A stretch of DNA of 64,000 nt, from the NCBI GenBank assembly GCA_963767315.1, contig CAVYDK010000014.1, forward strand, positions 45,894 through 109,893. The letters are read 5' to 3'. The translations under genes were made by a program, and so were the position numbers. The notes beneath the pieces are model-generated. The model worked only from the letters and a program-made list of their open reading frames with translations. It was not told the DNA's origin and did not search any database. The DNA is from an uncultured Acidobacteriaceae bacterium. GTDB lineage: Bacteria; Acidobacteriota; Terriglobia; Terriglobales; Acidobacteriaceae. Below, piece by piece: positions 1 to 64,000 of the stretch. How positions within the stretch are numbered: position 1 is the stretch's first letter; every line of letters begins with the position of its first letter.

Positions 1-114
1 GGAAACTTGGCCGGGAGCCATGCGGTCAATCAGCTCGTACGCTTGCTGCTTCGTGTCTGTGGAGGCGACTGCCATTTTGAGTCCTCACGGAAATTTGCCG
101 TGGCTAAATCTGAG

Positions 115-269
115 TGTAGTCGATTTTGTAACGGTCAAAGCACCCAAAAGCCACAAAGATCAACAAGGATCGGCAGGCAAGCGGTAAACAATTCAATCTA
201 AATCACTTATTTTCACTCGATTTCAACAAAGTACCACATCCGATTGAATCTGTTTTGGGAGCAGAGGGT
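115..269 (+). repeat. att-like arm repeat, copy 1, ending in a tRNA-Pro(TGG) anticodon-arm core
   Basis: TGTAGTCGATTTTGTAAC...CAAAGCACCCAAAAGCCACAAAGATCAACA...CACTTATTTTCACTCGATTTCAACA...TCTGTTTTGGGAGCAGAGGGT; near-identical blocks start at 2108, 9079 and 21570. Confidence 0.9.
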
Positions 270-1555
270 ATGCCTCGCCAAAATTCAATCCGGGTGCAAA
301 ACGGGCATAGTGAATGAACTCGGAGTCGAGCTTTGCAGTGATTTTCGACTGGAGAGGGCTTGGTCGGTGACGGTGGAGAAACACAGAAACGGTACCGGGG
401 CCGATGCAATGAGTCAGCGGGCACACTTCTCCCGTGGATTCTCGTCAACTTTATTGAAAGATGTCTGAAACGAAAGTTCACGCGGCTAGATCATAGCGAT
501 GATGCAGGCCACCAAGTCTCGGCATGGAAATGACCTTGCAACCTTCATTGCGATGTATCTCGACTTCACGACCCGCAGGCGTTCCCTTTGCCAGTGCAAG
601 ATGAGTTCGGTCGTCATGGTAGTACCGGACGTACTCACCCATTAATCGTTTCAGATGCCGTTCGTTAAGTACGATTACGTGGTCGAGTAAGTCCCGTCTA
701 CAGTTGCCGACCCAGCGTTCTGCAACACCGTTCTGCCACGGACTACGGAAGCCGGTCCGCTTCGGCTCTATGCCGAAGCTCTTCATGGTGTCAACAACTT
801 CTTCATTGAACTGCGTGCCGCGATCAAAGATCAGATACCCGGGTGCAGAATCATCAGGAAAGGCCTCGCGGAGTTGTTGGACAACCCAAGCACTGGTCGG
901 ATGCCTGGTGACGCTGCAGTGCAGAATCCGCCGCCGATCATGCGCGATGACGAAGAAGCAGTAGAGCACGCCGAAGGTGAGCGTCGGCACGGTGAAGAAA
1001 TCCATCGCGGCAATCGCTTCACCGTGGTTATTCAGGAAAGCCGCCCACCGTTTTGCCGGCTCAGGATTTCGAGGGGCCTTTCGCATCCAGCGCAGCACCG
1101 TTCGCTCAGAGATATCGAAGCCCAACATCTTTAACTCACCGCGTATGCGCGGCGCGCCCCACATCGGGTTCTCGGCAACCATGCGGAAGATTAGCTCGCG
1201 CAGTTTCCTGCTCACACATCTTCTGCCCGCACGCTTCCGATGCCGCGAAAGCCACGTCCAGTACAACTTGAACCCTGCGCGGTGCCAGCGGACGACCGTC
1301 TCCGGCTGAACAAGGATCAATGTCTGCTGCCAGCCGGGCCACATCCGCCGCAACATCACCCAAAACAATTTGTCCGGAGCGGCAAACCGCGTCTGCGGAT
1401 GCTTCTGTTTCAAGACTCCGAGTTGCTGCCGCAAGGCCAAGTTTTCCAAAAGTAGATTACGACGAGAACGGGCAGACATAACAAGCAGAACGAACAAGAG
1501 CCTCAACAAACGCAGCATGAAACCCTTGTATCAAAACATCATTCCTGCAAGATAA
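269..1555 (-). mobile_element. IS481/IS3-like (rve) insertion sequence, right end present, left end not found
   Basis: End motif T(A)TGCCTCGCCAAAATTCAATCCG at 269 recurs at 14989 and 21177; ~200 nt conserved non-coding end followed by the transposase. Confidence 0.7.
478..1518 (-). CDS. integrase-core (rve, DDE) transposase
   Basis: 346 aa; WGAPRIRGEL HTH, AMDFFTV, LIFDRG, SPWQNGVAERW, RLGGLHHRY motifs. Confidence 0.9.
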   Translation of the reverse strand: MLRLLRLLFVLLVMSARSRRNLLLENLALRQQLGVLKQKHPQTRFAAPDKLFWVMLRRMWPGWQQTLILVQPETVVRWHRAGFKLYWTWLSRHRKRAGRRCVSRKLRELIFRMVAENPMWGAPRIRGELKMLGFDISERTVLRWMRKAPRNPEPAKRWAAFLNNHGEAIAAMDFFTVPTLTFGVLYCFFVIAHDRRRILHCSVTRHPTSAWVVQQLREAFPDDSAPGYLIFDRGTQFNEEVVDTMKSFGIEPKRTGFRSPWQNGVAERWVGNCRRDLLDHVIVLNERHLKRLMGEYVRYYHDDRTHLALAKGTPAGREVEIHRNEGCKVISMPRLGGLHHRYDLAA

Positions 1556-1556
1556 A

Positions 1557-1829
1557 TCAACGGTAGGCTTCGCGGCGGTGACGGACGCCGATGACTTCGA
1601 TGGCGGTCTCGTTCCTGAATTCAAAGAAGAGCCGGTAGTCGCCACAGCGGAGGCAGAAGCCGGTCTGAGGTGGCTTGAGCTTCTTCACGTCGCCGTTGCG
1701 GGTGGCGAGGTAGCGGTCGGCGCAGTGGAGAATGTCGAGGGCTGTCTGACGGTCGATGCGGCGCAGATCGGAGCGGGCTTCGTCAGACCAAACGATGGAC
1801 AGGCGCGCGGGGGCTTGCTCCTCACTCAC
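1557..1829 (-). CDS. RelE/ParE family toxin
   Basis: 90 aa; IVWSDEARSDL...GDVKKLK...LRCGDYRLFF...VRHRREAYR. Confidence 0.85.
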   Translation of the reverse strand: MSEEQAPARLSIVWSDEARSDLRRIDRQTALDILHCADRYLATRNGDVKKLKPPQTGFCLRCGDYRLFFEFRNETAIEVIGVRHRREAYR

Positions 1830-2083
1830 AGACCGAACTCGCGGAGAACTTCTTCGTGGGGAGTGCCCTCACCACGGGCCAGCGATGCGCGGGCGCGATC
1901 CAGGGCGGCGGCGGTCTCCGGGGTAAGGTCTTCTTCCTCGACCGGGGCCATCGCCAGGGAGCGAGACAGCGGCTCGACCATGACCTCCAAGAGGCTGCGC
2001 ACAGCCGGGATTTTCTCCTCGGGCAATGCGTCGAGTAGAAAATGTGCCTGCTGGCGCTCTGATTGGAGATTGGTTTCCGGCAT
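1826..2083 (-). CDS. cognate antitoxin (acidic, 85 aa from ATG at 2083)
   Basis: Overlaps toxin start by 4 nt; C-terminus ARASLARGEGTPHEEVLREFGL is typical of antitoxins; the longer ORF-track start lies inside the arm repeat. Confidence 0.75.
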   Translation of the reverse strand: MPETNLQSERQQAHFLLDALPEEKIPAVRSLLEVMVEPLSRSLAMAPVEEEDLTPETAAALDRARASLARGEGTPHEEVLREFGL

Positions 2084-2107
2084 AGTCAATTCCCGCACGA
2101 TCTCTAG

Positions 2108-2257
2108 TGTAGTCGATTCTGTAACTGTCAAAGCACCCAAAAGCCACAGAGATCAACAGATTTCAGGTCGTTCGCGGTAAATAGCTCAATCAAAAACACT
2201 TATTTTCACTCAATTTCAACAGATTTCCATAAACGATTGGATCTGTTTTGGGACAGA
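2108..2257 (+). repeat. att-like arm repeat, copy 2
   Basis: TGTAGTCGATTCTGTAACTGTCAAAGCACCCAAAAGCC...TCTGTTTTGGGACAGA. Confidence 0.9.
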
Positions 2258-2831
2258 TGGAGCCGCCTCCATAACTCCCATAAATTGAATGAGTTACAAA
2301 GCGGTCGTTGGGGGAGCTTGTCTGCTTTTTGGGCTTCCACTTGGAACTCTGTTGGAGGTCAGCCAAATTCACTTTCGGATGTTTTTAGGGGGCAGTTATT
2401 GGGAGACCCAGTCCGGGTTTCTGTCGAACAAACCGGAGACGGCAGCAGTTGGCTGTTTCTTTCGAAAGCGCAGGGCGCTCTCTAATTCGAAGTTACCGCA
2501 AATCCCGTTTTCCCTGCACATCAGTTGGGAAGCAATAAGCGCCCGAGAAATCGACGAGGAACGATCCCGATTATGTGGTCGAGTCCAGGATGACACGGAA
2601 TCGCTCTTTGCTTTCGACTGGAAGTCCAGCTAAGCCCTCCATCCTGCTACTGAGAGGTAGCATCCAAGCGAACAAGGGCCGATGCAATTGGTTCCCGTTG
2701 ACAACGGTGTCCCTTTGGGAGCAGGCTTTACAACACAAAAATGCCGTTTGTGGGTGTTTCTGGAGTTAAGCTTTATGTTTAGTCCAAACGCTTACAGCAA
2801 TACGATTTCGATTCGATTTGAGGTGAAATCC

Positions 2832-5800
2832 ATGTTCAGAGCAACTGTCAAGCGGCAATCGATAAGAGCTTCCGTAAAGTACGTTTCCAACTTCCTCGCA
2901 ATCCTGCTGGTTTTTGCTGGTTTGGCTGGAGGCGTTGCGCGAGCCCAACTGTCGGGCAAAGGCGAGATCAAAGGTACGGTGAAGGATCCTTCGGGTGCCG
3001 TGGTGACGAATGCGACGGTGACGGCGACGGAGGTCTCGACCGGGGTGAGCGCGACGCGATCGTCGAACGCTTCGGGGCTCTATGATATTTCGCCGCTCGA
3101 CGCCGGGGTGTACAAGGTGACGGTGACGGCGAAAGGTTTCGAGAAGCTGACACAGACAGATGTGCAGGTGAATTCACTGGAGATCAGTGACTACGACCCT
3201 GTACTGACGGTTGGTTCGTCATCGGAGACGGTGACGGTCTCTACGCTGCCGCCGCAGCTTGAGACCTCGAACGCAGTGTTGGGCGCGACGATGGAGCAGG
3301 AGATGTACTCGGCGCTGCCGATCGAAATGGGTGCGTATGGCAACCCGGACCAGCGACGCGCCACCGATTTTGCGTTCCTGATGCCTGGTGTGCAGGGCAA
3401 CAATACCACGGGCAATCCCACGACCAATACCGGCGTTGTAAACGGTTCAGGCAGTCGCGGCGCGGTCTCCGATGTGTACATCGATGGTATTCCGTTTGTG
3501 CGCGCGGGCGGCAACGGCGACCCGCGCTATGTATGGACGGCGATCTCGGTCGACGCTGTCGATCAGTTTCAGGTGCAGACCAGCGGCTACTCGGCCATCT
3601 ACGAAGGCCAAGGCATTCAGAACTACACCATCAAGCAGGGTGGCAAGGACTACCACGGATCGGTGTATGAGTTCTTCCGTAACACCTCGTTGGATTCATG
3701 GGGTTTCTTTATAGCGAATAATCCTGCGACAGGTTTGCCTGCAAAGCCAGTTGAGCACAGCAATGAGTACGGCATCACACTGAGTGGTCCGCTGGTTCCG
3801 CTTCCTGGGTGGAAGGACAAGCTCTTCTTCTTCGGCAACTACAACGGCTTCCGCTATGCTGCGGGAACCCCAACGCCGATGAGCTTCCCGACCCTGGCGC
3901 AGCAGCAGGGCAACTTTCAGGGCGTCGCTGGCGCAGCAACTACTGCGAATCTGACTAACCCGATGGGGCCTGGCATCTACGACCCAAACACACAGACGCA
4001 GTGCACGGCCAACAACGTAAGTCAGAAGCCCTGCCGGTACCGCTATGGGTTTGTCGCGGGTGGTGTGGCGAGCCTTACGGATCCTGGTGGCGCAACTCTC
4101 GGGCCCGGTGGAACCGTCGCGGTGGATGTCATTCCCTCGTCGGAGTTCTCGTCCGTTGCGCTGGCTATGCAGGCCTTCCTTCCCACAACCGGCATCGGAG
4201 CGAATGTGGGCAACAACTATATCTCTCCGAACGCAACAGGGCTCTCCAACTGGACTACGACAGACCGCATCGATTACACCATCGGCGCGAAGGACACGCT
4301 GACTATGGTGGCTGCCATCGGGCGGCAGGCCAGCTCTGTTCCTGTCGGTCAGACCACGGCGGGCCGCAATGTTGGACCGATTCCGTATAACTACGGACAG
4401 GTCTACGCCCCCAAGACTGCGGTGGGCATCATTGAAGAGACTCACCTCTTTACCCCGAACCTGGTCAACCAGTTGAAGTACGGCTATGCCCGCTATAACG
4501 GACCTACGTTCGATGCGAACCAGGCTCCGCAGTACTCCGCGACGACCATGGGGATCACGGGGCAGCCGACAGGACCGGCCCAGCAGTCGTTCCCGATTGT
4601 GACCTTCAGCGGAACGAATGCTCCGACGAACTGGGGTGGTACGACTCCCAACGTCACACTCGCCGAGAACTATACGCTGCTGGACAACCTACAGTGGGTA
4701 AAGGGCAATCACACCCTGACCGTCGGCGGACAGAGCGCATGGCTGCTGTACAACACAATCTCGGCGACGGGCAACTCGACGCCATTGACCCTCGCCAATA
4801 CGGTGACAGAGACGGAAGGTTTGAACAACGCTTTCTCGACGATCACCAATACCGGAGCGGCCTACGCTAGCTTCCTGATTGGACAGATCGACAAGCCCAG
4901 CTTTACGCAATATGTGCAGCAGGAGTTTGGCGCGCGCTTCCGGGCCATCTCGCCGTATGTGCAGGACAACTGGAAAGTCAACTCGAAGTTGACCCTCGAT
5001 GTTGGGATTCGCTACGACTTCTTCCCGAGTGTCACGGAAGTGCATAACAATATGAGCTTCTTCAACCCCAACCTGCTTAATCCGGTAACTGGTGTGAAGG
5101 GAGCGTTGCAGTTTGCGAGCGCTGCTGTGCCCACGCCAGTGAACAACTACTACAAGAACTTCGGGCCACGCCTTGGGCTCGCCTATCAGGTTCTGCCGAA
5201 GACAGTGATCCACGCCAGCTACGGCATCATGTTTACCCACGGCGGCGCAGTCGGCGGATCGGCCACAAACACGGGCGGCGCTACGGTGAACAATGGCATT
5301 CTGGGATTCTCTGCCTCCCCGTCCTTCTCTGCGAGCGGTTCGTTGCTGAGTACGGCTCCATTCACTGGCACCCATGGTGCGTTGCCGACGTACTCGCTTG
5401 CCTGCGGTACTGCGTCGGGCGCACAGTATGGCACCGGCTACACGACGTTGACCGGGCCAGCAACCTGCGGCGCCACAGGGACGGCCGCTTATACGGCAGC
5501 TCCGTCGTCGATGGGCTACCCCGATCCCTATCTGGGGGGGCGCGCTCCTGAGTATATCAACTGGGCCTTCGGCATTCAGCAGCAGTTGACCAATGCAGTT
5601 GCCGTTACGGTCACCTATGTAGGGTCGGAGGGTCACTTCCTTCCCGCAGATGGAAGCAATGCTCGCGGCTACTGGGCCGATCAGCTTGATCCGAAGTATC
5701 TTTCTCTCGGGACCAAGCTGGCCGACACAGGAGCGAATGAGACGACAGATTGCGCCAATGCCAGTCTTGGGATTACATGCCCCGCCAACTTTGTCACTAC

Positions 5801-6701
5801 GCAGCAGCTGAATGCCGCCTTGAAGCCGTTCCCGTTCCAGGGCGTTACAGACGCCTTCGGCTATGTGGCCAACTCCAACTACAACGCGCTACAGATCGCG
5901 GGCAATATGCGCGCCTCGCATGGGGTGACGTTCAATGTGAACTACACCTTCTCGCGGTCGATCGACGATGGCGGAACCTTCCGTTCGGGCTATCCCATTC
6001 CGCAAGGTACCATTGCCAACGAGCCGACCATGTCGTGGCCGGCGGATCGCATCGAGCGCAGCTTGTCTACTTCGGATCAGCCGCAGCACTTTGTGGTGAC
6101 TGGCGTTTGGGACCTGCCCGTGGGAAGGACAGTGCTCGCCAAAAACGCAGTGGAGCGTGCAGTTCTCGGAGGGTTCAAGTTCTCCGAGACCTTCCAGGCC
6201 TACTCCGGATCGCCACTGGCGATTACCTCCTCAAGCTGCGGAACCAATCCTGCACAGTCTGCCTTCTCCTCTCCGGCGGGCTCCTGCATGCCGACCTTCA
6301 ATCCAGCCTTCAGCGGTCCGGCTCGCATCAACGGAAAGTGGGGGCAAGGGGTTACTGCCGCCAACTACAACCAATCAACGAATCCTGCTAGCTACTTCAT
6401 CGACTCCACTGCCTTCATCGCAACGCCTGCCTACCAGTTCGGCAATACGCCGCGTACGGCAGCGTATAACATCTACGGACCGGGCAACTACGATCTGGAC
6501 ATCGCTCTGGTTCGCAGCTTTCCGCTGCACCTGAGCGAAGCCTCCAAGTTCGACTTCCGGGCTGAGATGTATAACGTCACCAATCACACGAAGTTTGCCG
6601 TGGCCAGTGCCGTATTTGGCAACGCGGCCTTTGGACAGGTCACTGCCGACACAGCCGCAACCCGCAAGGCGGTGCAGTTGACAGCTCGCATCGAGTTCTA
6701 A
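2832..6701 (+). CDS. TonB-dependent receptor with N-terminal carboxypeptidase-regulatory-like domain
   Basis: GTVKDPSGAVV, YHGSVYEFFRN, YVQDNWKVNSKLTLDVGIRYD, C-terminal RKAVQLTARIEF; SD GAGGTG before ATG at 2832. Confidence 0.92.
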   Translation: MFRATVKRQSIRASVKYVSNFLAILLVFAGLAGGVARAQLSGKGEIKGTVKDPSGAVVTNATVTATEVSTGVSATRSSNASGLYDISPLDAGVYKVTVTAKGFEKLTQTDVQVNSLEISDYDPVLTVGSSSETVTVSTLPPQLETSNAVLGATMEQEMYSALPIEMGAYGNPDQRRATDFAFLMPGVQGNNTTGNPTTNTGVVNGSGSRGAVSDVYIDGIPFVRAGGNGDPRYVWTAISVDAVDQFQVQTSGYSAIYEGQGIQNYTIKQGGKDYHGSVYEFFRNTSLDSWGFFIANNPATGLPAKPVEHSNEYGITLSGPLVPLPGWKDKLFFFGNYNGFRYAAGTPTPMSFPTLAQQQGNFQGVAGAATTANLTNPMGPGIYDPNTQTQCTANNVSQKPCRYRYGFVAGGVASLTDPGGATLGPGGTVAVDVIPSSEFSSVALAMQAFLPTTGIGANVGNNYISPNATGLSNWTTTDRIDYTIGAKDTLTMVAAIGRQASSVPVGQTTAGRNVGPIPYNYGQVYAPKTAVGIIEETHLFTPNLVNQLKYGYARYNGPTFDANQAPQYSATTMGITGQPTGPAQQSFPIVTFSGTNAPTNWGGTTPNVTLAENYTLLDNLQWVKGNHTLTVGGQSAWLLYNTISATGNSTPLTLANTVTETEGLNNAFSTITNTGAAYASFLIGQIDKPSFTQYVQQEFGARFRAISPYVQDNWKVNSKLTLDVGIRYDFFPSVTEVHNNMSFFNPNLLNPVTGVKGALQFASAAVPTPVNNYYKNFGPRLGLAYQVLPKTVIHASYGIMFTHGGAVGGSATNTGGATVNNGILGFSASPSFSASGSLLSTAPFTGTHGALPTYSLACGTASGAQYGTGYTTLTGPATCGATGTAAYTAAPSSMGYPDPYLGGRAPEYINWAFGIQQQLTNAVAVTVTYVGSEGHFLPADGSNARGYWADQLDPKYLSLGTKLADTGANETTDCANASLGITCPANFVTTQQLNAALKPFPFQGVTDAFGYVANSNYNALQIAGNMRASHGVTFNVNYTFSRSIDDGGTFRSGYPIPQGTIANEPTMSWPADRIERSLSTSDQPQHFVVTGVWDLPVGRTVLAKNAVERAVLGGFKFSETFQAYSGSPLAITSSSCGTNPAQSAFSSPAGSCMPTFNPAFSGPARINGKWGQGVTAANYNQSTNPASYFIDSTAFIATPAYQFGNTPRTAAYNIYGPGNYDLDIALVRSFPLHLSEASKFDFRAEMYNVTNHTKFAVASAVFGNAAFGQVTADTAATRKAVQLTARIEF

Positions 6702-6770
6702 CGGTTTGGAACTCTACCCATGCGCGGAGTCGAAATCGCTGCGTATAACTGAAAAGCATTTTCACCAAAG

Positions 6771-6799
6771 AGAGCTGCCCTACAGGGCGGCTCTTTTTT
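6771..6799. terminator. intrinsic terminator between convergent genes
   Basis: AGAGCTGCCC-TACA-GGGCGGCTCT-TTTTT. Confidence 0.8.
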
Positions 6800-6821
6800 G
6801 GCTCCTATGGCTATCCGCCCT

Positions 6822-8336
6822 TCATTGCATTGGCTGAAACTGCCCCGTGCACTGCGGCAGCAGAGTAGGCAGATTTAACACATCCATCCCGCTGTACGCG
6901 GTGTTTGCGCCCGCAGACGGAGGCGGTGCCTGTGTCGTCACAACCCCTGCACCCTTTAGTTCAAAGTTCACGTGGCTTACCACTGCCCTGGTGAACTGCG
7001 TATGCACCTGCTCAGGCTTGATGTCCTTGATCGTGACGTTGTCCAGTCGCACCTCAGTAACATGTGCCGCGTCCTTGCCGGCTATCAGTACATCACCGGG
7101 TGTGCTGGCAAATATGTTCTGCAAGGTAATGTTTTTATAGTCGGGAATTTTGTCGCCCGGAATGGCCGGATCCACAAAGCCTTCCAGCGTTCCGTTGTTG
7201 TAGAACGGGCTGATCGCGATTGGCATCTGCACATTCCGCATGCAGATGTTGCGATACGTCAGGTCATGCACCAGCCCACCGCGCGCCGCGTTGCTCTTAA
7301 TGCGAATACCGCTGGTAGTGTGGTCCTCCGTCAACCCATCCACCAACAGGTCGCTCACTCCACTGTAGGTTTCGCTGCCTATGGACATCCCGTGCCCGTT
7401 GTAAAAATGGTTGTTGAGCACGCTCATGTGCGTCACGCCGGTCTTCACAGCGATGTTGTCGTCGCCATTGTCGATCCAGCTCTTGGTGATGGTGATGTTA
7501 GTCGAACTTCCAGGATCGATGCCATCAGTGTTGCGCGCGTCTACACCGCGTATCGTCGGCGTCTGCAGATGAACGCCCCATGCAGTAAAGCCGTCTGTGT
7601 TGTTCACTGCCACATGGAAATTAGGAGAGTTGTGCAACGTAATGCCATAGATCACAAAGCCGTCGGCATGATTGCCCACAATCAGCCGTGTGCTGTAGTA
7701 GCGCAACTGCTTCGGCTCGGCCGCACGCGCCATTTGCCACCAACTGTAATCATGTCCAACGACCGTCGCGCCGCCGCGTCCGTCAATCACGCCGTCTCCC
7801 ATGATGGCCGCGTTCTTCACATTCACGCTTATCAGCGGCTTGCAGGGACGTCCCTGGGGCGTCTCCGCAGGCGGAGTATTGCCCTTAGATGCATTCTGCG
7901 CAGTGATGAAGGACGTACTTACGTTACTCATAGTTCCGCATAGCAGCTTCGTGGCGGAGTCAGCGGGATTGGGGTCGAAGTCCTTCGGGTCGCGCGATCC
8001 ATAGAGCACCACGCTCTTGTCGATCAGCAGAGTCACGCCTTCGCGCAGTTCCAGTGCTCCACTCAGAAACGCATTTGTGTTTTTTCCTGCTGCCAGTTCC
8101 ACGGCCATGCCGGGCCTGCAACGATCCAGCGCCTGCTGGATACGCGCTGTATCGGTGGTCTTCTCAAACTTTTCCGCGAGCTTATCGGCCTCGCCGGTTT
8201 TCTCTGCTTTCAGGATTACGCAAGTCGGTGGAATCACCGGCTCAGTCACTGTGCGCGTATCCTGCGCTTGTGCAGCGAACGCAGTTGTTATACATGCCAC
8301 TACGCAGTACATCAAACACCATGTGGACGTCTTCAA
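6822..8336 (-). CDS. GH28 polygalacturonase, secreted
   Basis: Signal peptide; GH28 motifs NTDG, GDD, GHG, RIK in the expected order. Confidence 0.92.
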   Translation of the reverse strand: MKTSTWCLMYCVVACITTAFAAQAQDTRTVTEPVIPPTCVILKAEKTGEADKLAEKFEKTTDTARIQQALDRCRPGMAVELAAGKNTNAFLSGALELREGVTLLIDKSVVLYGSRDPKDFDPNPADSATKLLCGTMSNVSTSFITAQNASKGNTPPAETPQGRPCKPLISVNVKNAAIMGDGVIDGRGGATVVGHDYSWWQMARAAEPKQLRYYSTRLIVGNHADGFVIYGITLHNSPNFHVAVNNTDGFTAWGVHLQTPTIRGVDARNTDGIDPGSSTNITITKSWIDNGDDNIAVKTGVTHMSVLNNHFYNGHGMSIGSETYSGVSDLLVDGLTEDHTTSGIRIKSNAARGGLVHDLTYRNICMRNVQMPIAISPFYNNGTLEGFVDPAIPGDKIPDYKNITLQNIFASTPGDVLIAGKDAAHVTEVRLDNVTIKDIKPEQVHTQFTRAVVSHVNFELKGAGVVTTQAPPPSAGANTAYSGMDVLNLPTLLPQCTGQFQPMQ

Positions 8337-8413
8337 GACTTGCCTCCACCACGCCGGATTCTAGCATTCCAGCATAACGGTCTGACATGGTCGAGCCTTT
8401 TGGTCAGGCCTGC

Positions 8414-9078
8414 TCACGGCTTTGATTGGGAGTGCGATGCATTTTGTGGCGAAGAAGCGGTGGGTGGCGCCTTGGTTTGTCCCAATACTGTCGCGGCGGC
8501 GATGGGGTTCCAGTGGTCGGAGCCGGCGAGGAAGACGTCGGGAAGGAACTGCGCGGCATCGGAGGGGGTGAGCTGGTGCGACCAGTGGACGCGCGTCGTG
8601 GGCGAAGCGCCGGGCCCGGTCGAGTTGGATTCGGCGTAGTAGGCGGTGGATTCGTTGGCGGGGTTGGACCAATTACCCCAGCCGGCAGGGTTGATGTTGG
8701 CGGGGAGCTCTGTATTAATGAAGATCACGCGGGCGTACGGACGCCAGGGGCGACCGAGGTAGGTGGTCTGGTTAGTGGCAGGATCGAGCGTGGTGGTGAT
8801 GCGGGAGTTGAGGATGACATAGCCGGTGGGCTGATCGGCAGAGGTGCGCGATTGTGCGGTGATGTAGCCGGGGCCGTTGGAGTGCAGCTCGTCACGCTCG
8901 AAGACGGCGGCGGCGTTGCCGAAGATGTAATCGACGCCGCCTTCGATATAGCTATCGACGTAGTACTGGCGACCGAAGTCGGCGAAGAGTGTGTCCTGGT
9001 GGCCGAGCAGACGGCAGTGCCTGAAGATGGAGCGGTCGGAGCGGTTGCTCTTCGCTGGCCCATCAGGCCATATGAGGC
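8414..9078 (-). pseudogene. pectinesterase (CE8) C-terminal fragment, 5'-truncated at arm copy 3
   Basis: QDTLFA, YIEGGVDYIFG, YLGRPW motifs; ORF N-terminus (LILVALGCFDSYKFDY) is the translated arm repeat. Confidence 0.85.
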
Positions 9079-9194
9079 TGTAGTCGAATTTGTAGCTGTC
9101 AAAGCACCCAAGAGCTACAAGGATCAACAGGGATCGGTAGCTACGTGGTAAACACTTCAATCAAAAGACCTTATTTCCACTCGATTTCAACAGA
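9079..9194 (+). repeat. att-like arm repeat, copy 3, cut before the core by IS1595
   Basis: TGTAGTCGAATTTGTAGCTGTCAAAGCACCCAAGAGC...CACTCGATTTCAACAGA, then the IS1595 TIR. Confidence 0.88.
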
Positions 9195-9235
9195 GGAAGA
9201 TTATCCCCCTGAGACAAGGTGGTACAATCTTTGGC

Positions 9236-10060
9236 ATGACTCCAACCCCCTGTCCGGAAGTTGTTTCCCTTTGGTGGCACATTCACCCAGGTGTGGGGTG
9301 CTTCATCGTTATCTTTGGTCTAGTGGGGGTTCTCGTGCCCCTTATTAAAGACCGAATAAGCAGACGCGAAAAGGCTGTCTGGAGTGCCGTCCTTATTTTT
9401 TTCGCTGTTTTGGAGTTGCGAACAATTCACTATGATGGAATAGAGCATGATGCAGTTGTAAATCATGATCGCTGCGTTCAGTTGGATAGTTTTCAAAAGA
9501 TAGCCGACGGGATCAAAAAGGAACTCGATAACACCGGGCAAATCTTAGATATAGAAAAACAAGGGCGCTCTCCGAGTATCTCGTCAACCGACAAGAAGGC
9601 ACTCATAACTAAATGGGGACAAGTATCTAAACTCCAGACAAAGGCCGTTGACGGAGCGGTGGCGACTCCTGAGAATCCACCACAGATTCAGCAGGGAAAA
9701 CGATCCGTTGACGCAGAAGCTCTTGGCCTAGCACTAAAAAGCGGAGAATCTTCGGCAGCGACGGTTATCAATGACAGCACCAATGAAGCTGGTAATTTTG
9801 CGAATCAGCTCGTGGTTGGCTTGCATTTCGGAGGATGGCAAGCTGGCGGCAATAACATCAAGATCGGCGACCCTGGATTCTTTCCCGATAGTCTTACCGT
9901 AGAGGTCTCCGCGAATCCTGCCTCCGCCGAAGATCATTCCATAGCCGAAGCCAAAGCCCTTATCACAGCACTGAAAAAACAGGGCGTGGAAGCTACGTTA
10001 CGATTCACAACATTACAATTTCCACCGAACTTTATGCGAATCAAAGTAGCGGGGCAGTAA
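9236..10060 (+). CDS. hypothetical membrane-anchored protein (IS passenger)
   Basis: 274 aa, two N-terminal hydrophobic helices, AT-richer than flanks, TACAAT just upstream. Confidence 0.7.
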   Translation: MTPTPCPEVVSLWWHIHPGVGCFIVIFGLVGVLVPLIKDRISRREKAVWSAVLIFFAVLELRTIHYDGIEHDAVVNHDRCVQLDSFQKIADGIKKELDNTGQILDIEKQGRSPSISSTDKKALITKWGQVSKLQTKAVDGAVATPENPPQIQQGKRSVDAEALGLALKSGESSAATVINDSTNEAGNFANQLVVGLHFGGWQAGGNNIKIGDPGFFPDSLTVEVSANPASAEDHSIAEAKALITALKKQGVEATLRFTTLQFPPNFMRIKVAGQ

Positions 10061-10966
10061 CTATGCCGCAATGAGGTTCTTGTATTCCAGTACCGGAGCC
10101 TCAATCAGCTTTTTCATCGTGTCACGGAACAGGTAAGGGTTATCACGGTTGTTGAATCGGAAGGTTATTTCGTCAAGGTAGGCGGATAGATGTTTTGCCG
10201 AGACTTTATGCCACGAACCAACAATCCCGCGCTTGAGCAAGCTAAAAGCGGATTCGATCCCGTTTGTGGTGATTTCACCCTCGACGTAAACGCCTCCACT
10301 GTGATTGATGGCCTTATGTTCGCAGAGGACGCCAGCCTTTGCGAGAGCCGGAGGATACGCGCCGAAGTCGTCCGTCATAATTACATCCACATCTTCGCTC
10401 ACGTTCTCGCGGATGTACTTCGCCAGCGTGCCCGATTTCACATCCGAGGCATGGAAGAAGCGAAGCTCACCCCCGCGCTGCTTGATGCCGATGACCACTT
10501 CCTTGCTTTTGAGCGACCGGCCCCGCGTTCCCTTACCGTGCTGTTTTCCGCCTACATAGGTTTCGTCAATCTCAAGTGTTCCTCCCAAAGGCTGCGTCTG
10601 CGCTTCTTTCATAGCCGCACGGATGCGGTGGCAGAGATACCATGCAGTCTTGTAGCTTCCGCCGATCATGCGGTTCACCTGATTCGCAGAGATGCCCTTG
10701 CGGGACTCGCACATCAGGTAGGTGGTAGCAAACCACGTTGGCAAGGGGAGTTTGGTATCTTGGAGCACTGTCCCGGCCAGAACGGAGAACTGATAGCGGC
10801 ATGAGTCACAGTCGAATACTTTACGGTCATACACGCGGGAAATCTTGGGTGAGTCGCAGCGGGGGCAGGTCACTCGATCCGGCCAGCGCAGAACTTCAAG
10901 GTATTCCCGGCAGCTTTCATCGTTTCCAAACTCGCGTAATACTTGGCAAAGGGTAGGTGCTTTCAT
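10061..10966 (-). CDS. IS1595 family transposase (Zn-ribbon + ISXO2-like DDE)
   Basis: CPRC/CDSC zinc ribbon, EIDETYVGG, MTDD, TNGIES, YLDEITFRFNNR. Confidence 0.93.
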   Translation of the reverse strand: MKAPTLCQVLREFGNDESCREYLEVLRWPDRVTCPRCDSPKISRVYDRKVFDCDSCRYQFSVLAGTVLQDTKLPLPTWFATTYLMCESRKGISANQVNRMIGGSYKTAWYLCHRIRAAMKEAQTQPLGGTLEIDETYVGGKQHGKGTRGRSLKSKEVVIGIKQRGGELRFFHASDVKSGTLAKYIRENVSEDVDVIMTDDFGAYPPALAKAGVLCEHKAINHSGGVYVEGEITTNGIESAFSLLKRGIVGSWHKVSAKHLSAYLDEITFRFNNRDNPYLFRDTMKKLIEAPVLEYKNLIAA

Positions 10967-11111
10967 GGCTCAGTCTCCGAGGAAATCGAAGAAGCATCCG
11001 AAGGACATGACAACCGAAGAAGCGATCCGTCATGTCTTCCACCCTAAGATCGTCAAACACTTGAAAGCAAAGGTGGAGGAGCTAAATCGTGTCCCAACAA
11101 AGACAGAATAG
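10965..11111 (+). CDS. small 48-aa ORF divergent from the transposase
   Basis: MAQSPRKSKKHPKDMTTEEAIRHVFHPKIVKHLKAKVEELNRVPTKTE; start codons overlap back-to-back (CATG); lies within the TIRs. Confidence 0.55.
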   Translation: MAQSPRKSKKHPKDMTTEEAIRHVFHPKIVKHLKAKVEELNRVPTKTE

Positions 11112-11148
11112 CAAAGTATCTACCTTGTGTCAAGGGGATAATCTTCCA

Positions 11149-12165
11149 ATGGGAAATACACTCAGCAAAGACTTTGGGGAAGCGGTCGTGAGGGTGCAGC
11201 CTGACGGGGACAACATCGAGGCCGAGGCCAGCGATCAATTCGTGGCCACTCCGCATATTCAGGCCTTGGCCGAGCGGGCGCTTGCCTATCTGGAAGTCGG
11301 TTACGCGGTGCATTTTGCCGGTTCGGCGGGCACCGGCAAGACGACGCTGGCCTTCCACGTGGCGGCCAAACTCGGTCGCCCGGTCACGCTCATCCATGGC
11401 GATGACAAGTTCGGCAGTTCGGACTTGGTCGGCAAGGATGCCGGTTACCGCAAGTCCAAGCTGATCGACAACTACATTCATTCCGTGCTCAAGACGGAAG
11501 AGAACATGAATACGTTATGGGTGGACAACCGCCTCACCACGGCCTGTGCCAGCGGGAATACCCTGATCTACGACGAGTTCAACCGTTCCCGCCCGGAGGC
11601 CAACAACGCCTTGCTGAGTGTGTTGGAGGAGCGGGTCCTGAATCTCCCCAGCCTGCGCCAGAACGGCGAAGGGTATCTTCAGGTTCATCCTGACTTCCGG
11701 GCGATCTTCACCTCCAACCCGGAGGAGTATGCCGGCGTCCACAAGACCCAGGATGCGCTGATGGACCGCCTGATCACCATCCAGATGGGCAACTTCGACC
11801 GGGAGACGGAGATTGCCATCGCGATCGCCCAGTCCGGCGTTTCGCGCCAGAATGCCGAGATCATCGTCGACATTGTGAACGAGTTGCGAGGCACCGGCGT
11901 CAACAACCACCGGCCGACCATTCGCGCCACCATTGCCATCGCCCGGATTCTGGTTCATCGCAAGGCGCGGGCCGCATTCAACGATCCGGTCTTCCAATGG
12001 GTCTGCCATGACGTTCTTACCACCGAAACAGCCAAGGTCACGCGCGAGGGCCAATCGTTGATGCCGCACAAGATCGACGAATGCATGGAGCGGGTCTGCA
12101 GCGCCGCGCTGAAGGCACGCCGCACCGGTAACCGGCTCGGCCTCGTAAACAAAGGGAAGGAGTAA
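11149..12165 (+). CDS. gvpN: gas vesicle AAA+ ATPase GvpN
   Basis: GSAGTGKT, LIYDEFNRSRPEANN, FTSNPEEYAGVHKTQDALMDR; ATG lies 1 nt outside the IS end. Confidence 0.9.
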   Translation: MGNTLSKDFGEAVVRVQPDGDNIEAEASDQFVATPHIQALAERALAYLEVGYAVHFAGSAGTGKTTLAFHVAAKLGRPVTLIHGDDKFGSSDLVGKDAGYRKSKLIDNYIHSVLKTEENMNTLWVDNRLTTACASGNTLIYDEFNRSRPEANNALLSVLEERVLNLPSLRQNGEGYLQVHPDFRAIFTSNPEEYAGVHKTQDALMDRLITIQMGNFDRETEIAIAIAQSGVSRQNAEIIVDIVNELRGTGVNNHRPTIRATIAIARILVHRKARAAFNDPVFQWVCHDVLTTETAKVTREGQSLMPHKIDECMERVCSAALKARRTGNRLGLVNKGKE

Positions 12166-12169
12166 TTCG

Positions 12170-12484
12170 ATGGCAATCCCTGCAAAAGGTCTGAATCAGC
12201 TGCGCACCCTCTCCGGCCGGGTGGATCAACTCTCCCTGCCCTACCGAAGCTACATGCAGATCACTTGTCTGGAGATGGAACGCGCCCGGCGCAATATGGA
12301 GCGCAAGAGCGCTAGCCAGCGGGTGGCCCTGATCGATGCCCGGGTCCAGGAGATCGAGAAGGCCAAACAAGAGCTGCTCCAGGCGGTGGCTGGTTCCGGC
12401 CGGAGCACTCCGGCGCGCCTGCCCGGCCTTGAACTGAAGCCCACGCCCCGCTGCAGCACGGGCGGATTCAAAATCCGTTACTGA
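12170..12484 (+). CDS. gas vesicle accessory protein, GvpV-like coiled coil
   Basis: LRTLSG...YMQITCLEMERARR; position directly after gvpN. Confidence 0.6.
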   Translation: MAIPAKGLNQLRTLSGRVDQLSLPYRSYMQITCLEMERARRNMERKSASQRVALIDARVQEIEKAKQELLQAVAGSGRSTPARLPGLELKPTPRCSTGGFKIRY

Positions 12485-12496
12485 GGGAGCCGGCCC

Positions 12497-12724
12497 ATGC
12501 TGACCATCAAGACCTCCGTTCACGTCCCGGCCAACCGCCATCGTAGGAACTTCCATTGCAGCGCTGTTTCCACCGGTGCGCCCCTGGTGCGAGTCGGCGG
12601 GTTGCGTCAGCTTCAAGAGTGGCTGCGGCTGTTCGACGCCGAGTCGCGGCGCCTTTGGCTGGAGATGCGATGGAGATCGCACCTGGGACGGGTGCGGTTT
12701 GCGCAAGGGAGGAGCAGGCCATGA
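12497..12724 (+). CDS. hypothetical protein (75 aa)
   Basis: SD-like GAGGGAG upstream; stop overlaps the next ATG (ATGA). Confidence 0.4.
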   Translation: MLTIKTSVHVPANRHRRNFHCSAVSTGAPLVRVGGLRQLQEWLRLFDAESRRLWLEMRWRSHLGRVRFAQGRSRP

Positions 12725-13524
12725 AAAATGGTGAGTGTGCAGCCATAGCGACCGGCCCCGGCCAGAATCCGGGAGTACCCGCGGCCAGTGGAAGAAACTA
12801 TCTCTACGCGATCGTGGCGGGTGACGAACCGCGAGCCTATCCTTCTCTGGGCCTCGACGGAAAGGATGTGTACACCATCTCCGACGGTCGCTTGGCCGCC
12901 GTGGTCAGCCGCTTGTCCAGTTCCAAGGTCCGCCCGGAACGCGCCAACCTGAAGGCCCACCAGGCGGTGCTCAATCGTCTGCTTGCCGACACCACCCCGC
13001 TGCCCATGGCCTTCGGTACCGTTGCCAGCAGCCCGCAGGCCATCCATAAGATTCTGCTCAAGAATCGGCGCGCCTTTGGCGAGCAACTCGCGCGCGTGGC
13101 CGGCAAGGTGGAGATGGGCTTGCGCGTCTCCTGGGACGTGCCCAATATCTTTGAGTACCTCGTCAACATTCACGCGGAACTGCGTTCGGCGCGCGACCGC
13201 CTGATGAGCGCACGCCACGAGTTCACCCAGGAGGAAAAGATCGAACTGGGCCGCATGTTCGACCGCCTGCTCAACGACGACCGCGAGGACCACACCGCTA
13301 AGGTGGAGCGCGCCCTTGCCCCGCTGTGCGCGGAATTCAAGGTGAACCAGTGCCGCAATGAGAACGAGGTGATCAATCTGGCTTGCCTGGTGAAGCGCGA
13401 CGCACAGGAGGCGTTCTCCGCTGGTATCTTCGCCGCGGCCAACTTCTTCGACAACAACTTCTCCTTCGACTATAGCGGGCCCTGGGCGCCGCATAACTTC
13501 GTGGAGCTCGAATTGGAGCAGTAA
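12721..13524 (+). CDS. GvpL/GvpF family gas vesicle protein
   Basis: YLYAIV...H..VL...TPLPMAFG...GKVEMGLRV...YSGPWAPHNFV. Confidence 0.9.
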   Translation: MKNGECAAIATGPGQNPGVPAASGRNYLYAIVAGDEPRAYPSLGLDGKDVYTISDGRLAAVVSRLSSSKVRPERANLKAHQAVLNRLLADTTPLPMAFGTVASSPQAIHKILLKNRRAFGEQLARVAGKVEMGLRVSWDVPNIFEYLVNIHAELRSARDRLMSARHEFTQEEKIELGRMFDRLLNDDREDHTAKVERALAPLCAEFKVNQCRNENEVINLACLVKRDAQEAFSAGIFAAANFFDNNFSFDYSGPWAPHNFVELELEQ

Positions 13525-13856
13525 TGCTGTTGGTGGACGACATCCTCTTATTTCCGGTTCACAGCATTCTGTGGGTCTTTCGCGAGATCGGCGAGATCGC
13601 CCAGAAAGAACTGGCCGGCGAGGCCAAGTCGATCACCGAGCAGCTGCGGATCCTCTACATGCAACTGGAGACCGGGCGGATCACCGAAGCCGAGTTCGAT
13701 GCCGGGGAGAAGCTTCTGCTGGACAGGCTGGACGCCATCGAAAGCCGCCTGGAGAACGAAGGTGAGGCGGAAGAATCGGACCAGGATGATGGCGAAGAAT
13801 CCGCCGTGGCCGGGCGCGTGGTCGGCCGGACGCAGGCCAACGGGAGACCGCTATGA
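13524..13856 (+). CDS. gvpG: gas vesicle protein GvpG
   Basis: MLLVDDILLFP...LYMQLETGRITEAEFDAGEKLLLDRL, acidic tail. Confidence 0.85.
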   Translation: MLLVDDILLFPVHSILWVFREIGEIAQKELAGEAKSITEQLRILYMQLETGRITEAEFDAGEKLLLDRLDAIESRLENEGEAEESDQDDGEESAVAGRVVGRTQANGRPL

Positions 13857-14988
13857 GCCGGCAGACGCTATCGTTCTTCGACAAGCCGGGCCTCCAGCTT
13901 CTGCTCTTTGGCGGCAAGGGGGGCGTGGGCAAGACCACCTGCGCCACGGCTGCCGCGTTGCGCCTCTCCGCGCTGGCACCGCAGCGTTCTCTCCTGCTGG
14001 TTTCCACCGACCCCGCCCACTCTGTACGCGACAGCCTGGCTGGCTATCTGCCCCCCGGCAAGCTGCACGTTCTCGAGCTGGACGCTCAGCAATGCCTCAC
14101 CAAGTTCCGCCAGCAGAACAGCGGCATGTTGCGCGAGATTGCCGCTGCCGGCACCTTCCTGGACGACGACGACATCAATCAATTCCTCAGCCTGTCTCTG
14201 CCCGGCCTGGACGAGTTGATGGCTCTGTTTGAAATCTCCTCGTGGGTCGAGGCCCGCCAATACGACTGCATCGTGGTGGATACGGCGCCCAGCGGCCACA
14301 CCTTGCGCCTGCTGGCCATGCCCGACCTCATCCGGCGATGGCTCGGCATGTTGGAGGTGTTGCTGGCCAAGCGCCGCTACATGCGGCGGGTCTTCAGTCG
14401 CGATGCCGGTTCCGATCGCCTCGACCTCTTTGTGACCAAGTGGAAGTCCACGCTCCATCTGGCCGAGAAGCTGCTGCACGATCCGCGGCGCACTCAGTTC
14501 GTTCCGGTTTCCATTGCCGAGCCGCTCAGCGTCTGCGAAACCGTGGCTCTCTTCCGGGAATTGCAGGGCCGGAAGATGCCGGTATCCGAACTGGTCGTGA
14601 ATCAGCTCCACCTGGAGTGCGATTGCCCCACCTGCAAGGACGCCGCAACGGACGAACAGTTGCAAATCCAGCGGCTGATGACAGGCATCGTGCTTCCCTG
14701 CCCGGTGTGGGGCATCGGGCTGCAGCAGGAGGAGGTCCGCGGCCAGCAGTTGCTCATGCAGTTCTGGGACCACGCGCAACCGATCGCTCGACGGCCGGAG
14801 ATTGCCGTCGGCTGCAGCATCGTCCGCAGGCCCGCTGCGCTGGTCGAGCCGGCCGTGCTGGTTCCGGCCCCGGCGCCTTCGGCGCGAATGCAGTTTATGC
14901 TCTTTGCCGGCAAGGGCGGCGTGGGCAAAACAACGCTCTCTTGCGTTACCGCCGTGCGCATGGCACGCGACTTTCCGGACAAGCGGGT
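13853..14988 (+). pseudogene. ArsA/GET3-family ATPase, truncated early in its second domain by an IS end
   Basis: GGKGGVGKTT, STDPAH, DTAPSGHTL; second GKGGVGKTT followed within ~20 aa by the IS end at 14989. Confidence 0.85.
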
Positions 14989-16318
14989 TGTGCCTCGCCA
15001 TAATTCAATCCGGGGGCAAAACGGGTCTGATGAATGAAATCAGAATCTGGCTTTACAGTACTTTTCGATTAGAGAAGGCTTTTCGGTGACGAGAGAGACC
15101 TACGGAAACGGGCCAGAGTCGACGCAACGAGTCAGCGGGCACGCCTCTCCCCTGGCTTTCGTCAACTCTCTAAAAAATCTTCGCAACGAAAGCTCAGGCG
15201 GCCAGATCGTAACGATGATGCAAGCCGCCAAATCTTGGCATGGATACGACTCTGCAATCTCGGGTGGAATTCGCCTCATCTTCACGATCCGCCGGGGTTC
15301 CCTTATCCAGCGCAAGGTGCGTCCGGTCGTCATGGTAGTAACGAACATACTCGCTCATCAATCGTTTCAGGTGTCGTTCGTTGAGCACTATCACGTGGTG
15401 AGCAAGTCACGTCTACAGTTGCCAACCCAACGTTCTGCGACGCCGTTCTGCCAGGGACTATTCAGGCTGGTTCGCTTGGGCAGGATGCCGAAGCTCTTCA
15501 CCGTATTGACAACCCCCTGATTGAAATTTGGGCCATGATCGAAGATCAGGTAACGGGGACCCGAATCGCACGGGAACGATTCACGCAGCTGGTGAGAGAT
15601 CCAGGCGCTACTGGGATGCTTCGTCACGTTGCAGTGCAAAATCCGCCTCCGGTCATGTGAGATGACAAAGAACAGTAAAGCAAGCTGAAGGTCAACGTCG
15701 GCACTTCAAAGAAATCCATCGCTGCAATCGCTTCACGATGATTGCTCAGGAAAGCCGCCCAACGCTTCGCCGGCCCGGGATTTCGAGGTGCTTTCCTCAT
15801 CCAGCGCAATACGGTTCGCTCCAATATCTCGAAGCCGAGCATTCTCAACTCGCCATGAATGCGCGGTGCTCCCCAGGTCGGGTTCTCAGCAACCATGCGG
15901 TAGATGAGCTCGCGCTGCTCACGATTCGTCGGCTTTCGTCCCAGAGGAGCTTTCTTGCGTGCGATCTTCTTCCAATAGAGCTTGAACCCGTTACGATGCC
16001 ATGGACTACCGTTTCCGGTTGAACGAGAATCAGTGCCGTCTTCCATTCAGGCCAGAACTGCATCAAGAGCATCCAGAAACACCTATCTGCAGCAGCAACT
16101 TTTGGCTGCGGATGCCTCTGCTTTAAAACAGCGAGTTGCTGTCGAAGAGCCATGTTTTCCAGAAGCAGGTCGCGGCGAGAACGAAATGCTCGGATAGATA
16201 GAGAAAATAGGAGTCGGAACAGTCGCTGCATGAGCCAGTGTTACACATAGACGGAGCGGTCCGGCCCCACAGATCATCTGATTGATTCAAATGTAGATCG
16301 CAACTTTGACGAACGACA
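14989..16318 (-). mobile_element. degenerate IS481-like element (frameshifted rve transposase)
   Basis: TGT...ACA ends with imperfect IRs (10/16); transposase split across ORFs 15845-16231, 15624-16046, 15391-15639 and 15194-15394, homologous to 478-1518. Confidence 0.85.
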
Positions 16319-16857
16319 GTCACAAACGAATGAACATTACGTTTCAGCCCGATTACAAGCTGTGATTGTTCGGTTAATCCGGAATATCCATTTTGCTTGT
16401 CCGGATACCCTGATCGGTGTTGCGGGGTACACTTTAGATAACTATCAATGGACGACCGCTGCATCTCCACGCCAGGCAACTGCGCAGACACAGAAAGATA
16501 TTTACAGACGGCGAAATACGCATTAGGCACAAGAACTAACAAGAGCCCGTGAGCGAGTTGCATTCGCTTGGGCGCACTTAAAGATGTGAAATCAACACCG
16601 GGCCAGGTCGTCCGCAGCGCACCAATGCGTGACGCGAATCACAATAGTCTTGCGAATAAAATATAGGATTCACCCCATATTGAAATCCCTGGGCTAGAAC
16701 CGTAGGCATGAAAAAGTCTACAGTTTCCGAACCGGTTCAAGCTCCCCAGATCAACCTGCTCCTGCGTTGGATCGGCAGACTCTTGGCGACTGACAGCAAC
16801 GGGACCCAATCGCCCAGGCACTGTCCTGGCGTAGTCGATTTGTTTCGGAGGATTGTG

Positions 16858-19800
16858 ATGTGTCGAAAGTTGTTGCAGCTCAGCGGACCTCAGTCTTCAA
16901 GAGGCCGCAAGAGCAAGTTTGTGCCACGCGTTCTGCAGAGACTCATGCCCGCGAATTGGTTCGCAATAGTCATCCTGCTTCTTCTTCCCTTTCTTTGCCT
17001 TGCGCAGTACACCACGGGAGTGGTTCAAGGCTCTGTTCTGGACCCATCGGGCGCTCTGGTCAAGGACGCTTCGGTAGAGCTGAAGAGCCTGGAAACAGGA
17101 GGGGGCCGCACCTTTCCCACCACGGCCAACGGCCTCTATTCTTTCACCGCTGTACCGCCAGGCAGATACCGCCTTCGCGTCACGGCGACAGGCTTTGCTT
17201 CTCGGTCCGCCGATATCGCCATTTCCACCAGCCAAACCACCACACAGAACTTCACGCTGCAGATCGGACAGGCGTCCACCACCGTCAACGTCCAGGCGGA
17301 TACGGCGCCGCTGCTCGATGCCTCCGATCCCTTGCGAGGCGTCACCTACAACGAAACCGAGGTCGGCACACTTCCCAACCTCAACCGCAACATCAACAGT
17401 CTGGTGATTCTTGCGTCGGGGGCCACGCCAACCTTCAATCCACGCGGAGGGGAGTTTACCACCGTCAATGGCGCGCAGGCCGGCCAGATTAACGCCAATG
17501 GCGGACGCTCCAAGTCCACCTCCACGCAGCTCGACTACACGGACGCCAACGATTGGGAGTTTGGCGGCATAGCACTCGCAACCGAACCAACGCCCGACAT
17601 GCTCGGCGAGTTCCAGGTGCTCACCAACAACTGGGCCGCGGAGTACGGCGTGAAATCCTCCGCCGAGATCGTCATGGTCACCCGGAGCGGAAGCAACTCG
17701 CTGCACGGCACCGCATACGACTTTCTGCAGAACGCCGCGTTGAACGCTCGGGACTACTTCGACACCACGGGCAGACCCGACCCCCTGGTCCAGAACTATT
17801 ACGGCTTCACCCTCGGCGGCCCGATCCTGCGCAACCGAACTTTCTTCTTCGCCGGGTACGAGGGCCGGTCAACCCATGGCGCAGGCACCACCCTGGTGGC
17901 GGACCTGCCCACCGCAGCCGCTCGCAGCGCCGTTCCGTCGCCCACGGTTCAAAGCCTGCTGCAGTTGCTCCCTCTGCCAACGGTCGCAACCAGCAACCCG
18001 CTCATCGGCACTTCCTCTATCGCCGAGCCCAATCCCTCAACCGGAAACCAGTACCTGCTGCGCGCCGATCATTCCTTCTCCGCCAGGAACAACCTGACAC
18101 TGCGCTTCTACAGCAACTCCGGCACCAGCGTCGACCGTGTCTCGAACTCCCTGCCTCAGTACGACTCCAGCTTCGATCCGGTCGGCAGGAACGCCATGAT
18201 CGCCGATACCTGGACGCCGCGGTCCAACAGCACAAACGAACTGCGCATTGCCTACGGCCGGTCGAGCGCCCTCTTTGAACCGCTCACCGAGCCGGCGACT
18301 CCACGCTTCAACGTCACTGGGTTGGTTGGCTTCGGCACGGTGGCAAACTGGCCCCAGGGGCGCGTCTTCGACGTCTATCAACTGAGCGACGCAACCAGTT
18401 GGGTTCATGGGCGGCACATCGTCAAGGCCGGCTTCGATCTGCGCCATATTGAAGACAACTCGCTCAACTACACCAACAGCCGAGGCGCATTCACATTCAC
18501 CTCCGTGAATAACTTCCTGGCCGGTACGATCGGCAGTTACACCCAGGAGTTCGGAAACACATACCGCGGGTTCCGTGAGAACTATAACGGCGCTTTCGTG
18601 CAGGACGATTGGAAGCTGAGGCCCACCCTGACCCTGAACCTTGGCCTGCGCTATGAATTTCAAGGCAGCCAGAGCGATGCCAACCACCTGCAGTCGGTGC
18701 TCGACATCGCGGGGACGGGGAACATCGGTCAACTGGGCAGCGGACCGCTCGGCGTCTTCAACACGCAGAACTCTCTGATTCGCTCGCATCCCGCTCTGCT
18801 GGCGCCGCGCTTTGGCTTTGCGTGGGACCCCGCGAACGGACAATTTGTGCTCCGCGGCGGCTATGGCATTTATTACGATTCGCTGATCTTCAACGGCTTG
18901 CAAGCTGGCCGCACCGCGCCGCCCACCGATTACACAGGCACGCTCAGCAGCTTCAGCGGAAGCAACACCCTCGCCAACCTCCTGGCAGGCACAGCTCCGC
19001 TGCAGACGACTTTGACCGCACAGGCCGGCAGCTTCAACAATGTCACCAACCTTGGCAGTGTTGTCTCTGAGAATCCCAACCTCCGCAATCCTTACCAACA
19101 GCAATACAGTTTCGGCGTTGAGGTTCGCCTCGCAGCGTCGATCATGGCGGACCTGTCCTACGTCGGCTCGCGCGGTTCGGCCCTCACCACCTATGAGCCC
19201 ATCAACTCGACGCTGTCCGTGGACCGTCCCGCTCCGGCTACCAGCGCCGCCGATCAGGCCAATCGGCTCGCGCAGTTCCAGGCGTTTTATGCCTCCGAGA
19301 ACGGCCCCGGCAACCCGCGCGTCGATCCTCGCTTCAACGACGTCAGCTATATCAGCGACACCGGCAGCTCAACGTACAACTCGATGCAGTTCTCCGCGTT
19401 GAAGGCTCTGTCCCACGGCCTACAGTTGCGCGCCTCCTATACATGGTCGCATTCCATCGATAACAGCTCGGATTACAGCCCGGGCCAGGGCGCGCTCGAT
19501 ACCAACTTTGAGCAGGACCAGTTCAATCCCGGGGCGGAGCGCGGCAGCTCCGACTTCGATGTCCGTCACCGTTTTGTTCTCTCTCACGTTTGGCAGGTCC
19601 CCGTCTTCCGCAATCAAAAGGGAATCGAAGGCCACATCCTCGGCGGCTGGACGTTTGCTTCCCTCAACCAGTTTCAGTCCGGCCTACCGTTCACGGTCAT
19701 CACCGGCTCGGTTGCGGGAATCCCGGACGCGAATATGGACGGCAATACAGTCTCGGGTCTCGATAACTCCCGGCCCAACTGCGCCGTTGGCGGCTCGTTC

Positions 19801-20127
19801 ACCATGGGCAACCCGTTGTCGAACACGAAGTACGTCCCGGTCCTGCTCGGCAACAATGGGAACTGCGGCCGGAACACGGCCCGCTTGAACAAATTCATCA
19901 ACTTCGATTGGACCTTTTCCAAGAACATCCGCGTCTTCGAGAGAGGATTGCTCAACTCCGGCCCGTGGAACCTTGAATATCGCGCCGACCTGTTCAACGC
20001 GTTCAACAACCCGTATCTCTCGGTTTCGGGCACCAACTTCCTGAATCTCTCAAGCCCGGGCTTTGGCCTCTACAACACCGCAGCCGCCAGCCGGCGCATT
20101 CAGATGGCCCTCAAGCTCAACTGGTAG
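16858..20127 (+). CDS. TonB-dependent receptor (CarboxypepD-like N-terminus)
   Basis: GSVLDPSGALV, LHGTAYDFLQN, FVQDDWKLRPTLTLNLGLRYE, RRIQMALKLNW; SD GGAGG before ATG 16858 (16945 is an alternative start). Confidence 0.92.
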   Translation: MCRKLLQLSGPQSSRGRKSKFVPRVLQRLMPANWFAIVILLLLPFLCLAQYTTGVVQGSVLDPSGALVKDASVELKSLETGGGRTFPTTANGLYSFTAVPPGRYRLRVTATGFASRSADIAISTSQTTTQNFTLQIGQASTTVNVQADTAPLLDASDPLRGVTYNETEVGTLPNLNRNINSLVILASGATPTFNPRGGEFTTVNGAQAGQINANGGRSKSTSTQLDYTDANDWEFGGIALATEPTPDMLGEFQVLTNNWAAEYGVKSSAEIVMVTRSGSNSLHGTAYDFLQNAALNARDYFDTTGRPDPLVQNYYGFTLGGPILRNRTFFFAGYEGRSTHGAGTTLVADLPTAAARSAVPSPTVQSLLQLLPLPTVATSNPLIGTSSIAEPNPSTGNQYLLRADHSFSARNNLTLRFYSNSGTSVDRVSNSLPQYDSSFDPVGRNAMIADTWTPRSNSTNELRIAYGRSSALFEPLTEPATPRFNVTGLVGFGTVANWPQGRVFDVYQLSDATSWVHGRHIVKAGFDLRHIEDNSLNYTNSRGAFTFTSVNNFLAGTIGSYTQEFGNTYRGFRENYNGAFVQDDWKLRPTLTLNLGLRYEFQGSQSDANHLQSVLDIAGTGNIGQLGSGPLGVFNTQNSLIRSHPALLAPRFGFAWDPANGQFVLRGGYGIYYDSLIFNGLQAGRTAPPTDYTGTLSSFSGSNTLANLLAGTAPLQTTLTAQAGSFNNVTNLGSVVSENPNLRNPYQQQYSFGVEVRLAASIMADLSYVGSRGSALTTYEPINSTLSVDRPAPATSAADQANRLAQFQAFYASENGPGNPRVDPRFNDVSYISDTGSSTYNSMQFSALKALSHGLQLRASYTWSHSIDNSSDYSPGQGALDTNFEQDQFNPGAERGSSDFDVRHRFVLSHVWQVPVFRNQKGIEGHILGGWTFASLNQFQSGLPFTVITGSVAGIPDANMDGNTVSGLDNSRPNCAVGGSFTMGNPLSNTKYVPVLLGNNGNCGRNTARLNKFINFDWTFSKNIRVFERGLLNSGPWNLEYRADLFNAFNNPYLSVSGTNFLNLSSPGFGLYNTAAASRRIQMALKLNW

Positions 20128-20214
20128 TCGCGGTTCGGGCCTCTCGCCTGCGGTCTGTAACAATGGCTGGGCCGCGAAGTCCGCGAAGACCAAGCCGTTC
20201 GGGAGAAAAATTCC

Positions 20215-21162
20215 ATGCTCACCTTCAATCGCAGGCAACTCCTCCGCGGGTTTGGCGCCGCCGGCATTGTGTCGGCTCTTGCACCGCAGCTGCTGGCGAA
20301 GGCAGAAACAGAAGATGCGTTTCAGTTTTTGTTTATCACCGACTGCCACATTCAGCCGGAACTGGATGCAGCCAGCGGGACGGACTCCGCGTTCAAAAAA
20401 GCTTGCGCGATGCAGGCCGATTTCACGATCCAGGGCGGAGACCATGTCTTCGATGCCTGCGCTGTCAGCAAGCAAAGGGCACTCTCTCTGTTCGACCTCT
20501 ACGCAAAGACCGAGCAGGACCTCGGCATGAAGGTGTATCACACCCTTGGCAATCACGATTGCCTCGGAATTGGAGGGACTGTTGTTTCGCCGCAAGATCC
20601 CCAATACGGCAAGCGGTTGTACGAAGAGCGCTTTGGCAAGACCTACTACTCGTTCGACCGCAGGCATTGTCACTTCGTGGTGCTGGACTCCATCCATCCG
20701 CTGCCTGGCCATACATTTGAGGGCCGGGTTGACGACGGCCAACTGGCCTGGCTCGCCACGGATCTTGCGGCGCTCGCGCCCGGCACGCCCGTCATCATCG
20801 TCACACACATCCCTCTGGTCACTGCAGTTGCCGCCTATATTCCAGCCGAATCGCCGATGCGCGAGTACATCCCTCTGCTCAGCGTCTCCAACTCCGCGCA
20901 GGTTCTCCAGACGCTTGCGGGCCACAATGTGATCGCCGTATTGCAGGGCCACACTCACATCAACGAGACCGTCATCTGGAAGGGCGTTCCATTCATCACA
21001 GGCGGCGCGGTCTGCGGCAACTGGTGGCATGGCAGCCATCTTGGCAACCCGGAGGGTTTCACCGTTGTCAAAGTTGCCGGCGCGAAGGTCACGACTCACT
21101 ATGAGACTTATGGCTTCAAGAGCGTGGATCCACAAAAGGACTTTGGCTATAAGGCATCTTAA
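20215..21162 (+). CDS. Tat-exported calcineurin-like metallophosphoesterase
   Basis: RRQLL twin-Arg signal; DxH, GD, GNHD, GHxH motifs. Confidence 0.88.
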   Translation: MLTFNRRQLLRGFGAAGIVSALAPQLLAKAETEDAFQFLFITDCHIQPELDAASGTDSAFKKACAMQADFTIQGGDHVFDACAVSKQRALSLFDLYAKTEQDLGMKVYHTLGNHDCLGIGGTVVSPQDPQYGKRLYEERFGKTYYSFDRRHCHFVVLDSIHPLPGHTFEGRVDDGQLAWLATDLAALAPGTPVIIVTHIPLVTAVAAYIPAESPMREYIPLLSVSNSAQVLQTLAGHNVIAVLQGHTHINETVIWKGVPFITGGAVCGNWWHGSHLGNPEGFTVVKVAGAKVTTHYETYGFKSVDPQKDFGYKAS

Positions 21163-21176
21163 AATGCACATCATCT

Positions 21177-21517
21177 TGTGGCTCGCCATAATTCCATCCG
21201 ACGCGAGGAGAACCCAGATTTTTGAGCTTGGAAGCGGTTTGGAAGGGATATTTAACTGTGAAGAGGGTTGCCGGTGACTACGGATATCCTCGAATACGGT
21301 GTCTACTCGGCGGCGAAAGGGAGGCAGGCATCTCCCACAGTTCGTCTTCAACTCTGATGTGATGTTCGCAGCAGTTCAGGCTGCGCGGTCGTAGCGATGA
21401 TGCAGGCCACCGAGTCTTGGCATGGAGATGACCATGCAACCTGCATCGTGATAGTTGTGCCTCGCCTTCTCGGCTAGCCGGAGTTCCCTTCTCCAACGCG
21501 AGATGAGTACAATCCAC
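21177..21517 (-). mobile_element. IS481-like right-end remnant with transposase 3' fragment
   Basis: TGTGGCTCGCCATAATTCCATCC end; fragments HLALEKGTPA and MPRLGGLHHRYDRAA. Confidence 0.8.
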
Positions 21518-21569
21518 CCGGTGTTTTCTCGATCTTCCACCTCGCAGGAAGACTCAGGACAATAAGCGC

Positions 21570-21854
21570 TGTAGTCGATTTTGTAGCTGACAAAGCACCC
21601 AAAAGCCACAAAGATCAACAGGGTTCAGCTCATTTGCGGTAAACAATGCAATCGAAAACACTTATTTTCACTCGATTTCAACAGGATTCAATAAACGGTC
21701 TGATCTGCTTTGGGAGCAGAGGGTCGTCAGTTCGAATCTGACCGCCCCGACCAGCACAATCCTTTATTTTCTATGCCTTCTCTTTGGGGAAGAAAGGCCT
21801 GCTTGTTGAATCTTGTGGTTCACTGGGGATTCTACAGCTACAGAATCGACTACA
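21570..21854 (+). repeat. attP-like junction: arm copy 4 + tRNA-Pro 3' half + inverted arm
   Basis: Left TGTAGTCGATTTTGTAGCTG versus reverse complement of right TGTAGTCGATTCTGTAGCTG (19/20); CCACAA..TCAACA at the same offset in both arms. Confidence 0.85.
21704..21753 (+). pseudogene. 3' half of tRNA-Pro(TGG) (att core)
   Basis: TCTGC-TTTGGGA-GCAGA anticodon arm, GTTCGAATC T-arm, CCA end; no D-arm or 5' acceptor strand upstream. Confidence 0.9.
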
Positions 21855-22047
21855 GATGAAGATTCCTAAGATCGTTGTGAACCACGATGCTCTTGATTTC
21901 TCGACTGTTCTGGTACAGCGTTCCAGGGGGGAACCATCTGTTTCCAAGGCAGATGCTCTCCCGTCATGCTGAAGCTGTCTTAACCCAATACAGAACAATC
22001 AGTCAGAATCAGCAAATCACAATCAGGGCGAGCCACTGCGGCGCATC

Positions 22048-22854
22048 CTAGCTTTGATGAAATGGTCGAGACTGGCTAACTGTCAGCTTATATGGGGTTG
22101 CCCATGTCTTATAGCTGCTGAAGAGGAGCTGAACGCCAAGGACGAGCAGCCAGACCCAGAGGACAAAACGCAACTGACGGCGCGGAACGCGTGTGCTGAA
22201 GATGGTTCCGGCGATGGCCCCGGCGGCGCCGCCAACAATCAGGTGCGTCAGCAACTCCGGGTTGGAGGCGTGCGAGAACCAATGTGCGCCGCTGCCAATG
22301 AGCGAGACGATAAAGCCAAAGGCAATATCTGTACCGACTACTTGCGCGGGTTCCAAAGCAGTGAGGCTGAGCAGCGCCGCCGAGCCCAGAGCGCCGGCCC
22401 CTGCGGAGGAAAAGCCGACCTCGGCTCCTACCGGAAACATCAGCCACGCCAACCAGGGACTGCGGTCCCGCGGATTCGCGTTCTGCTTCAGCGGACGAAA
22501 CGTAACAAAAATCTGCCAACTTGCCGTCGTCACCAGAATCGTACCCAGAATTGCATTCGTCAGGTTCTGCGAACCGGCGTTCACCAGATGCTTCAGGAAG
22601 AGCGACCCAACAATCACGCCGGGCACACCACCCAGAAGCATGAACCCAAGCGTCCGCCAAGCCACGTTGCGGCGAAGGATTTGCGCCGGCACCAGAATCA
22701 GTTTGACCGCTGTGGCGAACATCAAGCCGATGCCGACGGCAACCGGCGCCGGCACTCCGAGAAACAAAACCAGCACCGGCACGGTGACGGTTCCAGCGCC
22801 AACGCCGGTGAACGCAATAAACAGAGCGATGATGAATCCAATAAGATATTGCAT
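22048..22854 (-). CDS. sulfite exporter TauE/SafE family
   Basis: Multi-TM; GVGAG, GFSSAGAGALG, VVGTDIAF. Confidence 0.88.
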   Translation of the reverse strand: MQYLIGFIIALFIAFTGVGAGTVTVPVLVLFLGVPAPVAVGIGLMFATAVKLILVPAQILRRNVAWRTLGFMLLGGVPGVIVGSLFLKHLVNAGSQNLTNAILGTILVTTASWQIFVTFRPLKQNANPRDRSPWLAWLMFPVGAEVGFSSAGAGALGSAALLSLTALEPAQVVGTDIAFGFIVSLIGSGAHWFSHASNPELLTHLIVGGAAGAIAGTIFSTRVPRRQLRFVLWVWLLVLGVQLLFSSYKTWATPYKLTVSQSRPFHQS

Positions 22855-22884
22855 TGTCGATTCCTCAATTCCGTCGCGCCCGTA

Positions 22885-23583
22885 TTATTTCGGCGGCGCT
22901 GCTTCGATGTGAATGCCGCATTCAACCTTGCGGCCGGCCCAACGGCCGGAGCGCGGATCGTTCGGGTCCAGTGGAAGCGTCGTACAAGGCTCGCATCCGA
23001 TGGAGGAGTAGCCGCGTTCATAGAGCGGCAGCAGTGGGATCGACAGTTCTTCGCAGGCGGACCAAACATCGCGCGTCGTCCACGCCGCCAGAGGCGCGAG
23101 CTTAAGCACCTGCCTGCCGCCGGGAAGCGTGAACAGCGCCGACTCTTCGAGGGCCGCCCGGCTCTTTGCCTGCTCACGGCGCAAGCCGGTAATCCACACG
23201 CGATAGCCGGCAACGGCTTTGAAGAGCGGTTCAACCTTGCGCAGCCTGCAGCACTGGTCCGGTGCGGATCGATACAGCAGGCCGTGCTCGGCCTCCTGCT
23301 CGGCGACCGTCTTTTCGGGTAGAAGGTTGATCAAATTGAGTCGCCATTCGCCGGCAATGCGGTCCCGATAGGCATAGGTTTCGGGAAAGTGATAGCCGGT
23401 GTCGAGAAAGAGGATGGGTATCTTTGCATCCAACTCGATCGCCAGCTTCGCAAGCAGTACATCTTCGGCCTGAAAGCTGCATGTGAGGCATACATCCTGA
23501 TTGCCGGTGATTTCGCGCGCCAGCGCGGCGCGCAGCTTGCCCAGTCCGGTCTCCATCCGCCCATGGACTCCCACTGTGCTCAT
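22885..23583 (-). CDS. cysH: APS reductase (CysH, Fe-S type)
   Basis: FLDTGYHFPET, CCRLRKVEPL, SIGCEPCT, ECGIH; start overlaps the upstream stop (TGATG). Confidence 0.92.
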   Translation of the reverse strand: MSTVGVHGRMETGLGKLRAALAREITGNQDVCLTCSFQAEDVLLAKLAIELDAKIPILFLDTGYHFPETYAYRDRIAGEWRLNLINLLPEKTVAEQEAEHGLLYRSAPDQCCRLRKVEPLFKAVAGYRVWITGLRREQAKSRAALEESALFTLPGGRQVLKLAPLAAWTTRDVWSACEELSIPLLPLYERGYSSIGCEPCTTLPLDPNDPRSGRWAGRKVECGIHIEAAPPK

Positions 23584-23910
23584 CACAAACCTGCCTTTTC
23601 CCATGGAATGAAGAACCCTGCGCCGTGCAACAGTTGATGGACGGCAGAGACCGCATGGTTTGGATCGTTCGCGTCGAGAGTAAGCTGCCGGTCTTCTGCG
23701 CGCACCAGGAGCGTTCCGCCTTCGTTCGCGTTCACGACCAGCGCAAGCAGTCCGGATTGGACCTGCAGCCGGATGACGATCTCCAGCAGGCTCGGATGAA
23801 ATAGGAAGGCTTCATCGTCCGCTTCGATGCGGCTGGAAACGACTCCCACGGAAAAGAGCGAACGCTCGATGGAATCGATCAGTTCGACAGGGCCGCTCAG
23901 TTCGAGGACC
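23583..23910 (-). pseudogene. out-of-frame C-terminal (vestigial APS-kinase-like) domain of CysN
   Basis: After GEREARWGHRGA a one-base shift gives VLELSGPVELIDSIERSLFSVGVVSSR...WEKAGL*, ending exactly at the cysH start. Confidence 0.65.
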
Positions 23911-25305
23911 CGCGCCGCGATGGCCCCAGCGCGCTTCCCGTTCGCCGATGGTCACAGGGCCCCACGCGTCCGCGTGGAGACTGCCGGCCGTCGCGCCTCC
24001 GGACGCCGCCGTAATCATGCCCGCTGCAACGGTGCCGTTGGTTTCGGCGTCGACCAGGATGAATGCGCCAGTGCAGCGATTCACGCCGTAGAGGTCCACT
24101 GCGATGGGACGCAGCAGATGCAGCGTGACCACGCCAATGCCGTTCATCTCCAGCGTGTCGGCGGGTTCATGCGTCAGGCTGGCGATATTGGTGCGATGTT
24201 CGATTGCGGAGACGAATGCGGGCACGGTCTGGCTGGTGTGCTTCAGCAGATAGCGGCGATCGCGCTGCAGCGGACGCGCATCCATCCAGACGAGCGCGGC
24301 CTGAAGGCGCTTGGCGACGGTTGCCTGCGTGTGCGTGGAGACGATCAGATCGCCGCGGCCGATGTCGAGCTCGCGATCCAATACCAGCGTGACCGATTGC
24401 GGCGCAACCGCCTCGGCAAGCTCACCATCGAAGGTGACGATGCGCGCAACCTCTGCGTTTTTGCCGGAGGGAAGCACGGTGATCCGATCGCCGGGGCGAA
24501 CCATTCCCGATGCAACCTGACCGGCAAATCCGCGAAAGGCGTGATTGGGACGAAGGACCCGCTGCACGGGAAAGCGGAAAGGCGCAGTGCGCGTATCAAG
24601 CGACGATGGCAGCGACTCAAGAAGCTCAAGCAGTGTTGGACCGTTGTACCATTTCATCGCTTTCGAGCTGTGAACGATGTTGTCGCCGGCGAGAGCGCTG
24701 ACCGGAACGAAACTGACATCGACCGGGTTGCCCGTATCGGCTGCGATGCGATCGAGGACGGAAGTGAAATCCAGTTCGATGGCGCGGAAGGCCGCCTCGT
24801 CGTAGCCAATCAAATCCATCTTGTTGACCGCGACAATCACGTGGCGCACGCGCAGCAACGATGCAATGTAAGCGTGACGGCGCGATTGAATCAGAACGCC
24901 CTTACCGGCGTCGATCAGCACCACCGCCGCATCGGCCGTTGACGCGCCAGTCGCCATGTTGCGCGTGTACTGCTCATGGCCGGGCGTGTCGGCGATGATG
25001 AACTTGCGGCGTGGCGTGGAGAAGTAGCGATAGGCGACATCGATGGTGATGCCCTGCTCGCGCTCCGCGCGCAGCCCGTCGGTGAGCAATGCGAAATCAA
25101 TCTGCCCCGGGGCCGTCGTTCCCTTGCCTTCGATGGAGCGTACCTGATCGTCGTAGACCGACTGCGTGTCGTAGAGCAGTCGGCCGATGAGTGTGGACTT
25201 GCCGTCGTCCACGCTTCCCGCCGTCGAAAAGCGCAGCAAATCCTTTTCGCGCTCCTCGGCAAGATAATCTGCGATCGAGAATGGGAGTGCCGCGAGTGTG
25301 GCCAT
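23812..25305 (-). CDS. cysN: sulfate adenylyltransferase subunit 1 (GTPase)
   Basis: GSVDDGKST, EREQGITIDVAY, DTPGHEQYTRNM, VNKMD. Confidence 0.95.
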   Translation of the reverse strand: MATLAALPFSIADYLAEEREKDLLRFSTAGSVDDGKSTLIGRLLYDTQSVYDDQVRSIEGKGTTAPGQIDFALLTDGLRAEREQGITIDVAYRYFSTPRRKFIIADTPGHEQYTRNMATGASTADAAVVLIDAGKGVLIQSRRHAYIASLLRVRHVIVAVNKMDLIGYDEAAFRAIELDFTSVLDRIAADTGNPVDVSFVPVSALAGDNIVHSSKAMKWYNGPTLLELLESLPSSLDTRTAPFRFPVQRVLRPNHAFRGFAGQVASGMVRPGDRITVLPSGKNAEVARIVTFDGELAEAVAPQSVTLVLDRELDIGRGDLIVSTHTQATVAKRLQAALVWMDARPLQRDRRYLLKHTSQTVPAFVSAIEHRTNIASLTHEPADTLEMNGIGVVTLHLLRPIAVDLYGVNRCTGAFILVDAETNGTVAAGMITAASGGATAGSLHADAWGPVTIGEREARWGHRGAGPRTERPCRTDRFHRAFALFRGSRFQPHRSGR

Positions 25306-26262
25306 TTAGAAGTAGCCCTCCCGCTTCTTGATCTCCATCGAACCTTCCTGGTCGTGATCGATGACACGGTTGGCGCGCTCTGACGAGCGGAAGGAGAGCA
25401 GCTCCGCAATGATGGCGGGAATCGTATCCGCGTCAGACCGAATCGCTCCGGTGCACGGACTGCAACCGAGCGAACGCAGCCGAGACTTGACCATTTGCGG
25501 CTGTTCGCCGGGTAGCGCGACAAAACTCTGCTCCATGGGAAGCAGCGCATCGCCGCGCACATACATGGGGCGCTCCCTGGCAAAGTAGAGATCGACGACC
25601 GGAATCTTTTCCTCATGGATGTATTGCCAGACATCCATCTCCGTCCAGTTGGAGAGCGGAAAGACGCGAATGCTTTCGCCGGGATGGACGCGCGCGTTGT
25701 ACAGGTTCCACAGCTCGGGGCGCTGGTTCTTCGGGTCCCATTGCCCGGCGCTGTCGCGGAAGGAGTAGATGCGTTCCTTGGCGCGGGATTTTTCTTCATC
25801 GCGCCGCGCGCCGCCGAAGGCCGCATCGAAGTTGTAGTGACGCAGGGCGTCGAGCAGGGCCTGCGTCTTCAGCAGTCCGCAGCAGCGCTTGGTGTCCAGC
25901 GCGATGGGATTCGTGCCCGCGGCGATGGCGGCCTCATTGCGCCAGACCAGCAGCTCGACGCCCGCGGAGCGGGCGGTTTCATCGCGGAAGGCGAGCATCT
26001 CGGCGAATTTGAAGCCGGTGTCGACGTGGAGCAAGGGAAAGGGAATCGGCGCGGGGTAGAAGGCCTTCTGCGCCAGCCGCAACATCACGGAGGAATCCTT
26101 GCCGATGGAGTAGAGCATGACGGGACGCTCAAACTCCGAGGCCACTTCGCGCAGGATGTAAATGCTCTCCGCTTCCAGCAGGCGCAGATGGCCCAACCGC
26201 CGCGCAGCGGATGCGCCGGCTGGCAGCGATGCGATCGATGAATCGCTTACGGAGATTGCCAT
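25306..26262 (-). CDS. cysD: sulfate adenylyltransferase subunit 2
   Basis: [43 protein letters not shown]. Confidence 0.96.
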
Positions 26263-26306
26263 GCACGACCTCGTTCAGTGTGGGGATTCCGCTGAAGGCC
26301 AGTGCA
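26262..26306 (-). promoter_or_regulatory. hairpin sequestering the cysD SD and start
   Basis: Minus strand TGCACTGGCCTTCAG-loop-CTGAACGAGGTCGTGCA(TG): ~13-14 bp with bulges, covering GAGG; paired by eye. Confidence 0.6.
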
Positions 26307-26374
26307 ATGGATTCGCACCCGGTCGATCAGCGAGGGGTGCGTCTTCTGATGAATCGCGATTGGGGAATCAGAGA

Positions 26375-26443
26375 CTACTTCATACACCCGTCGAAGATGT
26401 TCGACAGGCGACAACAAGAGCGGCGTTGGGACGCGCGAACCAT
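26375..26443 (-). CDS. Cys-rich leader peptide upstream of cysD (MVRASQRRSCCRLSNIFDGCMK)
   Basis: 22 codons, 3 Cys all TGT, AGGA 8 nt before ATG, ends 112 nt before cysD. Confidence 0.7.
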   Translation of the reverse strand: MVRASQRRSCCRLSNIFDGCMK

Positions 26444-26502
26444 GGGTACGTTCCTGGTGGCATTTCGCCGGGACAATCGGAGCTGGAAGTTCTTATCCAG
26501 AA

Positions 26503-26516
26503 TTGATGCGCATCAA
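26503..26516. promoter_or_regulatory. perfect 14-bp palindrome, candidate operator
   Basis: TTGATGCGCATCAA between tRNA-Cys and the cysD leader. Confidence 0.45.
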
Positions 26517-26538
26517 GCCGGGACCGATTCAATAAAGT

Positions 26539-26614
26539 TGGAGCGCCGGGCGGGAATTGAACCCGCGAATACAGGTTTTGCAGACCTGCGCGTTAGCCGC
26601 TTCGCCACCGGCGC
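26539..26614 (-). tRNA. tRNA-Cys(GCA)
   Basis: GCGCCGG acceptor, CAGGT-CTGCAAA-ACCTG anticodon arm, GTTCAAT T-loop, U73-CCA. Confidence 0.96.
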
Positions 26615-26736
26615 AATTGGAAACTTTTGGTGGATGCCCAAGTCGCATCGCTGGGTCCTGGGGTTGTTTTGCAATCTGCCTCCGGGATTATGGAAGGACG
26701 TAGCGGAGGTCGGCGTAGCCGGCGAAGTCGTGCGCT

Positions 26737-26829
26737 GTCCTCACGGCTCAGCAGCAGATACGGCAGCACAAACGACCACTCCTCGTGCGACACATCGCTC
26801 GGATAGCGAACCCGTCCCTCGTTTCCCAT
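26737..26829 (-). pseudogene. IS5-family transposase N-terminal remnant
   Basis: RYPSDVSHEEWSFVLPYLLLSRED. Confidence 0.7.
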
Positions 26830-26897
26830 CCTTCCATGCTGCGCAGAATACAAGCTCACGCAAAGATTCTACCCAGGTACAGACTTCATAACAGGCT

Positions 26898-29800
26898 CTA
26901 GAAGAGAAGTTTGAGGCCGAGCTGGATCTGGCGTGTGGTGGCGGCGGAGGTGATGACTCCGGCGGTGGGGCTGAGGGCAACGGCGCTGGTCTGGTTGGCG
27001 GCGGTGCCCTGGGTGGGCCCGGCGGAGAAGACTGTCTCGGCCGGAGTGAGCAGGTTGGTGTGGTTGAGGACGTTGAAGAACTCGGCGCGGAACTGCGCGC
27101 GGACTCGCTCGGTGAGCTGCGTGGTCTTGGCCAGCGACAGGTCGAGGTCGTTGTAGCCGGGGCCGGTGAGCGTGTCGCGGCGGAGGTTGCCAACCGTACC
27201 GTAGGCGGGCGCGGAGAAGGCGGCGGGATTGAAGTACTGGGCTACTTTTTGTGCGGTAGTACCCTGGGTGTAGAGCGATCCGGTGAATGCGGGGTTGACG
27301 TTGGGGCGGACGGGGTTTCGCGAGTCGCCGGAGCCGGTGGGGTTATAGCCAAGCTGCGGGCTGAAGGGGAAGCCCGACTCGAGGGTTGCGATGGCGGAGA
27401 GCGTCCAGCCGGAGACGGCGGCGTTGGCGAAAGGCCTGGCGTTGGCCAGCAAGAGATGGTTCTTGCCGAAGGGCAGGTCGTAGCTGGCGTTGATGGAGGC
27501 AAGGTTGCGGATGTCTGTGGCGGCAGGACCCCAGTCGAGCGCGGGATTGTTGGGGTAGGAGACGAAGGCTGGCGTGTTGGCGGAGACGCTGGTGTTCCAT
27601 GCGGAGCCGTCGTCGAGATTACGCGCGTAGGTGTAGTTGGCGCGGAAGGTGAGACCATTGGCCAGCGAGCGGTGGAGATCGACTTCGAGTGCATTGTAGG
27701 AACTCGACCCCTGCGAGACCCAACTTGTGGTGTTGGCGAGCGCGGGGTTGGGCTTGGTGGTCGTCGGGTAGTAGATGATGCCGCCGGGCTGGACGACACT
27801 GGCGGGCTCGTTGAGATCCTCGGAGAGGATATGGTGGGTGCCGTGCGAGCCGACGTAGCCGATGGTGAGCGAAGTCTTCGGTGCGATCTGCTGCTCGACG
27901 CGCAAGGTCCACGCGAAGACAGATGGCGTTGCGATGTCGGGCTGCACTGTGGAGGGTGAGACAGAGGAAGCGCCAGAGGTCGGATTTGCAACACTGCCTG
28001 AAGTCGAGTAGATGGTGTTGAAGGGGGCCGACTGGTCGAGGCGGTAGTCGAGCGTGTCGAGCAGAGCGTGGTGCAGGCCGAAGCTGGCGCGCAGGACTGT
28101 TTTGCCGGTGCTGAACGGATCGTAGGAGAGGCCGAGGCGCGGCTCGGGGAGGAACTTGGCTCGGTTGGTGGTGAGGGAGGAGGAACCGGTGGTGGGGGTT
28201 GAGTTGATGATGCCGCTAGTGAATCCGTAGACCGGCGCGCGACCGTGCGAAGCGTTCCATCCGTCGGTGGATTCTGTGCGCAGGCCGGCGCGGAGTTCGA
28301 GGTTGGGGAAAGTTTTGATGGTGTCTTCAACGTAACCATCGACGAAGGTGCTGCGCCAGCCCAGTTCGGTGGTGGAGGGGACGTAGGTGAAGGTCTTGAT
28401 GGTTCCCTGCAGGAAGGTGGTGAGCGAGGCGAAGCTGGCCTGGCCGTCCTGGTCCTGCGCCAGGTTGTCGTTGGACTCGAGCAGTTGCAGCCAGCCACCG
28501 GCCTCGATCTGCTGGCGTCCGCGCGAGTAGTAGATGTGATCATCAAAAGTAAATAGGTTGCGCGTGGTGCTGTTGTTGGAGCCAACGTTGACGCCCGCCG
28601 TAGTGATGGTGGACGCGCCGTTGGAGGCCGTCGAGCCGGCGATGACGACCGCGCCGGTGGGCTTGCCAACGAGAAAGGTCGGGGTTACGGCTTGAATGTT
28701 GGCGGGAACCGAGCCGAGGAAGAAGAAGCTGGCGCGAGAGAAGCCTGCGCGGGCGGTGTTGAGCAGGCGCGGCGAGAAGACGTGCTGCTCCTGCACGCTC
28801 GCCACCTGCTCGCGCAGATTCTCCTCAACGAGTGAGTAGGGGTCTTGCGTGGGTGTGTGGGCGATGGAGTCGTCGATGGTGTAGACGGCGAAGAGCAGAT
28901 CGTTCGGCGTGAGGTTGGCGTCGAAGCGCGTGGTGCCGAAGTCCTCGCGGATGTGCTGAGTGGGCGAGGAGAATGCCTCGGCGATGCCGGTGGGAAGGCC
29001 GGTGGGAGAGAGGAGTTCAGGGCCGTTCTGCGTTGGCCACAGGTTCAGCAGGCCAGCGACTCCGGCGCCGAGCGTGACGGGTGAGAGTGCGCCGGTGGTC
29101 GCGTTGGGCACCAGGCCGTTGCGTGCGTTCGAGTCGGGCACGAAGGTGACGTTGGAGATGCCGAGGTTCTGGCGATAGCCCTCGTAATTCGCGAAGAGGA
29201 ATAGCTTGTCTGTCTTGATCGGGCCGCCCAGCGATGCTCCGAAGTTGTTGCGCTGGAACTCCGGGATGCGTGCGGGGTCAAAATAATTGCGCGCGTCGAA
29301 AAAGGAGTTGCGCAGGAACTCGTAGATCGATCCATGAACGCTGTTGGTTCCGGAGGCGGTGATGATGGAGACCTGCGCGCCCTGCCGCTTGCCGTAGGCG
29401 GCGGAGTACGTGTCTGTGATGACGTTGAACTCGCGCACGGCCTCGACGCCGAGGAGTTGGCCGCTGGTGCCGCCGGGGGTGACGTTGATGAGCGATGCTC
29501 CGGTGTACTCGACGCCGTTGAGCAGGTAGAGATTGTCCTGCGGGCGGCGGCCACTGACGGCGAACATATTTCCCACCGATGAGTTCGACGTGCCGATGGA
29601 GCCCGAGCGCTGGGCGGTGTAGTTGACGGTGGCGGGGTTCAGGGTGATGAGCTGGTCGTAGCTGCGTCCGTTGAGGGGGAGTTCCTTGATCTGGTGCGCG
29701 TCGATCAGGCCGGCAGTCTGCTGCGTGGAGAGGTTGACGACAGGGGACTCGTCGTTGACAGTGACGGTCTGCACGACTCCGGTGAGCGGGAGCGTGAGGT

Positions 29801-30110
29801 TGACGCTCTGCGACTGGCCGACCGAGAGCGCGATTCCGGTGCGGCGCTGCTGGCTGAAACCGGTGGCGTCGGCGGTGATGGTGTAGCTGCCGACCGGGAT
29901 GGACGGCGCGGCGTAGCGGCCATCAGGGCCGGTCTGGAGATGACGCTCGTTGCCCGTCTCATCGTTGTGGACGAGGACGGCGGCGTTGGCGATGGCTGCG
30001 CCGGTGGAGTCGGTAATGGTGCCGGAGATGGTGCCGCCGACGACCTGCGCGGGAGCGAGTTGCACAGCCAGGCCGAAGACCAGAATCATTCCAATCAATT
30101 TGCGTACCAT
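26898..30110 (-). CDS. TonB-dependent receptor inside the sulfate-assimilation cluster
   Basis: GTITDSTGAAI, LPLNGRSY, VHGSIYEFLRN, RQIQLGLKLLF; SD AGGAG before ATG at 30110. Confidence 0.92.
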   Translation of the reverse strand: MVRKLIGMILVFGLAVQLAPAQVVGGTISGTITDSTGAAIANAAVLVHNDETGNERHLQTGPDGRYAAPSIPVGSYTITADATGFSQQRRTGIALSVGQSQSVNLTLPLTGVVQTVTVNDESPVVNLSTQQTAGLIDAHQIKELPLNGRSYDQLITLNPATVNYTAQRSGSIGTSNSSVGNMFAVSGRRPQDNLYLLNGVEYTGASLINVTPGGTSGQLLGVEAVREFNVITDTYSAAYGKRQGAQVSIITASGTNSVHGSIYEFLRNSFFDARNYFDPARIPEFQRNNFGASLGGPIKTDKLFLFANYEGYRQNLGISNVTFVPDSNARNGLVPNATTGALSPVTLGAGVAGLLNLWPTQNGPELLSPTGLPTGIAEAFSSPTQHIREDFGTTRFDANLTPNDLLFAVYTIDDSIAHTPTQDPYSLVEENLREQVASVQEQHVFSPRLLNTARAGFSRASFFFLGSVPANIQAVTPTFLVGKPTGAVVIAGSTASNGASTITTAGVNVGSNNSTTRNLFTFDDHIYYSRGRQQIEAGGWLQLLESNDNLAQDQDGQASFASLTTFLQGTIKTFTYVPSTTELGWRSTFVDGYVEDTIKTFPNLELRAGLRTESTDGWNASHGRAPVYGFTSGIINSTPTTGSSSLTTNRAKFLPEPRLGLSYDPFSTGKTVLRASFGLHHALLDTLDYRLDQSAPFNTIYSTSGSVANPTSGASSVSPSTVQPDIATPSVFAWTLRVEQQIAPKTSLTIGYVGSHGTHHILSEDLNEPASVVQPGGIIYYPTTTKPNPALANTTSWVSQGSSSYNALEVDLHRSLANGLTFRANYTYARNLDDGSAWNTSVSANTPAFVSYPNNPALDWGPAATDIRNLASINASYDLPFGKNHLLLANARPFANAAVSGWTLSAIATLESGFPFSPQLGYNPTGSGDSRNPVRPNVNPAFTGSLYTQGTTAQKVAQYFNPAAFSAPAYGTVGNLRRDTLTGPGYNDLDLSLAKTTQLTERVRAQFRAEFFNVLNHTNLLTPAETVFSAGPTQGTAANQTSAVALSPTAGVITSAATTRQIQLGLKLLF

Positions 30111-30215
30111 GGCAGTCTCCTGTATGCAGTCCATCCGCGTTCGCCGTCCATGGGGATGGCGCCAGACCGGATGATGCATTCCGTTTGATTTTTGTTTTGT
30201 TTACCGCGTGAGAAT

Positions 30216-30335
30216 TCAACCGCGAAGGGCTGGCGCGCGAGATCGACAGGCACAACAATGCGCTCTTCCCGGCCGGCTCAGCGCGCGGGCGAAGCTTGCA
30301 AACAAGGGTGCGGAGATCGGGGTATACACGGGCAT
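30216..30335 (-). CDS. Cys-rich leader peptide upstream of the TonB receptor (...RPGRAHCCACRSRAPALRG)
   Basis: CAT TGT TGT GCC TGT CGA; stop 105 nt before the receptor ATG; start uncertain (ATG 30335, or in-frame GTG/TTG downstream). Confidence 0.6.
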   Translation of the reverse strand: MPVYTPISAPLFASFARALSRPGRAHCCACRSRAPALRG

Positions 30336-30441
30336 CCTGGACTCGGTGGACCTACGAAGTGCGTTTGTATGGGGAAAGACAAAATCGCGGACAGGCCAGC
30401 GGGCGCTAGCGCAGACAGCAACAACACGCGAATTTGATAAA

Positions 30442-30466
30442 GAAGTTTTGCATCTGAAAAAACTTC
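30442..30466. promoter_or_regulatory. inverted repeat in the divergent promoter region
   Basis: GAAGTTTT-N9-AAAACTTC. Confidence 0.4.
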
Positions 30467-30544
30467 CTGACTGGCACAGTCTAGCGAAGATTGGAATTCC
30501 TGTCCAGCGACCCGCCGATTTTTTTTTTGCGCGCCGCGGGCAAC

Positions 30545-30573
30545 TTGACTTTCGCCCGGGCTGCACCTACTGT
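30545..30573 (+). promoter_or_regulatory. sigma70-type promoter predicting a leaderless transcript
   Basis: TTGACT-17 bp-TACTGT, then 6 nt to the ATG at 30580. Confidence 0.75.
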
Positions 30574-30579
30574 CTACTT

Positions 30580-30633
30580 ATGGAAGGTCAGCTCTGTTGT
30601 CGCCGCTGTTCACAGCCTCGCGCGGACAGATGA
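30580..30633 (+). CDS. Cys-rich leader peptide upstream of sir (MEGQLCCRRCSQPRADR)
   Basis: 17 codons, 3 Cys all TGT, ATG at the predicted +1, ends 94 nt before sir. Confidence 0.78.
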   Translation: MEGQLCCRRCSQPRADR

Positions 30634-30673
30634 CCTGGGTCTAAAGTTCAGATCGAAATCCCGGTTTTCAGAT

Positions 30674-30711
30674 ACCCGCGAAGCAGCCGTTGCTGTCGCG
30701 GGTTTTCTGTT
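30674..30711 (+). terminator. attenuator-like intrinsic terminator between the leader and sir
   Basis: ACCCGCGA-AG-CAGC-CGTT-GCTG-TCGCGGGT followed by TTTCTGTT. Confidence 0.65.
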
Positions 30712-30727
30712 CCAGGCGAGGGATAAT

Positions 30728-32425
30728 ATGACGGAAGCAATCCAGAAGAAAGAGACCAAGGCGCAACAGGCGGAACGCTTGAAGCGCGAAAAGAACCCCT
30801 GGGAAGCCTTCGATGAGGTGCGCGCCTTTGCGCGCCAGGGCCGCGCCAGCGTGTTGCCCGACTGGGCTTCCAGTTATTTCAAATGGTGGGGCGTCTACAC
30901 CCAGGGCGACGGCGTGGGAGCTACCGGCGGCAAAGGCGGCGAGGGCCTGGCCTCTGAATTCTTCATGATGCGCATCGGCATTCCCAACGGCATCGTCACC
31001 GCCGGCCAGCTTCGCGTCATCGGCGGATTGGCGCGCAAATACGCCCGCAACCTTGCCGACATCACCGTGCGCCAGAATATTCAGCTTCACTGGCTTACCA
31101 TCGAGTCGCTCCCCGAGGTTGTGGATGCGCTGGACGCCATCGGGCTTTCGCCCAAGGGGGCCTGCGGCGATGTGGTGCGCAATGTGACCGGCTGCCCGCT
31201 GGCCGGAGTCGCCGCCGATGAGTTGATCGACGCCTCCCCGCTCGCCCTGCAGATCGCGCGCCTGCTGACGGCGAATCCGGAGTTCTACAACCTGCCGCGC
31301 AAATTCAAAATCTCCGTCACCGGCTGCCCCTCCTGGTGCACACACCCGGAGATCAACGACATTGCCCTCACTGCAACCGAAAACAACGGCCAGATCGGTT
31401 ACTCGCTGCGCGTCGGCGGCGGCCTCTCCAAGGAACCGCATCTTGCCGTTCGTCTCAATGCCTTCATTCTCCCCGATCAGGCGGTCCGCGTTGCGCGCGC
31501 CATAGCTGAAATCTTTCGCGATCAGCAGGGCCTACGGGAAAACCGCAGCCAGGCCCGCATGAAGTATCTCTTTCTGAAAGAAGGCTGGACCGCCGAGAGT
31601 TTTCTTGCAGAACTGCAGTCGCGACTCGACTTCACGCTGTTGCCCGGCGTGCCCGAGCAGGTTCCCGAGGACATCTTCCGCGACCATGCGGGCATTCATC
31701 CGCAGCGCCAGCCCGGCTTGAGCTACGTTGGTGCATCGGTCCTGCGCGGCCGGATGAGCGGCGAGCAGTTGGAAGCCGCCGCCGAACTTGCCGAGCGCTT
31801 CGGAAGCGGAGCGTTGCGCGCAACTGTCTCGCAAAACCTGCTCTTCATCGACATTCCCAACCGCAAGACAGCCGAATTAGCGCGGGAACTTGGGCAGATC
31901 GGCCTTCATGTCGATGGTTCGTCTTTTTGGCGCGGCGCGGTCGCCTGCACCGGCACTGAGTTTTGCAAGCTGGCCATCACGGAAACCAAGGGCTTTACAC
32001 GCTGGATCGTGGATGAGCTCGAAGAGCGGCTGCCCGCGTTCGACCAGCAGCTCCGGCTGCACGTCACCGGCTGCCCCAATAGCTGCGGACAGCACTGGAT
32101 CGCCGACATCGGCATCGAGGGCAAAAAAATCAAGCACGAGGGCAAGCTCACCGACGCTTATTACTTCTGCCTCGGCGGAGCGGTGGGCCGGCACGCTTCC
32201 ATCGCGCGCCCGGTAGGCTATCGCTGCCCCGCGCCGCTGGTGCCTGAAGCGATCGAGCGTCTGCTCCGCCACTACCTCGCCAGCCGCCTGCCTGAAGAGA
32301 ACCTGCGCACCTGGTTCTTGCGCCACACGAACGATGAGCTGCGCGCCGATTTGGCGGGTGAGGTTTTGCCGCCGGTCGAGCGCGACCTGCCCGCGGGCCG
32401 CGTGCCCCACGGCATCGCCGATTGA
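30728..32425 (+). CDS. sir: nitrite/sulfite reductase (siroheme, ferredoxin-type), likely sulfite reductase
   Basis: ACGDVVRNV, NLPRKFKI, ACTGTEFCKLA...VTGCPNSCGQH siroheme/Fe-S motif; cys context. Confidence 0.9.
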   Translation: MTEAIQKKETKAQQAERLKREKNPWEAFDEVRAFARQGRASVLPDWASSYFKWWGVYTQGDGVGATGGKGGEGLASEFFMMRIGIPNGIVTAGQLRVIGGLARKYARNLADITVRQNIQLHWLTIESLPEVVDALDAIGLSPKGACGDVVRNVTGCPLAGVAADELIDASPLALQIARLLTANPEFYNLPRKFKISVTGCPSWCTHPEINDIALTATENNGQIGYSLRVGGGLSKEPHLAVRLNAFILPDQAVRVARAIAEIFRDQQGLRENRSQARMKYLFLKEGWTAESFLAELQSRLDFTLLPGVPEQVPEDIFRDHAGIHPQRQPGLSYVGASVLRGRMSGEQLEAAAELAERFGSGALRATVSQNLLFIDIPNRKTAELARELGQIGLHVDGSSFWRGAVACTGTEFCKLAITETKGFTRWIVDELEERLPAFDQQLRLHVTGCPNSCGQHWIADIGIEGKKIKHEGKLTDAYYFCLGGAVGRHASIARPVGYRCPAPLVPEAIERLLRHYLASRLPEENLRTWFLRHTNDELRADLAGEVLPPVERDLPAGRVPHGIAD

Positions 32426-32435
32426 GGATCAAGCC

Positions 32436-33884
32436 ATGAGCCTGTTGCCGGTCTTTCTCAAACTCGATGGTCGCCCCGGCCTGCTGGTGGGCGCGGGAGC
32501 TGTCGCCCTGGAAAAAATCGGCAGCCTGCTCAAGACAGGGCTGCGGCTCCGCGTTGTCGCTCCCAATGCAGTGCCTGAAGTACGGCAACTCGCTATCGAA
32601 GGCCGGCTCGAATGGATCGAGCGCCCTTTCGAATTCTCCGACCTCGATGGCAACTTCCTGGTCATCGCCGCCACCGATTCTGCCGAGGTCAATGCAGCCG
32701 TCTACCAGCGCGCGCGCGCGCGCGGCATTCTGGCCAACAGCGTGGACGACCCTCCCCACTGCGATTTCTATTTCGGCTCCGTGGTCAGTCGCGGCGAATT
32801 GCAAATTGCCATCTCGACGGCCGGAGAGAGTCCTGCCGTCGCGCAGCGTCTGCGCCGCGAGATCGACGAGCAGTTGCCGGAAGACCTCGGCCGCTGGCTT
32901 GAAGATATGGGTAGGTTGCGCCGCGAAGTGTTGGCAAAGCAACCGCGCGGCGAGTCGCGCAGGCGGATGCTGCATCAATTGGCGCAGCGTCCGGTGTGCG
33001 AAGCGGCGTCCTGCCCCTCGCGCCAATTGGCCCTCGCGCCGTTAAAAAACGAGAACGCCAATTCAGCAGGAACGGTCTATCTGGTGGGGGCCGGTCCGGG
33101 AGATCCAGATTTGCTCACTCTCAAGGCGCTGCGCCTCATTCAGTCAGCCGACCTCATCCTCCACGACGACCTTGTTCCGCAGGCAATTCTTCACCTCGCG
33201 CCGTCCGACGCCGAAATCATCAATGTGGGCAAGCGCTGCGGCGTGAAGAGCATCTCGCAGGAGCAGATCAACGCGCTGATGGTGGCGAGCGCCCGCGCTC
33301 GTCGCACTGTGCTGCGCCTCAAGAGCGGCGATCCGCTGATCTTCAGTCGTGCCAGCGAGGAGATCGCCGCGCTCACGGAATCCGGCGTGCCCTTTGAGAT
33401 CGTCCCCGGCCTCTCTGCCGCTTTTGCCGCAGCCGCGGCCATCGGCTGCCCGCTTTCCAGCCGCAACAGCGCATCGAATGTGATCTTCTCCACCGGCCAT
33501 CACGCCCAGTCTCACAATTGCGCGCCGCTGCCGCAACTGGAAGACGCAACCCGCGTGGTTTATATGCCCGGCCGCGATCTGAGTTTGCTGGCGGAACAAT
33601 GGCTCGACGAAGGCCTGCCCCCCGAATTCCCCTGCGCCGTCGTCTCGCAAGCCTCTCAGCCCGGCCAGCAGCTTCGCTGCACTACGCTCGCCGCACTCGG
33701 CAACGCCGAGCCGTTTGACGCGCCGAGTCTGCTGATCGCCGGCTGGGCGCTTCGAGAGTCCTCTGCCGCATTCCAGCACCTCGCCAAAACTACATCCGAG
33801 CGAAATGGAGAGCTTTCTCGGTCGGAAACTCCTGCACCGAAAACGTCTTTTGTCTCTGCTTCTGGTCCGGCACCTTCCCGGTAG
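32436..33884 (+). CDS. cysG: siroheme synthase (dehydrogenase/ferrochelatase + uroporphyrinogen-III methylase)
   Basis: LLPVFLKL, NSVDDPPHCDFYF, VYLVGAGPGDPDLLT, RLKSGDPLIF; last ~35 aa derive from IS-end/integrase DNA. Confidence 0.93.
   Translation: MSLLPVFLKLDGRPGLLVGAGAVALEKIGSLLKTGLRLRVVAPNAVPEVRQLAIEGRLEWIERPFEFSDLDGNFLVIAATDSAEVNAAVYQRARARGILANSVDDPPHCDFYFGSVVSRGELQIAISTAGESPAVAQRLRREIDEQLPEDLGRWLEDMGRLRREVLAKQPRGESRRRMLHQLAQRPVCEAASCPSRQLALAPLKNENANSAGTVYLVGAGPGDPDLLTLKALRLIQSADLILHDDLVPQAILHLAPSDAEIINVGKRCGVKSISQEQINALMVASARARRTVLRLKSGDPLIFSRASEEIAALTESGVPFEIVPGLSAAFAAAAAIGCPLSSRNSASNVIFSTGHHAQSHNCAPLPQLEDATRVVYMPGRDLSLLAEQWLDEGLPPEFPCAVVSQASQPGQQLRCTTLAALGNAEPFDAPSLLIAGWALRESSAAFQHLAKTTSERNGELSRSETPAPKTSFVSASGPAPSR
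33776..33800. mobile_element. isolated IS481-like right-end remnant
   Basis: CCTCGCCAAAACTACATCCGAG matches CCTCGCCAAAATTCAATCCGGG (272-294 region) at 18/22. Confidence 0.5.
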
Positions 33885-33955
33885 TGCCACTCCCAAGCAG
33901 TTGCGTTGCGTCTTTTGACCTTTCGGATTGTTCCCATCTGGTATCTTGAAGGCAT
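33806..33955 (-). pseudogene. tyrosine integrase N-terminal (arm-binding) remnant
   Basis: MPSRYQMGTIRKVKRRNATAWEWHYR, then after a frameshift KQRQKTFSVQEFPTEKAL, resembling acidobacterial phage-integrase N-termini. Confidence 0.6.
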
Positions 33956-34033
33956 GGCTTTCTCGCGAACCTCCCCGCGTGTAATAGCAATTCTGTATAC
34001 TATCTTCGGGGTTTGTGGGGCTGGTCATTTTAC

Positions 34034-34046
34034 TAAGTTGTTGATA
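34034..34046. promoter_or_regulatory. IHF-type binding site
   Basis: TAAGTTGTTGATA fits YAANNNNTTGATW exactly; lies between the integrase remnant and tRNA-Arg. Confidence 0.55.
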
Positions 34047-34054
34047 CCAAAGAT

Positions 34055-34131
34055 GCGCCCGTAGCTCAGCTGGATAGAGCGGCAGCCTCCGAAGCTGTAG
34101 GCCAGAAGTTCGAATCTTCTCGGGCGCACCA
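34055..34131 (+). tRNA. tRNA-Arg(CCG)
   Basis: GCGCCCGTAGCTCAGCTGGATAGAGC...CTCCGAA...GTTCGAATC...CGGGCGCACCA. Confidence 0.97.
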
Positions 34132-34322
34132 TCCATTTTCCCGCCACGCCCTTCCCTATCTTCCGCCGCTCTCGTCCCAATCTTTCCGCCCCAATCTCTC
34201 CTGCGAGGAACGCCCCCAACCGGCCGGCCGATCGGCGAGTGGGCACAAAGCGACCTTCCGGGGATGTTTTGAAATGTGGCGGTGGATGGAGTCTTCAGCG
34301 AACCGTTCTCCGGGCCAAATAC

Positions 34323-34350
34323 CTGCTAACAGAGAAATTTACAGGGAATT
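34323..34350 (+). repeat. 28-bp direct repeat, copy 1 (island-end-like)
   Basis: CTGCTAACAGAGAAATTTACAGGGAATT; 24/28 identical to 47797-47824. Confidence 0.7.
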
Positions 34351-34567
34351 GGATCCCGATGTGGACACAAGACCATGGGATCTCGCTCGGTGGTATAGCC
34401 TAGGTCACTATATCTATAAAGCTGACTAAACAGGCTCTTTAAACCAGCCGAAGACTAACACTCACGTTGGTTCAGAAATACCGGGCTGATTAGCAACCTT
34501 GGCCTCAAACTCGTCGTTGAGGCGATACCGTCTGGTCTTTTTCGAAGCATCGGTGACGACCAGGAAG

Positions 34568-35109
34568 TCAGCCGCAAGGGACGGCAACCTTGGAGAAACA
34601 GGAGCAAAATCCACCCTCAATCGTTGAATTGTGGATGCGGCTTGGGGGTCCAAGCCGCGACCCGACGCTTTGCTTCGGCAATCTGATCCGGGTCATCTGA
34701 GGCAGAAACGGCGTGATTCTCTGGGAGCATCCTGCGTTGCCATTCTGTGCAGCCAGCGTCATCCATTCATAGGCTGCGACGTTATCCTTGGCTACGCCAT
34801 TGCCATCGGCGAAGAGCGTGCCCAGCAGACACTGCCCGTCGGCGATGCCCTGGCCGGCGGCGATCTGCAAATACTTCGCGGCGGCAACATGGTCAGGCGG
34901 CCCGCTGAGTCCGGGAGCGAGCCTCTCGCAGATGATTTCCAGGTTGTACGCCGCGTCGCCGTGGCCCTTCCATACCAGCACCTGGGCGCGTCCAGCGATT
35001 TCGCAGGAAATGCGGTTTGCGCGGAATACATGACTGTAGCAGTTGCGAGCACGAGGCCCAACAGAGCAAGCGCCGATTTCGTCTTCATCTGGAATCTCCT
35101 CTTCGGCAC
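34568..35109 (-). pseudogene. Sel1-repeat secreted protein, frameshifted
   Basis: Signal peptide MKTKSALALLGL in one frame; AAGQGIADGQCLLGTLFADGNGVAKDNVAAYEW in another. Confidence 0.7.
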
Positions 35110-35185
35110 TAATTCGCATGAATTGTACCGTTCCTGCGGGGTTTTGCACGACCAATGCTCATCCTTCCATGGACCATATGCCGGA

Positions 35186-35620
35186 TTAGGGTCTGCTCAA
35201 CACCGCAGTCTTGTTATGTATTGCCTGCGTTCGTGCCGCGAACGCCCAGTGATTTCCCATACAAAAGTTGACAATGGAGCAGCACAGAATCGCGATACTG
35301 TTCGAAACGAGCAGGGGGATGTGTGCTTCATGGACTAGGATTCGCATCAACAGCAGATTTCCCAGCAGGGAGACCAAACCACTGGAAAGATGAAACCGAA
35401 TGAATTGCGTGAGCAGTGCGGCGCGGTCGCGGCGGTCGCGCCACGTGTAGTGCAGGTGCCATACAAAATTGTGTACAAGCGCAAGCTCAATGGCCGCAGC
35501 TGTGGCATAGAGATAGTGGCCCGCCGAAACCCGATTGAAGAGAGCGAGCGCGGCAAGCTGCACCACCATCCCCATGGCTCCCACCAGATTGAACTTCCAA
35601 TAGCGGGCAAAAGTGTTCAT
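35186..35620 (-). CDS. GtrA family membrane protein
   Basis: KFNLVGAMG...HNFVWHLHYTW...IVNFCMGNHWAF; ATGA overlap with the upstream gene. Confidence 0.88.
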   Translation of the reverse strand: MNTFARYWKFNLVGAMGMVVQLAALALFNRVSAGHYLYATAAAIELALVHNFVWHLHYTWRDRRDRAALLTQFIRFHLSSGLVSLLGNLLLMRILVHEAHIPLLVSNSIAILCCSIVNFCMGNHWAFAARTQAIHNKTAVLSRP

Positions 35621-36342
35621 GGCAGCGGCTCCTGCCGGTAGAGCGCTGCCGTGTGACGCAGAGTGACGCTTATCGCCATCGCAGACATGCAGACCGCTGC
35701 GATCGCACCTCCCAGATCGAAGAGCAGCATCCTGTGCCCGAACAACGTTGCGTACGGACTGCGCAGCGCTGCCAGTGTGCCGAGGATCAGCAGAATGCGA
35801 ATCTCCGTGGGGCCGAAGATGCCCTGCGATAGCTCGAAGCACGACAGCGTATAGGTGGCGAGGTAGCTCTCGCTGGAGAGGAGGAGAAACGCGATCAGCA
35901 TCGCGATCGCGGTCTGCCAGTGCAGCAGACCGGAGCAGCCGAGTCCGACCATCAACGCAATGGAGCCGAAGATATCCACCATGTGGTCCACGTAGAAGCC
36001 ATAGCGCGGCCTCTGCAGGCGGCGCACTCGGGCTAGGGTGCCATCCATGCTGTCGCCCAGCCAGTTGAGCGCGATGCACAGGACCACCAGAAGCAGCGCG
36101 TAGCGGTTGGTTCGTGAGAGCGCATAAAAGATCCCCGCCGCGATCTGAGCGCCGAGACCGAGCAGGGTGAGCTGGTCAGAGCTGAGCCACTGCGGCGCTC
36201 GCTCGGCCATCCACAGCAATGCGCGCTTCTCGATGGAAGCGCTGAGGGACTGATTGATACGGCGGGCGGTTTGAAATCCCGCAGCATTCTTTGTAGCAGT
36301 CGATCTCTCATTCATCCTTATGGTTGCCTGTGCGTTCATCAT
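35617..36342 (-). CDS. CDP-alcohol phosphatidyltransferase family protein
   Basis: DSMDGTLAR...YGFYVDHMVD signature; SD AAGGAG before ATG 36342. Confidence 0.9.
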   Translation of the reverse strand: MMNAQATIRMNERSTATKNAAGFQTARRINQSLSASIEKRALLWMAERAPQWLSSDQLTLLGLGAQIAAGIFYALSRTNRYALLLVVLCIALNWLGDSMDGTLARVRRLQRPRYGFYVDHMVDIFGSIALMVGLGCSGLLHWQTAIAMLIAFLLLSSESYLATYTLSCFELSQGIFGPTEIRILLILGTLAALRSPYATLFGHRMLLFDLGGAIAAVCMSAMAISVTLRHTAALYRQEPLP

Positions 36343-36398
36343 GGTCTCCTTTCCAATTGTTGATTTCCGTGTTGTCATCTCGTCGCTCGTCGATCGAG

Positions 36399-37244
36399 CT
36401 ATCTGCGCAGCGTGTTGCATGTGGAACGCAATGTGAACTCCAGCGACTCGCGTGGAACGCTCTCCACAAATGGCCGAACCGCCCAGCCGAGGCCGGTTGG
36501 TATGGAGCGCGTCAGCGAGACCGACTCGATCTGCATGTAAAGTCCGCCGTCCCACTCCTCGTAGCTCCAGTAGGTGTTCAGCCGCCACAGGAAGCCGTGC
36601 TCCTCGCCGGGGCTCAGCGCTCGCTCGCTGGCCGTGCCGGGCGAGTCGATCTCATCGATCCGCGTGCTCTGCGAGGTGCTGAATCCGTGCTGCGCATCGA
36701 GTCGTCCAAACGAGATGTCGTAGGCCGTATCCATCACCACCGTGATGACGTGCCGCTGGCGTACGCGCATCGTTGCCTGCAGCCGGTCTCCCTGTTGTGC
36801 CAGCACACGTGCCTGTAGCACCTGCGGAGAGAAGTGTTTCGGGTAGGCGCTGAAGTCCTTCATCAGCCGTTCGAAGTCCGACGCTTTGGCTCCAGGGGCA
36901 AACGCCGTGCCGCGCCAGTGGTGCAGCATCGCTCCGGGCAAATCCGCACCCACTGGCGGTGTCAGCTTCTCGATGATCAACTCACCCCGGCGCAGACGGT
37001 CCGCACTCTGCGGATCAGAATCCGCCGGAGCCAGGAAAGCACTCTGCGATCGATGCTGCTGCACGAGGCGCGTCTCAACCGCACGCGTATACGAGTTGAA
37101 GGCTGCAACGGCTGCCGGTGTGGGCCCTGCAGCAACGCAGTCGGGAGCAGTGACGAAGAGGAATAGTCCGCAGAGAAGAGAGAAGGTTCGGGAGCGTGTG
37201 GATTGGAAGCGCGTCACGGGTACTCCTCGTTTCATAAAATGCAC
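36399..37244 (-). CDS. secreted conserved hypothetical protein, possibly START/SRPBCC-like fold
   Basis: Signal peptide; HHWRGTAF, FLWRLNTYW, ESVSLTR, PRESLEFTL; fold call is a guess. Confidence 0.7.
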   Translation of the reverse strand: MHFMKRGVPVTRFQSTRSRTFSLLCGLFLFVTAPDCVAAGPTPAAVAAFNSYTRAVETRLVQQHRSQSAFLAPADSDPQSADRLRRGELIIEKLTPPVGADLPGAMLHHWRGTAFAPGAKASDFERLMKDFSAYPKHFSPQVLQARVLAQQGDRLQATMRVRQRHVITVVMDTAYDISFGRLDAQHGFSTSQSTRIDEIDSPGTASERALSPGEEHGFLWRLNTYWSYEEWDGGLYMQIESVSLTRSIPTGLGWAVRPFVESVPRESLEFTLRSTCNTLRR

Positions 37245-37402
37245 AATGCTCCGCCCCGGCCTCCCAGATCAATGCATGGGACCTCACCCGTTGGAGTTTG
37301 TTTCTCACACTGCAAGGGATTGCAGTAATTAGACTTTCTGAAAGTTATCGCTTCGGCGACAGGTACAGATTGAACGCGTGATCGGATACACTGGCACATA
37401 AC

Positions 37403-38299
37403 ATGACGGAAACAAGGCCAGCCCGGCGCTATCGTTTTGGTGTATTTGAAGCAAACGCTGCCTCGGGAGAGCTTCTGCGGCAGGGAATTCGAACCAAATT
37501 AAACGCCCAGCCCTTTCAGGTACTCTGCATGCTCCTGGAGCGGCCCGGCGAACTGCTGACTCGAGAGGCTATCTCCCGCGAGCTGTGGCCCGAGGGCACC
37601 TTTGTCGATTACGAACATGGCGTGAACTCCGCGGTCAATCGCATCCGCGAAGCCCTCGGAGATACGGCAAGCAATCCACGGTTCGTTGAGACCCTGGCCC
37701 GTCGTGGATATCGCTTCGTGGCTCCCGTGGAACGGATTGGCCTCGGTGAAGATCCGTCTCCCTCAGTCTCCGAGTCCACGGCCTCGGGTTCGAACGAGCA
37801 TACGGTCGTTTCGAGCGAGTCTGAGGCTGACCTTCTCAGCCGGATTCTGGCCTCTCCGCAGGAACTTCCGAAGGCCTCGTATCCCGTTGTGCAGACGCTC
37901 TTCGTCCTCTTTCAGTGCATGTACCTGAGTTTCTATATCGGTGCGCTGTCAAATCTGCCGGAGATTGATGAACTCTTCTCCCCACTGCCGAAAGCATCGC
38001 AGGCACTTACTGTCTTGATCGTGACTGCCGCAGTTCTGATCCCTGTTCGTGCCTTCGTGCTCACTGCTGTGCTCATGCACGCGCCCCGAGTGCGCGAGAA
38101 GTTCCTCAGGATTTGGCCGTTTCTGTTTCTGTTCGACGAGCTTTGGTCGCTCTCGCCATTCCTGCTGCTGCACCACATCAGCATCGGATTGGCAGTATCG
38201 TGTACGGCGCTTCTCGTCTACTCGCCCTTTGCACAGCGCTCTCTAGTCCTGATGGGTGCAGGCGGCATGGACCGTGAAACCTCAGCTACGGTCCGGTGA
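37403..38299 (+). CDS. CadC/ToxR-like winged-helix regulator with C-terminal TM helices
   Basis: YRFGVFEA...QPFQVLCMLLERPGELLTRE...IREALGD...FVETLARRGYRF; four hydrophobic segments. Confidence 0.88.
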   Translation: MTETRPARRYRFGVFEANAASGELLRQGIRTKLNAQPFQVLCMLLERPGELLTREAISRELWPEGTFVDYEHGVNSAVNRIREALGDTASNPRFVETLARRGYRFVAPVERIGLGEDPSPSVSESTASGSNEHTVVSSESEADLLSRILASPQELPKASYPVVQTLFVLFQCMYLSFYIGALSNLPEIDELFSPLPKASQALTVLIVTAAVLIPVRAFVLTAVLMHAPRVREKFLRIWPFLFLFDELWSLSPFLLLHHISIGLAVSCTALLVYSPFAQRSLVLMGAGGMDRETSATVR

Positions 38300-38508
38300 A
38301 CGGAGCGATCCTGCCAACCCAAGCTGTGGCAGCGAACTTTCCGAAATGCTGACTTGAACAAAACCGCTTTAGGCGACGGACGCTTGCGCGTGGAGCTGAG
38401 CGAGCGGCTGTGACGTTGCAATTCCCTGATATCAGCCGACACAGCGCAAGGATGAAGATGCACTCACACGGGCCATCCTCTCATTGGCCAGGTTAGGATG
38501 GAAGCACC

Positions 38509-39342
38509 GTGAGGCGAACACTTACATGCATGCTGTGGCTGGGAGGGCTAGTAGGCCAAGCCCAGGTCCGGCATATCTCTCGCCTGGCAAGTGCACTCCA
38601 CGGGACACACGCCACCGCTGTTGTCGTGGATGTGCCCTCTGGAAGCATCCTTGACAGCTATGGCGCTCTGGATATGCCGGCTGCACCGGGTTCGACCCTA
38701 AAACCATTCGTGCTGAAGGCGGCACTGGATGCTGATGTGATTTCCGCGCAGGAGACGATCCACTGCCGCGGTACGCTGATGGTAAAGGGACATAATCTGA
38801 CGTGCGGACATCCCCGCGACATCACTGTTCTGGACGCGAGGCAAGCGCTGGCGGAATCCTGCAATACCTACTTCGTTACCCTGGCGCGGCGAATGACTTC
38901 GCAGGTGCTGCTGAACGGATTGCAAGCGTATGGTCTGCATCCGGCAGGATCTGCTGCCGTACCCGACGACCGTGCGCTGCTTGCGGTGGGAATTGTGGGG
39001 ATCAAGACGTCGCCGCGCGAACTGGCCATGGCCTATCGCATGCTGGCACAGCAGATGAATGGAGCAACGGGACATGCGGTAGGTGTAGTGCGCGATGGGA
39101 TGCTGCAATCGGTCGCGACCGGCATGGCACGCGGGGCGCAGACCGACGGGGTGATGCTTGGCGGCAAGACAGGGACAGCACAGGATGCGCCTGCACCGTG
39201 GAGTCATGGGTGGTTTGTGGGCATCCTGTTTGACGGGCAGATGCAGGCACGGCGCGTCCTCGTCATCTATGTGCCCCGCGGCACTGGCAACGACGCGGCA
39301 TTGCTGGCAAAGAGAGTATTACAGCGAAAGGCAGTGCAATGA
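38509..39342 (+). CDS. stand-alone penicillin-binding transpeptidase-domain protein
   Basis: SxxK (STLK), SxN (SCN), KTG motifs. Confidence 0.85.
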   Translation: MRRTLTCMLWLGGLVGQAQVRHISRLASALHGTHATAVVVDVPSGSILDSYGALDMPAAPGSTLKPFVLKAALDADVISAQETIHCRGTLMVKGHNLTCGHPRDITVLDARQALAESCNTYFVTLARRMTSQVLLNGLQAYGLHPAGSAAVPDDRALLAVGIVGIKTSPRELAMAYRMLAQQMNGATGHAVGVVRDGMLQSVATGMARGAQTDGVMLGGKTGTAQDAPAPWSHGWFVGILFDGQMQARRVLVIYVPRGTGNDAALLAKRVLQRKAVQ

Positions 39343-41024
39343 GGCTCGCGCATGGAATCCTGCTGGGCCTGTTGGTTACCTCAACTGCAAGGTCGCAATC
39401 TGCAACGGATGTCACTGTACGGCTGTACTACACCCACGCCATACATGCTGCCACGGTTACACCGGTGGATGCGGTCATGCGATTGTGTAAGGGGTGCAAA
39501 ACCAGTTTGATTCCCGCGCAGTTGCAGATCAGTACTAGTAAGGCGCAGTTGATAGTAGGCGGAAAAGCTGTGCCTGAACTGGATTTAAGCGGACAGGTTC
39601 GCTTGACCGCAGACAGCGGGCAGGTTGAGTTGGGCTATGGACAGTGGAAGGTTACTGCGGCGCCGGATGGGCTTCATGTACTGCTGACAATTCCCAGTGA
39701 ACGGTACGTGATGGCAGTCCTTCAGAGCGAGGCAGGGGCAAACGAATCCGCGGAATCACTCAAGGCGCTGGCGGTGACGGCACGCAGCTTTGCCCTGACC
39801 AATCCGCATCGGCACGGGACGGAAGGGCTGTGCGACAGCACGCATTGCCAGGCCCTGCGTATGGGTGATGTGCCGGATGAGATTGAGCGCGCGGTACGTG
39901 CAACCGCAGGCGAGACGCTGTGGTGGCATGGGGCGCGTGTGCCCGGATACTTCACCCAGAGTTGCGGTGGGATGACGGAAGATGCTGCGGTTATGTGGGG
40001 TGGAGAGGAAAAGCCGTGGCTGACGTCCCATGCAGATCGCTACTGCGTAAGACTCCCCTCCCAATGGCACGCAGAGATGAGCGTTACAGAGTTGCGTGAG
40101 GCTCTGTATGCGGAGGGTTGGAAGCTGGGTGGTGCGATCGATGGCATACGCGTTGTGCAGCGGGACGGAAGCGGTCGCGCGCGAAAGCTGCTGGTTTCGG
40201 CAGGGGCTGAACGAGTGACAATTCCGGCAGCGAGCCTGCGGTTTGCGTTGAACCGGTCACTCGGCTGGAACCGTCTGCGCAGCGATTGGTATGAAGTGAC
40301 CTTGAATGATGGGCGTGTGGTGTTCGATGGAAAGGGATATGGGCATGGCGTTGGGCTATGCCAGGCCGGTGCGGCAGAGATGGCGAAGGCAGGCAAGAAC
40401 TATCGAGAGATTCTGGCGTTCTACTTTCCCACTACGGGCCTGCAGGTGGAGGCCAATGATGCGGGATGGATGCAGCACGACGGGAATGGATGGACACTGC
40501 GGTCTACGGGAGATACGGCGAGTTTGATGGCACAGGGGAACCGGGCGCTGCTTCGGGCGCACGCATTGTTTGCAGGCAATGTGCATCCAGTGGTGACCGT
40601 GTACCCGACGACGGAACTCTTTCGGCAGGCTACCAATGTGCCTGGATGGATGCTGGGAACCGCTCGCGGCGACACGATTGCCTTGCAACCGGTGAGCGTA
40701 TTGCAGCAGCATGGCGGTGCAGAGGCGCTGCTGCTGCATGAGTTTCTGCACAGCATGGTGGAAAGCGAAGCGACGGATGCTGCGCCGTTGTGGCTGCGAG
40801 AGGGATTGGTTGAGGCGCTGGCGGGCGAGTCTGGAGGGCCGAAGAACATGACCCCAGTTCAAATCGACGCAGCCTTGCTCAGAGCAGGCAATCAGCAGGA
40901 GGCGGAACAAGCGCATCGCGCAGCCTGTGAATTGGTGCGCGGACTGATTGCCAAATACGGAATGCAAGCGGTGCGCGGCTGGCTACGCAGCGGAGTCCCG
41001 CGGGGCCTGGTTGCGGGCGAGTAG
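39339..41024 (+). CDS. SpoIID/LytB-domain protein with C-terminal HExxH peptidase-like domain
   Basis: ESLKALAVTARS, CDSTHCQ, GHGVGLCQAGA; C-terminal HEFLH...WLREG. Confidence 0.85.
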   Translation: MRLAHGILLGLLVTSTARSQSATDVTVRLYYTHAIHAATVTPVDAVMRLCKGCKTSLIPAQLQISTSKAQLIVGGKAVPELDLSGQVRLTADSGQVELGYGQWKVTAAPDGLHVLLTIPSERYVMAVLQSEAGANESAESLKALAVTARSFALTNPHRHGTEGLCDSTHCQALRMGDVPDEIERAVRATAGETLWWHGARVPGYFTQSCGGMTEDAAVMWGGEEKPWLTSHADRYCVRLPSQWHAEMSVTELREALYAEGWKLGGAIDGIRVVQRDGSGRARKLLVSAGAERVTIPAASLRFALNRSLGWNRLRSDWYEVTLNDGRVVFDGKGYGHGVGLCQAGAAEMAKAGKNYREILAFYFPTTGLQVEANDAGWMQHDGNGWTLRSTGDTASLMAQGNRALLRAHALFAGNVHPVVTVYPTTELFRQATNVPGWMLGTARGDTIALQPVSVLQQHGGAEALLLHEFLHSMVESEATDAAPLWLREGLVEALAGESGGPKNMTPVQIDAALLRAGNQQEAEQAHRAACELVRGLIAKYGMQAVRGWLRSGVPRGLVAGE

Positions 41025-41729
41025 CTCGGATGTGAGCGCCACGACGTAGGTGAACAGGTAGACCAAGACAACATAGACCACGGTGAGCCTCAGCACGACG
41101 CTGATAACTTCGACAGTCGGGTTGCTTGGTGGATGCCAGTCAATCAATGAAGTAAGGACATTGGCTGCGCAATAAAACAGGATTGGAGTAAGCCAATACT
41201 GCCAGCGGAGGAGAATGCGCGAGGCATTGCGTCGCGCCTGCCATCCGCGCGTGACGGTCTCGATCGCTACCGGGATAAAGAGTGCAGGCAGTACGATCCA
41301 CATCAGGGAATCGAAAATATTTTCTTGCCAGTTGAGCAGGCGCGGCTGGGTAAAGATGCTGCGCAGGTGCGGGCCGAGCATGGCGTTCCAGTAGGACGCG
41401 CGTTGCGAGGCGCGGTCATTGAGCGGGTCGAGGATGTAGTTTGCGAGTGAGAAGATTGCAATCCAGAGCGCGAGCAGAAGACCGCCCAGCCAGATAGGTT
41501 TGTTTTCGGCGGACTGACGGAGCCGGCGCACGATGTATGTGTAAAGAGCGAGAGTCCCGGCAACCAGCAGACAGATGGTAAGGGCCGAGAGCGCAAGTTC
41601 CCAGAGATGCGAGTCAGGAATGGTTGTAGCGGCAATTGCAATGCCTATCAACCCAAGATTGCCGAAGATCTGCCACAGCAGGATGCGAATGGCGATACGG
41701 CGGCGTGCAGCGAGGAAAAGATTATTCAC
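40983..41729 (-). CDS. integral membrane hypothetical protein
   Basis: ~6 hydrophobic helices; start overlaps the A2M stop. Confidence 0.75.
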   Translation of the reverse strand: MNNLFLAARRRIAIRILLWQIFGNLGLIGIAIAATTIPDSHLWELALSALTICLLVAGTLALYTYIVRRLRQSAENKPIWLGGLLLALWIAIFSLANYILDPLNDRASQRASYWNAMLGPHLRSIFTQPRLLNWQENIFDSLMWIVLPALFIPVAIETVTRGWQARRNASRILLRWQYWLTPILFYCAANVLTSLIDWHPPSNPTVEVISVVLRLTVVYVVLVYLFTYVVALTSELLARNQAPRDSAA

Positions 41730-44700
41730 TTGGCTACCTCTTTTACGTCGAGGCGAAGCTCATCCGTGGTGGCCTGCACGCCCGGCTGGTACATGGGAGA
41801 GACGCTGGCAGGGCTGATGGCAAAGCTTCCGTGGTTTACAACCTTGAGAAGATAGAACGAATCATGACGGCCGTCGAATGTGCCTGCGAAGATTGCGGCG
41901 TGATCGTCGTGGAACTCCTGACGTGTGTACCACCAGTTCCAACTGGCGGGCCGGTTGACGATGTTGTAGCTGTCGCTGTTCTGCAGGAACTCAACACCGG
42001 CGGGGATGGGGTCTTCGATCAACAGATACTTCTGTGGCGATCCGCCAACGCCGAGATGAACAGCGAGAACATCTCCCTGCTCCACCGGGCCGTTGAGAGG
42101 CTTGAGCGTATAGACGATGTTGCCGTCCTTCGTTGTGGGAACCAGGATGGAATAATCGCGAGCGATGCTCAATGCAAGCGAGCCCTGCTGATAGCTATGC
42201 GGCGAGGTTGAGAAGTATGTCGCCTGTGTGGTCCAGTAGGCACGACCGTTGCCGGTAGAGACGATGCGGATGGTGTTCTGCTGCGATTGCAGATGCGCAG
42301 CGTCCAGAGTGAGGGAAAGCGTGGCGCCCTTGACTGCATCTGCCTGCGAGAAGTGGCGCTTCCCTGCCGAGGCTCCGTTGACGAAGACTTCAACGTCTGT
42401 GTCGCCAGCAAGCTCGTGCGAGACCAGAAGATAGTCGGTGAGGCCGTAAATCACGAACGCGGTCTGCTGCGTGCTGCCCCACCAGTAGCCTTCGGAGCGA
42501 TTGGCGACAAGCCACTGTGCGGCCTTCACCAACAGCGGACTCTGCGGATCGGCCTGGGCAAGAAACTTGAGTACAAACGCGGTCGATTCGGCGCTGCCGT
42601 CGTAGTCAATGTCGAGGAGGTTATTGCGGCTCTCGGGCCAACTGGCAAGATCGCCCTCGATGCGGGCCTTCTTTTCGAGCAACTGGGCGATGGCCGGGGC
42701 GCGCGAGTCCTTGGCATCGAGCATGGCGAGGCCGGTGTAGGCGAGAGCCTGCGGGCCGAGATCGTCGCGGCGGGAGTAGAGCGTGTCGAGCTGACCCTTC
42801 AATATCTGCGCGGAATTCTCACGCGCTTTTGCCGATGCGAAATTACTTGACTGAATGTCTATAGATTCTGCGAGAGCATAGACCACATAGGCGCGGAGTT
42901 CCGGGAGCATGTGAGGATGCTGTTCCAGGGCATTCTGCAGAAAATGGATGCTGCTAGGCACTCCCTCTGTCCAGCCACCGGAAAAATCTGCCTTGGTATA
43001 GCCCGCCTTCCTCGCCTGCGCGAGGCCACTGACGACGTAGGCAGTCATGAAGACCTGGCTCTGGTCCTCCTTCCACCATCCCCAGCCGCCATCTTCATGT
43101 TGATAGTCGCGCAGACGTTCAAAACCGGCCTGGATCTTGGCGTTGAGGGCTGCCTGATCGATCTTCGAGGGGAGGTTCAGCTTTTGCATGGCCTGCGCCA
43201 CAATAATGTTCGGCAGCAAGCTGGACATGGTCTGCTCGGTGCATCCGTAGGGGAAGGTGGTGAGGTAGTCGAGCGCGGAGAAGAGCGAACCTGCGATGGA
43301 TGGACTCACTTGAATCGTGAGCGAGTGAGCGGCGGGGTCGGTATTAGCGGGGAATGATAGCTGGCTGGTGCGGTCCCCGGTGTTGGCGATGACGCCGGAA
43401 GACGCAATAGTCTCCGCAACTCCGGAGGGATGCACAGGGAGCGTGATCTGCAGTGCGTCGCTCTCAGGCGAGGAGATGGCCTTTGCGGTCAGCGTGGCAG
43501 TGCCCACAGCAGAGGCGCGCAGGCGATACAGGATGGTGGCATCGGCCCGAGGGGCGACGGTCACCTGCTGCGCAGAGCCGCTGACGATGTCGAGACCGGC
43601 GGCATCCAGCGAGAGTTGGATCTGCTTGGTCTGTTGCAGATAGTTGTGCACGATCACAGGGATGGTGACCACATCGCCCTTGCGCAGGAAGCGCGGCTGC
43701 CCCATGCGGACGATGATGTTCTTGCGCACGATGACCCGGTTGACTGTTGCGCCCGCCTTGGAATCCACCGTAATGGCGCGGACCGTGGCGCGCCATGTGG
43801 TGAGCGAGTCGGGGAAGGTAAGGGTGACGCGAGCGTGGCCTGTGGCGTCGGTGTGGACGTCCGGTTGCCAGAAGGCGGTATCAGGAAAGTCCTTGCGGAT
43901 GCGCGGCGCACTGTCGATGCTTGGTTTAACCTGCGCCAGTTGCGGGTGGAAGCGGCGTTGGGCCAGCAGCGGTGAACGAGAGCCTGCCTCGCCGGTGAAG
44001 TAGTACACGAGCGAATTATCTATGTCGGGGTAGGTCTCGCGCTGTGGGTAAAATGCATTGAGAATATTGCCGCTCGAGTCCGGTTCGACCGAGTAGACAG
44101 CCTCATCCACGACACCGAAGCTAAAATCCGCGGAGACCGGCGCACCCGTGGCATCGTGTGCCGTCACGTCATAGGCAGCACTCTGCTGCGGCTGGAAGGT
44201 TTCTGACGCCGGTGTAATTGTCAGTTGCAGTTTCTGCTGGGTCGTCGGCACCACTATATTGCGTTGTCCTTGATAGACCTTTTCGTCGCTGAGGAAGACA
44301 ACGTCAACCGTCAGATTGGGTTGGGAGTCCTTGGTAATGGGGAGATCGAAGGAAAGCACCTTGCCGGAGCTGTCCAGGACCTTGCGGAACTCTACGGTGT
44401 AACCACTGGCGGTGATCAGCGCGTGGAAGCCATCGACCTGGGTGATGACTGAAAGATGTGCGGTATCGCCGGGAGCGTAGGTCTTCTTATCGGTGATAAT
44501 TCGGATTTGCTGATTCGACTCATCCCCGAAGTCTGCGTTCTTTAAGCCGTTCACCCATAGCCAGCCAATGTCCTGCACGGTACGCTTCTCTGGGGTCACG
44601 GCAGTAGCAACTACATTAAGTGAACCCGCCATGTTGGCGGGCATATGCACAACGACGGTGCCATCGGAGCCGGTGGTTGCGTCGGCATCGCCTGCTGCTG

Positions 44701-46543
44701 TAGCCGTGTAGGTACGAGGCCATCCCATGTTGTATCTGCGGTCCTCGAGATGCAGGTGCACGGGAGTCTGCACGGGCTTGCCGTCGTAGTCGATTGCAGT
44801 GACCTGGAAGCTGGCGTTCTGCCCCTGCTGCACGGAGTAGCTGAGCGGCTCGACCTGCAGGCGGAAGCTACCGTAGGTGGCGAGAATGCGATAGCGGCCG
44901 CTGATCTCCCGGCCAGCCTCATCGGTGACGCCTGCTTCGACGACGTAATCCTTGTCGAAGTGCTTGTCTTCATTAAAGGCGGTTGGTATGGAAACCGTAA
45001 GCTTGCCATCGGCGTCAAGACGGCCTTCGCCTGCAACTTGCTGATCCCCTCCGTAGCCGATGGACTCCTGCGAGTCGCTGCTCTGCGACCCGTCAGCGTT
45101 CTCTCCAGCAGGATCGTTGTTGTTATCGCTGTCATCCTCGTTCCACCACCAGTGCTGGTTGACAGAGACGGTGTACTTCACCTTGGCGCTGGCGACGGGT
45201 TCACCGAAGAAGTAGCGCGCATCGATCGTGACGGAATCGCTCTCTCCCTGCATGACTCGCTGGCGGGCAGCGGTGACGTGCACCTGGTACTCCGGCTTGC
45301 GATAGTCCTCCACTTGAAATGTCCCAAGATATGAGAGGTTGGCATGCGTATCGCTCGTGATTCTGTAGTAACCGAGCGAAGCGGTCAGCGGCAGATTCAA
45401 GTCCCCCTGCACCGTGCCCATCGCGGAGAAAGGCAGTTGCTTGTCGTAAACGGACTTCTGCTGGTCGTCCTGAATCAGGATATGGATCTGCGCCAGTTTG
45501 GGGAGGATGAGAGCATCGCCTGCGTGCTGGCGAACGATGACCTTGAAGTGGACCGTGTGGCCGGGGCGATAGACGGGCCGGTCTGTGTAGCCGTAGCAGG
45601 AGTAGAGAGTGTCCTGCGACCGAGTAAACGAGGAGTACCACGGGGCGACAAGATCAACGTCGCCGCCCGAGCGGGCCAAGACCCAGAGTTTGCTGTCAGC
45701 CGTGTCGGTCTCAACTCCACCTTCCCCATCTTCATCATCCGCAGATGTTACATTCTTTTTTGCAGAAGGCGGAGCGTCGAAGGTGGCAAGTCCGTCTGCC
45801 TTTGTGGTGACGCGGTGCGGTGGCTGCTTGCCGAGAGCAAGCACAACTCTGGCCCCGGTGACGGGTGCGCCGGTCTTACGGTCGACGACAAAGGCGACCA
45901 TCTGGCCGGCAACCGTACGCGTGATCAGCGCTGTCTCACTGACCATGAGCAGCGTATAGGCCTTCAGGTGGCCGTCCGTGGCCTCCACCAGATACATGCC
46001 GGGTGGAAGCGGATCGATGGGTAGGACCTGATTGTCCGAGACGTAGGTTGGCGGCACTTCCTGACGCCAGCGCGCGACCAATTGCTTGTCGTTCAGCAAC
46101 GGAACCTGCGCGAACTGTGCAACGCCGACGATTCGGCTGCGCTTCGCTAACCCGGACTGCTTCTCCTTCAGCGCGTCGCGCGTAGCACGGGAGAGCTGGG
46201 CGCGGAAGAAGTGTTTAACGTCAATCCATAGGTCGTGCTTCCAGTCGTGAAAGCGCTCAAGCCATGTCTTTTCGTCGATCTGCTCGACGGGGCTGTTGAT
46301 GGTCTCGCCGAAGCTATGCATCTCCGAGAGACCGCCAATGAACTTTTCCGGGTTGTTGACATGATAGACGCGAAACTCCAGCTCAGACTCGTTGCGTGCA
46401 TATAGATGGATCTTTGGGTTCTCGCCGGGCGCAAACGCTTTATAGGTGCTGAGGGTAAAGTAGGGCGATGCGGCGAACGCGCATGGCACAAATAGCAGGA
46501 AGAGAATGACGAGCGCCGCTAATCTTCGCGCAGAATATTCCAA
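41726..46543 (-). CDS. alpha-2-macroglobulin family protein with thioester motif
   Basis: TDRPVYRPG, IRKDFPDTAFW, FPDSLTTWRA, FPYGCTEQ, DGGWGWW; start uncertain (TTG 46543 chosen). Confidence 0.93.
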   Translation of the reverse strand: MEYSARRLAALVILFLLFVPCAFAASPYFTLSTYKAFAPGENPKIHLYARNESELEFRVYHVNNPEKFIGGLSEMHSFGETINSPVEQIDEKTWLERFHDWKHDLWIDVKHFFRAQLSRATRDALKEKQSGLAKRSRIVGVAQFAQVPLLNDKQLVARWRQEVPPTYVSDNQVLPIDPLPPGMYLVEATDGHLKAYTLLMVSETALITRTVAGQMVAFVVDRKTGAPVTGARVVLALGKQPPHRVTTKADGLATFDAPPSAKKNVTSADDEDGEGGVETDTADSKLWVLARSGGDVDLVAPWYSSFTRSQDTLYSCYGYTDRPVYRPGHTVHFKVIVRQHAGDALILPKLAQIHILIQDDQQKSVYDKQLPFSAMGTVQGDLNLPLTASLGYYRITSDTHANLSYLGTFQVEDYRKPEYQVHVTAARQRVMQGESDSVTIDARYFFGEPVASAKVKYTVSVNQHWWWNEDDSDNNNDPAGENADGSQSSDSQESIGYGGDQQVAGEGRLDADGKLTVSIPTAFNEDKHFDKDYVVEAGVTDEAGREISGRYRILATYGSFRLQVEPLSYSVQQGQNASFQVTAIDYDGKPVQTPVHLHLEDRRYNMGWPRTYTATAAGDADATTGSDGTVVVHMPANMAGSLNVVATAVTPEKRTVQDIGWLWVNGLKNADFGDESNQQIRIITDKKTYAPGDTAHLSVITQVDGFHALITASGYTVEFRKVLDSSGKVLSFDLPITKDSQPNLTVDVVFLSDEKVYQGQRNIVVPTTQQKLQLTITPASETFQPQQSAAYDVTAHDATGAPVSADFSFGVVDEAVYSVEPDSSGNILNAFYPQRETYPDIDNSLVYYFTGEAGSRSPLLAQRRFHPQLAQVKPSIDSAPRIRKDFPDTAFWQPDVHTDATGHARVTLTFPDSLTTWRATVRAITVDSKAGATVNRVIVRKNIIVRMGQPRFLRKGDVVTIPVIVHNYLQQTKQIQLSLDAAGLDIVSGSAQQVTVAPRADATILYRLRASAVGTATLTAKAISSPESDALQITLPVHPSGVAETIASSGVIANTGDRTSQLSFPANTDPAAHSLTIQVSPSIAGSLFSALDYLTTFPYGCTEQTMSSLLPNIIVAQAMQKLNLPSKIDQAALNAKIQAGFERLRDYQHEDGGWGWWKEDQSQVFMTAYVVSGLAQARKAGYTKADFSGGWTEGVPSSIHFLQNALEQHPHMLPELRAYVVYALAESIDIQSSNFASAKARENSAQILKGQLDTLYSRRDDLGPQALAYTGLAMLDAKDSRAPAIAQLLEKKARIEGDLASWPESRNNLLDIDYDGSAESTAFVLKFLAQADPQSPLLVKAAQWLVANRSEGYWWGSTQQTAFVIYGLTDYLLVSHELAGDTDVEVFVNGASAGKRHFSQADAVKGATLSLTLDAAHLQSQQNTIRIVSTGNGRAYWTTQATYFSTSPHSYQQGSLALSIARDYSILVPTTKDGNIVYTLKPLNGPVEQGDVLAVHLGVGGSPQKYLLIEDPIPAGVEFLQNSDSYNIVNRPASWNWWYTRQEFHDDHAAIFAGTFDGRHDSFYLLKVVNHGSFAISPASVSPMYQPGVQATTDELRLDVKEVAK

Positions 46544-47610
46544 CGATAGACGCCGAGAAAGTTTGGATTTGAGGGCGTCGGCCGCCAGCGTGGGTCGGGA
46601 TGATGCAGCAGGTCCGCGAGCAGCACGCGGCGCATCTCGCCTGGATGATTGTCGATTGGCCCCGTGTGATAGACAACCCATTCGCTGTGTTCTGTGATAA
46701 CCATCGAATGATACTGCGAATCTGCTTCAAGCAAGCGAAAAAATATTAAATCTCCTGGACGGGCGGCGCTGATGTCGCGGCTGACAAAGAATGTATTGGC
46801 CTGGATGAGCGTTTTCGCGTCGGCAAACTGGGCAAACGTGCCATCCGTGACATCAGTCACACGAAACGGACCGGGACGGATGCGGAAGAGGCTAAGGCCA
46901 AGTGGGGTATTGGGATAGCTCCATTGCTGGATGGAGGTCAGCGCCGGCATCTGCTCAACGGAGTACTGCGCATACCAGCGTTCATCGTGGAACCGGAGCG
47001 ACTCGCGATAGGCGTAGCGAAGCAGCGAGGCACAGTCAATGATCTCCGGCGGGAGCTGACTGGGTTCAACATCGGCGGCCCGGTCTGCCAGCGCGGTGAA
47101 CCAGAGCCGGAATGCCTGCCGATCGGTGGCACTGTGCAGACGCATCCAGTCGGGCGTGCCATCGCCAAAGCTGTCGCGGTCATCCGGCACAGATGTGACC
47201 GTAAGGGCAAGATTACTGCCGCGTCCCATTACGCCAAGGCGAAGACGGCCAGGAATCACACCCGCGCGGAGATAAAGGGCGACATGGCCGTCGGGCAGGT
47301 CTTCTAGACGATAGCTAGAGGGCTGAGCGCCGGTGAGATGGAGTTGGGTTGCATCCAGTGACAGATGGTGACGCGCTTTGAATATGGCTACTTTATGCTC
47401 ACGGCCATCCGCGGGAAGCGTAACGCGAGAGGGTCCGACCACTATTCCTGAATACGCTCCCAGCCGCCATGCAAGGAGTATTGCGATGACGAGGAGTGCG
47501 ATGGATGCTGCCGCGAAATAACCAGAATGCAAATCACGCCAACGTGTCATGAAAGATATCGCTAGCTCGGTAACGAAACAGAGGGGACGCCGTGTGGCGT
47601 GTGCGGCCAA
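46519..47610 (-). CDS. DUF1175 (YfaT-like) family protein
   Basis: DCASLLRYAYRESL, ARPGDLIFF, YHSM, YHTGP, WRPTPSNPNFLGVYRW. Confidence 0.85.
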   Translation of the reverse strand: MAAHATRRPLCFVTELAISFMTRWRDLHSGYFAAASIALLVIAILLAWRLGAYSGIVVGPSRVTLPADGREHKVAIFKARHHLSLDATQLHLTGAQPSSYRLEDLPDGHVALYLRAGVIPGRLRLGVMGRGSNLALTVTSVPDDRDSFGDGTPDWMRLHSATDRQAFRLWFTALADRAADVEPSQLPPEIIDCASLLRYAYRESLRFHDERWYAQYSVEQMPALTSIQQWSYPNTPLGLSLFRIRPGPFRVTDVTDGTFAQFADAKTLIQANTFFVSRDISAARPGDLIFFRLLEADSQYHSMVITEHSEWVVYHTGPIDNHPGEMRRVLLADLLHHPDPRWRPTPSNPNFLGVYRWNILRED

Positions 47611-47796
47611 CGTTCAATCAAGAAAACTGCGTTAGTCGTTACTATAACCCGGTTTTTGCCTCTCCTCGGCCGTATCGACATATCGGTCGTATCTGCCGTT
47701 GTCTGGCAAGGGCCAACGGCCCGTCCTATATTTAGCCTGGGGCGGACGGGGTCCCCGGCGAGCTTGCTCGCTGGGGCAGGAAGCCCCAGGTACGCG

Positions 47797-47824
47797 CTGC
47801 TAACAGAGAAATCCGCAGAGAATT
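47797..47824 (+). repeat. 28-bp direct repeat, copy 2
   Basis: CTGCTAACAGAGAAATCCGCAGAGAATT. Confidence 0.7.
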
Positions 47825-47920
47825 TCACGATTTTTGGCCTATGATGCTGCCACCAGCTCTCTCTATAGCACTGAATCTAAGCGAGTTCCTGCATTACTCG
47901 GGGTTTTCATGCACCATCCC

Positions 47921-47976
47921 GAACAGGGAATTACCACCCACATATCAGGGAATATCAATTCCCTGATACAGGGATT
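47921..47976. repeat. cluster of CAGGGA motifs including a 9-bp inverted repeat
   Basis: AACAGGGAAT ... ATCAGGGAA-TATCAA-TTCCCTGAT-ACAGGGATT. Confidence 0.55.
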
Positions 47977-48175
47977 CGGATTGACTTCTTGATAACCGTC
48001 TTGCCCAGTCCACTAAGATCGCCGGTCTGTCGCTGTCCCCCGATTGCGTACCATAGGATTTCGCAGATGTTCGACCGTGTGGTTTTTTTACATCGGGGAT
48101 CGTGCTAAGCTGTGTCAACTTTGTCATCTTGCATTTCGGCGAAGTGAAGGTTCGAAACAAAATGGAGAATCAAAC

Positions 48176-50104
48176 ATGTCATCCAAATATCGTTTAGCAT
48201 TTTTTGTGGTTGCGGCCCTGTGCGCCGCATTCATGACGGCGAATCTGCAAGCGGCAGCGGTTGAAAACAAGCTGCCGGCCGCGGTCAGCATCAAGGACAT
48301 CCCCCACCTGGAGAAGCGCGATGGGATGACCAAGCTGATTGTGGATGGACGCCCCTTCATCTGCCTTGCGGGCGAACTGTCCAATACCGCCTCGTCCGAC
48401 CGCGAAGCCACCAAGGCCACCATCGCGCGCCTGGCGCAGGCCAATTTCAACACCGTCCTTTCGGTTGTTTCCTGGGACCTGGTTGAACCCACAGAAGGCA
48501 AGTACGACTATTCGATGATCGACTATCAGATTGAAGCCGCCCGCGCCAACAACGTGCGGCTCATCTTCCTCTGGATGGCCAGTTGGAAAAACGGCTTGTC
48601 GCACTTCCCGCCTCTATGGGTCAAGGCCAGCCAGGAGCGATTCCCGCGCGTGGTCAACGCCCAGGGCAAGACGCTTGAGATCCTCTCCACGCTGAGCGAA
48701 AACAATCGCAACGCCGACGCCACGGCCTTCGCCGCCGTCATGAAACACATCCGCGAGGTGGACAAGACCCACACGGTCATCGCAATCCAGGTGGAAAATG
48801 AAGTCGGCACAATGGGCACCACCCGGGACTTCGGCCCCGCCGCCAATGCCGCCTTTGCCGGCCCGGTCCCCAAGGAGCTGACCGACTATCTTCAGAAGAA
48901 CAAGGACCACCTGCGGCCGGAACTGAAGAAGATCTGGGACGCCGCGGGCGACAAGACCAGCGGCACCTGGGAGCAGGTTTTCGGCAGGAACGTGCAGCGT
49001 CCGGCGGACGATCCACCGGTGCCCAACAGCCCCAATCGTTCTAAGCGTCCGGCCAACGCCGAGCTTTTCAATCACACGGATGAGATTTTCATGGCGTGGA
49101 ACTACTCCCGCTACATCGGCTATGTGGCTGCGCAGGGCAAGAAGGAATATCCGATCCCGATGTATGTCAACACCTGGCTGGTGCAGCCCAACGACATCGG
49201 CGCGGGGGACTACCCCAGCGGCGGGCCCGAGCCGCTGGTGCATGACATCTGGAAGGCCGGCGGGCCGGCGATCGACATCCTGGCGCCGGACATCTACCTG
49301 CCGGATTTCGCCGGAATCATCCAGACCTACTCGCGCAACGGCAATCCCGCCTGGAATCCCGAAACCGGGCAGAACGCCAACAACGCGTGGATGGGGTTCA
49401 CGCAACTCAAACTCCTGTGCTTCTCCCCGATGGGCGTTGACGGGCGCCTGAACGCGACCTCGGAAGACCCGTTCGTGCGGTCGTATGGGTTCCTCAACTC
49501 GATCTCGGGTGCGATTGCCGAGGCGCAAGGCAAGCCGGATGCGATCAAACTGATCGAGCTTGAACCGGGGCAGAATCCCGGGAAGGTCGAGATGGGCCGG
49601 TATATCTTCGATTTCACCCCCGTGGCAGGGACTCGTGGCGGCCCAGCAGCCGGTGAACGTGCTGGCGCCGCTGCGCCGGCGACGAGGCCTGGCGCCCAGG
49701 CTGCGCCTCAGAGTGAAGGACGCGGCGCCATTATTGGGTTGTCCTTCCTCGACAGGCCTTTCCTGCTGATTATCAACACCGCCCCGGATGAGTATTACTT
49801 CGCGACCAACACATCATTGCCGTTCGTTGCTTTGCCAAACAACATCCCCAACGCCAGGGTCGCTGCGCCCGCCATCATGGAGCACGGCGCATTCAAGAAC
49901 GGCGTCTGGGTGATGCAACGCCGCGCCAACGGCGACGATATCATGGGCCGCGGATACGACGTCTCCGCCGCAGCCAACAACAACCTGCCCGGCTCCCAGA
50001 TACCGCTGGGCGTCGGGGGCAGAGGCGGCCGTGGCGCCGGAGCGGGCGACACCACGCACCAGCCGCCGACCGTGATGCGGGTTACCTTCTATCACTATCG
50101 CTAG
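48176..50104 (+). CDS. GH35/GH42-like beta-galactosidase with DUF5597-type C-terminus, secreted
   Basis: LIVDGRPF, GELSN, FLWMASWKNG, QVENEVG, YPSGGP, IDILAPDIY. Confidence 0.85.
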   Translation: MSSKYRLAFFVVAALCAAFMTANLQAAAVENKLPAAVSIKDIPHLEKRDGMTKLIVDGRPFICLAGELSNTASSDREATKATIARLAQANFNTVLSVVSWDLVEPTEGKYDYSMIDYQIEAARANNVRLIFLWMASWKNGLSHFPPLWVKASQERFPRVVNAQGKTLEILSTLSENNRNADATAFAAVMKHIREVDKTHTVIAIQVENEVGTMGTTRDFGPAANAAFAGPVPKELTDYLQKNKDHLRPELKKIWDAAGDKTSGTWEQVFGRNVQRPADDPPVPNSPNRSKRPANAELFNHTDEIFMAWNYSRYIGYVAAQGKKEYPIPMYVNTWLVQPNDIGAGDYPSGGPEPLVHDIWKAGGPAIDILAPDIYLPDFAGIIQTYSRNGNPAWNPETGQNANNAWMGFTQLKLLCFSPMGVDGRLNATSEDPFVRSYGFLNSISGAIAEAQGKPDAIKLIELEPGQNPGKVEMGRYIFDFTPVAGTRGGPAAGERAGAAAPATRPGAQAAPQSEGRGAIIGLSFLDRPFLLIINTAPDEYYFATNTSLPFVALPNNIPNARVAAPAIMEHGAFKNGVWVMQRRANGDDIMGRGYDVSAAANNNLPGSQIPLGVGGRGGRGAGAGDTTHQPPTVMRVTFYHYR

Positions 50105-50162
50105 GTTAAAGAGGAGAACAATCCATAAACTGAGAACCCCGATCGCGTGCGCCGTCCTTGGC

Positions 50163-51563
50163 TTACAGTCCGCTGGCACCCGCGGCGGAGACTGTCTTGG
50201 TGGCCAGGGGCGTCGCGATCGGGTTGATCCCCGTTGCGGGAGATGCGAGAGTCAGAGCGACGATGGTGTCCACTGTCTCCGGATTGCCGCTCAGCGTGAC
50301 TTCCACGCTGGTGTCGGTCTGCGTGCAATTGGCGTCACCGCCGGTGAGGCTGGAACAGGAAAGGACCTTTGCCGGAAGAGCGGGAAGCGAGAGGGTCTTG
50401 CCGGTGGCGTGCAGGATGTGCAGATAGACCGTCTTGTCGTGGAAGGTTGAAACGCCGTAGTCGCCCGGCAGGTAAGGCCCGCCACGCGTGGCGTAGATGC
50501 TCTGGCCATACAGCTTCAGCCAGTCGCCAACATCCCGCAGGACCTGGGCCTGCTCCGGATCGATCTGGCCGTCGGGACGTGGACCGACATTGAGCAGAAG
50601 GTTCCCGTCGCGTCCCACCACGGAGACCAGCAGGCGGATCGTCTCGTCCCGCGTCTTTACTTTGCCATTCGGCTTGTAGCCCCACACACCTCCCGCCATT
50701 GTGGTGCAAAGTTCCCACGGGTGCTGGTTGTCGAAGTCGCCCAGCGCCTTGTCTCCTTCGCGGTCGCGAAAGTCGGCCGGGGCATCGGTGCGGTTGTTGA
50801 TAATGACCGACGGCTGAAGCTTTTTGAGATTGGCGATGGCCTGGTCGTCCTGCCAGGAGAAGGACCCGGAGTAGCTCTGCCCCCTGGGCCTGCCCGACCA
50901 TTGTCCGCCTTTGAACTGGACTCCGCCGAAGCCCAGCCAGCTCTCGCCGCCGCCGTCGAACCAGAGAATATCGATCTTGCCGTAGTTCGATGCCAATTCG
51001 TTGAGCTGGCGATGATACTGATCGCGCATCTGGATGGCGCTGGGTCGATAAAGGTCCGGGAAGAAGAAGCCCGGGAACCTCCAGTCCAGCGGCGAATAAT
51101 ACAGCCCAATGCGCAGTCCCGCCTTGCGCGCGGCCGTGACGTATGCGGCCACGAAGTCGCGGTGGGCCGCCGATTTCATGGCCGTGTAATCGTTGCCCGG
51201 ATCGTCGAACATGGCGAAGCCATCGTGGTGGCGCGTCACCATTACGGTGTACTTCATGCCGGCCGCCTTGGCGGTGGCGGCCCATGCATCGGCGTCGAAC
51301 TTGTCCGCGGTGAACTGGCTGGCCAGCTTGGCATACTCGTCCACGGGAATCTGCTCGTTCCATTGCACCCATTCGCCGCGGCCGGGAATGGCATAGAGTC
51401 CCCAATGGATGAAGAGGCCGAACTTGGCATCGCGCCACCAGGCAATGCGCGCGGCCGCGCCGTCATCGGTAACCATGGGTGCTTGCGCCCAGGCGATGGA
51501 TGCTGTGATGGCAAGAACAAGCAATGCAAATGAGAAGCTGGAGCGGAGTACAAGTTTCTTCAT
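50163..51563 (-). CDS. GH29 alpha-L-fucosidase, secreted
   Basis: WWRDAKFGLFIHWG, TRHHDGF, ILWFDGG, PWELC, GNLLLNVGP. Confidence 0.93.
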   Translation of the reverse strand: MKKLVLRSSFSFALLVLAITASIAWAQAPMVTDDGAAARIAWWRDAKFGLFIHWGLYAIPGRGEWVQWNEQIPVDEYAKLASQFTADKFDADAWAATAKAAGMKYTVMVTRHHDGFAMFDDPGNDYTAMKSAAHRDFVAAYVTAARKAGLRIGLYYSPLDWRFPGFFFPDLYRPSAIQMRDQYHRQLNELASNYGKIDILWFDGGGESWLGFGGVQFKGGQWSGRPRGQSYSGSFSWQDDQAIANLKKLQPSVIINNRTDAPADFRDREGDKALGDFDNQHPWELCTTMAGGVWGYKPNGKVKTRDETIRLLVSVVGRDGNLLLNVGPRPDGQIDPEQAQVLRDVGDWLKLYGQSIYATRGGPYLPGDYGVSTFHDKTVYLHILHATGKTLSLPALPAKVLSCSSLTGGDANCTQTDTSVEVTLSGNPETVDTIVALTLASPATGINPIATPLATKTVSAAGASGL

Positions 51564-51821
51564 AGGGCCCTTTCCTGGCAGGATGAGCTTATCGCAAGTT
51601 TGCCGATCACGCTTTGCCGATCTTCCCTGAGTATTCTATCGAACGATAGTGCGGTTTCATCGCAGGTCTTTACAAGAGCGAAGACCGTGGCGTGGTTTTT
51701 CCTCAAGAAAAGCCACTTTAATAATTTTCGCGTGATAACAGTTGCGGTGAAACCGCTCTAGCCGGCGGAGCGCCCCATCAGAACGTACTGCATAGGCAGG
51801 AGTGCTGAGAACGCTCGATCT

Positions 51822-52793
51822 CTATTCTGCTTCTACAGAAACCAGCGTCAGCCGTGCAGTCAGGACCACCAGCGCAATCCAGAGCGAGTCGGCGGCCAGC
51901 AGATGCGCTACCTGGGTCCACACCGGGGCCAGCAGGGTTACATCCAGCACGCCGAGCAGATAGACGGCAGCGAGCAGCGCCAGCACCAAGGCGGAGAGAC
52001 CGCGCTGGCTGTTCTGCGCTGCCGCCCGCATCAGGATCCAGATCAGAAAAACGCCGGCGGCAAGGGCGGCCATCGGATGGACCCAGCGCCAGCGCACCAG
52101 CCAGCCGCTGGTCGTGGAAAAATCATGATGCAGGGCCCCGGCCAGCGAAGTCGCAGGAAAAAGCGTGTCGCCCAGCGCCGCCAGCGAACCGGTTACACCC
52201 ACCGCCAGGACCACGAAAATACCAGCCATTGCGGCCAGCGGATTTACCAGGCGAATGCTCTCCCAGCGATACCCCGTGCGGCGGCACAGCAAGTGCGCGG
52301 TCACGGTCAGCGCCGCCAGCAGCAGCAGCGTATTGGTCAGATGCAGCGCCAGAAAGAGGGGACGCAGCGGCGACTGGCTCTGCGCGGTCAGCCCCAGGGC
52401 AACCAGCAAAGCTCCCAGAATCGCCTCCATCACCGTCAGCGCCGCCGCGGCCACGGCGGATCCCCTGGCCATATCTCCCCGCCCGGTGGAACGGAAGGTC
52501 CACAGCAGCAGCCCCAGGACCGCAACCAGCGAGAGCCCGCTGGTGATGCGGTGGGTGAACTCGATGAGGGTATTCACGCTGGCGGAGTGCTGCAAGACGG
52601 TCCCGTTGCACAGCGGCCAGTGGTTCCCGCAGCCGGCCCCAGCCCCGGTGGCGCGCACCAGTGTTCCCCACAGGATTACGGCGATAAAGTACGCCAAAAC
52701 GGCCCAGGCAAAGCGCCGCAAGGCAGCAGAAGGCGACTTATGCGCATTCTTTGAAGCAGCCGAGATTGTCATGGAAGCTTCCAGACCCCCCAT
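51822..52793 (-). CDS. ctaA: heme A synthase (CtaA/COX15)
   Basis: GAGCGNHWPLCNG, EFTHR, conserved His in TM helices. Confidence 0.9.
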   Translation of the reverse strand: MGGLEASMTISAASKNAHKSPSAALRRFAWAVLAYFIAVILWGTLVRATGAGAGCGNHWPLCNGTVLQHSASVNTLIEFTHRITSGLSLVAVLGLLLWTFRSTGRGDMARGSAVAAAALTVMEAILGALLVALGLTAQSQSPLRPLFLALHLTNTLLLLAALTVTAHLLCRRTGYRWESIRLVNPLAAMAGIFVVLAVGVTGSLAALGDTLFPATSLAGALHHDFSTTSGWLVRWRWVHPMAALAAGVFLIWILMRAAAQNSQRGLSALVLALLAAVYLLGVLDVTLLAPVWTQVAHLLAADSLWIALVVLTARLTLVSVEAE

Positions 52794-52910
52794 CAGTGTA
52801 AATCAGAGAATCCACCGCCAACTGCCGCGCATCACAAACAATACAAGCCCTTTATTATTGTCCAGTAACGCAAAGGACAAACGGCAGGTGCGGCAGCCCA
52901 CGGCAGGTGA

Positions 52911-53999
52911 TTGGAGAGTAGGATGAGTTTGGCCTTGTTTCTGGCTTTGCACGACATGGACGACATGCCTGCCGGACACGCAATGACTGCAATGCAAACG
53001 CACGAATCCTGGTGGCATCGGGCCATCCAATGGGTTGCGGGCCTGTTCAGCACCCCCACCAGCATCTTCTCTCCGCAGGCTACGCCGGCACACACCATCT
53101 TCAGCCTGTCCATGCTGGTGCTGGCCATTACGCTGGCCATCTTTCTGGCCGTGGCGGGGTTGATGCTCTACGCCATCATCCGCTTCCGCCATCGCGCCGG
53201 CGACTCCAATGCCGATCCAACGCAGGTCTACGGCAGCAATCAGATCGAAGTGCTGTGGACGGTGATTCCGATTCTGATTCTGGTGGTGCTCTTTCTGGCC
53301 ACCGCTCGCGTCATCTCCGTAACCGAGCAGGCGCGCAAGCCTGCCAACGCGTTGGATGTGGTGGTGATTGGCCATCAGTATTGGTGGGAATATCGCTATC
53401 CGGCCTCGGGCGTGGTTACGGCCAACGAACTGCATCTTCCCGCCAGCGACCCGAAGGCCCCCACGCCCACCTACATGACCATGTCCTCGGCCGACGTCGA
53501 TCACAGCTTCTGGGTGCCGAATCTGGCCGGCAAGATGGATCTGATTCCCAACAAGGTCAATGTCATGTGGATCGATCCGCACAAACCGGGCCTCTATCTG
53601 GGCCAGTGCGCGCAGTACTGCGGCACCGGACACGCCAGGATGCTGATCCGCGTTTACGTGGACTCCCCGGCGGATTTCGCCAGGTGGATTGCCCATCAGA
53701 AACTGGCGGCGGAAGACGATCCGGCGGCGGCCGAGGGCAGGCTGGACTTTGAACACATCGCCTGCGTCAACTGCCACACCGTGACCGGCACTTCGGCCAA
53801 TGGCAAATTCGGCCCCGATCTGACGCACCTGGCCAGCCGCGACACCATCGCTTCCGGCACGATCAGGAACACGCCGCAAAACCTGCGCCAATGGATCGAC
53901 GATCCCGGCTCGATGAAGCCCGGAGCGCTGATGCCGAAGATGAATCTGAGCAGCCACGAACTGGACGCGATCACGGCCTACCTGGCCACGTTGCGCTAA
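52911..53999 (+). CDS. coxB: cytochrome c oxidase subunit II with fused cytochrome c (caa3 type)
   Basis: GHQYWWEY, DVDHSFW, CAQYCGTGHARM CuA, CVNCH; true start may be slightly downstream. Confidence 0.95.
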   Translation: MESRMSLALFLALHDMDDMPAGHAMTAMQTHESWWHRAIQWVAGLFSTPTSIFSPQATPAHTIFSLSMLVLAITLAIFLAVAGLMLYAIIRFRHRAGDSNADPTQVYGSNQIEVLWTVIPILILVVLFLATARVISVTEQARKPANALDVVVIGHQYWWEYRYPASGVVTANELHLPASDPKAPTPTYMTMSSADVDHSFWVPNLAGKMDLIPNKVNVMWIDPHKPGLYLGQCAQYCGTGHARMLIRVYVDSPADFARWIAHQKLAAEDDPAAAEGRLDFEHIACVNCHTVTGTSANGKFGPDLTHLASRDTIASGTIRNTPQNLRQWIDDPGSMKPGALMPKMNLSSHELDAITAYLATLR

Positions 54000-54030
54000 A
54001 GCACGCCTTGAATGCAAGAAGGAGAAACGG

Positions 54031-55716
54031 ATGATGCCCCCGCAGACGGCCGGCGCGATGACCTTTGATTCCCCGCCCGCTCATCCCAAGCTGTGGCTCG
54101 ACGCGGTGAATGAATGGCTCACCACGGTAGACCACAAACGCATCGGGATGCTGTATATCGGCTACGCGCTGGTCTTCCTGCTCATCGCCGGGCTGGAAGC
54201 CGCCGTGATGCGCATCCAGTTGGCCGTGCCCAACAATCACTTCGTCTCGCCCCAGGTCTTCAATCGCATGTTTACCATGCACGGCACGACCATGGTCTTC
54301 TTCGTGGGCATGCCGATTCTCTTCGGCTTTGGCAACTACCTTGTCCCGCTGATGATCGGCGCGCGCGACATGGCCTTTCCCCGCCTCAACGCCTTCAGCT
54401 TCTGGATCTCCGCCTTCGGTGGGCTGCTGCTTTACTTCAGCTTCATTGGCGGCGATGGTTTGTATGGCGCGGGCTCGGCGCCGGATGTGGGCTGGTTTGC
54501 TTATGCGCCGCTTACAGCCAAGCTCTTCTCGCCCGGGCACAGCACCGACTACTGGATTCTCGGCGTCTTCTTGAGCGGCATCGGCAGCGTGGGCACCGCG
54601 CTGAATATCGTGACCACCATTGTCTGCATGCGCTGCAAGGGCATGACCATGGCCAGAATGCCGCTGCTTCCCTGGCTCTATCTGGTCACCTCGGCGATGG
54701 TCTTCATCGCCATCGGCCCGCTCACCGCGGCGCAGATGATGCTGGGCCTCGACCGTTTTCTGGGCGCGCACTTCTTCGATGTGCAGGCCGGCGGGTCGGC
54801 TGTCTTGTGGATGCACTTCTTCTGGATCTTCGGCCATCCCGAGGTCTACATCCTGGTGCTCCCCGCCTTTGCCTTCGCCAACGAGATCATCCCGGTCTTC
54901 TCGCGCAAGCCCATCTTCGGCTACCCGGCGATGGTCGGCGCCACTGTGCTGATCGGCTTCATCAGCCTGGGCGTATGGGCGCATCACATGTTCACCGTGG
55001 GCCTGGGACCGGCGGGCAACACCTTCTTCACGCTGGCCACCATGATTATCTCCGTGCCCACCGGCATCAAGATATTCAACTGGCTGGCCACGTTGTGGGG
55101 CGGCAAGATCCGCTTCGCCACGCCCATGATCTTCTCCATCGCCTTCCTCTTTCAATTTCTGATCGCCGGCCTGACCGGCATCATGCTCTCCGCCGCGCCC
55201 TTCGACTGGCAGCTGGGCAACTCCTACTTCGTGGTGGCGCACTTCCACTTCGTTTTGGTGGGCGCGATTCTCTACATGATCTTCGCCGCCTTCTACTACT
55301 GGTTCCCCAAGATGTCTGGCAAAATGCTGAGCGAGACGCTGGGCAAGTGGCACTTCTGGCTCTTCACCATCGGCTTCCATCTCACCTTCGACTTCATGCA
55401 CATCCCCGGCTTGATGGGAATGCCGCGCAGAATCTACACCTACGAGGCCGACCGCGGCTGGGCCGTGTGGAACATGATCGAGAGCATCGGCATGATCTTC
55501 CAGGCGGCGGCCATCCTCATCTTCGTATGGAATGTGGTCCGCTCCTATCGTCACGGCGAAGAAGCCGGCCCCGATCCGTGGGATGCGTGGACGCTGGAGT
55601 GGTCCACCGCATCGCCGCCGCCGCACTACAACTTTGCCGAGGAGCCGGTGGTGCATAGCCGCCGTCCCCTGTGGGACCTCAAACATCCCCAATCACCCGA
55701 CTCCGACTACGAGTAG
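54031..55716 (+). CDS. coxA: cytochrome c oxidase subunit I (A1 type)
   Basis: TTVDHKRIG, HGTTM, GHPEVY, WAHHM, HFHFV. Confidence 0.97.
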   Translation: MMPPQTAGAMTFDSPPAHPKLWLDAVNEWLTTVDHKRIGMLYIGYALVFLLIAGLEAAVMRIQLAVPNNHFVSPQVFNRMFTMHGTTMVFFVGMPILFGFGNYLVPLMIGARDMAFPRLNAFSFWISAFGGLLLYFSFIGGDGLYGAGSAPDVGWFAYAPLTAKLFSPGHSTDYWILGVFLSGIGSVGTALNIVTTIVCMRCKGMTMARMPLLPWLYLVTSAMVFIAIGPLTAAQMMLGLDRFLGAHFFDVQAGGSAVLWMHFFWIFGHPEVYILVLPAFAFANEIIPVFSRKPIFGYPAMVGATVLIGFISLGVWAHHMFTVGLGPAGNTFFTLATMIISVPTGIKIFNWLATLWGGKIRFATPMIFSIAFLFQFLIAGLTGIMLSAAPFDWQLGNSYFVVAHFHFVLVGAILYMIFAAFYYWFPKMSGKMLSETLGKWHFWLFTIGFHLTFDFMHIPGLMGMPRRIYTYEADRGWAVWNMIESIGMIFQAAAILIFVWNVVRSYRHGEEAGPDPWDAWTLEWSTASPPPHYNFAEEPVVHSRRPLWDLKHPQSPDSDYE

Positions 55717-55724
55717 ACAGGCTT

Positions 55725-56321
55725 ATGAGCGCATATACCGCGGCACTGACGCAATCCACCGGCGAATGGCAGTTGCCGGACAAAGGCAAGGTGGGCATGG
55801 TCTGCCTCATCGTGGCCGAGGCGGCAATCTTCATCATCTTTGTCCTTGCCTACATCTTTTACCTCGGCAAAAGCCTCAGCGGGCCCACGCCCGCGGAAGT
55901 GCTCAAGCTGCCGGTCCTGGGAACGGTGTGTTTGTTGTCGAGCAGTCTCACCGTGCACTTCGCGGTGACTGCTTTAGAGAGAAACGCGGCGCGGCTGAGT
56001 TCCCTGTGGCTGGCACTGACGGTGTTGCTGGGCGGCATCTTTCTCGCCGACACCGCGGTGGAGTGGCATGAGCTGATCTACCAACACGGCCTGACCATTC
56101 GCACCAATCTCTTTGGCACAACCTTCTATTCGCTGGTTGGTCTTCATGCTTCGCACGTTATCGTGGGGCTGGGCATGTTGGGCCTGGCGCTGCTCTTCGC
56201 GGTGGCGGGCAAGCTGAACGGCAGCCACGCGCATCGACTGCACGTCCTCTCGTATTATTGGCATTTCGTGGACGCGGTGTGGGTGGTGGTCTTCATCGTC
56301 ATCTATGGACTGGGAAGGTAA
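55725..56321 (+). CDS. coxC: cytochrome c oxidase subunit III
   Basis: FYSLVGLHASHV, YWHFVDAVW. Confidence 0.94.
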   Translation: MSAYTAALTQSTGEWQLPDKGKVGMVCLIVAEAAIFIIFVLAYIFYLGKSLSGPTPAEVLKLPVLGTVCLLSSSLTVHFAVTALERNAARLSSLWLALTVLLGGIFLADTAVEWHELIYQHGLTIRTNLFGTTFYSLVGLHASHVIVGLGMLGLALLFAVAGKLNGSHAHRLHVLSYYWHFVDAVWVVVFIVIYGLGR

Positions 56322-56322
56322 G

Positions 56323-57174
56323 GTGAACGCAGTGCAAGGACCGGGAAAAGGAATGCGCACGGAACACACCGCATCGCTGCATCTGCCTGCGCCCACGGTA
56401 TGGCCCATGGTGCTGGGCTTGGGCATCACGCTGATTGCAGCCGGCCTCGTCACAAGCGAGACCATCTCCGTGCTGGGCCTGGTCCTCTCTTCGATGGCCG
56501 CGGTCGGTTGGTTCCGCAACGTGCTGCCGCGCGAGAAGTACGAGCAGATCACGGTGCCGGTCTCTGCCGAGGCCGTGGCCCAGGCCTCCGCGCAACCATT
56601 GCGTTCGCCGCGCGCGCCCGTCCTCGTGCGCCCCGCCTACAGCTTCGTCTCCGGCATCGAAGCCGGACTGGCGGGCGGCACGGCCATGGCCATAATCGCA
56701 ACTGTCTTCGGTTGGATCCAGTTTCACAGCCTCTGGTTCAGCATCAATCTGCTGGCTGCGGGCAACTTCATCGGATGGACAGATGCGACCGACGGCTTCC
56801 TCAGCCAGTTCCATCCGCAGGGACTTATGGCCGCGCTGGCCATTCACGCCATGGTCTCCGTGCTGGTGGGCCTGCTCTATGGCGCGATGCTGCCAATCTT
56901 CCCGCGCAAGTCGCTGCTGACTGCCGGATTGATTGCTCCGCTGCTGTGGTCTGCCCTGGCCTGCTCCATGATGAAGATCGTCAGCCCCATCCTCGGCGAA
57001 CGCATGAATTGGTGGTGGTTCGTGCTCTCCCAGGTCGCCTTTGGACTGGTTGCGGCAGCAGTGATCAATCTTCGCGTCAAGGTGCGCTCAGCCGAGTTTC
57101 AGGCGCTTCCTTTCGCCACGCGCGCGGGCTTGCATACCGATTCTAAGATCGGCAAAGACGAGGGCCGGCGATGA
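56323..57174 (+). CDS. membrane protein, N-terminus resembling oxidase subunit IV
   Basis: LPAPTVWPMVLGLG followed by ~6 further TM helices. Confidence 0.65.
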   Translation: MNAVQGPGKGMRTEHTASLHLPAPTVWPMVLGLGITLIAAGLVTSETISVLGLVLSSMAAVGWFRNVLPREKYEQITVPVSAEAVAQASAQPLRSPRAPVLVRPAYSFVSGIEAGLAGGTAMAIIATVFGWIQFHSLWFSINLLAAGNFIGWTDATDGFLSQFHPQGLMAALAIHAMVSVLVGLLYGAMLPIFPRKSLLTAGLIAPLLWSALACSMMKIVSPILGERMNWWWFVLSQVAFGLVAAAVINLRVKVRSAEFQALPFATRAGLHTDSKIGKDEGRR

Positions 57175-57908
57175 GCGGAACCACGGCAACAACTCCTCGC
57201 ATCGCTCTCGTTCTAGCGGGCTGCATGATGCTCGTCCTCGTTGGCTGCCGCGCTCCGGGCAAGCCCGGCCCTGCCGAACCAAGGCCCGATCAGGTGATGG
57301 AGTTTGCCAAACTCTACAAACAGAACTGCGCCGCCTGTCACGGAGAGCAGGGCAAGCGCGGCCTGGCTGTATCGCTTTCCAACCCCGTCTACATCGCCAT
57401 CGCCGGTAAGGAGGCGATCCTCAATGCAACGGCCAAAGGCGGGCCCGGCAAGCTGATGCCGGCTTTCGCCAAAAGTTATGGCGGGACGCTGACCGATGCG
57501 CAGATTGAAGTGCTGGCCGGCGGCATCGTGCGGCACTGGGGACAACCCCAACTGCTGGCCGGGCAAAACCCGCCTTCGTATGCGGCCACGCTGGCGGGCG
57601 ATGCCTCGGCAGGCAAGGCGGCTTACACGGCATATTGCACGCGCTGCCACGCCGCGGAGGCAATCGACCAGACGCACACTGCAGGCCCCATTACCGATGC
57701 GAATTATCTGGCGCTGATCAGCGATCAGGGACTGCGCACCGCAATTCTTTCCGGCCGTCCCGAAGAAGGCATGCCGGACTGGCGCGGCACTGCACCCAGG
57801 CCCCTGACCGATCGGCAGGTCACCGACATCGTTGCGTGGCTGGCCTCGTTGCGCAAGACGCCAGCTTCACCGAACACCGCCCCAAGCAAGGAGAAGAGCC
57901 ATGAGTAA
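57171..57908 (+). CDS. di-heme c-type cytochrome, lipoprotein
   Basis: LVGC lipobox; CAACH and CTRCH. Confidence 0.9.
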   Translation: MSGTTATTPRIALVLAGCMMLVLVGCRAPGKPGPAEPRPDQVMEFAKLYKQNCAACHGEQGKRGLAVSLSNPVYIAIAGKEAILNATAKGGPGKLMPAFAKSYGGTLTDAQIEVLAGGIVRHWGQPQLLAGQNPPSYAATLAGDASAGKAAYTAYCTRCHAAEAIDQTHTAGPITDANYLALISDQGLRTAILSGRPEEGMPDWRGTAPRPLTDRQVTDIVAWLASLRKTPASPNTAPSKEKSHE

Positions 57909-58581
57909 ACCGACTGAAGAAACTCCGTTGCCTGCACCCTCAGTGTGGCTCGGCACGACCAGAGAGATCGAGGACGCGCACACCAGCGCAACCTCGCGGC
58001 GTAGCTTTCTCTTCAAGGTGGCGATCGGTCTGAACGCTGTGGTGGGCGCGGTTCTGGCTGTGCCGATTGTCGGCTTTCTGCTGGGTCCGGCGATGAAGAA
58101 AGAAGGCGCGGAGGACAAATGGATTGCGCTCGGCACGGTCGGTTCCTTTCCGATTGGCGAGACGCGGCTGGCCGAGTTCGTGAATCCCATCACCAGCCCC
58201 AGCGATGGCGATACCGCGAAGACGGTCGCATGGGTTCGTCACGCCGACGATGGAAACTTTCAGGTATTTGCCATCAATTGCGCGCATCTGGGTTGCCCGG
58301 TGCGCTGGTTCGAGCAATCCAAGCTCTTCCTCTGCCCCTGTCACGGCGGCGCGTATTATGCCGATGGTTCGCGCGCATCGGGACCGCCAGAGCGTGGACT
58401 CTTCGAGTACCTGCACTGCATCGAAGGCGGCAATTTGATGATTCGTGCCGGGCAATTGCCCACGCTAACCACCCAGGCCTGCGCGGGCAAAGCTCCGCGG
58501 GTCGAGACTGCAGCGCAGCCGTCCACACCGGGCTTGCTTGCCATTCAGGCGCCGGCCGCCGCGCCGCAAGAGAGGTCCTAG
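57901..58581 (+). CDS. Rieske iron-sulfur protein of the bc complex
   Basis: SRRSFL Tat signal; CAHLGC and CPCHG. Confidence 0.93.
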   Translation: MSKPTEETPLPAPSVWLGTTREIEDAHTSATSRRSFLFKVAIGLNAVVGAVLAVPIVGFLLGPAMKKEGAEDKWIALGTVGSFPIGETRLAEFVNPITSPSDGDTAKTVAWVRHADDGNFQVFAINCAHLGCPVRWFEQSKLFLCPCHGGAYYADGSRASGPPERGLFEYLHCIEGGNLMIRAGQLPTLTTQACAGKAPRVETAAQPSTPGLLAIQAPAAAPQERS

Positions 58582-60096
58582 ATGAAAGACCTGAAGCAGC
58601 GCGGGCTGCGCATCTTCCAGTGGTTCGAGAAACGCACCGGCCTGCTGAAGCCGATGGCAGAGATGGCCCGGCATCCTACGCCGTCTTCTGCCGCCAGTTG
58701 GTGGTACGTCTTTGGCAGCGCGGCCATGGTGCTGTTGATCCTACAGGTGGTGACCGGCGTTCTGCTGGCCCTGGTCTATTCGCCCAGCGCGAGCAACGCC
58801 TACGCCAGCCTGCAATTCATCAACCACAACCTGCGGCTGGGCTGGTTTTTGCGCGCCATGCACGGATGGGGATCGGACTTCATGATCGCCATCGTGCTCA
58901 TTCACATGATGCAGGTCTTTCTCTTTGGCGCATACAAATATCCGCGCGAGCTGACCTGGATCGCGGGCGTCTTTCTGCTCGTGCTCACCCTGGGCATGGC
59001 CTTCACCGGACAGGTCTTGCGCTTCGATCAGGACGCCTACTGGGGCCTGGGCATCGGCGCTTCCGTCATCAGCCGCATTCCGTTCGCCGGCGCTCCCATG
59101 GTGCATCTCCTGCTGGGCGGGCCGATCATCGGCGGCGCCACGCTTTCGCGCTTCTTTGCGCTGCACGTCTTCCTGATACCCGCTCTGCTGCTGGCCTTCG
59201 TGGGCCTGCACCTGCTGATGGTTCTGCGCCTGGGAATCAATGAATGGCCGATGCCGGGGCGTCTTGTGCGCAAGTCGGATTATGACCGCAATTACGCGGC
59301 TTTGACCAAATCCACCGGCGTTCCCTTCGTGCCGGATGCCGCGTGGAAAGACGCTGTCTTTGCGGCAGTCCTCCTGCTTGCCGTGATGGCCTGCGCCTTC
59401 TTCTTCGGTCCCTTTGGCCCGGGCGGAGAGCCGGATCCGGCCATCATTCAAACCGTGCCGCGTCCCGACTTCTTCTTCCTCTGGCTCTATGCCGTGCTGG
59501 CCTTCCTGCCGCCGGAGATGGAGACTCCAGCCCTGCTGATTGCTCCCGTGGCGATTGTCGGCGGACTGCTCTTGTTGCCGCTGATTGCAGGCGAGGGCGA
59601 GAAGCATTGGTCGCGCCGGCCGGTTGCGGGCCTCATGGTCACGCTGATCGCGGTCACGCTGGGCACATTCACTCACCTTGGCCTTCATACGCCGTGGAGT
59701 CCGGCGATGGATTCGTGGTCCAGCGATCCCGTGCCGGCATCTTTCATAGAGCATAGGACCCCGCTGGAACGGCGAGGCGCCCTGCTGCTGCAACAGAAGC
59801 AGTGCCGCAACTGCCATTCCATTGGAGGCGTGGGCGGAAGGCGCGGCCCCGCTCTGGATGCGGTTGCAACCGAGATGACCGGGGACCAGATCGTTCGCCA
59901 GATTCTGCAGGGCGGCGGCAATATGCCGGCCTACGGCAAGGCGCTCAGCCCGGAAGAAACCACCGCCATCACGCAGTACCTGCGAACGCTGCGCGGGCCG
60001 GGATTGCCTCCGGCGGCCGATGCTTCGCAAGGCTTGCAGCCACAGAACGCCTCGCACCCGGTTGACTCAACCAGGGGTTCATCGGGTGCGCCATGA
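58582..60096 (+). CDS. cytochrome b + subunit IV + cytochrome c fusion
   Basis: RAMHGWGS, RFFALHV, PDFFFLW (PEWY-equivalent), C-terminal CRNCH. Confidence 0.92.
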   Translation: MKDLKQRGLRIFQWFEKRTGLLKPMAEMARHPTPSSAASWWYVFGSAAMVLLILQVVTGVLLALVYSPSASNAYASLQFINHNLRLGWFLRAMHGWGSDFMIAIVLIHMMQVFLFGAYKYPRELTWIAGVFLLVLTLGMAFTGQVLRFDQDAYWGLGIGASVISRIPFAGAPMVHLLLGGPIIGGATLSRFFALHVFLIPALLLAFVGLHLLMVLRLGINEWPMPGRLVRKSDYDRNYAALTKSTGVPFVPDAAWKDAVFAAVLLLAVMACAFFFGPFGPGGEPDPAIIQTVPRPDFFFLWLYAVLAFLPPEMETPALLIAPVAIVGGLLLLPLIAGEGEKHWSRRPVAGLMVTLIAVTLGTFTHLGLHTPWSPAMDSWSSDPVPASFIEHRTPLERRGALLLQQKQCRNCHSIGGVGGRRGPALDAVATEMTGDQIVRQILQGGGNMPAYGKALSPEETTAITQYLRTLRGPGLPPAADASQGLQPQNASHPVDSTRGSSGAP

Positions 60097-60926
60097 ACGA
60101 TGCCAATGCCTTGCAGGCCCTCATGCGCGATTGGACCCTGCCGCTGCCTTTGACGTGCAGCATCGCGCTCTCCGCCGTAGTCTATCTCGTGGGATGGATG
60201 CGCATCCGGCGCACGCGGCCCAGGCAGTTTCCCGTCTGGCGGCTCTGCTCCTTTGAACTGGGCATGGCAGTCTTGTGGGGCGCGATCGCTTCGCCCATGG
60301 ACGAATTGGCCGACGCTCTGCTCAGCGCGCACATGGTCGAGCATCTGCTGCTGATGTCGGCTGTTCCTCCGCTGGTCCTGTTGGCCGCGCCGGTAGTCCC
60401 CATGCTGCGCGGGCTGCCGCGGTGGGCTTTGTTTCTGCTGCGTCCGCTGCTCAGGACGGCATGGTTGCGGCGCGCATTCGGTTTTTTGTTGAAGCCCCTT
60501 CCCGCATGGCTGATGATGAACCTGACCTTCCTCGTCTGGCACGTGCCGGCGGCTTACGACTTTGCCCTGGAGAATGAGACTTGGCACGACATCGAGCACC
60601 TGTGCTTTCTGCTCACGTCGCTGCTCTTCTGGAATTGCCTGATTCGCCCCTGGCCATCGCGCAAGCGGCATTTCGGCTGGATGCTGTTGCCCTATCTGGT
60701 GGGCGCGGACCTGGTCAACACCATGCTCTCGGCTTCGCTGGCCTTCTGCGGACGCCCGGTGTATCTCTACTACGCCAGGAACCCAAATCCATTTGGCGTT
60801 TCGCTGCTCGACGATCAGGTACTGGGCGCGATGGTGATGTGGGTCTTCGGTTCGATCGCCTTTCTGGGCCCGGCCATGTGGATTACAATTCGGCTGCTCG
60901 ATCAACCCAAGGAGCGTCTCGCATGA
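60093..60926 (+). CDS. ctaG: caa3 oxidase assembly factor CtaG family
   Basis: LSAHMVEHLLL, WHVP, DDQVLGAMVMW. Confidence 0.88.
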   Translation: MNDANALQALMRDWTLPLPLTCSIALSAVVYLVGWMRIRRTRPRQFPVWRLCSFELGMAVLWGAIASPMDELADALLSAHMVEHLLLMSAVPPLVLLAAPVVPMLRGLPRWALFLLRPLLRTAWLRRAFGFLLKPLPAWLMMNLTFLVWHVPAAYDFALENETWHDIEHLCFLLTSLLFWNCLIRPWPSRKRHFGWMLLPYLVGADLVNTMLSASLAFCGRPVYLYYARNPNPFGVSLLDDQVLGAMVMWVFGSIAFLGPAMWITIRLLDQPKERLA

Positions 60927-61948
60927 ATCCTTCCTTATTGCAAATAGCCGAAGGGCCGCTCGTTTCCATCGGCGGCCTGCCGCCATCGTTCCCCGCGCGG
61001 GACCAGCCGCTCCCGCATCCGATTCACATTCATGCGCCCAGTCCCGGGGCCACGGCAACGCTGCTGCACGACTGCTTCGTGCTCTTCAAAGTGCGGGTTG
61101 TGACGCTTGTGCTGGTCACCGCGTGGGGCGGCTACTATCTGGGCGCGATGCACTCCGGCGTATCCAGCGTGCAACGCGGCTTGCTCGGTGCATTGCTGGG
61201 CATCGGGCTGGTCTCCGCCGGCGCCGGAGCGCTCAATGAAGCCCTGGAACGCAAGACCGACGCGCGCATGAAACGCACCGCCGATCGCCCCCTCGCCGCT
61301 GGACGCTTCTCGCTTGCGCAGGGTGTGATGGCCGGCATGGGCGCGCTGTTCCTGGGCGCATTGGACCTGCATTTCTTCGCCAATCCACTCACCACGCTGC
61401 TGGCGCTGCTGACCGCGTTTGCCTACGTTGCGGTGTACACGCCGCTCAAGCGCGTTACCCCTCTGGCCACCTTCATCGGCGCATTTCCAGGCGCCATGGG
61501 GCCGATGCTGGGATGGACAGCGGCGCGTGGACGCATCGAGTGGCCCGGCGTTGCGCTCTTCGCCATTCTCTGGGTCTGGCAATTTCCCCACTTCATGTCC
61601 ATCGCCTGGCTCTATCGCGAAGACTATGCGCGCGCGGGCATTCGTATGCTTCCGGTCGTGCATCCGGATGGATGGTCCACCGTGGTCCAGGCCTTGGTCT
61701 TTGCCGTCCTGATGGTTCCGGTAAGCCTCGCGCCGTGGCGGCTGGGCATGGCGAGCGGAACCTATGCGGTCCTGGCTGTCCTGCTCGGCTTCATCTATCT
61801 GGCTTATACCCTTCGCTTCATGCGTATCCTGCGCCCTGTCCCCGAGGCAGAAAGCCGCATGGTGGCCCGCGATCTGCTCAAGGTAAGCGTGCTCTATCTG
61901 CCGCTGCTCTTCACCATATTGATGCTGTGCGCCACGCGCATTTCATGA
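60923..61948 (+). CDS. ctaB: heme o synthase (protoheme IX farnesyltransferase)
   Basis: LNEALERKTDARMKRTADRPL, YTPLKR, WQFPHF, DYARAGIRMLP. Confidence 0.94.
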   Translation: MNPSLLQIAEGPLVSIGGLPPSFPARDQPLPHPIHIHAPSPGATATLLHDCFVLFKVRVVTLVLVTAWGGYYLGAMHSGVSSVQRGLLGALLGIGLVSAGAGALNEALERKTDARMKRTADRPLAAGRFSLAQGVMAGMGALFLGALDLHFFANPLTTLLALLTAFAYVAVYTPLKRVTPLATFIGAFPGAMGPMLGWTAARGRIEWPGVALFAILWVWQFPHFMSIAWLYREDYARAGIRMLPVVHPDGWSTVVQALVFAVLMVPVSLAPWRLGMASGTYAVLAVLLGFIYLAYTLRFMRILRPVPEAESRMVARDLLKVSVLYLPLLFTILMLCATRIS

Positions 61949-62268
61949 GGAAGCGATGCAGACTGCTTCCTCCGGTCCAATAAATCGTCCGCAAACTGCA
62001 CGCAACGTCCTCGCTGCCATTCTGGTGGTCGGCGCTGTGGCTACCGGAGCCCACGCCGTGTCCATTCGTTCCCTCCGAAGGTTCTAGTTGCTTGTCACAA
62101 CCAGCTTCTCCGGTTCAGTTCGAATGGACAACCTCTTGAAAGATCACAGGTGGTCCTGTATCAATCGGTGAATTGCAAGAAACGGACCTTCGAGGGTCCG
62201 GTCAGAGAAAAGGCCAGTTCACGCGCGGCATTCCTGCCGTGTGGGAGATTCTCTGGTGCCATAAACTC

Positions 62269-62303
62269 GTAGCAATAGCCCGACCATGCGGGCTTATTGC
62301 TAC
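62269..62303. repeat. inverted repeat downstream of tRNA-Ser (terminator or integrase arm site)
   Basis: GTAGCAATA-GCCCG-ACCATG-CGGGC-T-TATTGCTAC. Confidence 0.55.
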
Positions 62304-62337
62304 ACAAGTTGAATAAAATGAATAACTTAAGACTAGA

Positions 62338-62427
62338 TGGCGGAAGAGGAGGGATTCGAACCCCCGGTGCCCTTTCAGGCACGCCAGTTTTCAAGACTGG
62401 AGCCATCAACCACTCGGCCACTCTTCC
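62338..62427 (-). tRNA. tRNA-Ser(TGA)
   Basis: GGAAGAGTGGCCGAGTGG...CTTGAAA...long variable arm...GGTTCGAATCC...GCCA, 90 nt. Confidence 0.97.
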
Positions 62428-62475
62428 TCTGCCCAGTTTAGTCTGCGATGGCGCGTTGCGTAAAACAGAAACGCG

Positions 62476-63258
62476 CTAGAACGCGTCCACAGGGAGCTGG
62501 CGTTTGCGGTACTCATCGAGGTAGAGGGTCATGGGCTGGGGCATGACATCGCGGTAGAGGCCCATCTTGAAGTAGAAGAAGCTGGGAGCGGGGTAGCCAG
62601 TGGCCGCGTTCTCCGGGTTGGCGGTGACGCCGGTGTAATCGACGACCTGCTTGCCGTCGAGCCATGCCTTGATACGTCCGGTTGACTGCGGGGTGAAGCG
62701 CACCTGGAAGCGGAGGTCGAGCCAGCGCCCACGCAGGTCGCGCTTCTCTTCGTAGAGAACAGCCTTTTCGCTGCGGCCAAAGCTCTGCGTAATACGGAGA
62801 ACCCCGCCAACGTAGCGCACGGCGAGTACCGGGCTGTCGTCGGAGCAGGGGGCGGAGTCGGAGCCGCAATACTGCTTCCACTGGGCGACAACCAGGCGGA
62901 CGGGGACGATGGGGAAGTCAGCGGGGAAGAAGAGGCTGAAGGACTGCTCGTATGGGACGCCTTCGCGCCCGGTGAGGCGGCGCGCCTCGGTGAGTTCGTC
63001 GCGTTCGCTGTCGGCGTCGCCGTTGATTCCGGCTTCGAACTTGTCGTTGGCGTGAATGGTGAGCTGGACGGCGCCGTGGCCCGCGCGGGTGATGGCGGAT
63101 TGCAGGGTGAGCGCTCCGGGGGCGATGCGTGTGGTCTCCCAGAGAGGGCTGAGGGTGGGGGTCTCGAAGCCGTCGTAGACGTCGATGGGAGTGGCGGGCG
63201 CGGGAAGCGTCTGCGAGAGCGCGGGGAGGGTTGCGAAGAGCAGGACAAATTTCCACAT
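62476..63258 (-). CDS. secreted polysaccharide-lyase-like (beta-jelly-roll) protein
   Basis: Own signal peptide MWKFVLLFATLPALS; SERDEL, VVAQWKQ, GRIKAWLDG, YFKMGLYR. Confidence 0.7.
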   Translation of the reverse strand: MWKFVLLFATLPALSQTLPAPATPIDVYDGFETPTLSPLWETTRIAPGALTLQSAITRAGHGAVQLTIHANDKFEAGINGDADSERDELTEARRLTGREGVPYEQSFSLFFPADFPIVPVRLVVAQWKQYCGSDSAPCSDDSPVLAVRYVGGVLRITQSFGRSEKAVLYEEKRDLRGRWLDLRFQVRFTPQSTGRIKAWLDGKQVVDYTGVTANPENAATGYPAPSFFYFKMGLYRDVMPQPMTLYLDEYRKRQLPVDAF

Positions 63259-64000
63259 AGCTGTTGGTTCGTACTTGATGATGCCGCGGGGGCTGGCGGC
63301 GATGAAGTCGGCGAGGTAGCGGACGTGCTCGGCGGCGGATGGATCGAGCGCGTAAGCTGCGACGGGCGCGGCGGCGGATAGCTCGGTTGTTGGGGCTGCG
63401 CCTCCGGCCAGCAGCGTGGCGCGGATGGCGGCCAGCGCGTCCGTGGTGTTCAGCTTGGAGGCCTGCAGCAGGCGGTAGGCCTGGCGCAGTGCCTTGAGCT
63501 GCGCGGGCGTAAAGCCGCGCCGCTCCAGGCCGACCTTGTTCAGACCGTAGGCGTGGTTGTTGCGCTCGATGCAGGTAAGCGAGTAGGGCAGCACGTCCTG
63601 CGTAATCGTCGTCCCGCCGCCGATGTAGGAGTAGCGGCCGATGCGGCAGTACTGATGCACCGGGCAGAGCGCGCCGACGACGGCGTACTCCTCAATGGTG
63701 ACGTGGCCGGCCAGCGTGGCCGCGTTGGCCAGGATGCATCCGTCGCCGATCTGGCAGTCGTGGCCGATGTGGACGTAGGCCATGATGAGGCAGCCCGAGC
63801 CCAGGCGGGTGACGCCGCCGCCGCCCACCGTCCCGCGCGATATGGTGACCGACTCGCGAATAGTATTGTTGTCGCCCAGCTCGCAGCGCGTAGGTTCGCC
63901 CGCGTACTTCAGGTCCTGCGGCGCGACGCCGACCGAGGCGAAGGGGAAGATGCGGTTGCCGCGGCCCAGGGTGAGATGGCCGTCGAGCACAACATGGGAG
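63259..64000 (-). CDS. lpxA: UDP-GlcNAc O-acyltransferase LpxA (5' end outside the window, stop codon absent)
   Basis: PQDLKY, IRESVTISRGT, MAYVHIGHDC, LAGHV, GLNKVGLERRGF, SPRGIIK. Confidence 0.93.

What the first reader, a model, noticed from the sequence alone, without database searches (positions are those of the whole stretch)
115..21854. Integrase-free cargo array punctuated by four tRNA-Pro att arms that all start at the same TGTAGTCG boundary
Seen: four copies (115, 2108, 9079, 21570) of a ~115-155 bp block. Each starts at TGTAGTCGAWTYTGTARC and runs toward a tRNA-Pro(TGG) anticodon-arm core. Unrelated DNA lies left of each copy: a TA operon, the middle of a pectinesterase gene, an IS remnant. 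No recombinase gene occurs between 115 and 21854. Established: tyrosine integrases often cross over in tRNA anticodon loops, and tandem integration leaves arm+core junctions; tRNA-anchored cargo islands of this kind are known in Prochlorococcus (tycheposons). Inference: the identical outer boundary joined to arbitrary DNA, even mid-gene, fits a mechanism that cuts at the arm edge and captures DNA as cassettes mobilised in trans better than it fits random deletion.
Basis: partly seen in the sequence, partly recalled or inferred. Interest (0 to 1): 0.75.

Follow-up and report, generated by a model that had tools for sequence, protein, structure and literature searches.

The report
Integrase-less island array at tRNA-Pro
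The four repeats are the leftover attachment-site arms of mobile islands that inserted one after another into a proline tRNA gene of a soil acidobacterium; the islands have no integrase of their own, a known kind of arrangement, but the arm family is widespread in Acidobacteriaceae and I found no description of it.

Summary
Four direct copies of a 117-150 bp block start exactly at TGTAGTCGA.

The block is the P arm of an attR junction. In 38 distinct copies from many Acidobacteriaceae genera, it runs 135±1 nt from TGTAG to the anticodon stem of tRNA-Pro (TGG or CGG). Conservation falls to zero one base left of TGTAG.

Complete autonomous relatives (26-32 kb, in G462 and G187) sit between an intact tRNA-Pro and this arm. 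They carry an excisionase-like gene, a tyrosine integrase, Replic_Relax and a HerA/TraD-like ATPase.

The window's island (about 25 kb) has four cassettes with no site-specific recombinase. Its cargo is ParE toxin-antitoxin pairs, IS copies, pectin-degradation genes and gas-vesicle gene fragments. The assembly holds no cognate integrase.

This fits accretion of integrase-less, CIME-like elements. At least ten more such cassettes exist in other genomes.

Crossover maps to the anticodon region, not the arm edge. The sharp edge is best read as the outer limit of the functional attP.

The parts
115..270 (+). attR junction 1. It holds the TGTAG box (115-146), the P arm to 249, the anticodon stem-loop of tRNA-Pro(TGG) at 250-264 and 5-6 nt of the variable region. 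It is then cut by an IS insertion at 271.
   Evidence: profile positions 1-150, E 2.7e-39
271..1580 (-). IS481/IS3-like insertion sequence (transposase 478-1518). It is one of three copies plus a remnant, found almost only inside this island (one further 82-bp match on C18), and the copies are 74-79% identical to each other.
1557..2140 (-). ParE toxin (1557-1829) and upstream antitoxin-like ORF (start near 2083). The pair abuts the outer edge of arm 2. A paralogous pair abuts arm 1, just left of the window.
   Evidence: The segment 1544-2253 is 91% identical to the toxin-antitoxin pair plus arm of a Terracidiphilus MAG.
2108..2300 (+). attR-like junction 2. It holds a full 135-nt P arm (2108-2242) and an anticodon-like hairpin CTGTTTTGGGACAG (2243-2256), followed by non-tRNA sequence TGGAGCCGCCTCCA... 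The same variant occurs in G036.
   Evidence: (78% over 191 bp with L029)
2682..9078 (.). Cargo of cassette 2: a TonB-dependent-receptor-like outer-membrane barrel (2682-6701 +), a GH28 polygalacturonase (6822-8336 -) and a pectinesterase lacking its N-terminal third (8414 to about 9046-9078 -).
9079..9195 (+). attR junction 3. The P arm is truncated on its inner side at about 117 nt, so there is no core.
   Evidence: profile positions 1-116
9196..21569 (.). Cargo of cassette 3: an IS1595 transposase (10061-10966 -), gas-vesicle gene fragments (AAA_5/GvpN-like, GvpL/F, GvpG, ArsA-like; 11089-15037 +), a degenerate third copy of the IS481/IS3-like element starting at 14991, a second outer-membrane barrel (16708-20127 +) and an IS remnant (about 21179-21560).
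21570..21753 (+). attR junction 4, intact. It holds the P arm (21570-21704), the anticodon stem-loop (21705-21719) and the rest of the tRNA-Pro(TGG) 3' half to CCA (21720-21753). This stretch is 98% identical over 58 bp to the intact tRNA upstream, so the two form the direct repeat that bounds the whole island.
21754..21854 (-). P' arm of the second type. Its outer end is an inverted copy of the first 53 nt of the P arm (the 18-mer is at 21837-21854). With junction 4 it forms a complete 285-bp P-core-P' unit.
   Evidence: The same architecture is seen in L143, L144, L107, L115 and L134.
21871..21945 (+). Start of the chromosomal flank, which marks the right border of the island. In a Terracidiphilus MAG the homologous sequence follows directly after the last tRNA 3' half. 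The 8.2 kb cassette present there is missing here.

Best explanation
Window 115-21854 is most of a roughly 25 kb genomic island (C14:42508 to about 67763). It was built by serial site-specific integration (accretion) into tRNA-Pro(TGG).

Each integration by a tyrosine integrase that exchanges strands in the anticodon region rebuilds the tRNA from a copy carried by the element. It pushes the previous 3' half downstream, now preceded by the element's P arm. Four such attR junctions remain, in direct order.

The P arm is a 135-nt, length-constrained scaffold. It has an outermost 32-bp 'TGTAG box' and several TTCAAYAG boxes. These are most likely binding sites for the integrase arm domain and accessory proteins such as Xis (inferred, not shown). 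The same box also closes the P' side, either direct or inverted.

The sharp outer boundary is the functional edge of attP. Beyond it, elements of this family share nothing.

The four cassettes between junctions carry no integration or transfer genes, so they are CIME-like passengers or remnants. Their cargo is toxin-antitoxin pairs, IS copies and gene clusters that are partly broken.

In this genome the inner junctions are damaged and no cognate integrase is in the assembly, so the inner cassettes are probably fixed. The intact tRNA and intact junction 4 still bound the whole island as one unit that a helper integrase could excise.
For: Shown:
- The intact tRNA-Pro(TGG) lies 3.4 kb upstream, and a 58-bp direct repeat of its 3' part lies at junction 4.
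- 38 distinct arms from many genera all start at TGTAG. The spacing to the anticodon stem is 135 nt in 30, 136 in 7 and 134 in 1. Information content is about 0 in the 20 nt to the left.
- Arms of the same design precede 3' halves of either tRNA-Pro(TGG) or tRNA-Pro(CGG).
- In L056 the intact tRNA and the displaced fragment have different T arms, which places the crossover between the anticodon stem and the T arm.
- Autonomous elements bounded by an intact tRNA-Pro plus box on one side and P arm plus core on the other exist in G462 (two paralogues) and G187. Their syntenic module is D12 methylase, HerA/TraD-like ATPase, Replic_Relax, HTH_17 and a 364-aa tyrosine integrase.
- The same integrase family lies near such arms in G459 (as a pseudogene), G091, G200 and G358.
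- There is no PF00589 hit on contig C14, and no integrase above 29% identity to this family anywhere in the assembly.
- About 15 cassettes delimited on both sides, 4 here and at least 10 in seven other genomes, lack any tyrosine recombinase.

Inferred:
- The protein-binding role of the boxes.
- The order of integrations.
Against: - No excision product, circle or empty site was observed.
- No remnant of the integrase module is left in any cassette here, so descent from autonomous elements by deletion is not demonstrated.
- A P' arm (21754-21854) sits between the last tRNA 3' half and the chromosomal flank. Simple accretion does not predict this. It needs a later deletion of a terminal cassette, as suggested by comparison with a Terracidiphilus contig.
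- The link between this integrase family and the arm rests on repeated synteny, not on an assay.
- The assembly is 91.6% complete, so a helper integrase could be in the missing part.
Confidence: 0.78

Rival explanations
1. The cassettes form an active non-autonomous system rather than fossils. The arm-plus-core is a portable recombination site under selection of its own. It lets arbitrary DNA, such as toxin-antitoxin pairs, defence genes and CAZyme clusters, be moved in trans by a rare Xis/Int helper element, much as MITEs relate to transposons or integron cassettes to IntI.
For: - Integrase-less cassettes outnumber autonomous elements: about 15 delimited cassettes against about 5 elements with an integrase.
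- Arms occur in at least 17 of 401 family genomes, the integrase family in 11 of 401, and only 2 genomes were flagged for both.
- L056 is a 1.1 kb element holding only a toxin-antitoxin pair, with proof of a real crossover.
- Arm length and boxes are conserved across genera although the cargo is unrelated.
- A conserved P' variant lacks the tRNA 3' half ('GTTCTCTACC', in three loci). It could dock safely only at array-internal sites.
- The toxin-antitoxin pair plus arm segment is 91% identical to that of a Terracidiphilus MAG.
Against: - In this window three of the four cores are broken and no helper is present.
- The arm census scored only two candidates per genome and missed CGG-type arms, so the co-occurrence figures are weak.
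- No circles or polymorphic occupancy were observed.
- Decay of autonomous elements followed by accretion gives the same static picture.
Confidence: 0.17
2. The TGTAG...CTACA ends are terminal inverted repeats of a DDE-type transposon or MITE that is cut at the arm edge.
For: - The ends read TG...CA.
- The unit 21570-21854 has 18-20 bp inverted ends.
- IS481/IS3-like transposase genes lie close to three of the four arms.
Against: - No target-site duplication flanks any unit.
- On the P' side the box is in direct, not inverted, orientation in the autonomous elements and next to the intact tRNA here.
- The cargo lies outside the inverted ends.
- The IS has its own, different ends (TGCCTCGCCAAAATTC...).
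- The fixed 135-nt distance to a tRNA anticodon loop, and the T-arm swap in L056, point to site-specific recombination at the core.
Confidence: 0.03
3. The repeats are assembly artefacts, that is contig joins or a chimeric MAG contig.
For: The genome is a metagenome-assembled draft (22 contigs, 91.6% complete), and repeats attract misjoins.
Against: - The copies are only 80-86% identical, too diverged to cause misjoins.
- The same architecture, including tandem arrays behind tRNA-Pro, recurs in independent assemblies with Mb-scale contigs.
- A related contig shares the order of toxin-antitoxin pair, arm, core and P'.
Confidence: 0.02

Closest known systems
CIMEs (cis-mobilizable elements) and tandem accretion at tRNA or other att sites, as described for ICESt1/ICESt3-related islands of Streptococcus thermophilus (definition in PMC5704250)
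   Same: The elements are flanked by att sites and lack integration and transfer genes. They stand in tandem with each other behind one target gene, and a related autonomous element with Int/Xis exists. The composite can in principle be excised from the outermost sites.
   Different: - Different phylum, target (tRNA-Pro anticodon region) and integrase family.
- No remnant of the helper module is left in the cassettes, so origin by decay is not shown.
- The arm has an unusually strict 135-nt geometry and an exact outer box that also occurs on the P' side.
- Cis-mobilisation is untested.
Classical tRNA-targeting tyrosine-integrase islands and prophages with arm-type attP (lambda-like attP with P and P' arms; P4-like tRNA integrases). 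This comparison is from general knowledge.
   Same: - Crossover lies in the anticodon region.
- The element carries the tRNA 3' half and the displaced fragment is left at attR.
- attP is about 250-330 bp with arm sites on both sides of the core, and an Xis-like gene lies next to int.
   Different: The integrase is only distantly related to characterised ones: the best PDB matches are Xer-like or phage integrases at E 1e-12 or weaker, and it falls below every NCBIfam cut-off. No arm-binding domain was recognised by Pfam.
Tycheposons of Prochlorococcus (bioRxiv 10.1101/2020.12.28.424599)
   Same: Both are cargo islands next to tRNA genes, with full and partial tRNAs, successive integrations that push older elements inward, and degenerated remnants.
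   Different: Tycheposons as defined carry their own integrase plus a replication module. The helper elements here instead carry Replic_Relax, a HerA/TraD-like ATPase, a D12 methylase and defence cargo. There is no shown relationship of integrases or att arms. The elements in the window have no integrase at all.
Integron cassette arrays (IntI, attI, attC)
   Same: Both are arrays of recombinase-less cassettes, each ending in a structured site with imperfect inverted ends and an exact outer boundary, and mobilised by one tyrosine recombinase.
   Different: There is no IntI and no attI/attC. The cassettes are 1-15 kb, hold several genes and lie in both orientations. The recombination core is a tRNA anticodon arm flanked by long double-stranded arms.

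Membership tests
tRNA-integrated genomic island made by a tyrosine integrase | An intact target tRNA at one end and a direct repeat of its 3' part at the other | tested here: met
   tRNA-Pro(TGG) lies at C14:42431-42507. A 58-bp repeat (98% identical) lies at window 21705-21759.
tRNA-integrated genomic island made by a tyrosine integrase | The element encodes its own tyrosine integrase | tested here: not met
   There is no PF00589 hit on the whole contig C14 and none with my custom HMM in C14:40000-70000. The feature is met in related elements of G462 and G187.
tRNA-integrated genomic island made by a tyrosine integrase | Crossover lies inside the shared core (anticodon region) | tested here: met
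   This was tested in a relative, not in the window. L056 has different T arms in the intact tRNA and the displaced fragment but a shared anticodon loop.
tRNA-integrated genomic island made by a tyrosine integrase | Excision to a circle and an empty attB | not testable with these tools
No empty site was found among 40 relatives.
CIME (cis-mobilizable element) | Flanked by attL and attR sites | tested here: met
   This holds for the island as a whole. For the inner cassettes the att sites are present but damaged on the core side.
CIME (cis-mobilizable element) | Lacks integration and transfer genes | tested here: met
CIME (cis-mobilizable element) | Derived from an ICE or IME by deletion | tested here: inconclusive
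   tblastx of three autonomous elements against the array finds only the att arms, the tRNA and the IS. No module remnant was found.
CIME (cis-mobilizable element) | Mobilised when a helper element integrates next to it | not testable with these tools
   This needs an experiment. Arrays that mix autonomous elements and integrase-less cassettes do exist in G462.
Tycheposon | Carries its own integrase plus the tycheposon replication module | tested here: not met
   Neither is present in the window. The helper elements carry Replic_Relax and a HerA/TraD-like ATPase instead.
Integron | IntI integrase with attI and attC-bounded single-gene cassettes | tested here: not met
   There is no integrase. 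The helper integrase scores far below the integron-integrase cut-offs. The cassettes hold several genes.
DDE transposon or MITE with terminal inverted repeats | Target-site duplication, and a transposase whose ends match | tested here: not met
   No duplication flanks the units. The nearby IS has different ends.

The most novel reading that the evidence does not exclude
Acidobacteriaceae harbour a family-wide cassette system anchored at tRNA-Pro. In it, a fixed-geometry 135-nt arm plus anticodon core, closed by a TGTAG box on both sides, works as a portable recombination site.

Most carriers would be integrase-less cassettes of 1-15 kb. These hold toxin-antitoxin pairs, efflux pumps, CAZyme clusters or RHS/immunity pairs, and are moved in trans by a rare Xis/Int helper element.

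A second cassette type, whose P' lacks the tRNA 3' half, would dock only at array-internal sites, so arrays can grow without risking the essential tRNA.
Probability: 0.2. Interest if true: 0.7.

Novelty: new member of a known kind. Interest (0 to 1): 0.4.

Why it matters
Acidobacteriaceae are among the most abundant soil and peat bacteria, and little is known of how they exchange genes.

This work defines a recognisable att arm with an exact start, a 135-nt spacing and a tRNA-Pro core. It also identifies a candidate helper element: the excisionase-like gene, Int, Replic_Relax and a HerA/TraD-like ATPase, with restriction-modification and CBASS cargo.

Recombinase-based surveys of mobile elements would miss these islands, because most cassettes carry no recombinase. 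The arm could serve as a search handle for them.

If the cassettes move in trans, they would be a route by which carbohydrate-degradation and defence genes spread in peat and soil communities. For the window itself the result is modest: a decayed island array of a known kind.

Tried and rejected
- DDE transposon or Tn7-like end model. Considered because of the TG...CA ends and the inverted copy. Rejected: no target duplications, direct boxes on P' in autonomous elements, and cargo outside the inverted ends.
- RNA gene. There is no Rfam match in window 1-23000. I did not test covariation.
- Phage or satellite origin. Two pattern scans of IMG/VR gave nothing relevant.
- Integrase next to the G187 arm at C2. 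It is adjacent to tRNA-Phe, so it belongs to another element.
- Remnants of the helper module in the window's array. None were found.
- Empty-site comparison. The 260-bp right flank has no DNA match in 40 relatives.
- Read-level test for circles or misassembly.
- Co-occurrence of arm and integrase over 401 genomes. Not informative, because the arm search scored two candidates per genome and missed CGG-type arms.
- Other half of the pectinesterase gene. Not searched for.
- Metagenome-contig scan. Not used.

Full report
**1. The observation**

The 18-mer TGTAGTCGAWTYTGTARC occurs at 115, 2108, 9079 and 21570 on the + strand, and none is expected by chance. The four blocks align from exactly that base at 80-86% identity over 117-155 bp.

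One is inverted at 21837-21854. The other is a 22-nt box on the + strand, 72 bp downstream of the intact tRNA-Pro(TGG) at C14:42431-42507, which is 3.4 kb left of the window.

A profile built from 38 arms finds only these four arms in the 3.04 Mb assembly, plus the inverted piece (profile positions 1-53). Every arm starts at profile position 1.

The state of each copy differs:
- Copy 4 is followed by the full 3' half of tRNA-Pro, from the anticodon stem to CCA (21705-21753).
- Copy 1 reaches the anticodon stem-loop and is then cut by an IS at 271.
- Copy 2 has an anticodon-like hairpin followed by non-tRNA sequence. It shares this with a copy in G036.
- Copy 3 ends after about 117 nt.

- ParE toxin-antitoxin pairs lie left of copies 1 and 2.
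- A pectinesterase lacking profile positions 1-111 lies left of copy 3. Its breakpoint is known only to within 33 bp.
- An IS remnant lies left of copy 4.

**2. What the block is**

A pattern scan of one genome per prokaryotic species returned many Acidobacteriaceae hits. After orienting and aligning them, I had 38 distinct arms from many genera.
- All begin with TGTAG.
- Information content in the 20 nt to the left is about zero.
- The distance from TGTAG to the anticodon stem is 135 nt in 30 copies, 136 in 7 and 134 in 1.
- The arm holds a conserved 32-bp terminal box (TGTAGNCGAWWTYGTAGCNGTCAAAGCMYCC), a variable middle part and several TTCAAYAG boxes.
- It is followed by the anticodon stem-loop and 3' half of either tRNA-Pro(TGG) or tRNA-Pro(CGG).

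In a Granulicella MAG (L056), an intact tRNA-Pro(TGG) is followed by 1.1 kb, then an arm, then a tRNA 3' half. By my own reading of the sequence (no Pfam run), the 1.1 kb holds only a DUF433/PIN-like toxin-antitoxin pair. The T arm of that 3' half differs from the T arm of the intact gene. This is the signature of site-specific recombination with crossover between the anticodon stem and the T arm. The incoming element supplies the new 3' half.

**3. The recombinase**

No PF00589 domain lies on the 296 kb contig that holds the window.

In G462 (CAVYQC010000005.1) I found a long array behind an intact tRNA-Pro(CGG). In order it holds:
- the tRNA, then 47 bp, then a direct TGTAG box;
- element B (31.5 kb);
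- a P-core-P' unit;
- a 10 kb cassette without integrase;
- a second P-core-P' unit;
- element A (26.5 kb);
- a third P-core-P' unit.

Elements A and B share an 8.3 kb module: D12 methylase, HerA/TraD-like ATPase, Replic_Relax, a zinc-ribbon protein, an HTH_17 (excisionase-like) protein, a 364-aa tyrosine integrase and a VWA protein. Element A also carries a type I restriction-modification system and a CBASS pair (CD-NTase plus Cap15).

G187 has the same module in a 31.8 kb element. That element lies between an intact tRNA-Pro(TGG) with a box and a P arm with a 3' half.

The integrase family also lies near such arms in G459 (as a pseudogene), G091, G200 and G358. It occurs in 11 of 401 sampled family genomes.

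I therefore take it as the cognate integrase, on the basis of repeated synteny and not of an assay. It is a generic tyrosine recombinase, far below all curated family cut-offs.

The window's genome has no member of this family. Its best matches are 27-29% identical.

**4. The cassettes**

In the window's island, four cassettes lie between the tRNA and the four junctions. None has a tyrosine recombinase or any remnant of the helper module. I ran no separate search for serine recombinases. The cargo is:
- a fragment of a CHB_HEX/Fn3 surface protein;
- three diverged copies and a remnant of one IS481/IS3-like element, found almost only in this island;
- two ParE toxin-antitoxin pairs;
- a TonB-dependent-receptor-like barrel, GH28 and a truncated pectinesterase;
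- an IS1595;
- gas-vesicle gene fragments;
- a second barrel.

At least ten more cassettes delimited on both sides, in seven other genomes, also lack an integrase. They lie in G027, L056, L130, L133, L137, L141, the Terracidiphilus contig and G462.

This matches the published definition of CIMEs and of tandem accretion (PMC5704250).

**5. The sharp edge**

I see no evidence for that.
- The mapped crossover is 135 nt away.
- There are no target duplications.
- The box is direct on the P' side of autonomous elements and inverted in another P' type.
- The cargo lies outside the inverted ends.

The simplest reading is that the box is the outermost site of a length-constrained nucleoprotein complex. 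Only elements with a whole arm can move. Between elements, only the arms are homologous, so any exchange of cargo leaves a break exactly at the box.

**6. State of the island here**

The intact tRNA and junction 4 form a 58-bp direct repeat, so the whole island could still be excised if a helper were supplied. The inner junctions are damaged.

The P' arm at 21754-21854 lies between the last 3' half and the chromosomal flank. A Terracidiphilus contig has the same unit followed by an 8.2 kb cassette and a terminal attR. The first bases after the box match in both. So a deletion of that cassette here is likely.

**7. Limits**

- No reads could be examined, so neither activity nor assembly correctness was tested directly.
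- The diverged copies, and the recurrence of the architecture in independent long contigs, argue against an artefact.
- No published description of this element family turned up in two literature searches. That is a weak negative.

Noticed in passing
window 271-1580 and 14991 to about 16200, remnant about 21179-21560; also L001 16105-17390: One IS481/IS3-like element is present as three copies and a remnant, 74-79% identical to each other. They occur almost only inside this island; the rest of the genome has one 82-bp match on C18. The same IS family sits in or beside att arms in other genomes: inside an arm in G036 (L017 15647), about 200 bp after the tRNA in G187 (L153 about 11130), and next to the arm in L130. 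It may prefer these arms as a target, or it may travel with the cassettes.
   Followed up: partly
window 1557-2107 and L001 17392-18007; L089, L115, L056: Toxin-antitoxin pairs (ParE type here; a DUF433/PIN-like pair in L056, by my own reading of the sequence) lie directly against the outer edge of the P arm in several unrelated genomes. The antitoxin start lies 25-50 bp from the TGTAG box. The L056 element consists of nothing else.
   Followed up: partly
L144 14446-14563, L134 about 4860, L145 10714: A conserved P' variant follows the anticodon arm with GTTCTCTACC... instead of the tRNA 3' half. Integration of such an element into the intact gene would break the tRNA. It may be confined to array-internal sites.
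   Followed up: no
L151 8877-14436; L143 1532-3083: The autonomous helper element of G462 carries a type I restriction-modification system (HsdR/M/S) and a CBASS pair (nucleotidyltransferase plus Cap15 effector). It is therefore also a defence island.
   Followed up: partly
L147 2766-3050: Behind the G187 element lie two further, progressively decayed mini units, each a short box plus a degenerate tRNA-Pro-like 3' half. They look like scars of older integrations.
   Followed up: no
L156 3897-3973 and about 11392 (-): In G158 the 3' part of tRNA-Pro(CGG), with about 100 bp of its downstream flank, is duplicated in inverted orientation 7.4 kb away without a recognisable P arm. The integrase homologue lies outside this pair.
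   Followed up: no
window 11089-15037: A gas-vesicle gene fragment (GvpN-like AAA_5, GvpL/F, GvpG, ArsA-like ATPase) has no GvpA in the stretch I annotated. It is bounded by the IS1595 and by the third IS481/IS3-like copy. This agrees with an earlier first-reader note.
   Followed up: partly
window 2243-2300 and L016 14100-14160: The right side of junction 2 (an anticodon-like hairpin, then the small hairpin TGGAGCCRCCTCCA) is conserved between this genome and G036. It is therefore not a random decay product. Its origin, for example a secondary target site, is unknown.
   Followed up: no

Follow-up and report, generated by a model that had tools for sequence, protein, structure and literature searches.

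Acidobacteria, whose gene regulation is almost unstudied, rank among the most abundant bacteria in soil. A Granulicella-like Acidobacteriaceae genome carries four short Cys-rich open reading frames (ORFs) that head three transcription units within 4.5 kb: one stands before cysDNH-tauE, one before sir-cysG, and a tandem pair before the gene for an outer-membrane protein (OMP) of the TonB-dependent type. Sulfate assimilation genes lie downstream according to Pfam and NCBIfam, which raises the question of whether these ORFs control the genes behind them, and how. From comparative sequence analysis, we conclude that the four ORFs are most likely cysteine-sensing leaders and that the three units would form a regulon read by the ribosome, with a predicted read-out that differs from unit to unit.

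Cysteine-rich leader ORFs and their conservation

We analyzed a window of 64,000 nucleotides, to which all positions refer. The cysDNH-tauE unit (22048..26262, minus strand) comprises cysD (25306-26262), cysN (23812-25305), a cysH/APS reductase gene (22885-23604), and a TauE/SafE gene (22048-22854), all annotated from Pfam/NCBIfam. The OMP gene occupies 26898..30110 on the minus strand. On the plus strand, sir (30728-32425) encodes a NirA/SirA-type sulfite reductase and cysG (32334-33884) encodes siroheme synthase, both with Pfam and NCBIfam matches. The ORFs ahead of these genes are 15 to 39 codons long, each with a start and a stop codon, and none is annotated. They are the cysD leader (MVRASQRRSCCRLSNIFDGCMK; 26375..26443, minus strand; three TGT codons, with the CC pair at 26411-26416), the sir leader (MEGQLCCRRCSQPRADR; 30580..30633, plus strand; three TGT codons), and two OMP leaders on the minus strand. 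OMP leader A (MQNFFIKFACCCCLR; 30406..30453) carries the codons TGT TGT TGC TGT and would be 23 amino acids long if the GTG at 30477 were used; OMP leader B (MPVYTPISAPLFASFARALSRPGRAHCCACRSRAPALRG; 30216..30335) carries three TGT codons in 39 codons counted from the ATG at 30335.

The initial annotation had described Cys-rich ORFs before cysD, the TonB receptor, and sir, each with three Cys including a CC pair, with TGT at all nine Cys codons and with stops 112, 105, and 94 nt before the respective downstream starts. All of this proved accurate, as did its reading of the sir Cys codons as TGC (10 of 10). Its count of three leaders fell short: those three exist, but a fourth, OMP leader A, lies upstream of the TonB-side ORF on the same strand, 295 nt before the OMP gene, compared with 94 to 112 nt for the other three. 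The TonB-side ORF, which ends ...AHCCACRSRAPALRG with its stop at 30216, becomes OMP leader B once it is extended to the in-frame ATG.

If the ORFs are leaders, their Cys codons should be held in one open frame among orthologs, a check proposed at the outset, and they are so held at sir, cysD, and OMP. Of 69 orthologous upstream regions, 56 carry a Cys-rich short ORF (sORF) on the sense strand and 5 on the antisense strand; 200 shuffles averaged 1.7 and never exceeded 6. In-frame leaders number 26 for sir and, for cysD, 18 plus 31 metagenomic examples plus about 27 beside OMP loci. Orthologs of sir, cysD, and the OMP gene have leaders ahead of them across the genus and in a sister family within the order, and relatives, too, have them at all three units. 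At least one Cys leader precedes 68 of the 77 OMP orthologs (from Granulicella, Edaphobacter, Tunturiibacter, Bryocella, Terriglobus, and Terracidiphilus), and two or three are present in 23; tandem leaders recur in at least 23 genomes besides the present one. The cysD leader is present in 26 of the 28 examined OMP loci that adjoin cysD and in 37 of 72 metagenome loci, nearly all of these 37 with at least 84% CysD identity, and more distant cysD genes mostly lack it. We also found no Cys-rich leader of this kind at cysK, so the regulon does not span the whole pathway.

The leaders are 19% Cys, with runs from CC to CCCCCC, and the peptides are highly variable apart from Cys. Within the window, TGTTGT occurs 29 times against 19.7 expected, a count reached by 5 of 100 shuffles, so that the hexamer alone is not rare; the significance of the leaders therefore comes from the comparative data and not from the motif count. 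The initial annotation raised the alternative that a shared TGTTGT(C)GCC sequence is a DNA or RNA motif for a regulator; this could be a protein or a small RNA, and the ORFs would then be incidental. The preference for TGT could in principle mean nucleic-acid selection, and TGTTGT.GC.TGTC is invariant in the 31 aligned cysD leaders even at synonymous positions, but these bases form the 5' arm of a conserved hairpin, P1 (see below), which accounts for their invariance. What is kept across operons and genomes is only the in-frame Cys codons within an ATG-to-stop ORF, a strand- and frame-specific feature. The shared site is left unsupported because 30% of the codons are TGC instead of TGT and each operon has flanks of its own; run lengths are as free to vary as the flanks, and an Rfam 15 covariance search of 24000-33000 with E up to 5 brought only tRNA to threshold. 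We regard a regulator site as very unlikely.

It is also very unlikely that the ORFs encode functional Cys-rich peptides, with metal or redox activity or as precursors for peptide modification, whose expression simply accompanies that of the sulfur genes behind them. The cysD family does retain a recognizable SCC[CR]LSNIFDGC; its conservation, however, reaches synonymous sites and maps onto an RNA hairpin, and in other operons and genomes the Cys codons are all that the leaders have in common. Terminators after many leaders would block coexpression, the leader codons are rare in the present genome, and the peptides have no Pfam match even at E = 10.

Predicted read-out at sir, cysD, and the OMP gene

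We infer that the leader ORFs are translated and that ribosomes stalling within them convey a response to cysteine. With plentiful Cys-tRNA(Cys), the ribosome would pass the Cys codons and exit the leader, leaving the downstream unit off. When Cys-tRNA(Cys) is scarce, it would stall at the Cys codons, the RNA would refold or stay protected, and the unit would be expressed. Constrained folding, which uses energy models only, lets the 5' arm of the terminator pair with the 3' portion of the ORF when the ribosome is modeled at the Cys codons but not when it is at the stop; 29 of 38 leaders, the present sir leader among them, behave in this way.

At sir, a promoter-like TTGACT-17 nt-TACTGT (30545..30573, plus strand) read from the sequence has a -10 element that ends 6 nt before the leader ATG, which suggests that the transcript is leaderless or nearly so, and the TTGAC-to-ATG spacing recurs in relatives. 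An intrinsic terminator (ACCCGCGAAGCAGCCGTTGCTGTCGCGGGT followed by TTTCTGTT; 30674..30711, plus strand; hairpin of -18.5 kcal/mol) lies 17 nt before the sir ATG. A simple terminator scan, with stricter rules for loop and stem, had passed over it. Terminators follow 21 of the 26 sir leaders of relatives. In the proposed transcription attenuation, the 3' part of the leader ORF would have two alternative partners, the Cys-codon segment and the 5' arm of the terminator. Constrained folding points to 30615..30625 (plus strand) as the candidate antiterminator partner: 9 of the 14 nt of the terminator 5' arm pair with it if the ribosome sits at the CC pair, and 2 if it sits at the stop. Only when the RNA is folded co-transcriptionally (truncated) does the antiterminator form, and the minimum-energy fold of the full-length leader RNA with a stalled ribosome retains the terminator hairpin. 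As modeled, sir is thus preceded by a classical attenuator with terminator and predicted antiterminator.

Neither the cysD leader nor OMP leader B is classed in this way, because no terminator follows either of them here. No intrinsic terminator was found after the present cysD leader, and one follows 6 to 8 of 18 cysD leaders of relatives. Within the cysD family, a promoter-like -10 ends about 10 nt before the leader ATG; the present leader is without the good -10 element that relatives have. It and OMP leader A have AGGAA-type Shine-Dalgarno sequences. Two hairpins on the minus strand each have a helix that is 94% paired across 31 sequences: P1 (26385..26410), immediately 3' of the CC pair and with an invariant base CCUGUC:GACGGG, and P4 (26259..26310), which covers the cysD Shine-Dalgarno GAGG (26269-26272) and start codon (26260-26262). 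The cysD untranslated region folds at -40.4 kcal/mol (z = -2.07). Pairing reaches 89% in the alternative helix ON1 and 95% in ON2; the OFF structure as a whole is 88% and the ON structure 87% paired, compared with 27 to 47% in slid controls; the helices were derived from the same sequences used to score them, and their covariation is weak because most columns are invariant. RNAalifold on the family itself selects P1 together with the ON2 helix. These pairings are compatible with a translational relay. A ribosome stalled at the CC pair would melt P1, whose freed 3' arm ACGGGUGU would pair with ACACCCGU of the next helix; the GCCGG thereby released would pair with CCGGC and open the hairpin that hides the Shine-Dalgarno sequence and AUG. 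The same strand also carries a tRNA-Cys(GCA) gene (26539..26614); the genome has three such genes, and this one lies upstream of the cysD leader at a distance of 95 nt. The order of tRNA-Cys and then cysD leader recurs in two metagenome relatives.

Before the OMP gene, the two leaders would act in series. Leader A directly follows a promoter-like TGGACA-17 nt-TAGACT (30478..30506, minus strand; one site against 0.2 expected). First OMP leaders of relatives carry a terminator; in the present genome, leader A is followed by a T-run after a weak hairpin that folds no more stably than shuffled sequence (z = -0.83). The Shine-Dalgarno context of leader B is poor, its Cys codons lie 9 to 12 codons before the stop, and we found no terminator downstream of it in the present genome. 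In the second OMP leaders of relatives, the Cys run directly abuts the stop codon. Nine homologous second leaders yielded no consensus structure (0 predicted pairs), and their spacer is pyrimidine rich.

Leaders such as these, together with the present cysD leader, could be read out by Rho and not by a relay that sequesters the Shine-Dalgarno sequence. This alternative concerns the read-out step alone and leaves cysteine sensing unchanged. Rho would load on the C-rich spacer after the leader stop, and a stalled ribosome would mask or remodel the loading site, much as at tna. In leaders that lack a terminator, C makes up 37% and G 20% of the 70 nt past the stop, although a weaker C>G skew is also seen in terminator-bearing leaders. 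The unpaired, pyrimidine-rich spacers and stop-abutting Cys runs of the nine second OMP leaders suit Rho, as does the presence of a rho gene in the genome (it reads in two frames in the assembly). Seliverstov et al. advanced the same idea for terminator-less actinobacterial cys leaders (PMC1262725). The cysD family, however, keeps its helices up to the hairpin over the Shine-Dalgarno sequence and AUG, with alternative pairings equally conserved, and the Cys codons are not beside the stop in the cysD leader and OMP leader B of the present genome. As an account of both leaders, Rho is less likely than not, and it could also operate jointly with the Shine-Dalgarno relay. For cysD, we favor the translational relay, possibly with Rho as a backup. 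The second OMP leader is most likely Rho dependent because it has no terminator, no conserved structure, and a C-rich, G-poor spacer.

TonB-dependent transporters have an N-terminal plug domain within a 22-strand barrel. The OMP combines an N-terminal CarboxypepD_reg domain (PF13620, 1.5e-20) with an OMP_b-brl_4 barrel (PF25183, 1.4e-169) and a weak Plug match (PF07715; E = 4.7e-4, 21.1 bits, slightly below the cut-off of 23.9), and it has no match in NCBIfam. Its orthologs share 60 to 94% identity across Acidobacteriaceae. In Bordetella pertussis, the copper-responsive upstream ORF (uORF) CruR (DUF2946) precedes the TonB-dependent transporter gene bfrG and controls it via Rho (PMC9426467). 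The OMP leaders resemble CruR as Cys-containing uORFs before a TonB-dependent transporter gene with, as proposed here, posttranscriptional control, and leader B contains CCAC and ...SRAPA.... sequences. One could therefore ask whether they are metal-sensing (for example, copper-sensing) arrest uORFs of a TonB-dependent metal importer. Unlike CruR, the leaders, which are 11 to 50 residues long, have no match even at E = 10 to DUF2946 (PF11162), which is marked by CXXC and a C-terminal RAPP motif, and inspection by eye of the leaders at the 77 ortholog loci revealed no RAPP/RGPP arrest motif. They share their UGU bias and style with the cysD and sir leaders, and their linkage is to sulfate assimilation and not to copper genes: cysDN adjoins the OMP gene in 30 of 80 loci, and in one close relative that was checked a gene of the YeiH family, putative sulfate transporters, stands upstream of it in place of cysDN, a tail that several others share. 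A metal-sensing role is highly improbable, and we retain cysteine as the signal for the OMP leaders.

Codon choice in the leaders

TGT accounts for 12 of the 13 Cys codons in the four leaders, compared with a genome share of about 13%. The initial annotation had called for a check of this bias in orthologous leaders, and there it is both general and specific to Cys codons. The leaders use 233 TGT and 101 TGC codons (70% TGT), compared with 8 TGT and 111 TGC (7%) in the adjacent genes (Fisher p = 9e-36), while other NNY codon families within the leaders are 32% T-ending (p = 6e-19). Position matters as well: 89 of 92 Cys runs in leaders open with TGT, compared with 47 of 230 ordinary Cys-Cys pairs of the present genome (about 20%). 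Together with in-frame conservation and terminators that have predicted alternative pairing, this Cys-specific bias supports the attenuation reading put forward at the start.

The bias cannot work through rare isoacceptors, because all three tRNA-Cys genes of the genome have the GCA anticodon, by which UGU is wobble-read; it would therefore act through wobble kinetics. The Cys tRNA reads NNC faster than NNU, according to Curran and Yarus as cited in PMC4046918, and attenuators are known to use a biased choice of regulatory codons (PMC1183508). A more far-reaching reading, somewhat less likely than not, brings these elements together. A cysteine regulon read by the ribosome, family-wide in Acidobacteriaceae and without a dedicated transcription factor, would link the activation of sulfate and the reduction of sulfite to the TonB-dependent import of some sulfur source across the outer membrane. 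Serial leaders would double-check the uptake gene, and the near-obligatory UGU that opens each run would set the sensitivity; the extra tRNA-Cys gene directly upstream of the cysD leader may add to this in one subclade. If true, this use of UGU would be a codon-kinetic tuning undescribed for attenuators of any single-isoacceptor amino acid.

Known leader systems and biological meaning

We found no description in the literature of cysteine-sensing leader attenuation in Acidobacteria, and three of the features reported here appear to be undescribed: an OMP as target, leaders in tandem, and a bias toward UGU. The closest counterpart is the "Cys ribulon" of Mycobacterium smegmatis, composed of polycysteine leaderless sORFs at Ms5788A and at five further loci (Canestrari et al. 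2020, bioRxiv 10.1101/834739). Ribosome stalling at Cys codons was shown experimentally to be the sensor there, and a translational mechanism that sequesters the ribosome-binding site (RBS) was demonstrated for Ms5788A, with the mechanism left open at the other loci (bioRxiv 10.1101/834739). In both bacteria, sORFs with at least two consecutive Cys codons head several cysteine or sulfur operons, and a stalled ribosome prevents, or in our predicted cysD relay would prevent, a duplex that hides the RBS. The present transcripts may be leaderless as well. The present leaders belong to another phylum, however, and have no sequence homology to those of M. smegmatis. Most of them (sir, first OMP, and many cysD leaders) carry a canonical intrinsic terminator and predicted antiterminator, unlike Ms5788A, and the TonB-dependent-type OMP target, the tandem leaders, and the extreme UGU bias likewise set them apart; bioRxiv 10.1101/834739 mentions no UGU/UGC bias.

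Comparative genomics has also predicted Cys-run leader ORFs before cys/cbs operons in Actinobacteria, to which the prediction is confined (Seliverstov et al. 2005, PMC1262725). Some of those leaders lack terminators, as here, and Rho was proposed as their read-out, whereas neither terminator-bearing Cys attenuators nor a transporter target was reported (PMC1262725).

The sir leader has, as modeled, the four-segment design of leader ORF, antiterminator, and terminator that is familiar from trpL, hisL, leuL, thrL, pheL, and the ilv leaders. The amino acid sensed would be cysteine, unlike in the enterobacterial attenuators, and we know of no classical terminator-based cysteine attenuator in the textbook enterobacterial sets. 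In the Escherichia coli tna operon, a ribosome that stalls at the end of the tnaC leader lifts Rho-dependent attenuation. The second OMP leaders of relatives are similar in that a Cys run at the stop is followed by an unstructured C-rich spacer without a terminator, but the stall would come from a shortage of charged Cys-tRNA and not from a ligand acting on the nascent peptide. Biased regulatory codons are shared with the leu leader, which has rare CUA codons (discussed in PMC1183508).

If this reading is true, acidobacterial sulfur assimilation would be governed by the ribosome via leader peptides and not by a CysB- or CymR-like regulator, and cysteine-sensing attenuation would have arisen independently of mycobacteria, in terminator-based and terminator-less forms. 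The position-dependent preference for UGU offers a clean natural test of whether wobble decoding tunes an attenuator threshold, because cysteine has only one anticodon. The unannotated leaders would account for the seemingly "empty" long stretches 5' of cysD, sir, and OMP genes in hundreds of genomes. The conserved OMP, often paired with a YeiH-family transporter, would be the product of a cysteine-starvation gene and would point concretely to a route by which a sulfur compound is taken up across the outer membrane.

Cysteine-rich leader ORFs ahead of cysD, OMP, and sir

The genome that carries the window (C14:45894-109893) comprises 3.04 Mb in 22 contigs with 63% G+C, and its nearest named relatives by comparison of OMP orthologs are Granulicella, Edaphobacter, Tunturiibacter, and other Acidobacteriaceae. 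The minus strand of the locus holds tauE/safE (22048-22854), the cysH/APS reductase gene (22885-23604), cysN (23812-25305), cysD (25306-26262), a tRNA-Cys(GCA) gene (26539-26614), and the gene for a TonB-dependent-transporter-type outer membrane protein (OMP; 26898-30110) of 1,070 residues with a CarboxypepD_reg domain, a weak Plug domain, and an OMP_b-brl_4 barrel. Divergent from the OMP side, the plus strand carries sir (30728-32425), which encodes a NirA/SirA-type sulfite reductase, and the siroheme synthase gene cysG (32334-33884).

The initial annotation had placed a short Cys-rich ORF ahead of each of cysD, OMP, and sir. All three are present with three Cys codons each, including a CC pair, and 112, 105, and 94 nt separate their stops from the downstream starts, as had been described. 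Every one of their nine Cys codons is TGT and all 10 in sir are TGC, again in agreement with the first description; genome-wide, TGT makes up about 13% of Cys codons. The ORF before OMP (leader B) begins with an ATG at 30335 and spans 39 codons, with its Cys codons 9 to 12 codons ahead of the stop. Upstream of it we found a fourth Cys-rich ORF, MQNFFIKFACCCCLR (leader A; 30406-30453), with a promoter-like site right before it, and OMP therefore has two tandem leaders. The leader peptides match nothing in Pfam, including DUF2946, and an Rfam scan of positions 24000 to 33000 with E values up to 5 returned tRNA alone. By motif count, the window shows no significant enrichment of the TGTTGT hexamer, so the count alone proves nothing and the case rests on comparison with relatives.

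We collected sir, cysD, and OMP orthologs from 40 related genomes, which belong to the same genus or to another family of its order. In nearly all of the upstream regions, a short ORF, complete from ATG to stop, includes two to six consecutive Cys codons. The peptides are otherwise highly variable, and Cys accounts for 19% of their residues. A Cys-rich ORF is found on the sense strand in 56 of the 69 upstream regions and on the antisense strand in 5, while shuffled sequences have 1.7 on average and at most 6. Across the orthologous leaders the Cys codons are clearly held in frame, with no sign of the frame loss that would speak against a translated leader. Among OMP orthologs from 80 named public genomes (60 to 94% identity), 68 of 77 usable loci have at least one Cys leader and 23 of the 77 have two or three. 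In 30 of the 80 loci cysDN directly adjoins OMP, nearly always with a Cys leader of its own. Cultured relatives that share this architecture include Tunturiibacter lichenicola MP8S11 (L096), where the leader sits between OMP and cysDN, Granulicella rosea DSM 18704 (L118), and Bryocella elongata DSM 22489 (L142). Metagenomic cysD genes from peat and soil that are at least 84% identical to the cysD of the window nearly all follow a homologous leader, MVRASQRRSCC[CR]LSNIFDGC..., and those at 77% identity or less are mostly without one. Together with the TGT bias described below, the conserved frame supports the original interpretation of these ORFs as cysteine-sensing leader peptides.

Arg is the second most common leader residue (12.7%) and very often directly follows the Cys run (CCR or CCCR), and in many second OMP leaders R, RP, or A is all that separates the Cys run from the stop. 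Arg and Pro-stop contexts slow elongation or termination, so such residues may add to a stall.

Several features of gene order were also observed. Of the three tRNA-Cys(GCA) genes in the genome, which fall into two sequence types, two are outside the window (C14:31552-31626 and C17:158607-158682). The copy in the window is on the strand of the cysD leader, 95 nt upstream of it, and the order tRNA-Cys, leader, cysD recurs in 2 of about 38 metagenome relatives (tRNA at L156:873-948 and L163:828-903). Between the OMP stop and tRNA-Cys, a 283-nt spacer (26615-26897, minus strand) holds an 88-codon ORF (26593-26859); we considered it as an insertion sequence remnant and dropped the idea because it has no Pfam match. 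The order of OMP, tRNA-Cys, and cysD leader is unlike that at the loci of the nearest OMP orthologs (94% identity), a hint that the region was rearranged locally. Leader B (30216-30257, minus strand) and the cysD leader (26400-26416, minus strand) have TTGTTGT(C)GCCTGTCGA in common with 16 of 17 nt identical. The frames diverge after the CC pair, and the common TGTC is the third Cys codon in leader B and the 5' arm of a hairpin (P1) in the cysD leader; the stretch could be a duplication remnant or a chance match.

Bias toward UGU in the leader Cys codons

The TGT usage noted in the three original leaders extends to the orthologous ones. In 67 curated leaders, 233 Cys codons are TGT and 101 are TGC (70% TGT), versus 8 TGT and 111 TGC (7% TGT) in the adjacent cysD and OMP genes that served as the reference. 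The preference depends on position: TGT occupies 89 of 92 first positions in a run, 40 of 48 middle positions, 55 of 92 last positions, and 49 of 102 isolated Cys codons. Ordinary Cys-Cys pairs in the genes of the genome have TGT as the first codon in only 47 of 230 cases, indicating that the leader bias is not a general context effect. Other NNY codon families within the same leaders are T-ending in 32% of cases, so low G+C content of the leaders does not explain it either. The bias is specific to the Cys codons of the leaders.

Since all three tRNA-Cys genes have the anticodon GCA, UGU must be read by G:U wobble. As cited in PMC4046918, Curran and Yarus reported that Cys tRNA reads NNC faster than NNU; regulatory codons of attenuators are known to be biased (PMC1183508). 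Slower NNU reading and this known bias make it reasonable that UGU may sharpen the cysteine sensor, in line with the stalling on UGU-UGU that the initial annotation had inferred. The bias may alternatively stem from slippage of TGT repeats, from codon-pair effects, or from avoidance of RNA structure.

Predicted read-outs of the leaders

The sir leader is preceded by a promoter-like TTGACT-17 nt-TACTGT that ends 6 nt before its ATG, a spacing that recurs in relatives, and this position suggests a leaderless transcript. A simple terminator scan found no terminators, as its loop limit misses that of sir; a custom search detects it as a hairpin (-18.5 kcal/mol) with TTTCTGTT after it (30674-30711). 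Terminators lie downstream of 21 of 26 sir leaders. When the free leader RNA is folded, the 3' end of the ORF is base-paired with the segment that holds the Cys codons. We then folded the RNA made before the terminator 3' arm with the ribosome position imposed. With the ribosome on the CC pair, 9 of the 14 nt of the terminator 5' arm are paired to ORF positions 35 to 45, compared with 2 nt when it is at the stop. Such pairing depends on ribosome position in 29 of 38 terminator-bearing leaders. As modeled by folding, the sir leader is of the classical four-segment attenuator design.

Terminator searches found none after the cysD leader in this genome or in its closest relatives; among 18 more distant cysD leaders, 6 to 8 are followed by a terminator. 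In an alignment of 31 homologous cysD leaders, TGTTGT.GC.TGTC and GACGGGT are invariant, synonymous sites included. These bases make up hairpin P1, which follows the CC pair immediately, and then come helices P2 and P3. In hairpin P4, GGCCUU pairs with the cysD Shine-Dalgarno sequence GAGGUC, and in this genome the AUG is covered too. The 3' arm of P1 (ACGGGUGU) is exactly complementary to ACACCCGU of the P3 5' arm, and GCCGG of the P3 3' arm is complementary to CCGGC of the P4 5' arm. In the proposed relay, a stalled ribosome would open P1, whose freed arm would invade P3, open P4, and allow cysD to be translated. The fold of the cysD untranslated region has an energy of -40.4 kcal/mol (z = -2.07), and RNAalifold by itself chooses P1 plus the alternative GCCGG:CCGGC helix. 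Pairing reaches 88% for the "off" helices and 87% for the "on" helices, versus 27 to 47% for slid controls, with the helices having been derived from the same sequences. Covariation is weak because most alignment columns are invariant. Given this weak covariation and the origin of the helices, the relay is a well-fitting hypothesis rather than a demonstrated structure; its principle resembles that of Ms5788A of M. smegmatis, where it is demonstrated.

A promoter-like ATTGTGC...TTTGCTACTAT with an extended -10 element is kept in the cysD leader family (within the 90 nt upstream of the ATG in L153 to L191). About 10 nt separate its end from the leader ATG, which would leave a 5' untranslated region of only 2 to 4 nt. 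The copy in the window (26444-26480, minus strand) keeps the -35 element and has no good -10 element, with AGGAA 9 nt before the ATG instead; this leader is perhaps transcribed from the tRNA-Cys or OMP promoter.

Instead of the relay or besides it, Rho could read out the terminator-less cysD leader. This is a live alternative, as spacers after terminator-less leaders contain 37% C and 20% G and the genome has a rho gene. That gene (C18:474842-476081, outside the window), near a contig end, aligns with its family model as two segments that lie in different frames, and it contains one internal TAG. An assembly error would explain the split, as would disruption of the gene, and the point bears on a Rho-dependent reading.

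Relatives with tandem OMP leaders have a good terminator after the first and none after the second. Nine homologous second leaders have the Cys run right before the stop and a pyrimidine-rich spacer, and their consensus structure is empty. In the tna design, a ribosome stalled at the leader end blocks Rho, and the second leaders of relatives resemble it in their terminal Cys run and lack of consensus structure. In this genome, the hairpin and T-run after leader A fold no better than shuffled sequences, so we make no firm claim of a terminator there. This chance-level hairpin and the distance of the leader B Cys codons from the stop lower our confidence for OMP, and we regard it as fairly likely that its leaders sense cysteine at all. 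Formally, they could instead be copper-sensing uORFs of the CruR type (PMC9426467), but the defining features of CruR are absent: a Pfam search found no DUF2946, and inspection of the 77 loci by eye found no RAPP motif.

Extent of the proposed regulon and relation to known systems

Genome-wide scans for further Cys-rich leaders returned background alone and no credible candidate. ORFs rich in TGC that precede rplA, pnp, murB, and similar genes were counted as background, as were ORFs within coding regions or repeats, and a match to TGTTGTCGCCGGTGT on contig 2 was set aside because some 16 kb separate it from the nearest downstream gene in a crude gene model. No Cys-rich leader precedes cysK (C10:71586-72485, minus strand), the gene for the last step of cysteine synthesis; its 5' region offers only an ORF of 42 codons whose two Cys codons stand apart. 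The leader system of this genome appears to be confined to one 9-kb locus.

Polycysteine leaderless sORFs of M. smegmatis are experimentally established cysteine-responsive attenuators with a demonstrated translational mechanism (10.1101/834739), and Cys-codon leaders without terminators were predicted in Actinobacteria in 2005 (PMC1262725). Our literature search found no description of such leaders in Acidobacteria, of a terminator-type Cys attenuator of sulfite reductase, of a TonB-dependent transporter under Cys-leader control, or of a UGU bias in Cys leaders, and nothing relevant on TonB-dependent uptake in sulfur starvation.

In one close relative, the OMP ortholog follows a YeiH-family membrane gene (L079:1470-2708; PF03601/TIGR00698, "putative sulfate exporter") in the same orientation; the stop codon of the YeiH-family gene is overlapped by the Cys leader or marks its start. 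The upstream ORFs at L057, L058, L060, and L062 have the same C-terminal tail, judged by comparison of the tails. This arrangement suggests that the YeiH-family protein and OMP may form an inner- and outer-membrane transport pair under cysteine control. Novel aspects of the system are a proposed multi-unit regulon within one locus, a conserved OMP target with tandem leaders, predicted terminator-based and terminator-less read-outs side by side, and a strong position-dependent preference for UGU.

Follow-up and report, generated by a model that had tools for sequence, protein, structure and literature searches.

The leader upstream of cysD in the 64,000-nucleotide stretch of DNA analysed here (the window), which comes from an uncultured soil member of the Acidobacteriaceae, most likely switches cysDN on when charged tRNA-Cys runs short. 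From its sequence and its modelled folds, we give an even chance to its being a ribosome-mediated, cysteine-sensing attenuator of the cysDN(H) sulfate-assimilation operon whose output would lie in translation. The initial annotation had read the leader as a cysteine-sensing upstream open reading frame (uORF), and this reading is now strongly supported by 116 conserved homologous leaders and by analogous Cys-rich uORFs elsewhere in Acidobacteriota.

cysD, cysN, the tRNA-Cys gene and the leader elements described below lie on the minus strand. cysD, encoding sulfate adenylyltransferase subunit 2 (25306..26262, 318 aa; Pfam PAPS_reduct, 8.7e-50), is the first gene of the putative regulated unit and is directly followed by cysN (25305..23812; GTP_EFTU match, 7.2e-43). 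A tRNA-Cys(GCA) gene (26539..26614; ARAGORN; Rfam tRNA, 66.4 bits) ends 95 nt upstream of the uORF ATG on the same strand, where it forms the context of the leader and is a possible source of read-through transcription into it. The genome carries three tRNA-Cys(GCA) copies including this one; no Cys leader adjoins the other two, and a tRNA-Cys gene sits at the equivalent position in 9 of 110 homologous leaders. Three further Cys-rich uORFs lie upstream of the neighbouring TonB-type receptor and sulfite reductase genes, making four within 4 kb at this locus. Since a genome-wide scan for Cys-rich uORFs before long ORFs was too noisy (63% GC, many spurious long ORFs) and failed to recover even the cysD leader, we claim no regulon size.

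The leader peptide uORF (MVRASQRRSCCRLSNIFDGCMK; 26375..26443) comprises 22 codons followed by TAG; the uORF that the initial annotation had described, with its AGGA Shine-Dalgarno (SD) sequence, is indeed present on the minus strand (26443..26375). Its sensor is the pair Cys10-Cys11, read as UGU UGU (TGTTGT; 26411..26416), and the third cysteine is codon 20; the uORF thus carries the end-product codons typical of leader-peptide attenuators and is predicted to be translated. AGGA, the candidate SD of the uORF (26452..26455), stands 8 nt before the ATG, where just 7 of 117 family members carry an SD-like 4-mer of any kind. The leader uses UGU, a Cys codon that is rare in this organism (23 TGC and 2 TGT occur in six genuine genes of the window), and TGTTGT is invariant in the 17 leaders found through the CysD protein.

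We compared 116 distinct homologous leaders upstream of cysD, drawn from Acidobacteriaceae genomes and from peat and soil metagenomes. They keep the reading frame, the 22-codon length, the stop position, UGUUGU and the hairpin arms, with variable N-terminal residues, and the two arms of the first hairpin are invariant even at third codon positions. Invariant Cys codons together with a fixed frame and stop are difficult to account for unless the uORF is translated. A single copy per genome of the motif TGTTGTNGCCTGTCG-N6-10-CGAYGGGTG is found in 10 of the 401 family genomes sampled, and at least 120 metagenome contigs carry it too. It lies upstream of cysD wherever the flank sufficed, and a reversed-pattern control gave zero matches. 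Because the motif is single-copy and absent from the control, the leader, as judged from this sequence comparison, is a real element that goes beyond chance. An Rfam 15 scan of 24000..29000 (E up to 10) found the tRNA-Cys gene alone, in three overlapping matches of which two fell below gathering scores; T-box, known amino-acid leader and riboswitch families are ruled out by this lack of a match.

Folding divides the leader into six regions. Region 1 (CGCCUGUCGAA; 26400..26410) directly follows the Cys codons and forms the 5' arm of hairpin P1, whose 3' arm, region 2 (UUCGACGGGUGU; 26384..26395), ends 6 nt before the UAG and has region 3 as its alternative partner. P1, noticed initially as GTCGAA-CATC-TTCGAC just after the Cys pair, is present and extends to CGCCUGUCGAA/UUCGACGGGUG (26410..26384, -16.2 kcal/mol). 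A second hairpin, P2 (GUCUCUGAU ... AUCAGAAGAC; 26341..26375), begins at the G of the TAG stop and has a C-rich loop; its outer pairs are 90% canonical in the family. Region 3 (CGCACCCCUCG; 26331..26341), located by folding and duplex energies, pairs with either region 2 or region 4 (GCUGAUCGACCGGGUGCG; 26314..26331), and the 3' part of the latter, GGGUGCG, closes the 3:4 stem. This is the CGCACCC/GGGTGCG stem of the initial annotation, which our folds recover at 26341..26314 with -13.3 kcal/mol.

Two features of this arrangement go beyond that annotation, namely a competition between regions 2 and 4 for region 3 and a strong 4:5 hairpin. Regions 2 and 4 share a G-rich core, CGGGU(G), and compete for (C)ACCC, the C-rich core of region 3; the competing part of region 4 is CCGGGUGCG and its counterpart in region 2 is CGACGGGUGU. 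Since it pairs with region 3, region 2 is an anti-3:4 element. Over its whole length, region 4 also pairs with region 5 (UUGCACUGGCCUUCAGCG; 26290..26307; -18.9 kcal/mol for the 4:5 hairpin in the window), which includes one of the leader's best-conserved stretches, CCGGCCUUCAGC. The 4:5 hairpin is needed because without it no signal could pass from the uORF to the SD: region 5 partners either region 4, leaving the SD open, or region 6 (CUGAACGAGGUCGUGCA; 26262..26278), which contains the cysD GAGG (26272..26269) and the A of the ATG, leaving it closed. The stem proposed over GAGG and that A does exist (5:6 hairpin UGCAC-GGCC-UUCAG / CUGAA-GGUC-GUGCA; 26305..26262; -16.5 kcal/mol), and it pairs the last two G of GAGG and the A at 26262. 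Both region 4 (GCUGA..CCGG..GUGC) and region 6 (CUGAA..GGUC..GUGCA) fit region 5; region 4 is a mimic of the SD and start region in its pairing with region 5. By folding, the partner of the SD is thus region 5 (26290..26307), not the Cys codons. A long-range UGUUG:CAGCG pairing suggested by RNAalifold was rejected as too weak, two of its five pairs being G-U. As a whole, the leader (301 nt) folds more stably than its shuffles (z -2.3), and opening the cysD ribosome-binding site (RBS) in the window costs 13.6 kcal/mol, above 8 of 8 controls with shuffled upstream sequence.

The same pairings recur across the family. Mean duplex energies exceed those with shuffled partners for all four alternating pairs, at -13.3 versus -8.8 kcal/mol for 2:3 (-11.1 in the window), -11.9 versus -7.3 for 3:4, -17.1 versus -9.4 for 4:5 and -12.8 versus -9.7 for 5:6, with the proviso that the leaders are related by descent, so that shuffle tests and Wilcoxon p-values overstate the support. 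RBS opening shows the same tendency (8.5 kcal/mol versus 6.7 with shuffled upstream sequence), the natural leader exceeding its own shuffle mean in 73% of cases. Covariation is weak because the arms are nearly invariant. CCGGC of region 5 pairs canonically with the start-codon-adjacent GCCGG at a frequency of 0.907 (20 double-change cells; above all 500 column shuffles), and GCUGAA of region 4 pairs with UUCAGC of region 5 at 0.887 (12 double-change cells; above all shuffles), with compensatory changes for 4:5 in leaders L124, L140 and L030. A de novo mutual-information scan of all column pairs was uninformative, being dominated by clade-specific differences.

We next modelled full-length leaders with the ribosome footprint at four positions, including Cys10-11 and the stop codon. 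With the ribosome at the stop, the window leader showed 2:3 at 0.00 and 3:4 at 0.99. With the ribosome at Cys11 and region 1 masked, 3:4 dropped from 0.99 to 0.04 and 2:3 rose from 0.00 to 0.96. The same masking across the family lowered 3:4 from 0.60 to 0.33 and raised 2:3 from 0.09 to 0.56. In these models, ribosome position would therefore choose between mutually exclusive helices (2:3 versus 1:2 and 3:4), and the placement of the stop would let a terminating ribosome mask region 2, as in trpL-type attenuators.

A fold with the SD open exists (2:3+4:5). In free RNA the closed fold beats it by 3.6-6.9 kcal/mol (window energies, closed -72.4 and open -65.5 kcal/mol), and only masking of region 1 brings the two roughly level. 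When Cys10 occupies the A site, the open fold lies at -55.8 kcal/mol and the closed folds at -55.5 and -52.8; for Cys11 the values are -49.5 versus -50.7 and -50.1. Among 74 family members folded with enforced helices and region 1 masked, the open fold was on average 3.7 kcal/mol worse than the best closed one and won in only 22%. In 77% of leaders the RBS was cheaper to open when the ribosome sat at Cys than when it sat at the stop (mean difference 1.85 kcal/mol). The equilibrium probability that the SD is unpaired, in contrast, barely moved with ribosome position (0.21, 0.22 and 0.20 for the family; 0.24 in the window at all modelled positions), and we accordingly do not claim a thermodynamic SD switch. 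The comparison of footprints at Cys10-11 and at the stop, proposed initially, is thus mixed in outcome: a fold freeing the SD exists and nearly matches the closed folds with the ribosome at the Cys codons, but SD accessibility at equilibrium hardly changes. Control at translation initiation, as initially proposed, is plausible, though equilibrium accessibility lends it no support; Rho-dependent control, also named initially, is taken up below. In transcripts ending after region 5, 4:5 is preferred over 3:4 in every ribosome state, so that this shortened-transcript test cannot separate ON from OFF, and the OFF path also depends on kinetics.

The following sequence of events would account for these observations. 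When cysteine is plentiful, the ribosome would reach the UAG and cover region 2, with 1:2 reforming after release; 3 would pair with 4 and 5 with 6, and the cysD RBS would be closed. In this closed state Rho may in addition cut short the untranslated C-rich leader or cysD RNA. When Cys-tRNA is scarce, the ribosome would stall with UGU10 or UGU11 in the A site and cover region 1; region 2 would capture the emerging region 3, the freed region 4 would pair with the emerging region 5, and region 6 would be left single-stranded for cysD to be translated. Because the closed folds are at least as stable as the open fold at equilibrium, the last step must be kinetic, and it would be set by the order of transcription and by 30S subunits trapping the open site.

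A translational output sits well with the absence of any terminator from the window leader. Terminator-like sites in 26100..27000 number zero, with none in the leader by either of two scans, and no U-tract follows any hairpin, just as the initial annotation had stated: 3:4 is followed by AAUCCAUU, with no more than 2 U among the 8 nt that come after the G-run of region 4. The trpL-type intrinsic terminator is therefore missing from the window. The stretch after this G-run pairs with an upstream AGAC and is part of the 3:4 stem.

The main rival to a translational output is Rho-dependent polarity. It would keep the same Cys-codon sensor (2:3 versus 3:4) and end in Rho-dependent transcription termination: release at the UAG would expose a C-rich untranslated spacer, and Rho would terminate in the leader or early cysD, unless a stalled ribosome or refolding hid the loading site or cysD translation blocked Rho. 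Besides the lack of a U-tract, C makes up 36% and G 21% of the spacer from the uORF stop to the SD in the window (33% and 21%, respectively, across the family), with 16 C and 7 G in a single stretch of 40 nt, and Seliverstov et al. (2005, PMC1262725) likewise invoked Rho for actinobacterial Cys leaders that lack terminators. Since untranslated cysD RNA would itself be a Rho substrate, this reading is also compatible with an occluded RBS. Yet most of the spacer is predicted to lie in helices (P2, 3:4, 5:6), where Rho would load poorly, the conserved and complementary regions 4a and 5 and the start-adjacent GCCGG would be left unexplained, and the comparable mycobacterial case proved to be RBS control. 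Weighing these points, we regard Rho as the sole output to be unlikely.

Classical transcription attenuation, in which 3:4 would act as a terminator or strong pause without a good U-tract and 4:5 and 5:6 would be secondary, appears quite improbable for the window. The 1:2, 2:3, 3:4 layout and the stop placement are of the trp/his type, and a hairpin with a U-rich tail is found at 3:4 in 38 of the 116 family leaders versus 8.6 expected, which suggests that the ancestral output may be transcriptional; one relative, L009, has a textbook terminator (ACCCACGC..GCGTGGGT TTTTCGTCTT). Outside the family, 31 non-homologous cysD leaders of other Acidobacteriota also contain Cys-rich uORFs, and 19 of them have a hairpin and U-tract versus 5.6 expected. 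Against this stand the two U following 3:4 in the window, the two empty scans and the family itself, where 40 of 116 leaders have three or fewer U in the 8-nt stretch after region 4, so that the U-tract is not conserved. U-richness after region 4 and the strength of RBS occlusion are uncorrelated (Spearman -0.02), and a compensatory shift from terminator to RBS, as tested by this correlation, finds no support.

How the window copy is transcribed bears on the last alternative. In 102 of 117 family members, TGnTAnnnT lies 9-11 nt before the uORF ATG, which predicts a 5' UTR of about 0-4 nt with no SD; in these members the uORF appears near-leaderless. Ungapped alignment with tRNA-Cys-linked relatives identifies TGCCACCAG (26454..26462) as a degenerate remnant of this extended -10 element, which reads TGgTACTAT in close relatives and is changed in the window at two T positions that the relatives keep. 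A scan found no promoter-like site in 26100..27000. To judge by these sequences, the promoter of the window copy looks badly damaged, and its transcripts may start farther upstream, perhaps at the tRNA-Cys gene. The near-identical variant L185 carries the same -10 change, indicative of a change fixed in a lineage. The metatranscriptome contigs are short fragments of relatives (92-97% identity), and their 5' and 3' ends are uninformative except for a single one, joined to an adapter, at 26470; one contig from a window-like strain spans the uORF and 27 nt upstream, which is weak evidence. That the leader is a relic in this genome, with a poorly expressed uORF and with cysDN controlled by a protein regulator or by tRNA-Cys read-through without cysteine sensing, or that a protein or ligand binds the conserved RNA, which would then not sense translation, is the least probable reading and very doubtful: the mutated -10 element, the empty promoter scan and the fixation of the change favour it, but sensor and helix elements are all intact in both the window and L185, AGGA stands at the right spacing, the window-like contig covers the uORF, no Rfam family matches, and the constancy of Cys codons, frame and stop speaks for translation.

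Within the attenuator reading that we prefer, a more specific and more tentative version can be formulated, and we consider it possible, if improbable, that all of its parts hold together. The leader would be a six-segment helix relay (1:2, 2:3, 3:4, 4:5, 5:6) under kinetic control, transmitting ribosome position at the two Cys codons to the start of cysD across ~150 nt, with region 4 serving as a mimic of both region 2 and the RBS. Its output would have moved within the family from an intrinsic terminator to RBS occlusion, and in the window lineage the leader would have shed its promoter and been joined to the gene of the tRNA-Cys that decodes the sensor codons. With the uORFs ahead of the genes for the TonB-type receptor and sulfite reductase, it would form a cysteine regulon of Acidobacteriota that is run by ribosomes.

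Few soil bacteria are as abundant as Acidobacteriota, yet, to our knowledge, almost nothing is known of their gene regulation. If the attenuator reading is true, the phylum gains a defined family of cis-regulatory RNAs for sulfate assimilation, which has more than 100 members and lacks a curated Rfam model, and cysteine sensing by ribosome stalling extends beyond Actinobacteria and Rhodobacterales. The family would also be a natural series in which one sensor is joined, by lineage, to a terminator or an occluded RBS, useful for asking how attenuators change output. In practice, an unannotated 22-codon ORF would mark cysDN in annotation, and the leaders would suit synthetic amino-acid-responsive switches.

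Switches of this kind are already known, while the layout here is unusual; our literature search found no report of such a cysteine leader-peptide switch in Acidobacteriota. The trpL, hisL, thrL, leuL and pheL leaders of E. coli and Salmonella likewise have a uORF enriched in end-product codons, and cysteine is not, as far as we know, among the classical enterobacterial cases. These leaders share the exclusive 1:2, 2:3 and 3:4 helices, a stop that lets the ribosome cover region 2 and the requirement for transcription-translation coupling. Unlike them, the window leader has just two adjacent regulatory codons and a 3:4 stem without a U-tract, and its switch reaches on through two more conserved segments, 5 and 6, as far as the SD and start. 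In ermC and cat, translational attenuation likewise uses a ribosome stalled on a leader ORF, alternative hairpins and, as would hold here, SD accessibility as output; there, however, the stall depends on an antibiotic and the nascent peptide rather than on a shortage of charged tRNA, and four segments are involved instead of six.

Among cysteine leaders, uORFC-8-2, a motif that precedes cysS in Rhodobacterales (Brewer et al. 2021, PMC8632094), and the actinobacterial leaders predicted in 2005 (PMC1262725) also place tandem Cys codons in a conserved uORF before a cysteine-related gene, the latter also without obvious terminators. Neither is homologous to the Acidobacteriaceae cysD leaders. uORFC-8-2 differs in regulating cysS, in having its Cys codons inside the first stem and in ending with a U-run terminator, and the actinobacterial predictions differ in lacking conserved hairpins.

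The closest precedent is the set of polycysteine uORF attenuators of mycobacteria, comprising Ms5788A and the leaderless sORFs of the 'Cys ribulon' (Canestrari et al. 2020, 10.1101/834739; Mol Microbiol 114:93), which provide the experimental precedent for a Cys-uORF controlling an RBS (10.1101/834739). The mycobacterial and Acidobacteriaceae leaders share no sequence homology and belong to different phyla, Actinobacteria and Acidobacteriota. The Cys codons of Ms5788A pair with the SD region, while those of the window leader are unpaired and the signal would instead pass through three successive competing helices (2:3 versus 3:4, then 4:5 versus 5:6) over ~150 nt. The window copy, with its SD-like AGGA and degenerate -10, also departs from the leaderless mycobacterial start, although most Acidobacteriaceae leaders appear near-leaderless, as the mycobacterial sORFs are. 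In both systems cysteine or sulfur genes are preceded by a short uORF that contains two or more Cys codons in a row (here UGUUGU before cysD-cysN), several such leaders occur per genome (here four within 4 kb), and no intrinsic terminator is obligatory, the RBS being sequestered and, as predicted here, relieved by a stalled ribosome.

The leader lies on the minus strand 5' of cysD (26262..25306, PAPS_reductase domain), which is directly followed by cysN (25305..23812, EF-Tu-type GTPase) and, further 3' on the same strand, by genes for a cysH-like PAPS/APS reductase (23604..22885) and a TauE-type sulfite exporter (22854..22048). We consider it very probable that this leader is a cysteine-sensing leader-peptide attenuator. 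The elements described in the initial annotation were recovered: the 22-codon uORF, MVRASQRRSCCRLSNIFDGCMK, reads at 26443..26375 with its AGGA at 26455..26452, and the hairpin directly after Cys10-Cys11 is present with longer arms than first described (CGCCUGUCGAA/UUCGACGGGUG, -16.2 kcal/mol), as are the CGCACCC/GGGUGCG stem (-13.3 kcal/mol) and the stem in which GAGG and the A of the cysD ATG are paired (-16.5 kcal/mol). The reported lack of a U-tract after these stems also held, and scanning gave no terminator-like site; a promoter scan found no promoter-like site in the window leader, and no Rfam family matched it even at E up to 10. Within the same operon, one frame stays open through all 207 nt that separate cysN from the cysH-like gene (88-aa ORF, GTG start, 23583..23849, minus strand, …LLEIVIRLQVQSGLLALVVNANEGG…), and it may encode a small unannotated protein.

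CysD searches of relatives and species-representative genomes gathered about 100 loci. At 17 of these the leader is clearly homologous, and its peptide follows M-x8-CC(R/C)LS-x3-DGC-xx-stop. Of 401 family genomes sampled, 10 have a single copy of the invariant DNA motif TGTTGTNGCCTGTCG-N6-10-CGAYGGGTG and none matched the reversed pattern; at least 120 metagenome contigs contain the motif too. Among the matches listed, 116 leaders were scorable after duplicate removal, 79 of them with <82% mutual identity. In the alignment the N-terminal residues of the peptide vary freely, while the Cys codons, frame, 22-codon length, stop and helix arms, third codon positions included, do not; as read from the alignment, this pattern is characteristic of an RNA and codon sensor and not of a functional peptide. 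All three leader Cys codons are UGU, against 23 UGC and two UGU in six real genes of the window.

We number six segments (all minus strand): region 1 (26410..26400) adjoins the Cys codons and is followed by region 2 (26395..26384), a hairpin, P2 (26375..26341), whose first base is the G of the UAG stop, region 3 (26341..26331), region 4 (26331..26314), region 5 (26307..26290) and region 6 (26278..26262), which contains the SD together with the A of the AUG. CGGGU occurs in regions 2 and 4, each copy fitting the ACCCG of region 3; region 5 (CCGGC-c-UUCAGC) is likewise fitted by both region 4 (family consensus GCUGAA-nn-GCCGG) and region 6 (CUGAAG-SD-AUGCCGG). All four alternating duplexes beat dinucleotide-shuffled partners, at -13.3 versus -8.8 kcal/mol for 2:3, -11.9 versus -7.3 for 3:4, -17.1 versus -9.4 for 4:5 and -12.8 versus -9.7 for 5:6. 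Covariation is sparse overall because the arms are nearly invariant, with two prominent signals: the pairing between region 5 and the GCCGG next to the start codon (0.907 canonical, exceeding all 500 column shuffles, 20 double-change cells) and GCUGAA:UUCAGC (0.887, above all shuffles, 12 double-change cells). Compensatory changes are clear in three leaders (L124, L140 and L030), and since the sequences are related these tests overstate the support.

We then placed a 29-nt ribosome footprint on the RNA in silico, its A site at Cys10, Cys11 or the stop codon. Covering region 1 lowered 3:4 pairing in the window from 0.99 to 0.04 and raised 2:3 from 0.00 to 0.96 (family, 0.60 to 0.33 and 0.09 to 0.56), and with the footprint at the stop codon 2:3 was 0.00. 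The contrast between Cys and stop positions proposed initially thus appears in the 2:3/3:4 switch, but not in the SD-unpaired probability, which stays at 0.20-0.24 in every state; in this model the former behaves as expected of an attenuator and the SD switch is weaker. In 77% of leaders, opening the RBS cost less for a ribosome placed at Cys than for one at the stop (mean difference 1.85 kcal/mol); window values were 12.4 kcal/mol for free RNA, 8.35 when the A site was at Cys10 and 12.2 when it was at Cys11. When helices were explicitly enforced, the open (2:3+4:5, SD free), mixed (2:3+5:6) and closed (3:4+5:6, SD paired) states of the window came to -65.5, -68.5 and -72.4 kcal/mol in free RNA, -55.8, -55.5 and -52.8 at Cys10, and -49.5, -50.7 and -50.1 at Cys11, with 4:5 alone at -68.8 in free RNA. 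By these modelled energies an SD-freeing fold exists and is competitive only with a ribosome on the Cys codons, without being dominant. Over 74 family members, the open state trails the best closed one by 6.45 kcal/mol, and by 3.7 once region 1 is covered. As isolated hairpins, 3:4, 4:5 and 5:6 average -13.3, -18.4 and -14.1 kcal/mol, 4:5 being stabler than 5:6 in 83% of leaders. If region 2 holds region 3 before region 4 is made, 4:5 would form first, a kinetic route to the ON state that we infer rather than observe.

Control at cysD translation initiation, as claimed initially, is therefore plausible: the SD-opening fold exists but does not dominate at equilibrium. We regard such control through 4:5 versus 5:6 competition as an evenly balanced proposition for the window. 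Opening the RBS took 8.5 kcal/mol in natural family leaders versus 6.7 with shuffled upstream sequence, while the window required 13.6, more than any of its 8 upstream shuffles, so that in the model the RBS is somewhat more occluded than behind shuffled sequence. Rho-dependent polarity, as an additional or alternative output, is a rival we think rather unlikely, although the spacer between uORF and SD is C-rich and G-poor (36% and 21%), as it would favour. Intrinsic termination at 3:4 is very unlikely: only 2 U lie among the 8 nt after the region 4 G-run of the window, the family count there spans 0-7 with ≤3 in 40/116 leaders, so that a U-tract is not a conserved feature, and U-rich tails pair with an upstream AGAC as the outer portion of the 3:4 stem. 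Yet 38 of the 116 leaders pass a relaxed hairpin-plus-U test (8.6 expected), and the output of the family may therefore be shifting from transcriptional to translational; U-richness and RBS occlusion showed no correlation across it that would prove compensation. A relic, or some other function, is also very unlikely.

How the uORF is expressed differs between the window and its family. Of 117 members, 102 have an extended -10 element, TGnTAnnnT, that stops 9-11 nt short of the ATG (exactly 10 nt in 87), and an SD-like 4-mer precedes the uORF in only 7/117, which together predict a 5' UTR of a few nt at most, as in leaderless mycobacterial sORFs. The exceptions are the window and its near-twin L185, a metagenome contig, in which AGGA stands 8 nt upstream of the ATG. 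In an ungapped comparison, the stretch matching the family TGgTACTAT (26454..26462, minus strand) reads TGCCACCAG in both, without the two T kept by the relatives compared (L142, L224, L097, L025, L026), and the same substitutions give the AGGA; this looks like promoter loss and SD gain in one stretch. The leader of this lineage may be transcribed from upstream, possibly together with the tRNA-Cys(GCA) gene at 26614..26539 (minus strand), a gene linked to the leader in 9/110 family members. A 130-nt metatranscriptome contig from a window-like strain spans the uORF and a further 27 nt on its 5' side, as far as an adapter junction at 26470; it is weak evidence that would fit a longer 5' UTR. Of the 45 tRNA genes in the genome (~3 Mb, 92% complete), three are for tRNA-Cys(GCA), on contigs C14 (31552-31626; 72432-72507, the window copy) and C17 (158607-158682); the window and C17 copies are close paralogues, and we found no Cys leader beside the two copies other than that of the window. 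A 14-nt perfect palindrome, TTGATGCGCATCAA (26503..26516, minus strand), lies 22 nt past the 3' end of the tRNA-Cys, with TTCTGG after it; its core, ATGCGCAT, is common only to the window, L185 and L025. The palindrome may serve as a weak terminator for the tRNA or bind a protein.

Three further Cys-rich uORFs lie within 4 kb. Two stand in tandem before a TonB-type receptor gene (26898..30179, minus strand): MQNFFIKFACCCCLR (30453..30406), with four Cys codons in a row, and ...AHCCACRSRAPALRG, also given as ...RAHCCACRSRAPALRG (30335..30216), which shares with the cysD leader the genome's only two copies of UGUUGU-GCCUGUCG. The third, the 17-codon MEGQLCCRRCSQPRADR (30580..30633, plus strand), precedes the sulfite reductase gene sir and falls inside a mechanically listed 644-aa ORF (30491..32425, TTG start), so that the true sir start must lie farther downstream. 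Other Acidobacteriota encode non-homologous Cys-rich peptides before cysD (e.g. MHFSTANTACRLCRNFCCCMPCPCVRACCR, MVSPIICACCCCRMVFARCPR), so that, judged from sequence, Cys-codon leaders are a recurrent solution in the phylum. A hairpin plus U-tract occurs in 19 of 31 such leaders (5.6 expected), one with a textbook terminator, ACCCACGC..GCGTGGGT TTTTCGTCTT. Those at L005-L009, L020, L050, L052 and L069 have 5-9 Cys codons and a conserved terminator stem, GCCCAC...GTGGGT, then TTTTCT; the GTGGGTG inside their uORF can be read as a possible anti-terminator against CCCAC. Some cysD leaders of the phylum are plainly classical terminator-type attenuators.

A full-text literature search combining Acidobacteria with leaderless, attenuation and cysteine returned nothing from a limited collection, where absence is no proof. 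Elsewhere, polycysteine leaderless sORFs of Mycobacterium smegmatis were shown by experiment to attenuate cysteine genes through occlusion of the downstream SD (Canestrari et al., 10.1101/834739), terminator-less Cys leader peptides have been predicted in Actinobacteria, with Rho suggested (Seliverstov et al., PMC1262725), and a Cys-Cys uORF with a terminator precedes cysS in Rhodobacterales (Brewer et al., PMC8632094). The cysD leader family resembles these systems in its working, but is non-homologous and belongs to a different phylum. In M. smegmatis it is the Cys codons that pair with the SD region (Canestrari et al., 10.1101/834739), and the chain of competing helices is longer in the cysD leader family than in any of the three.
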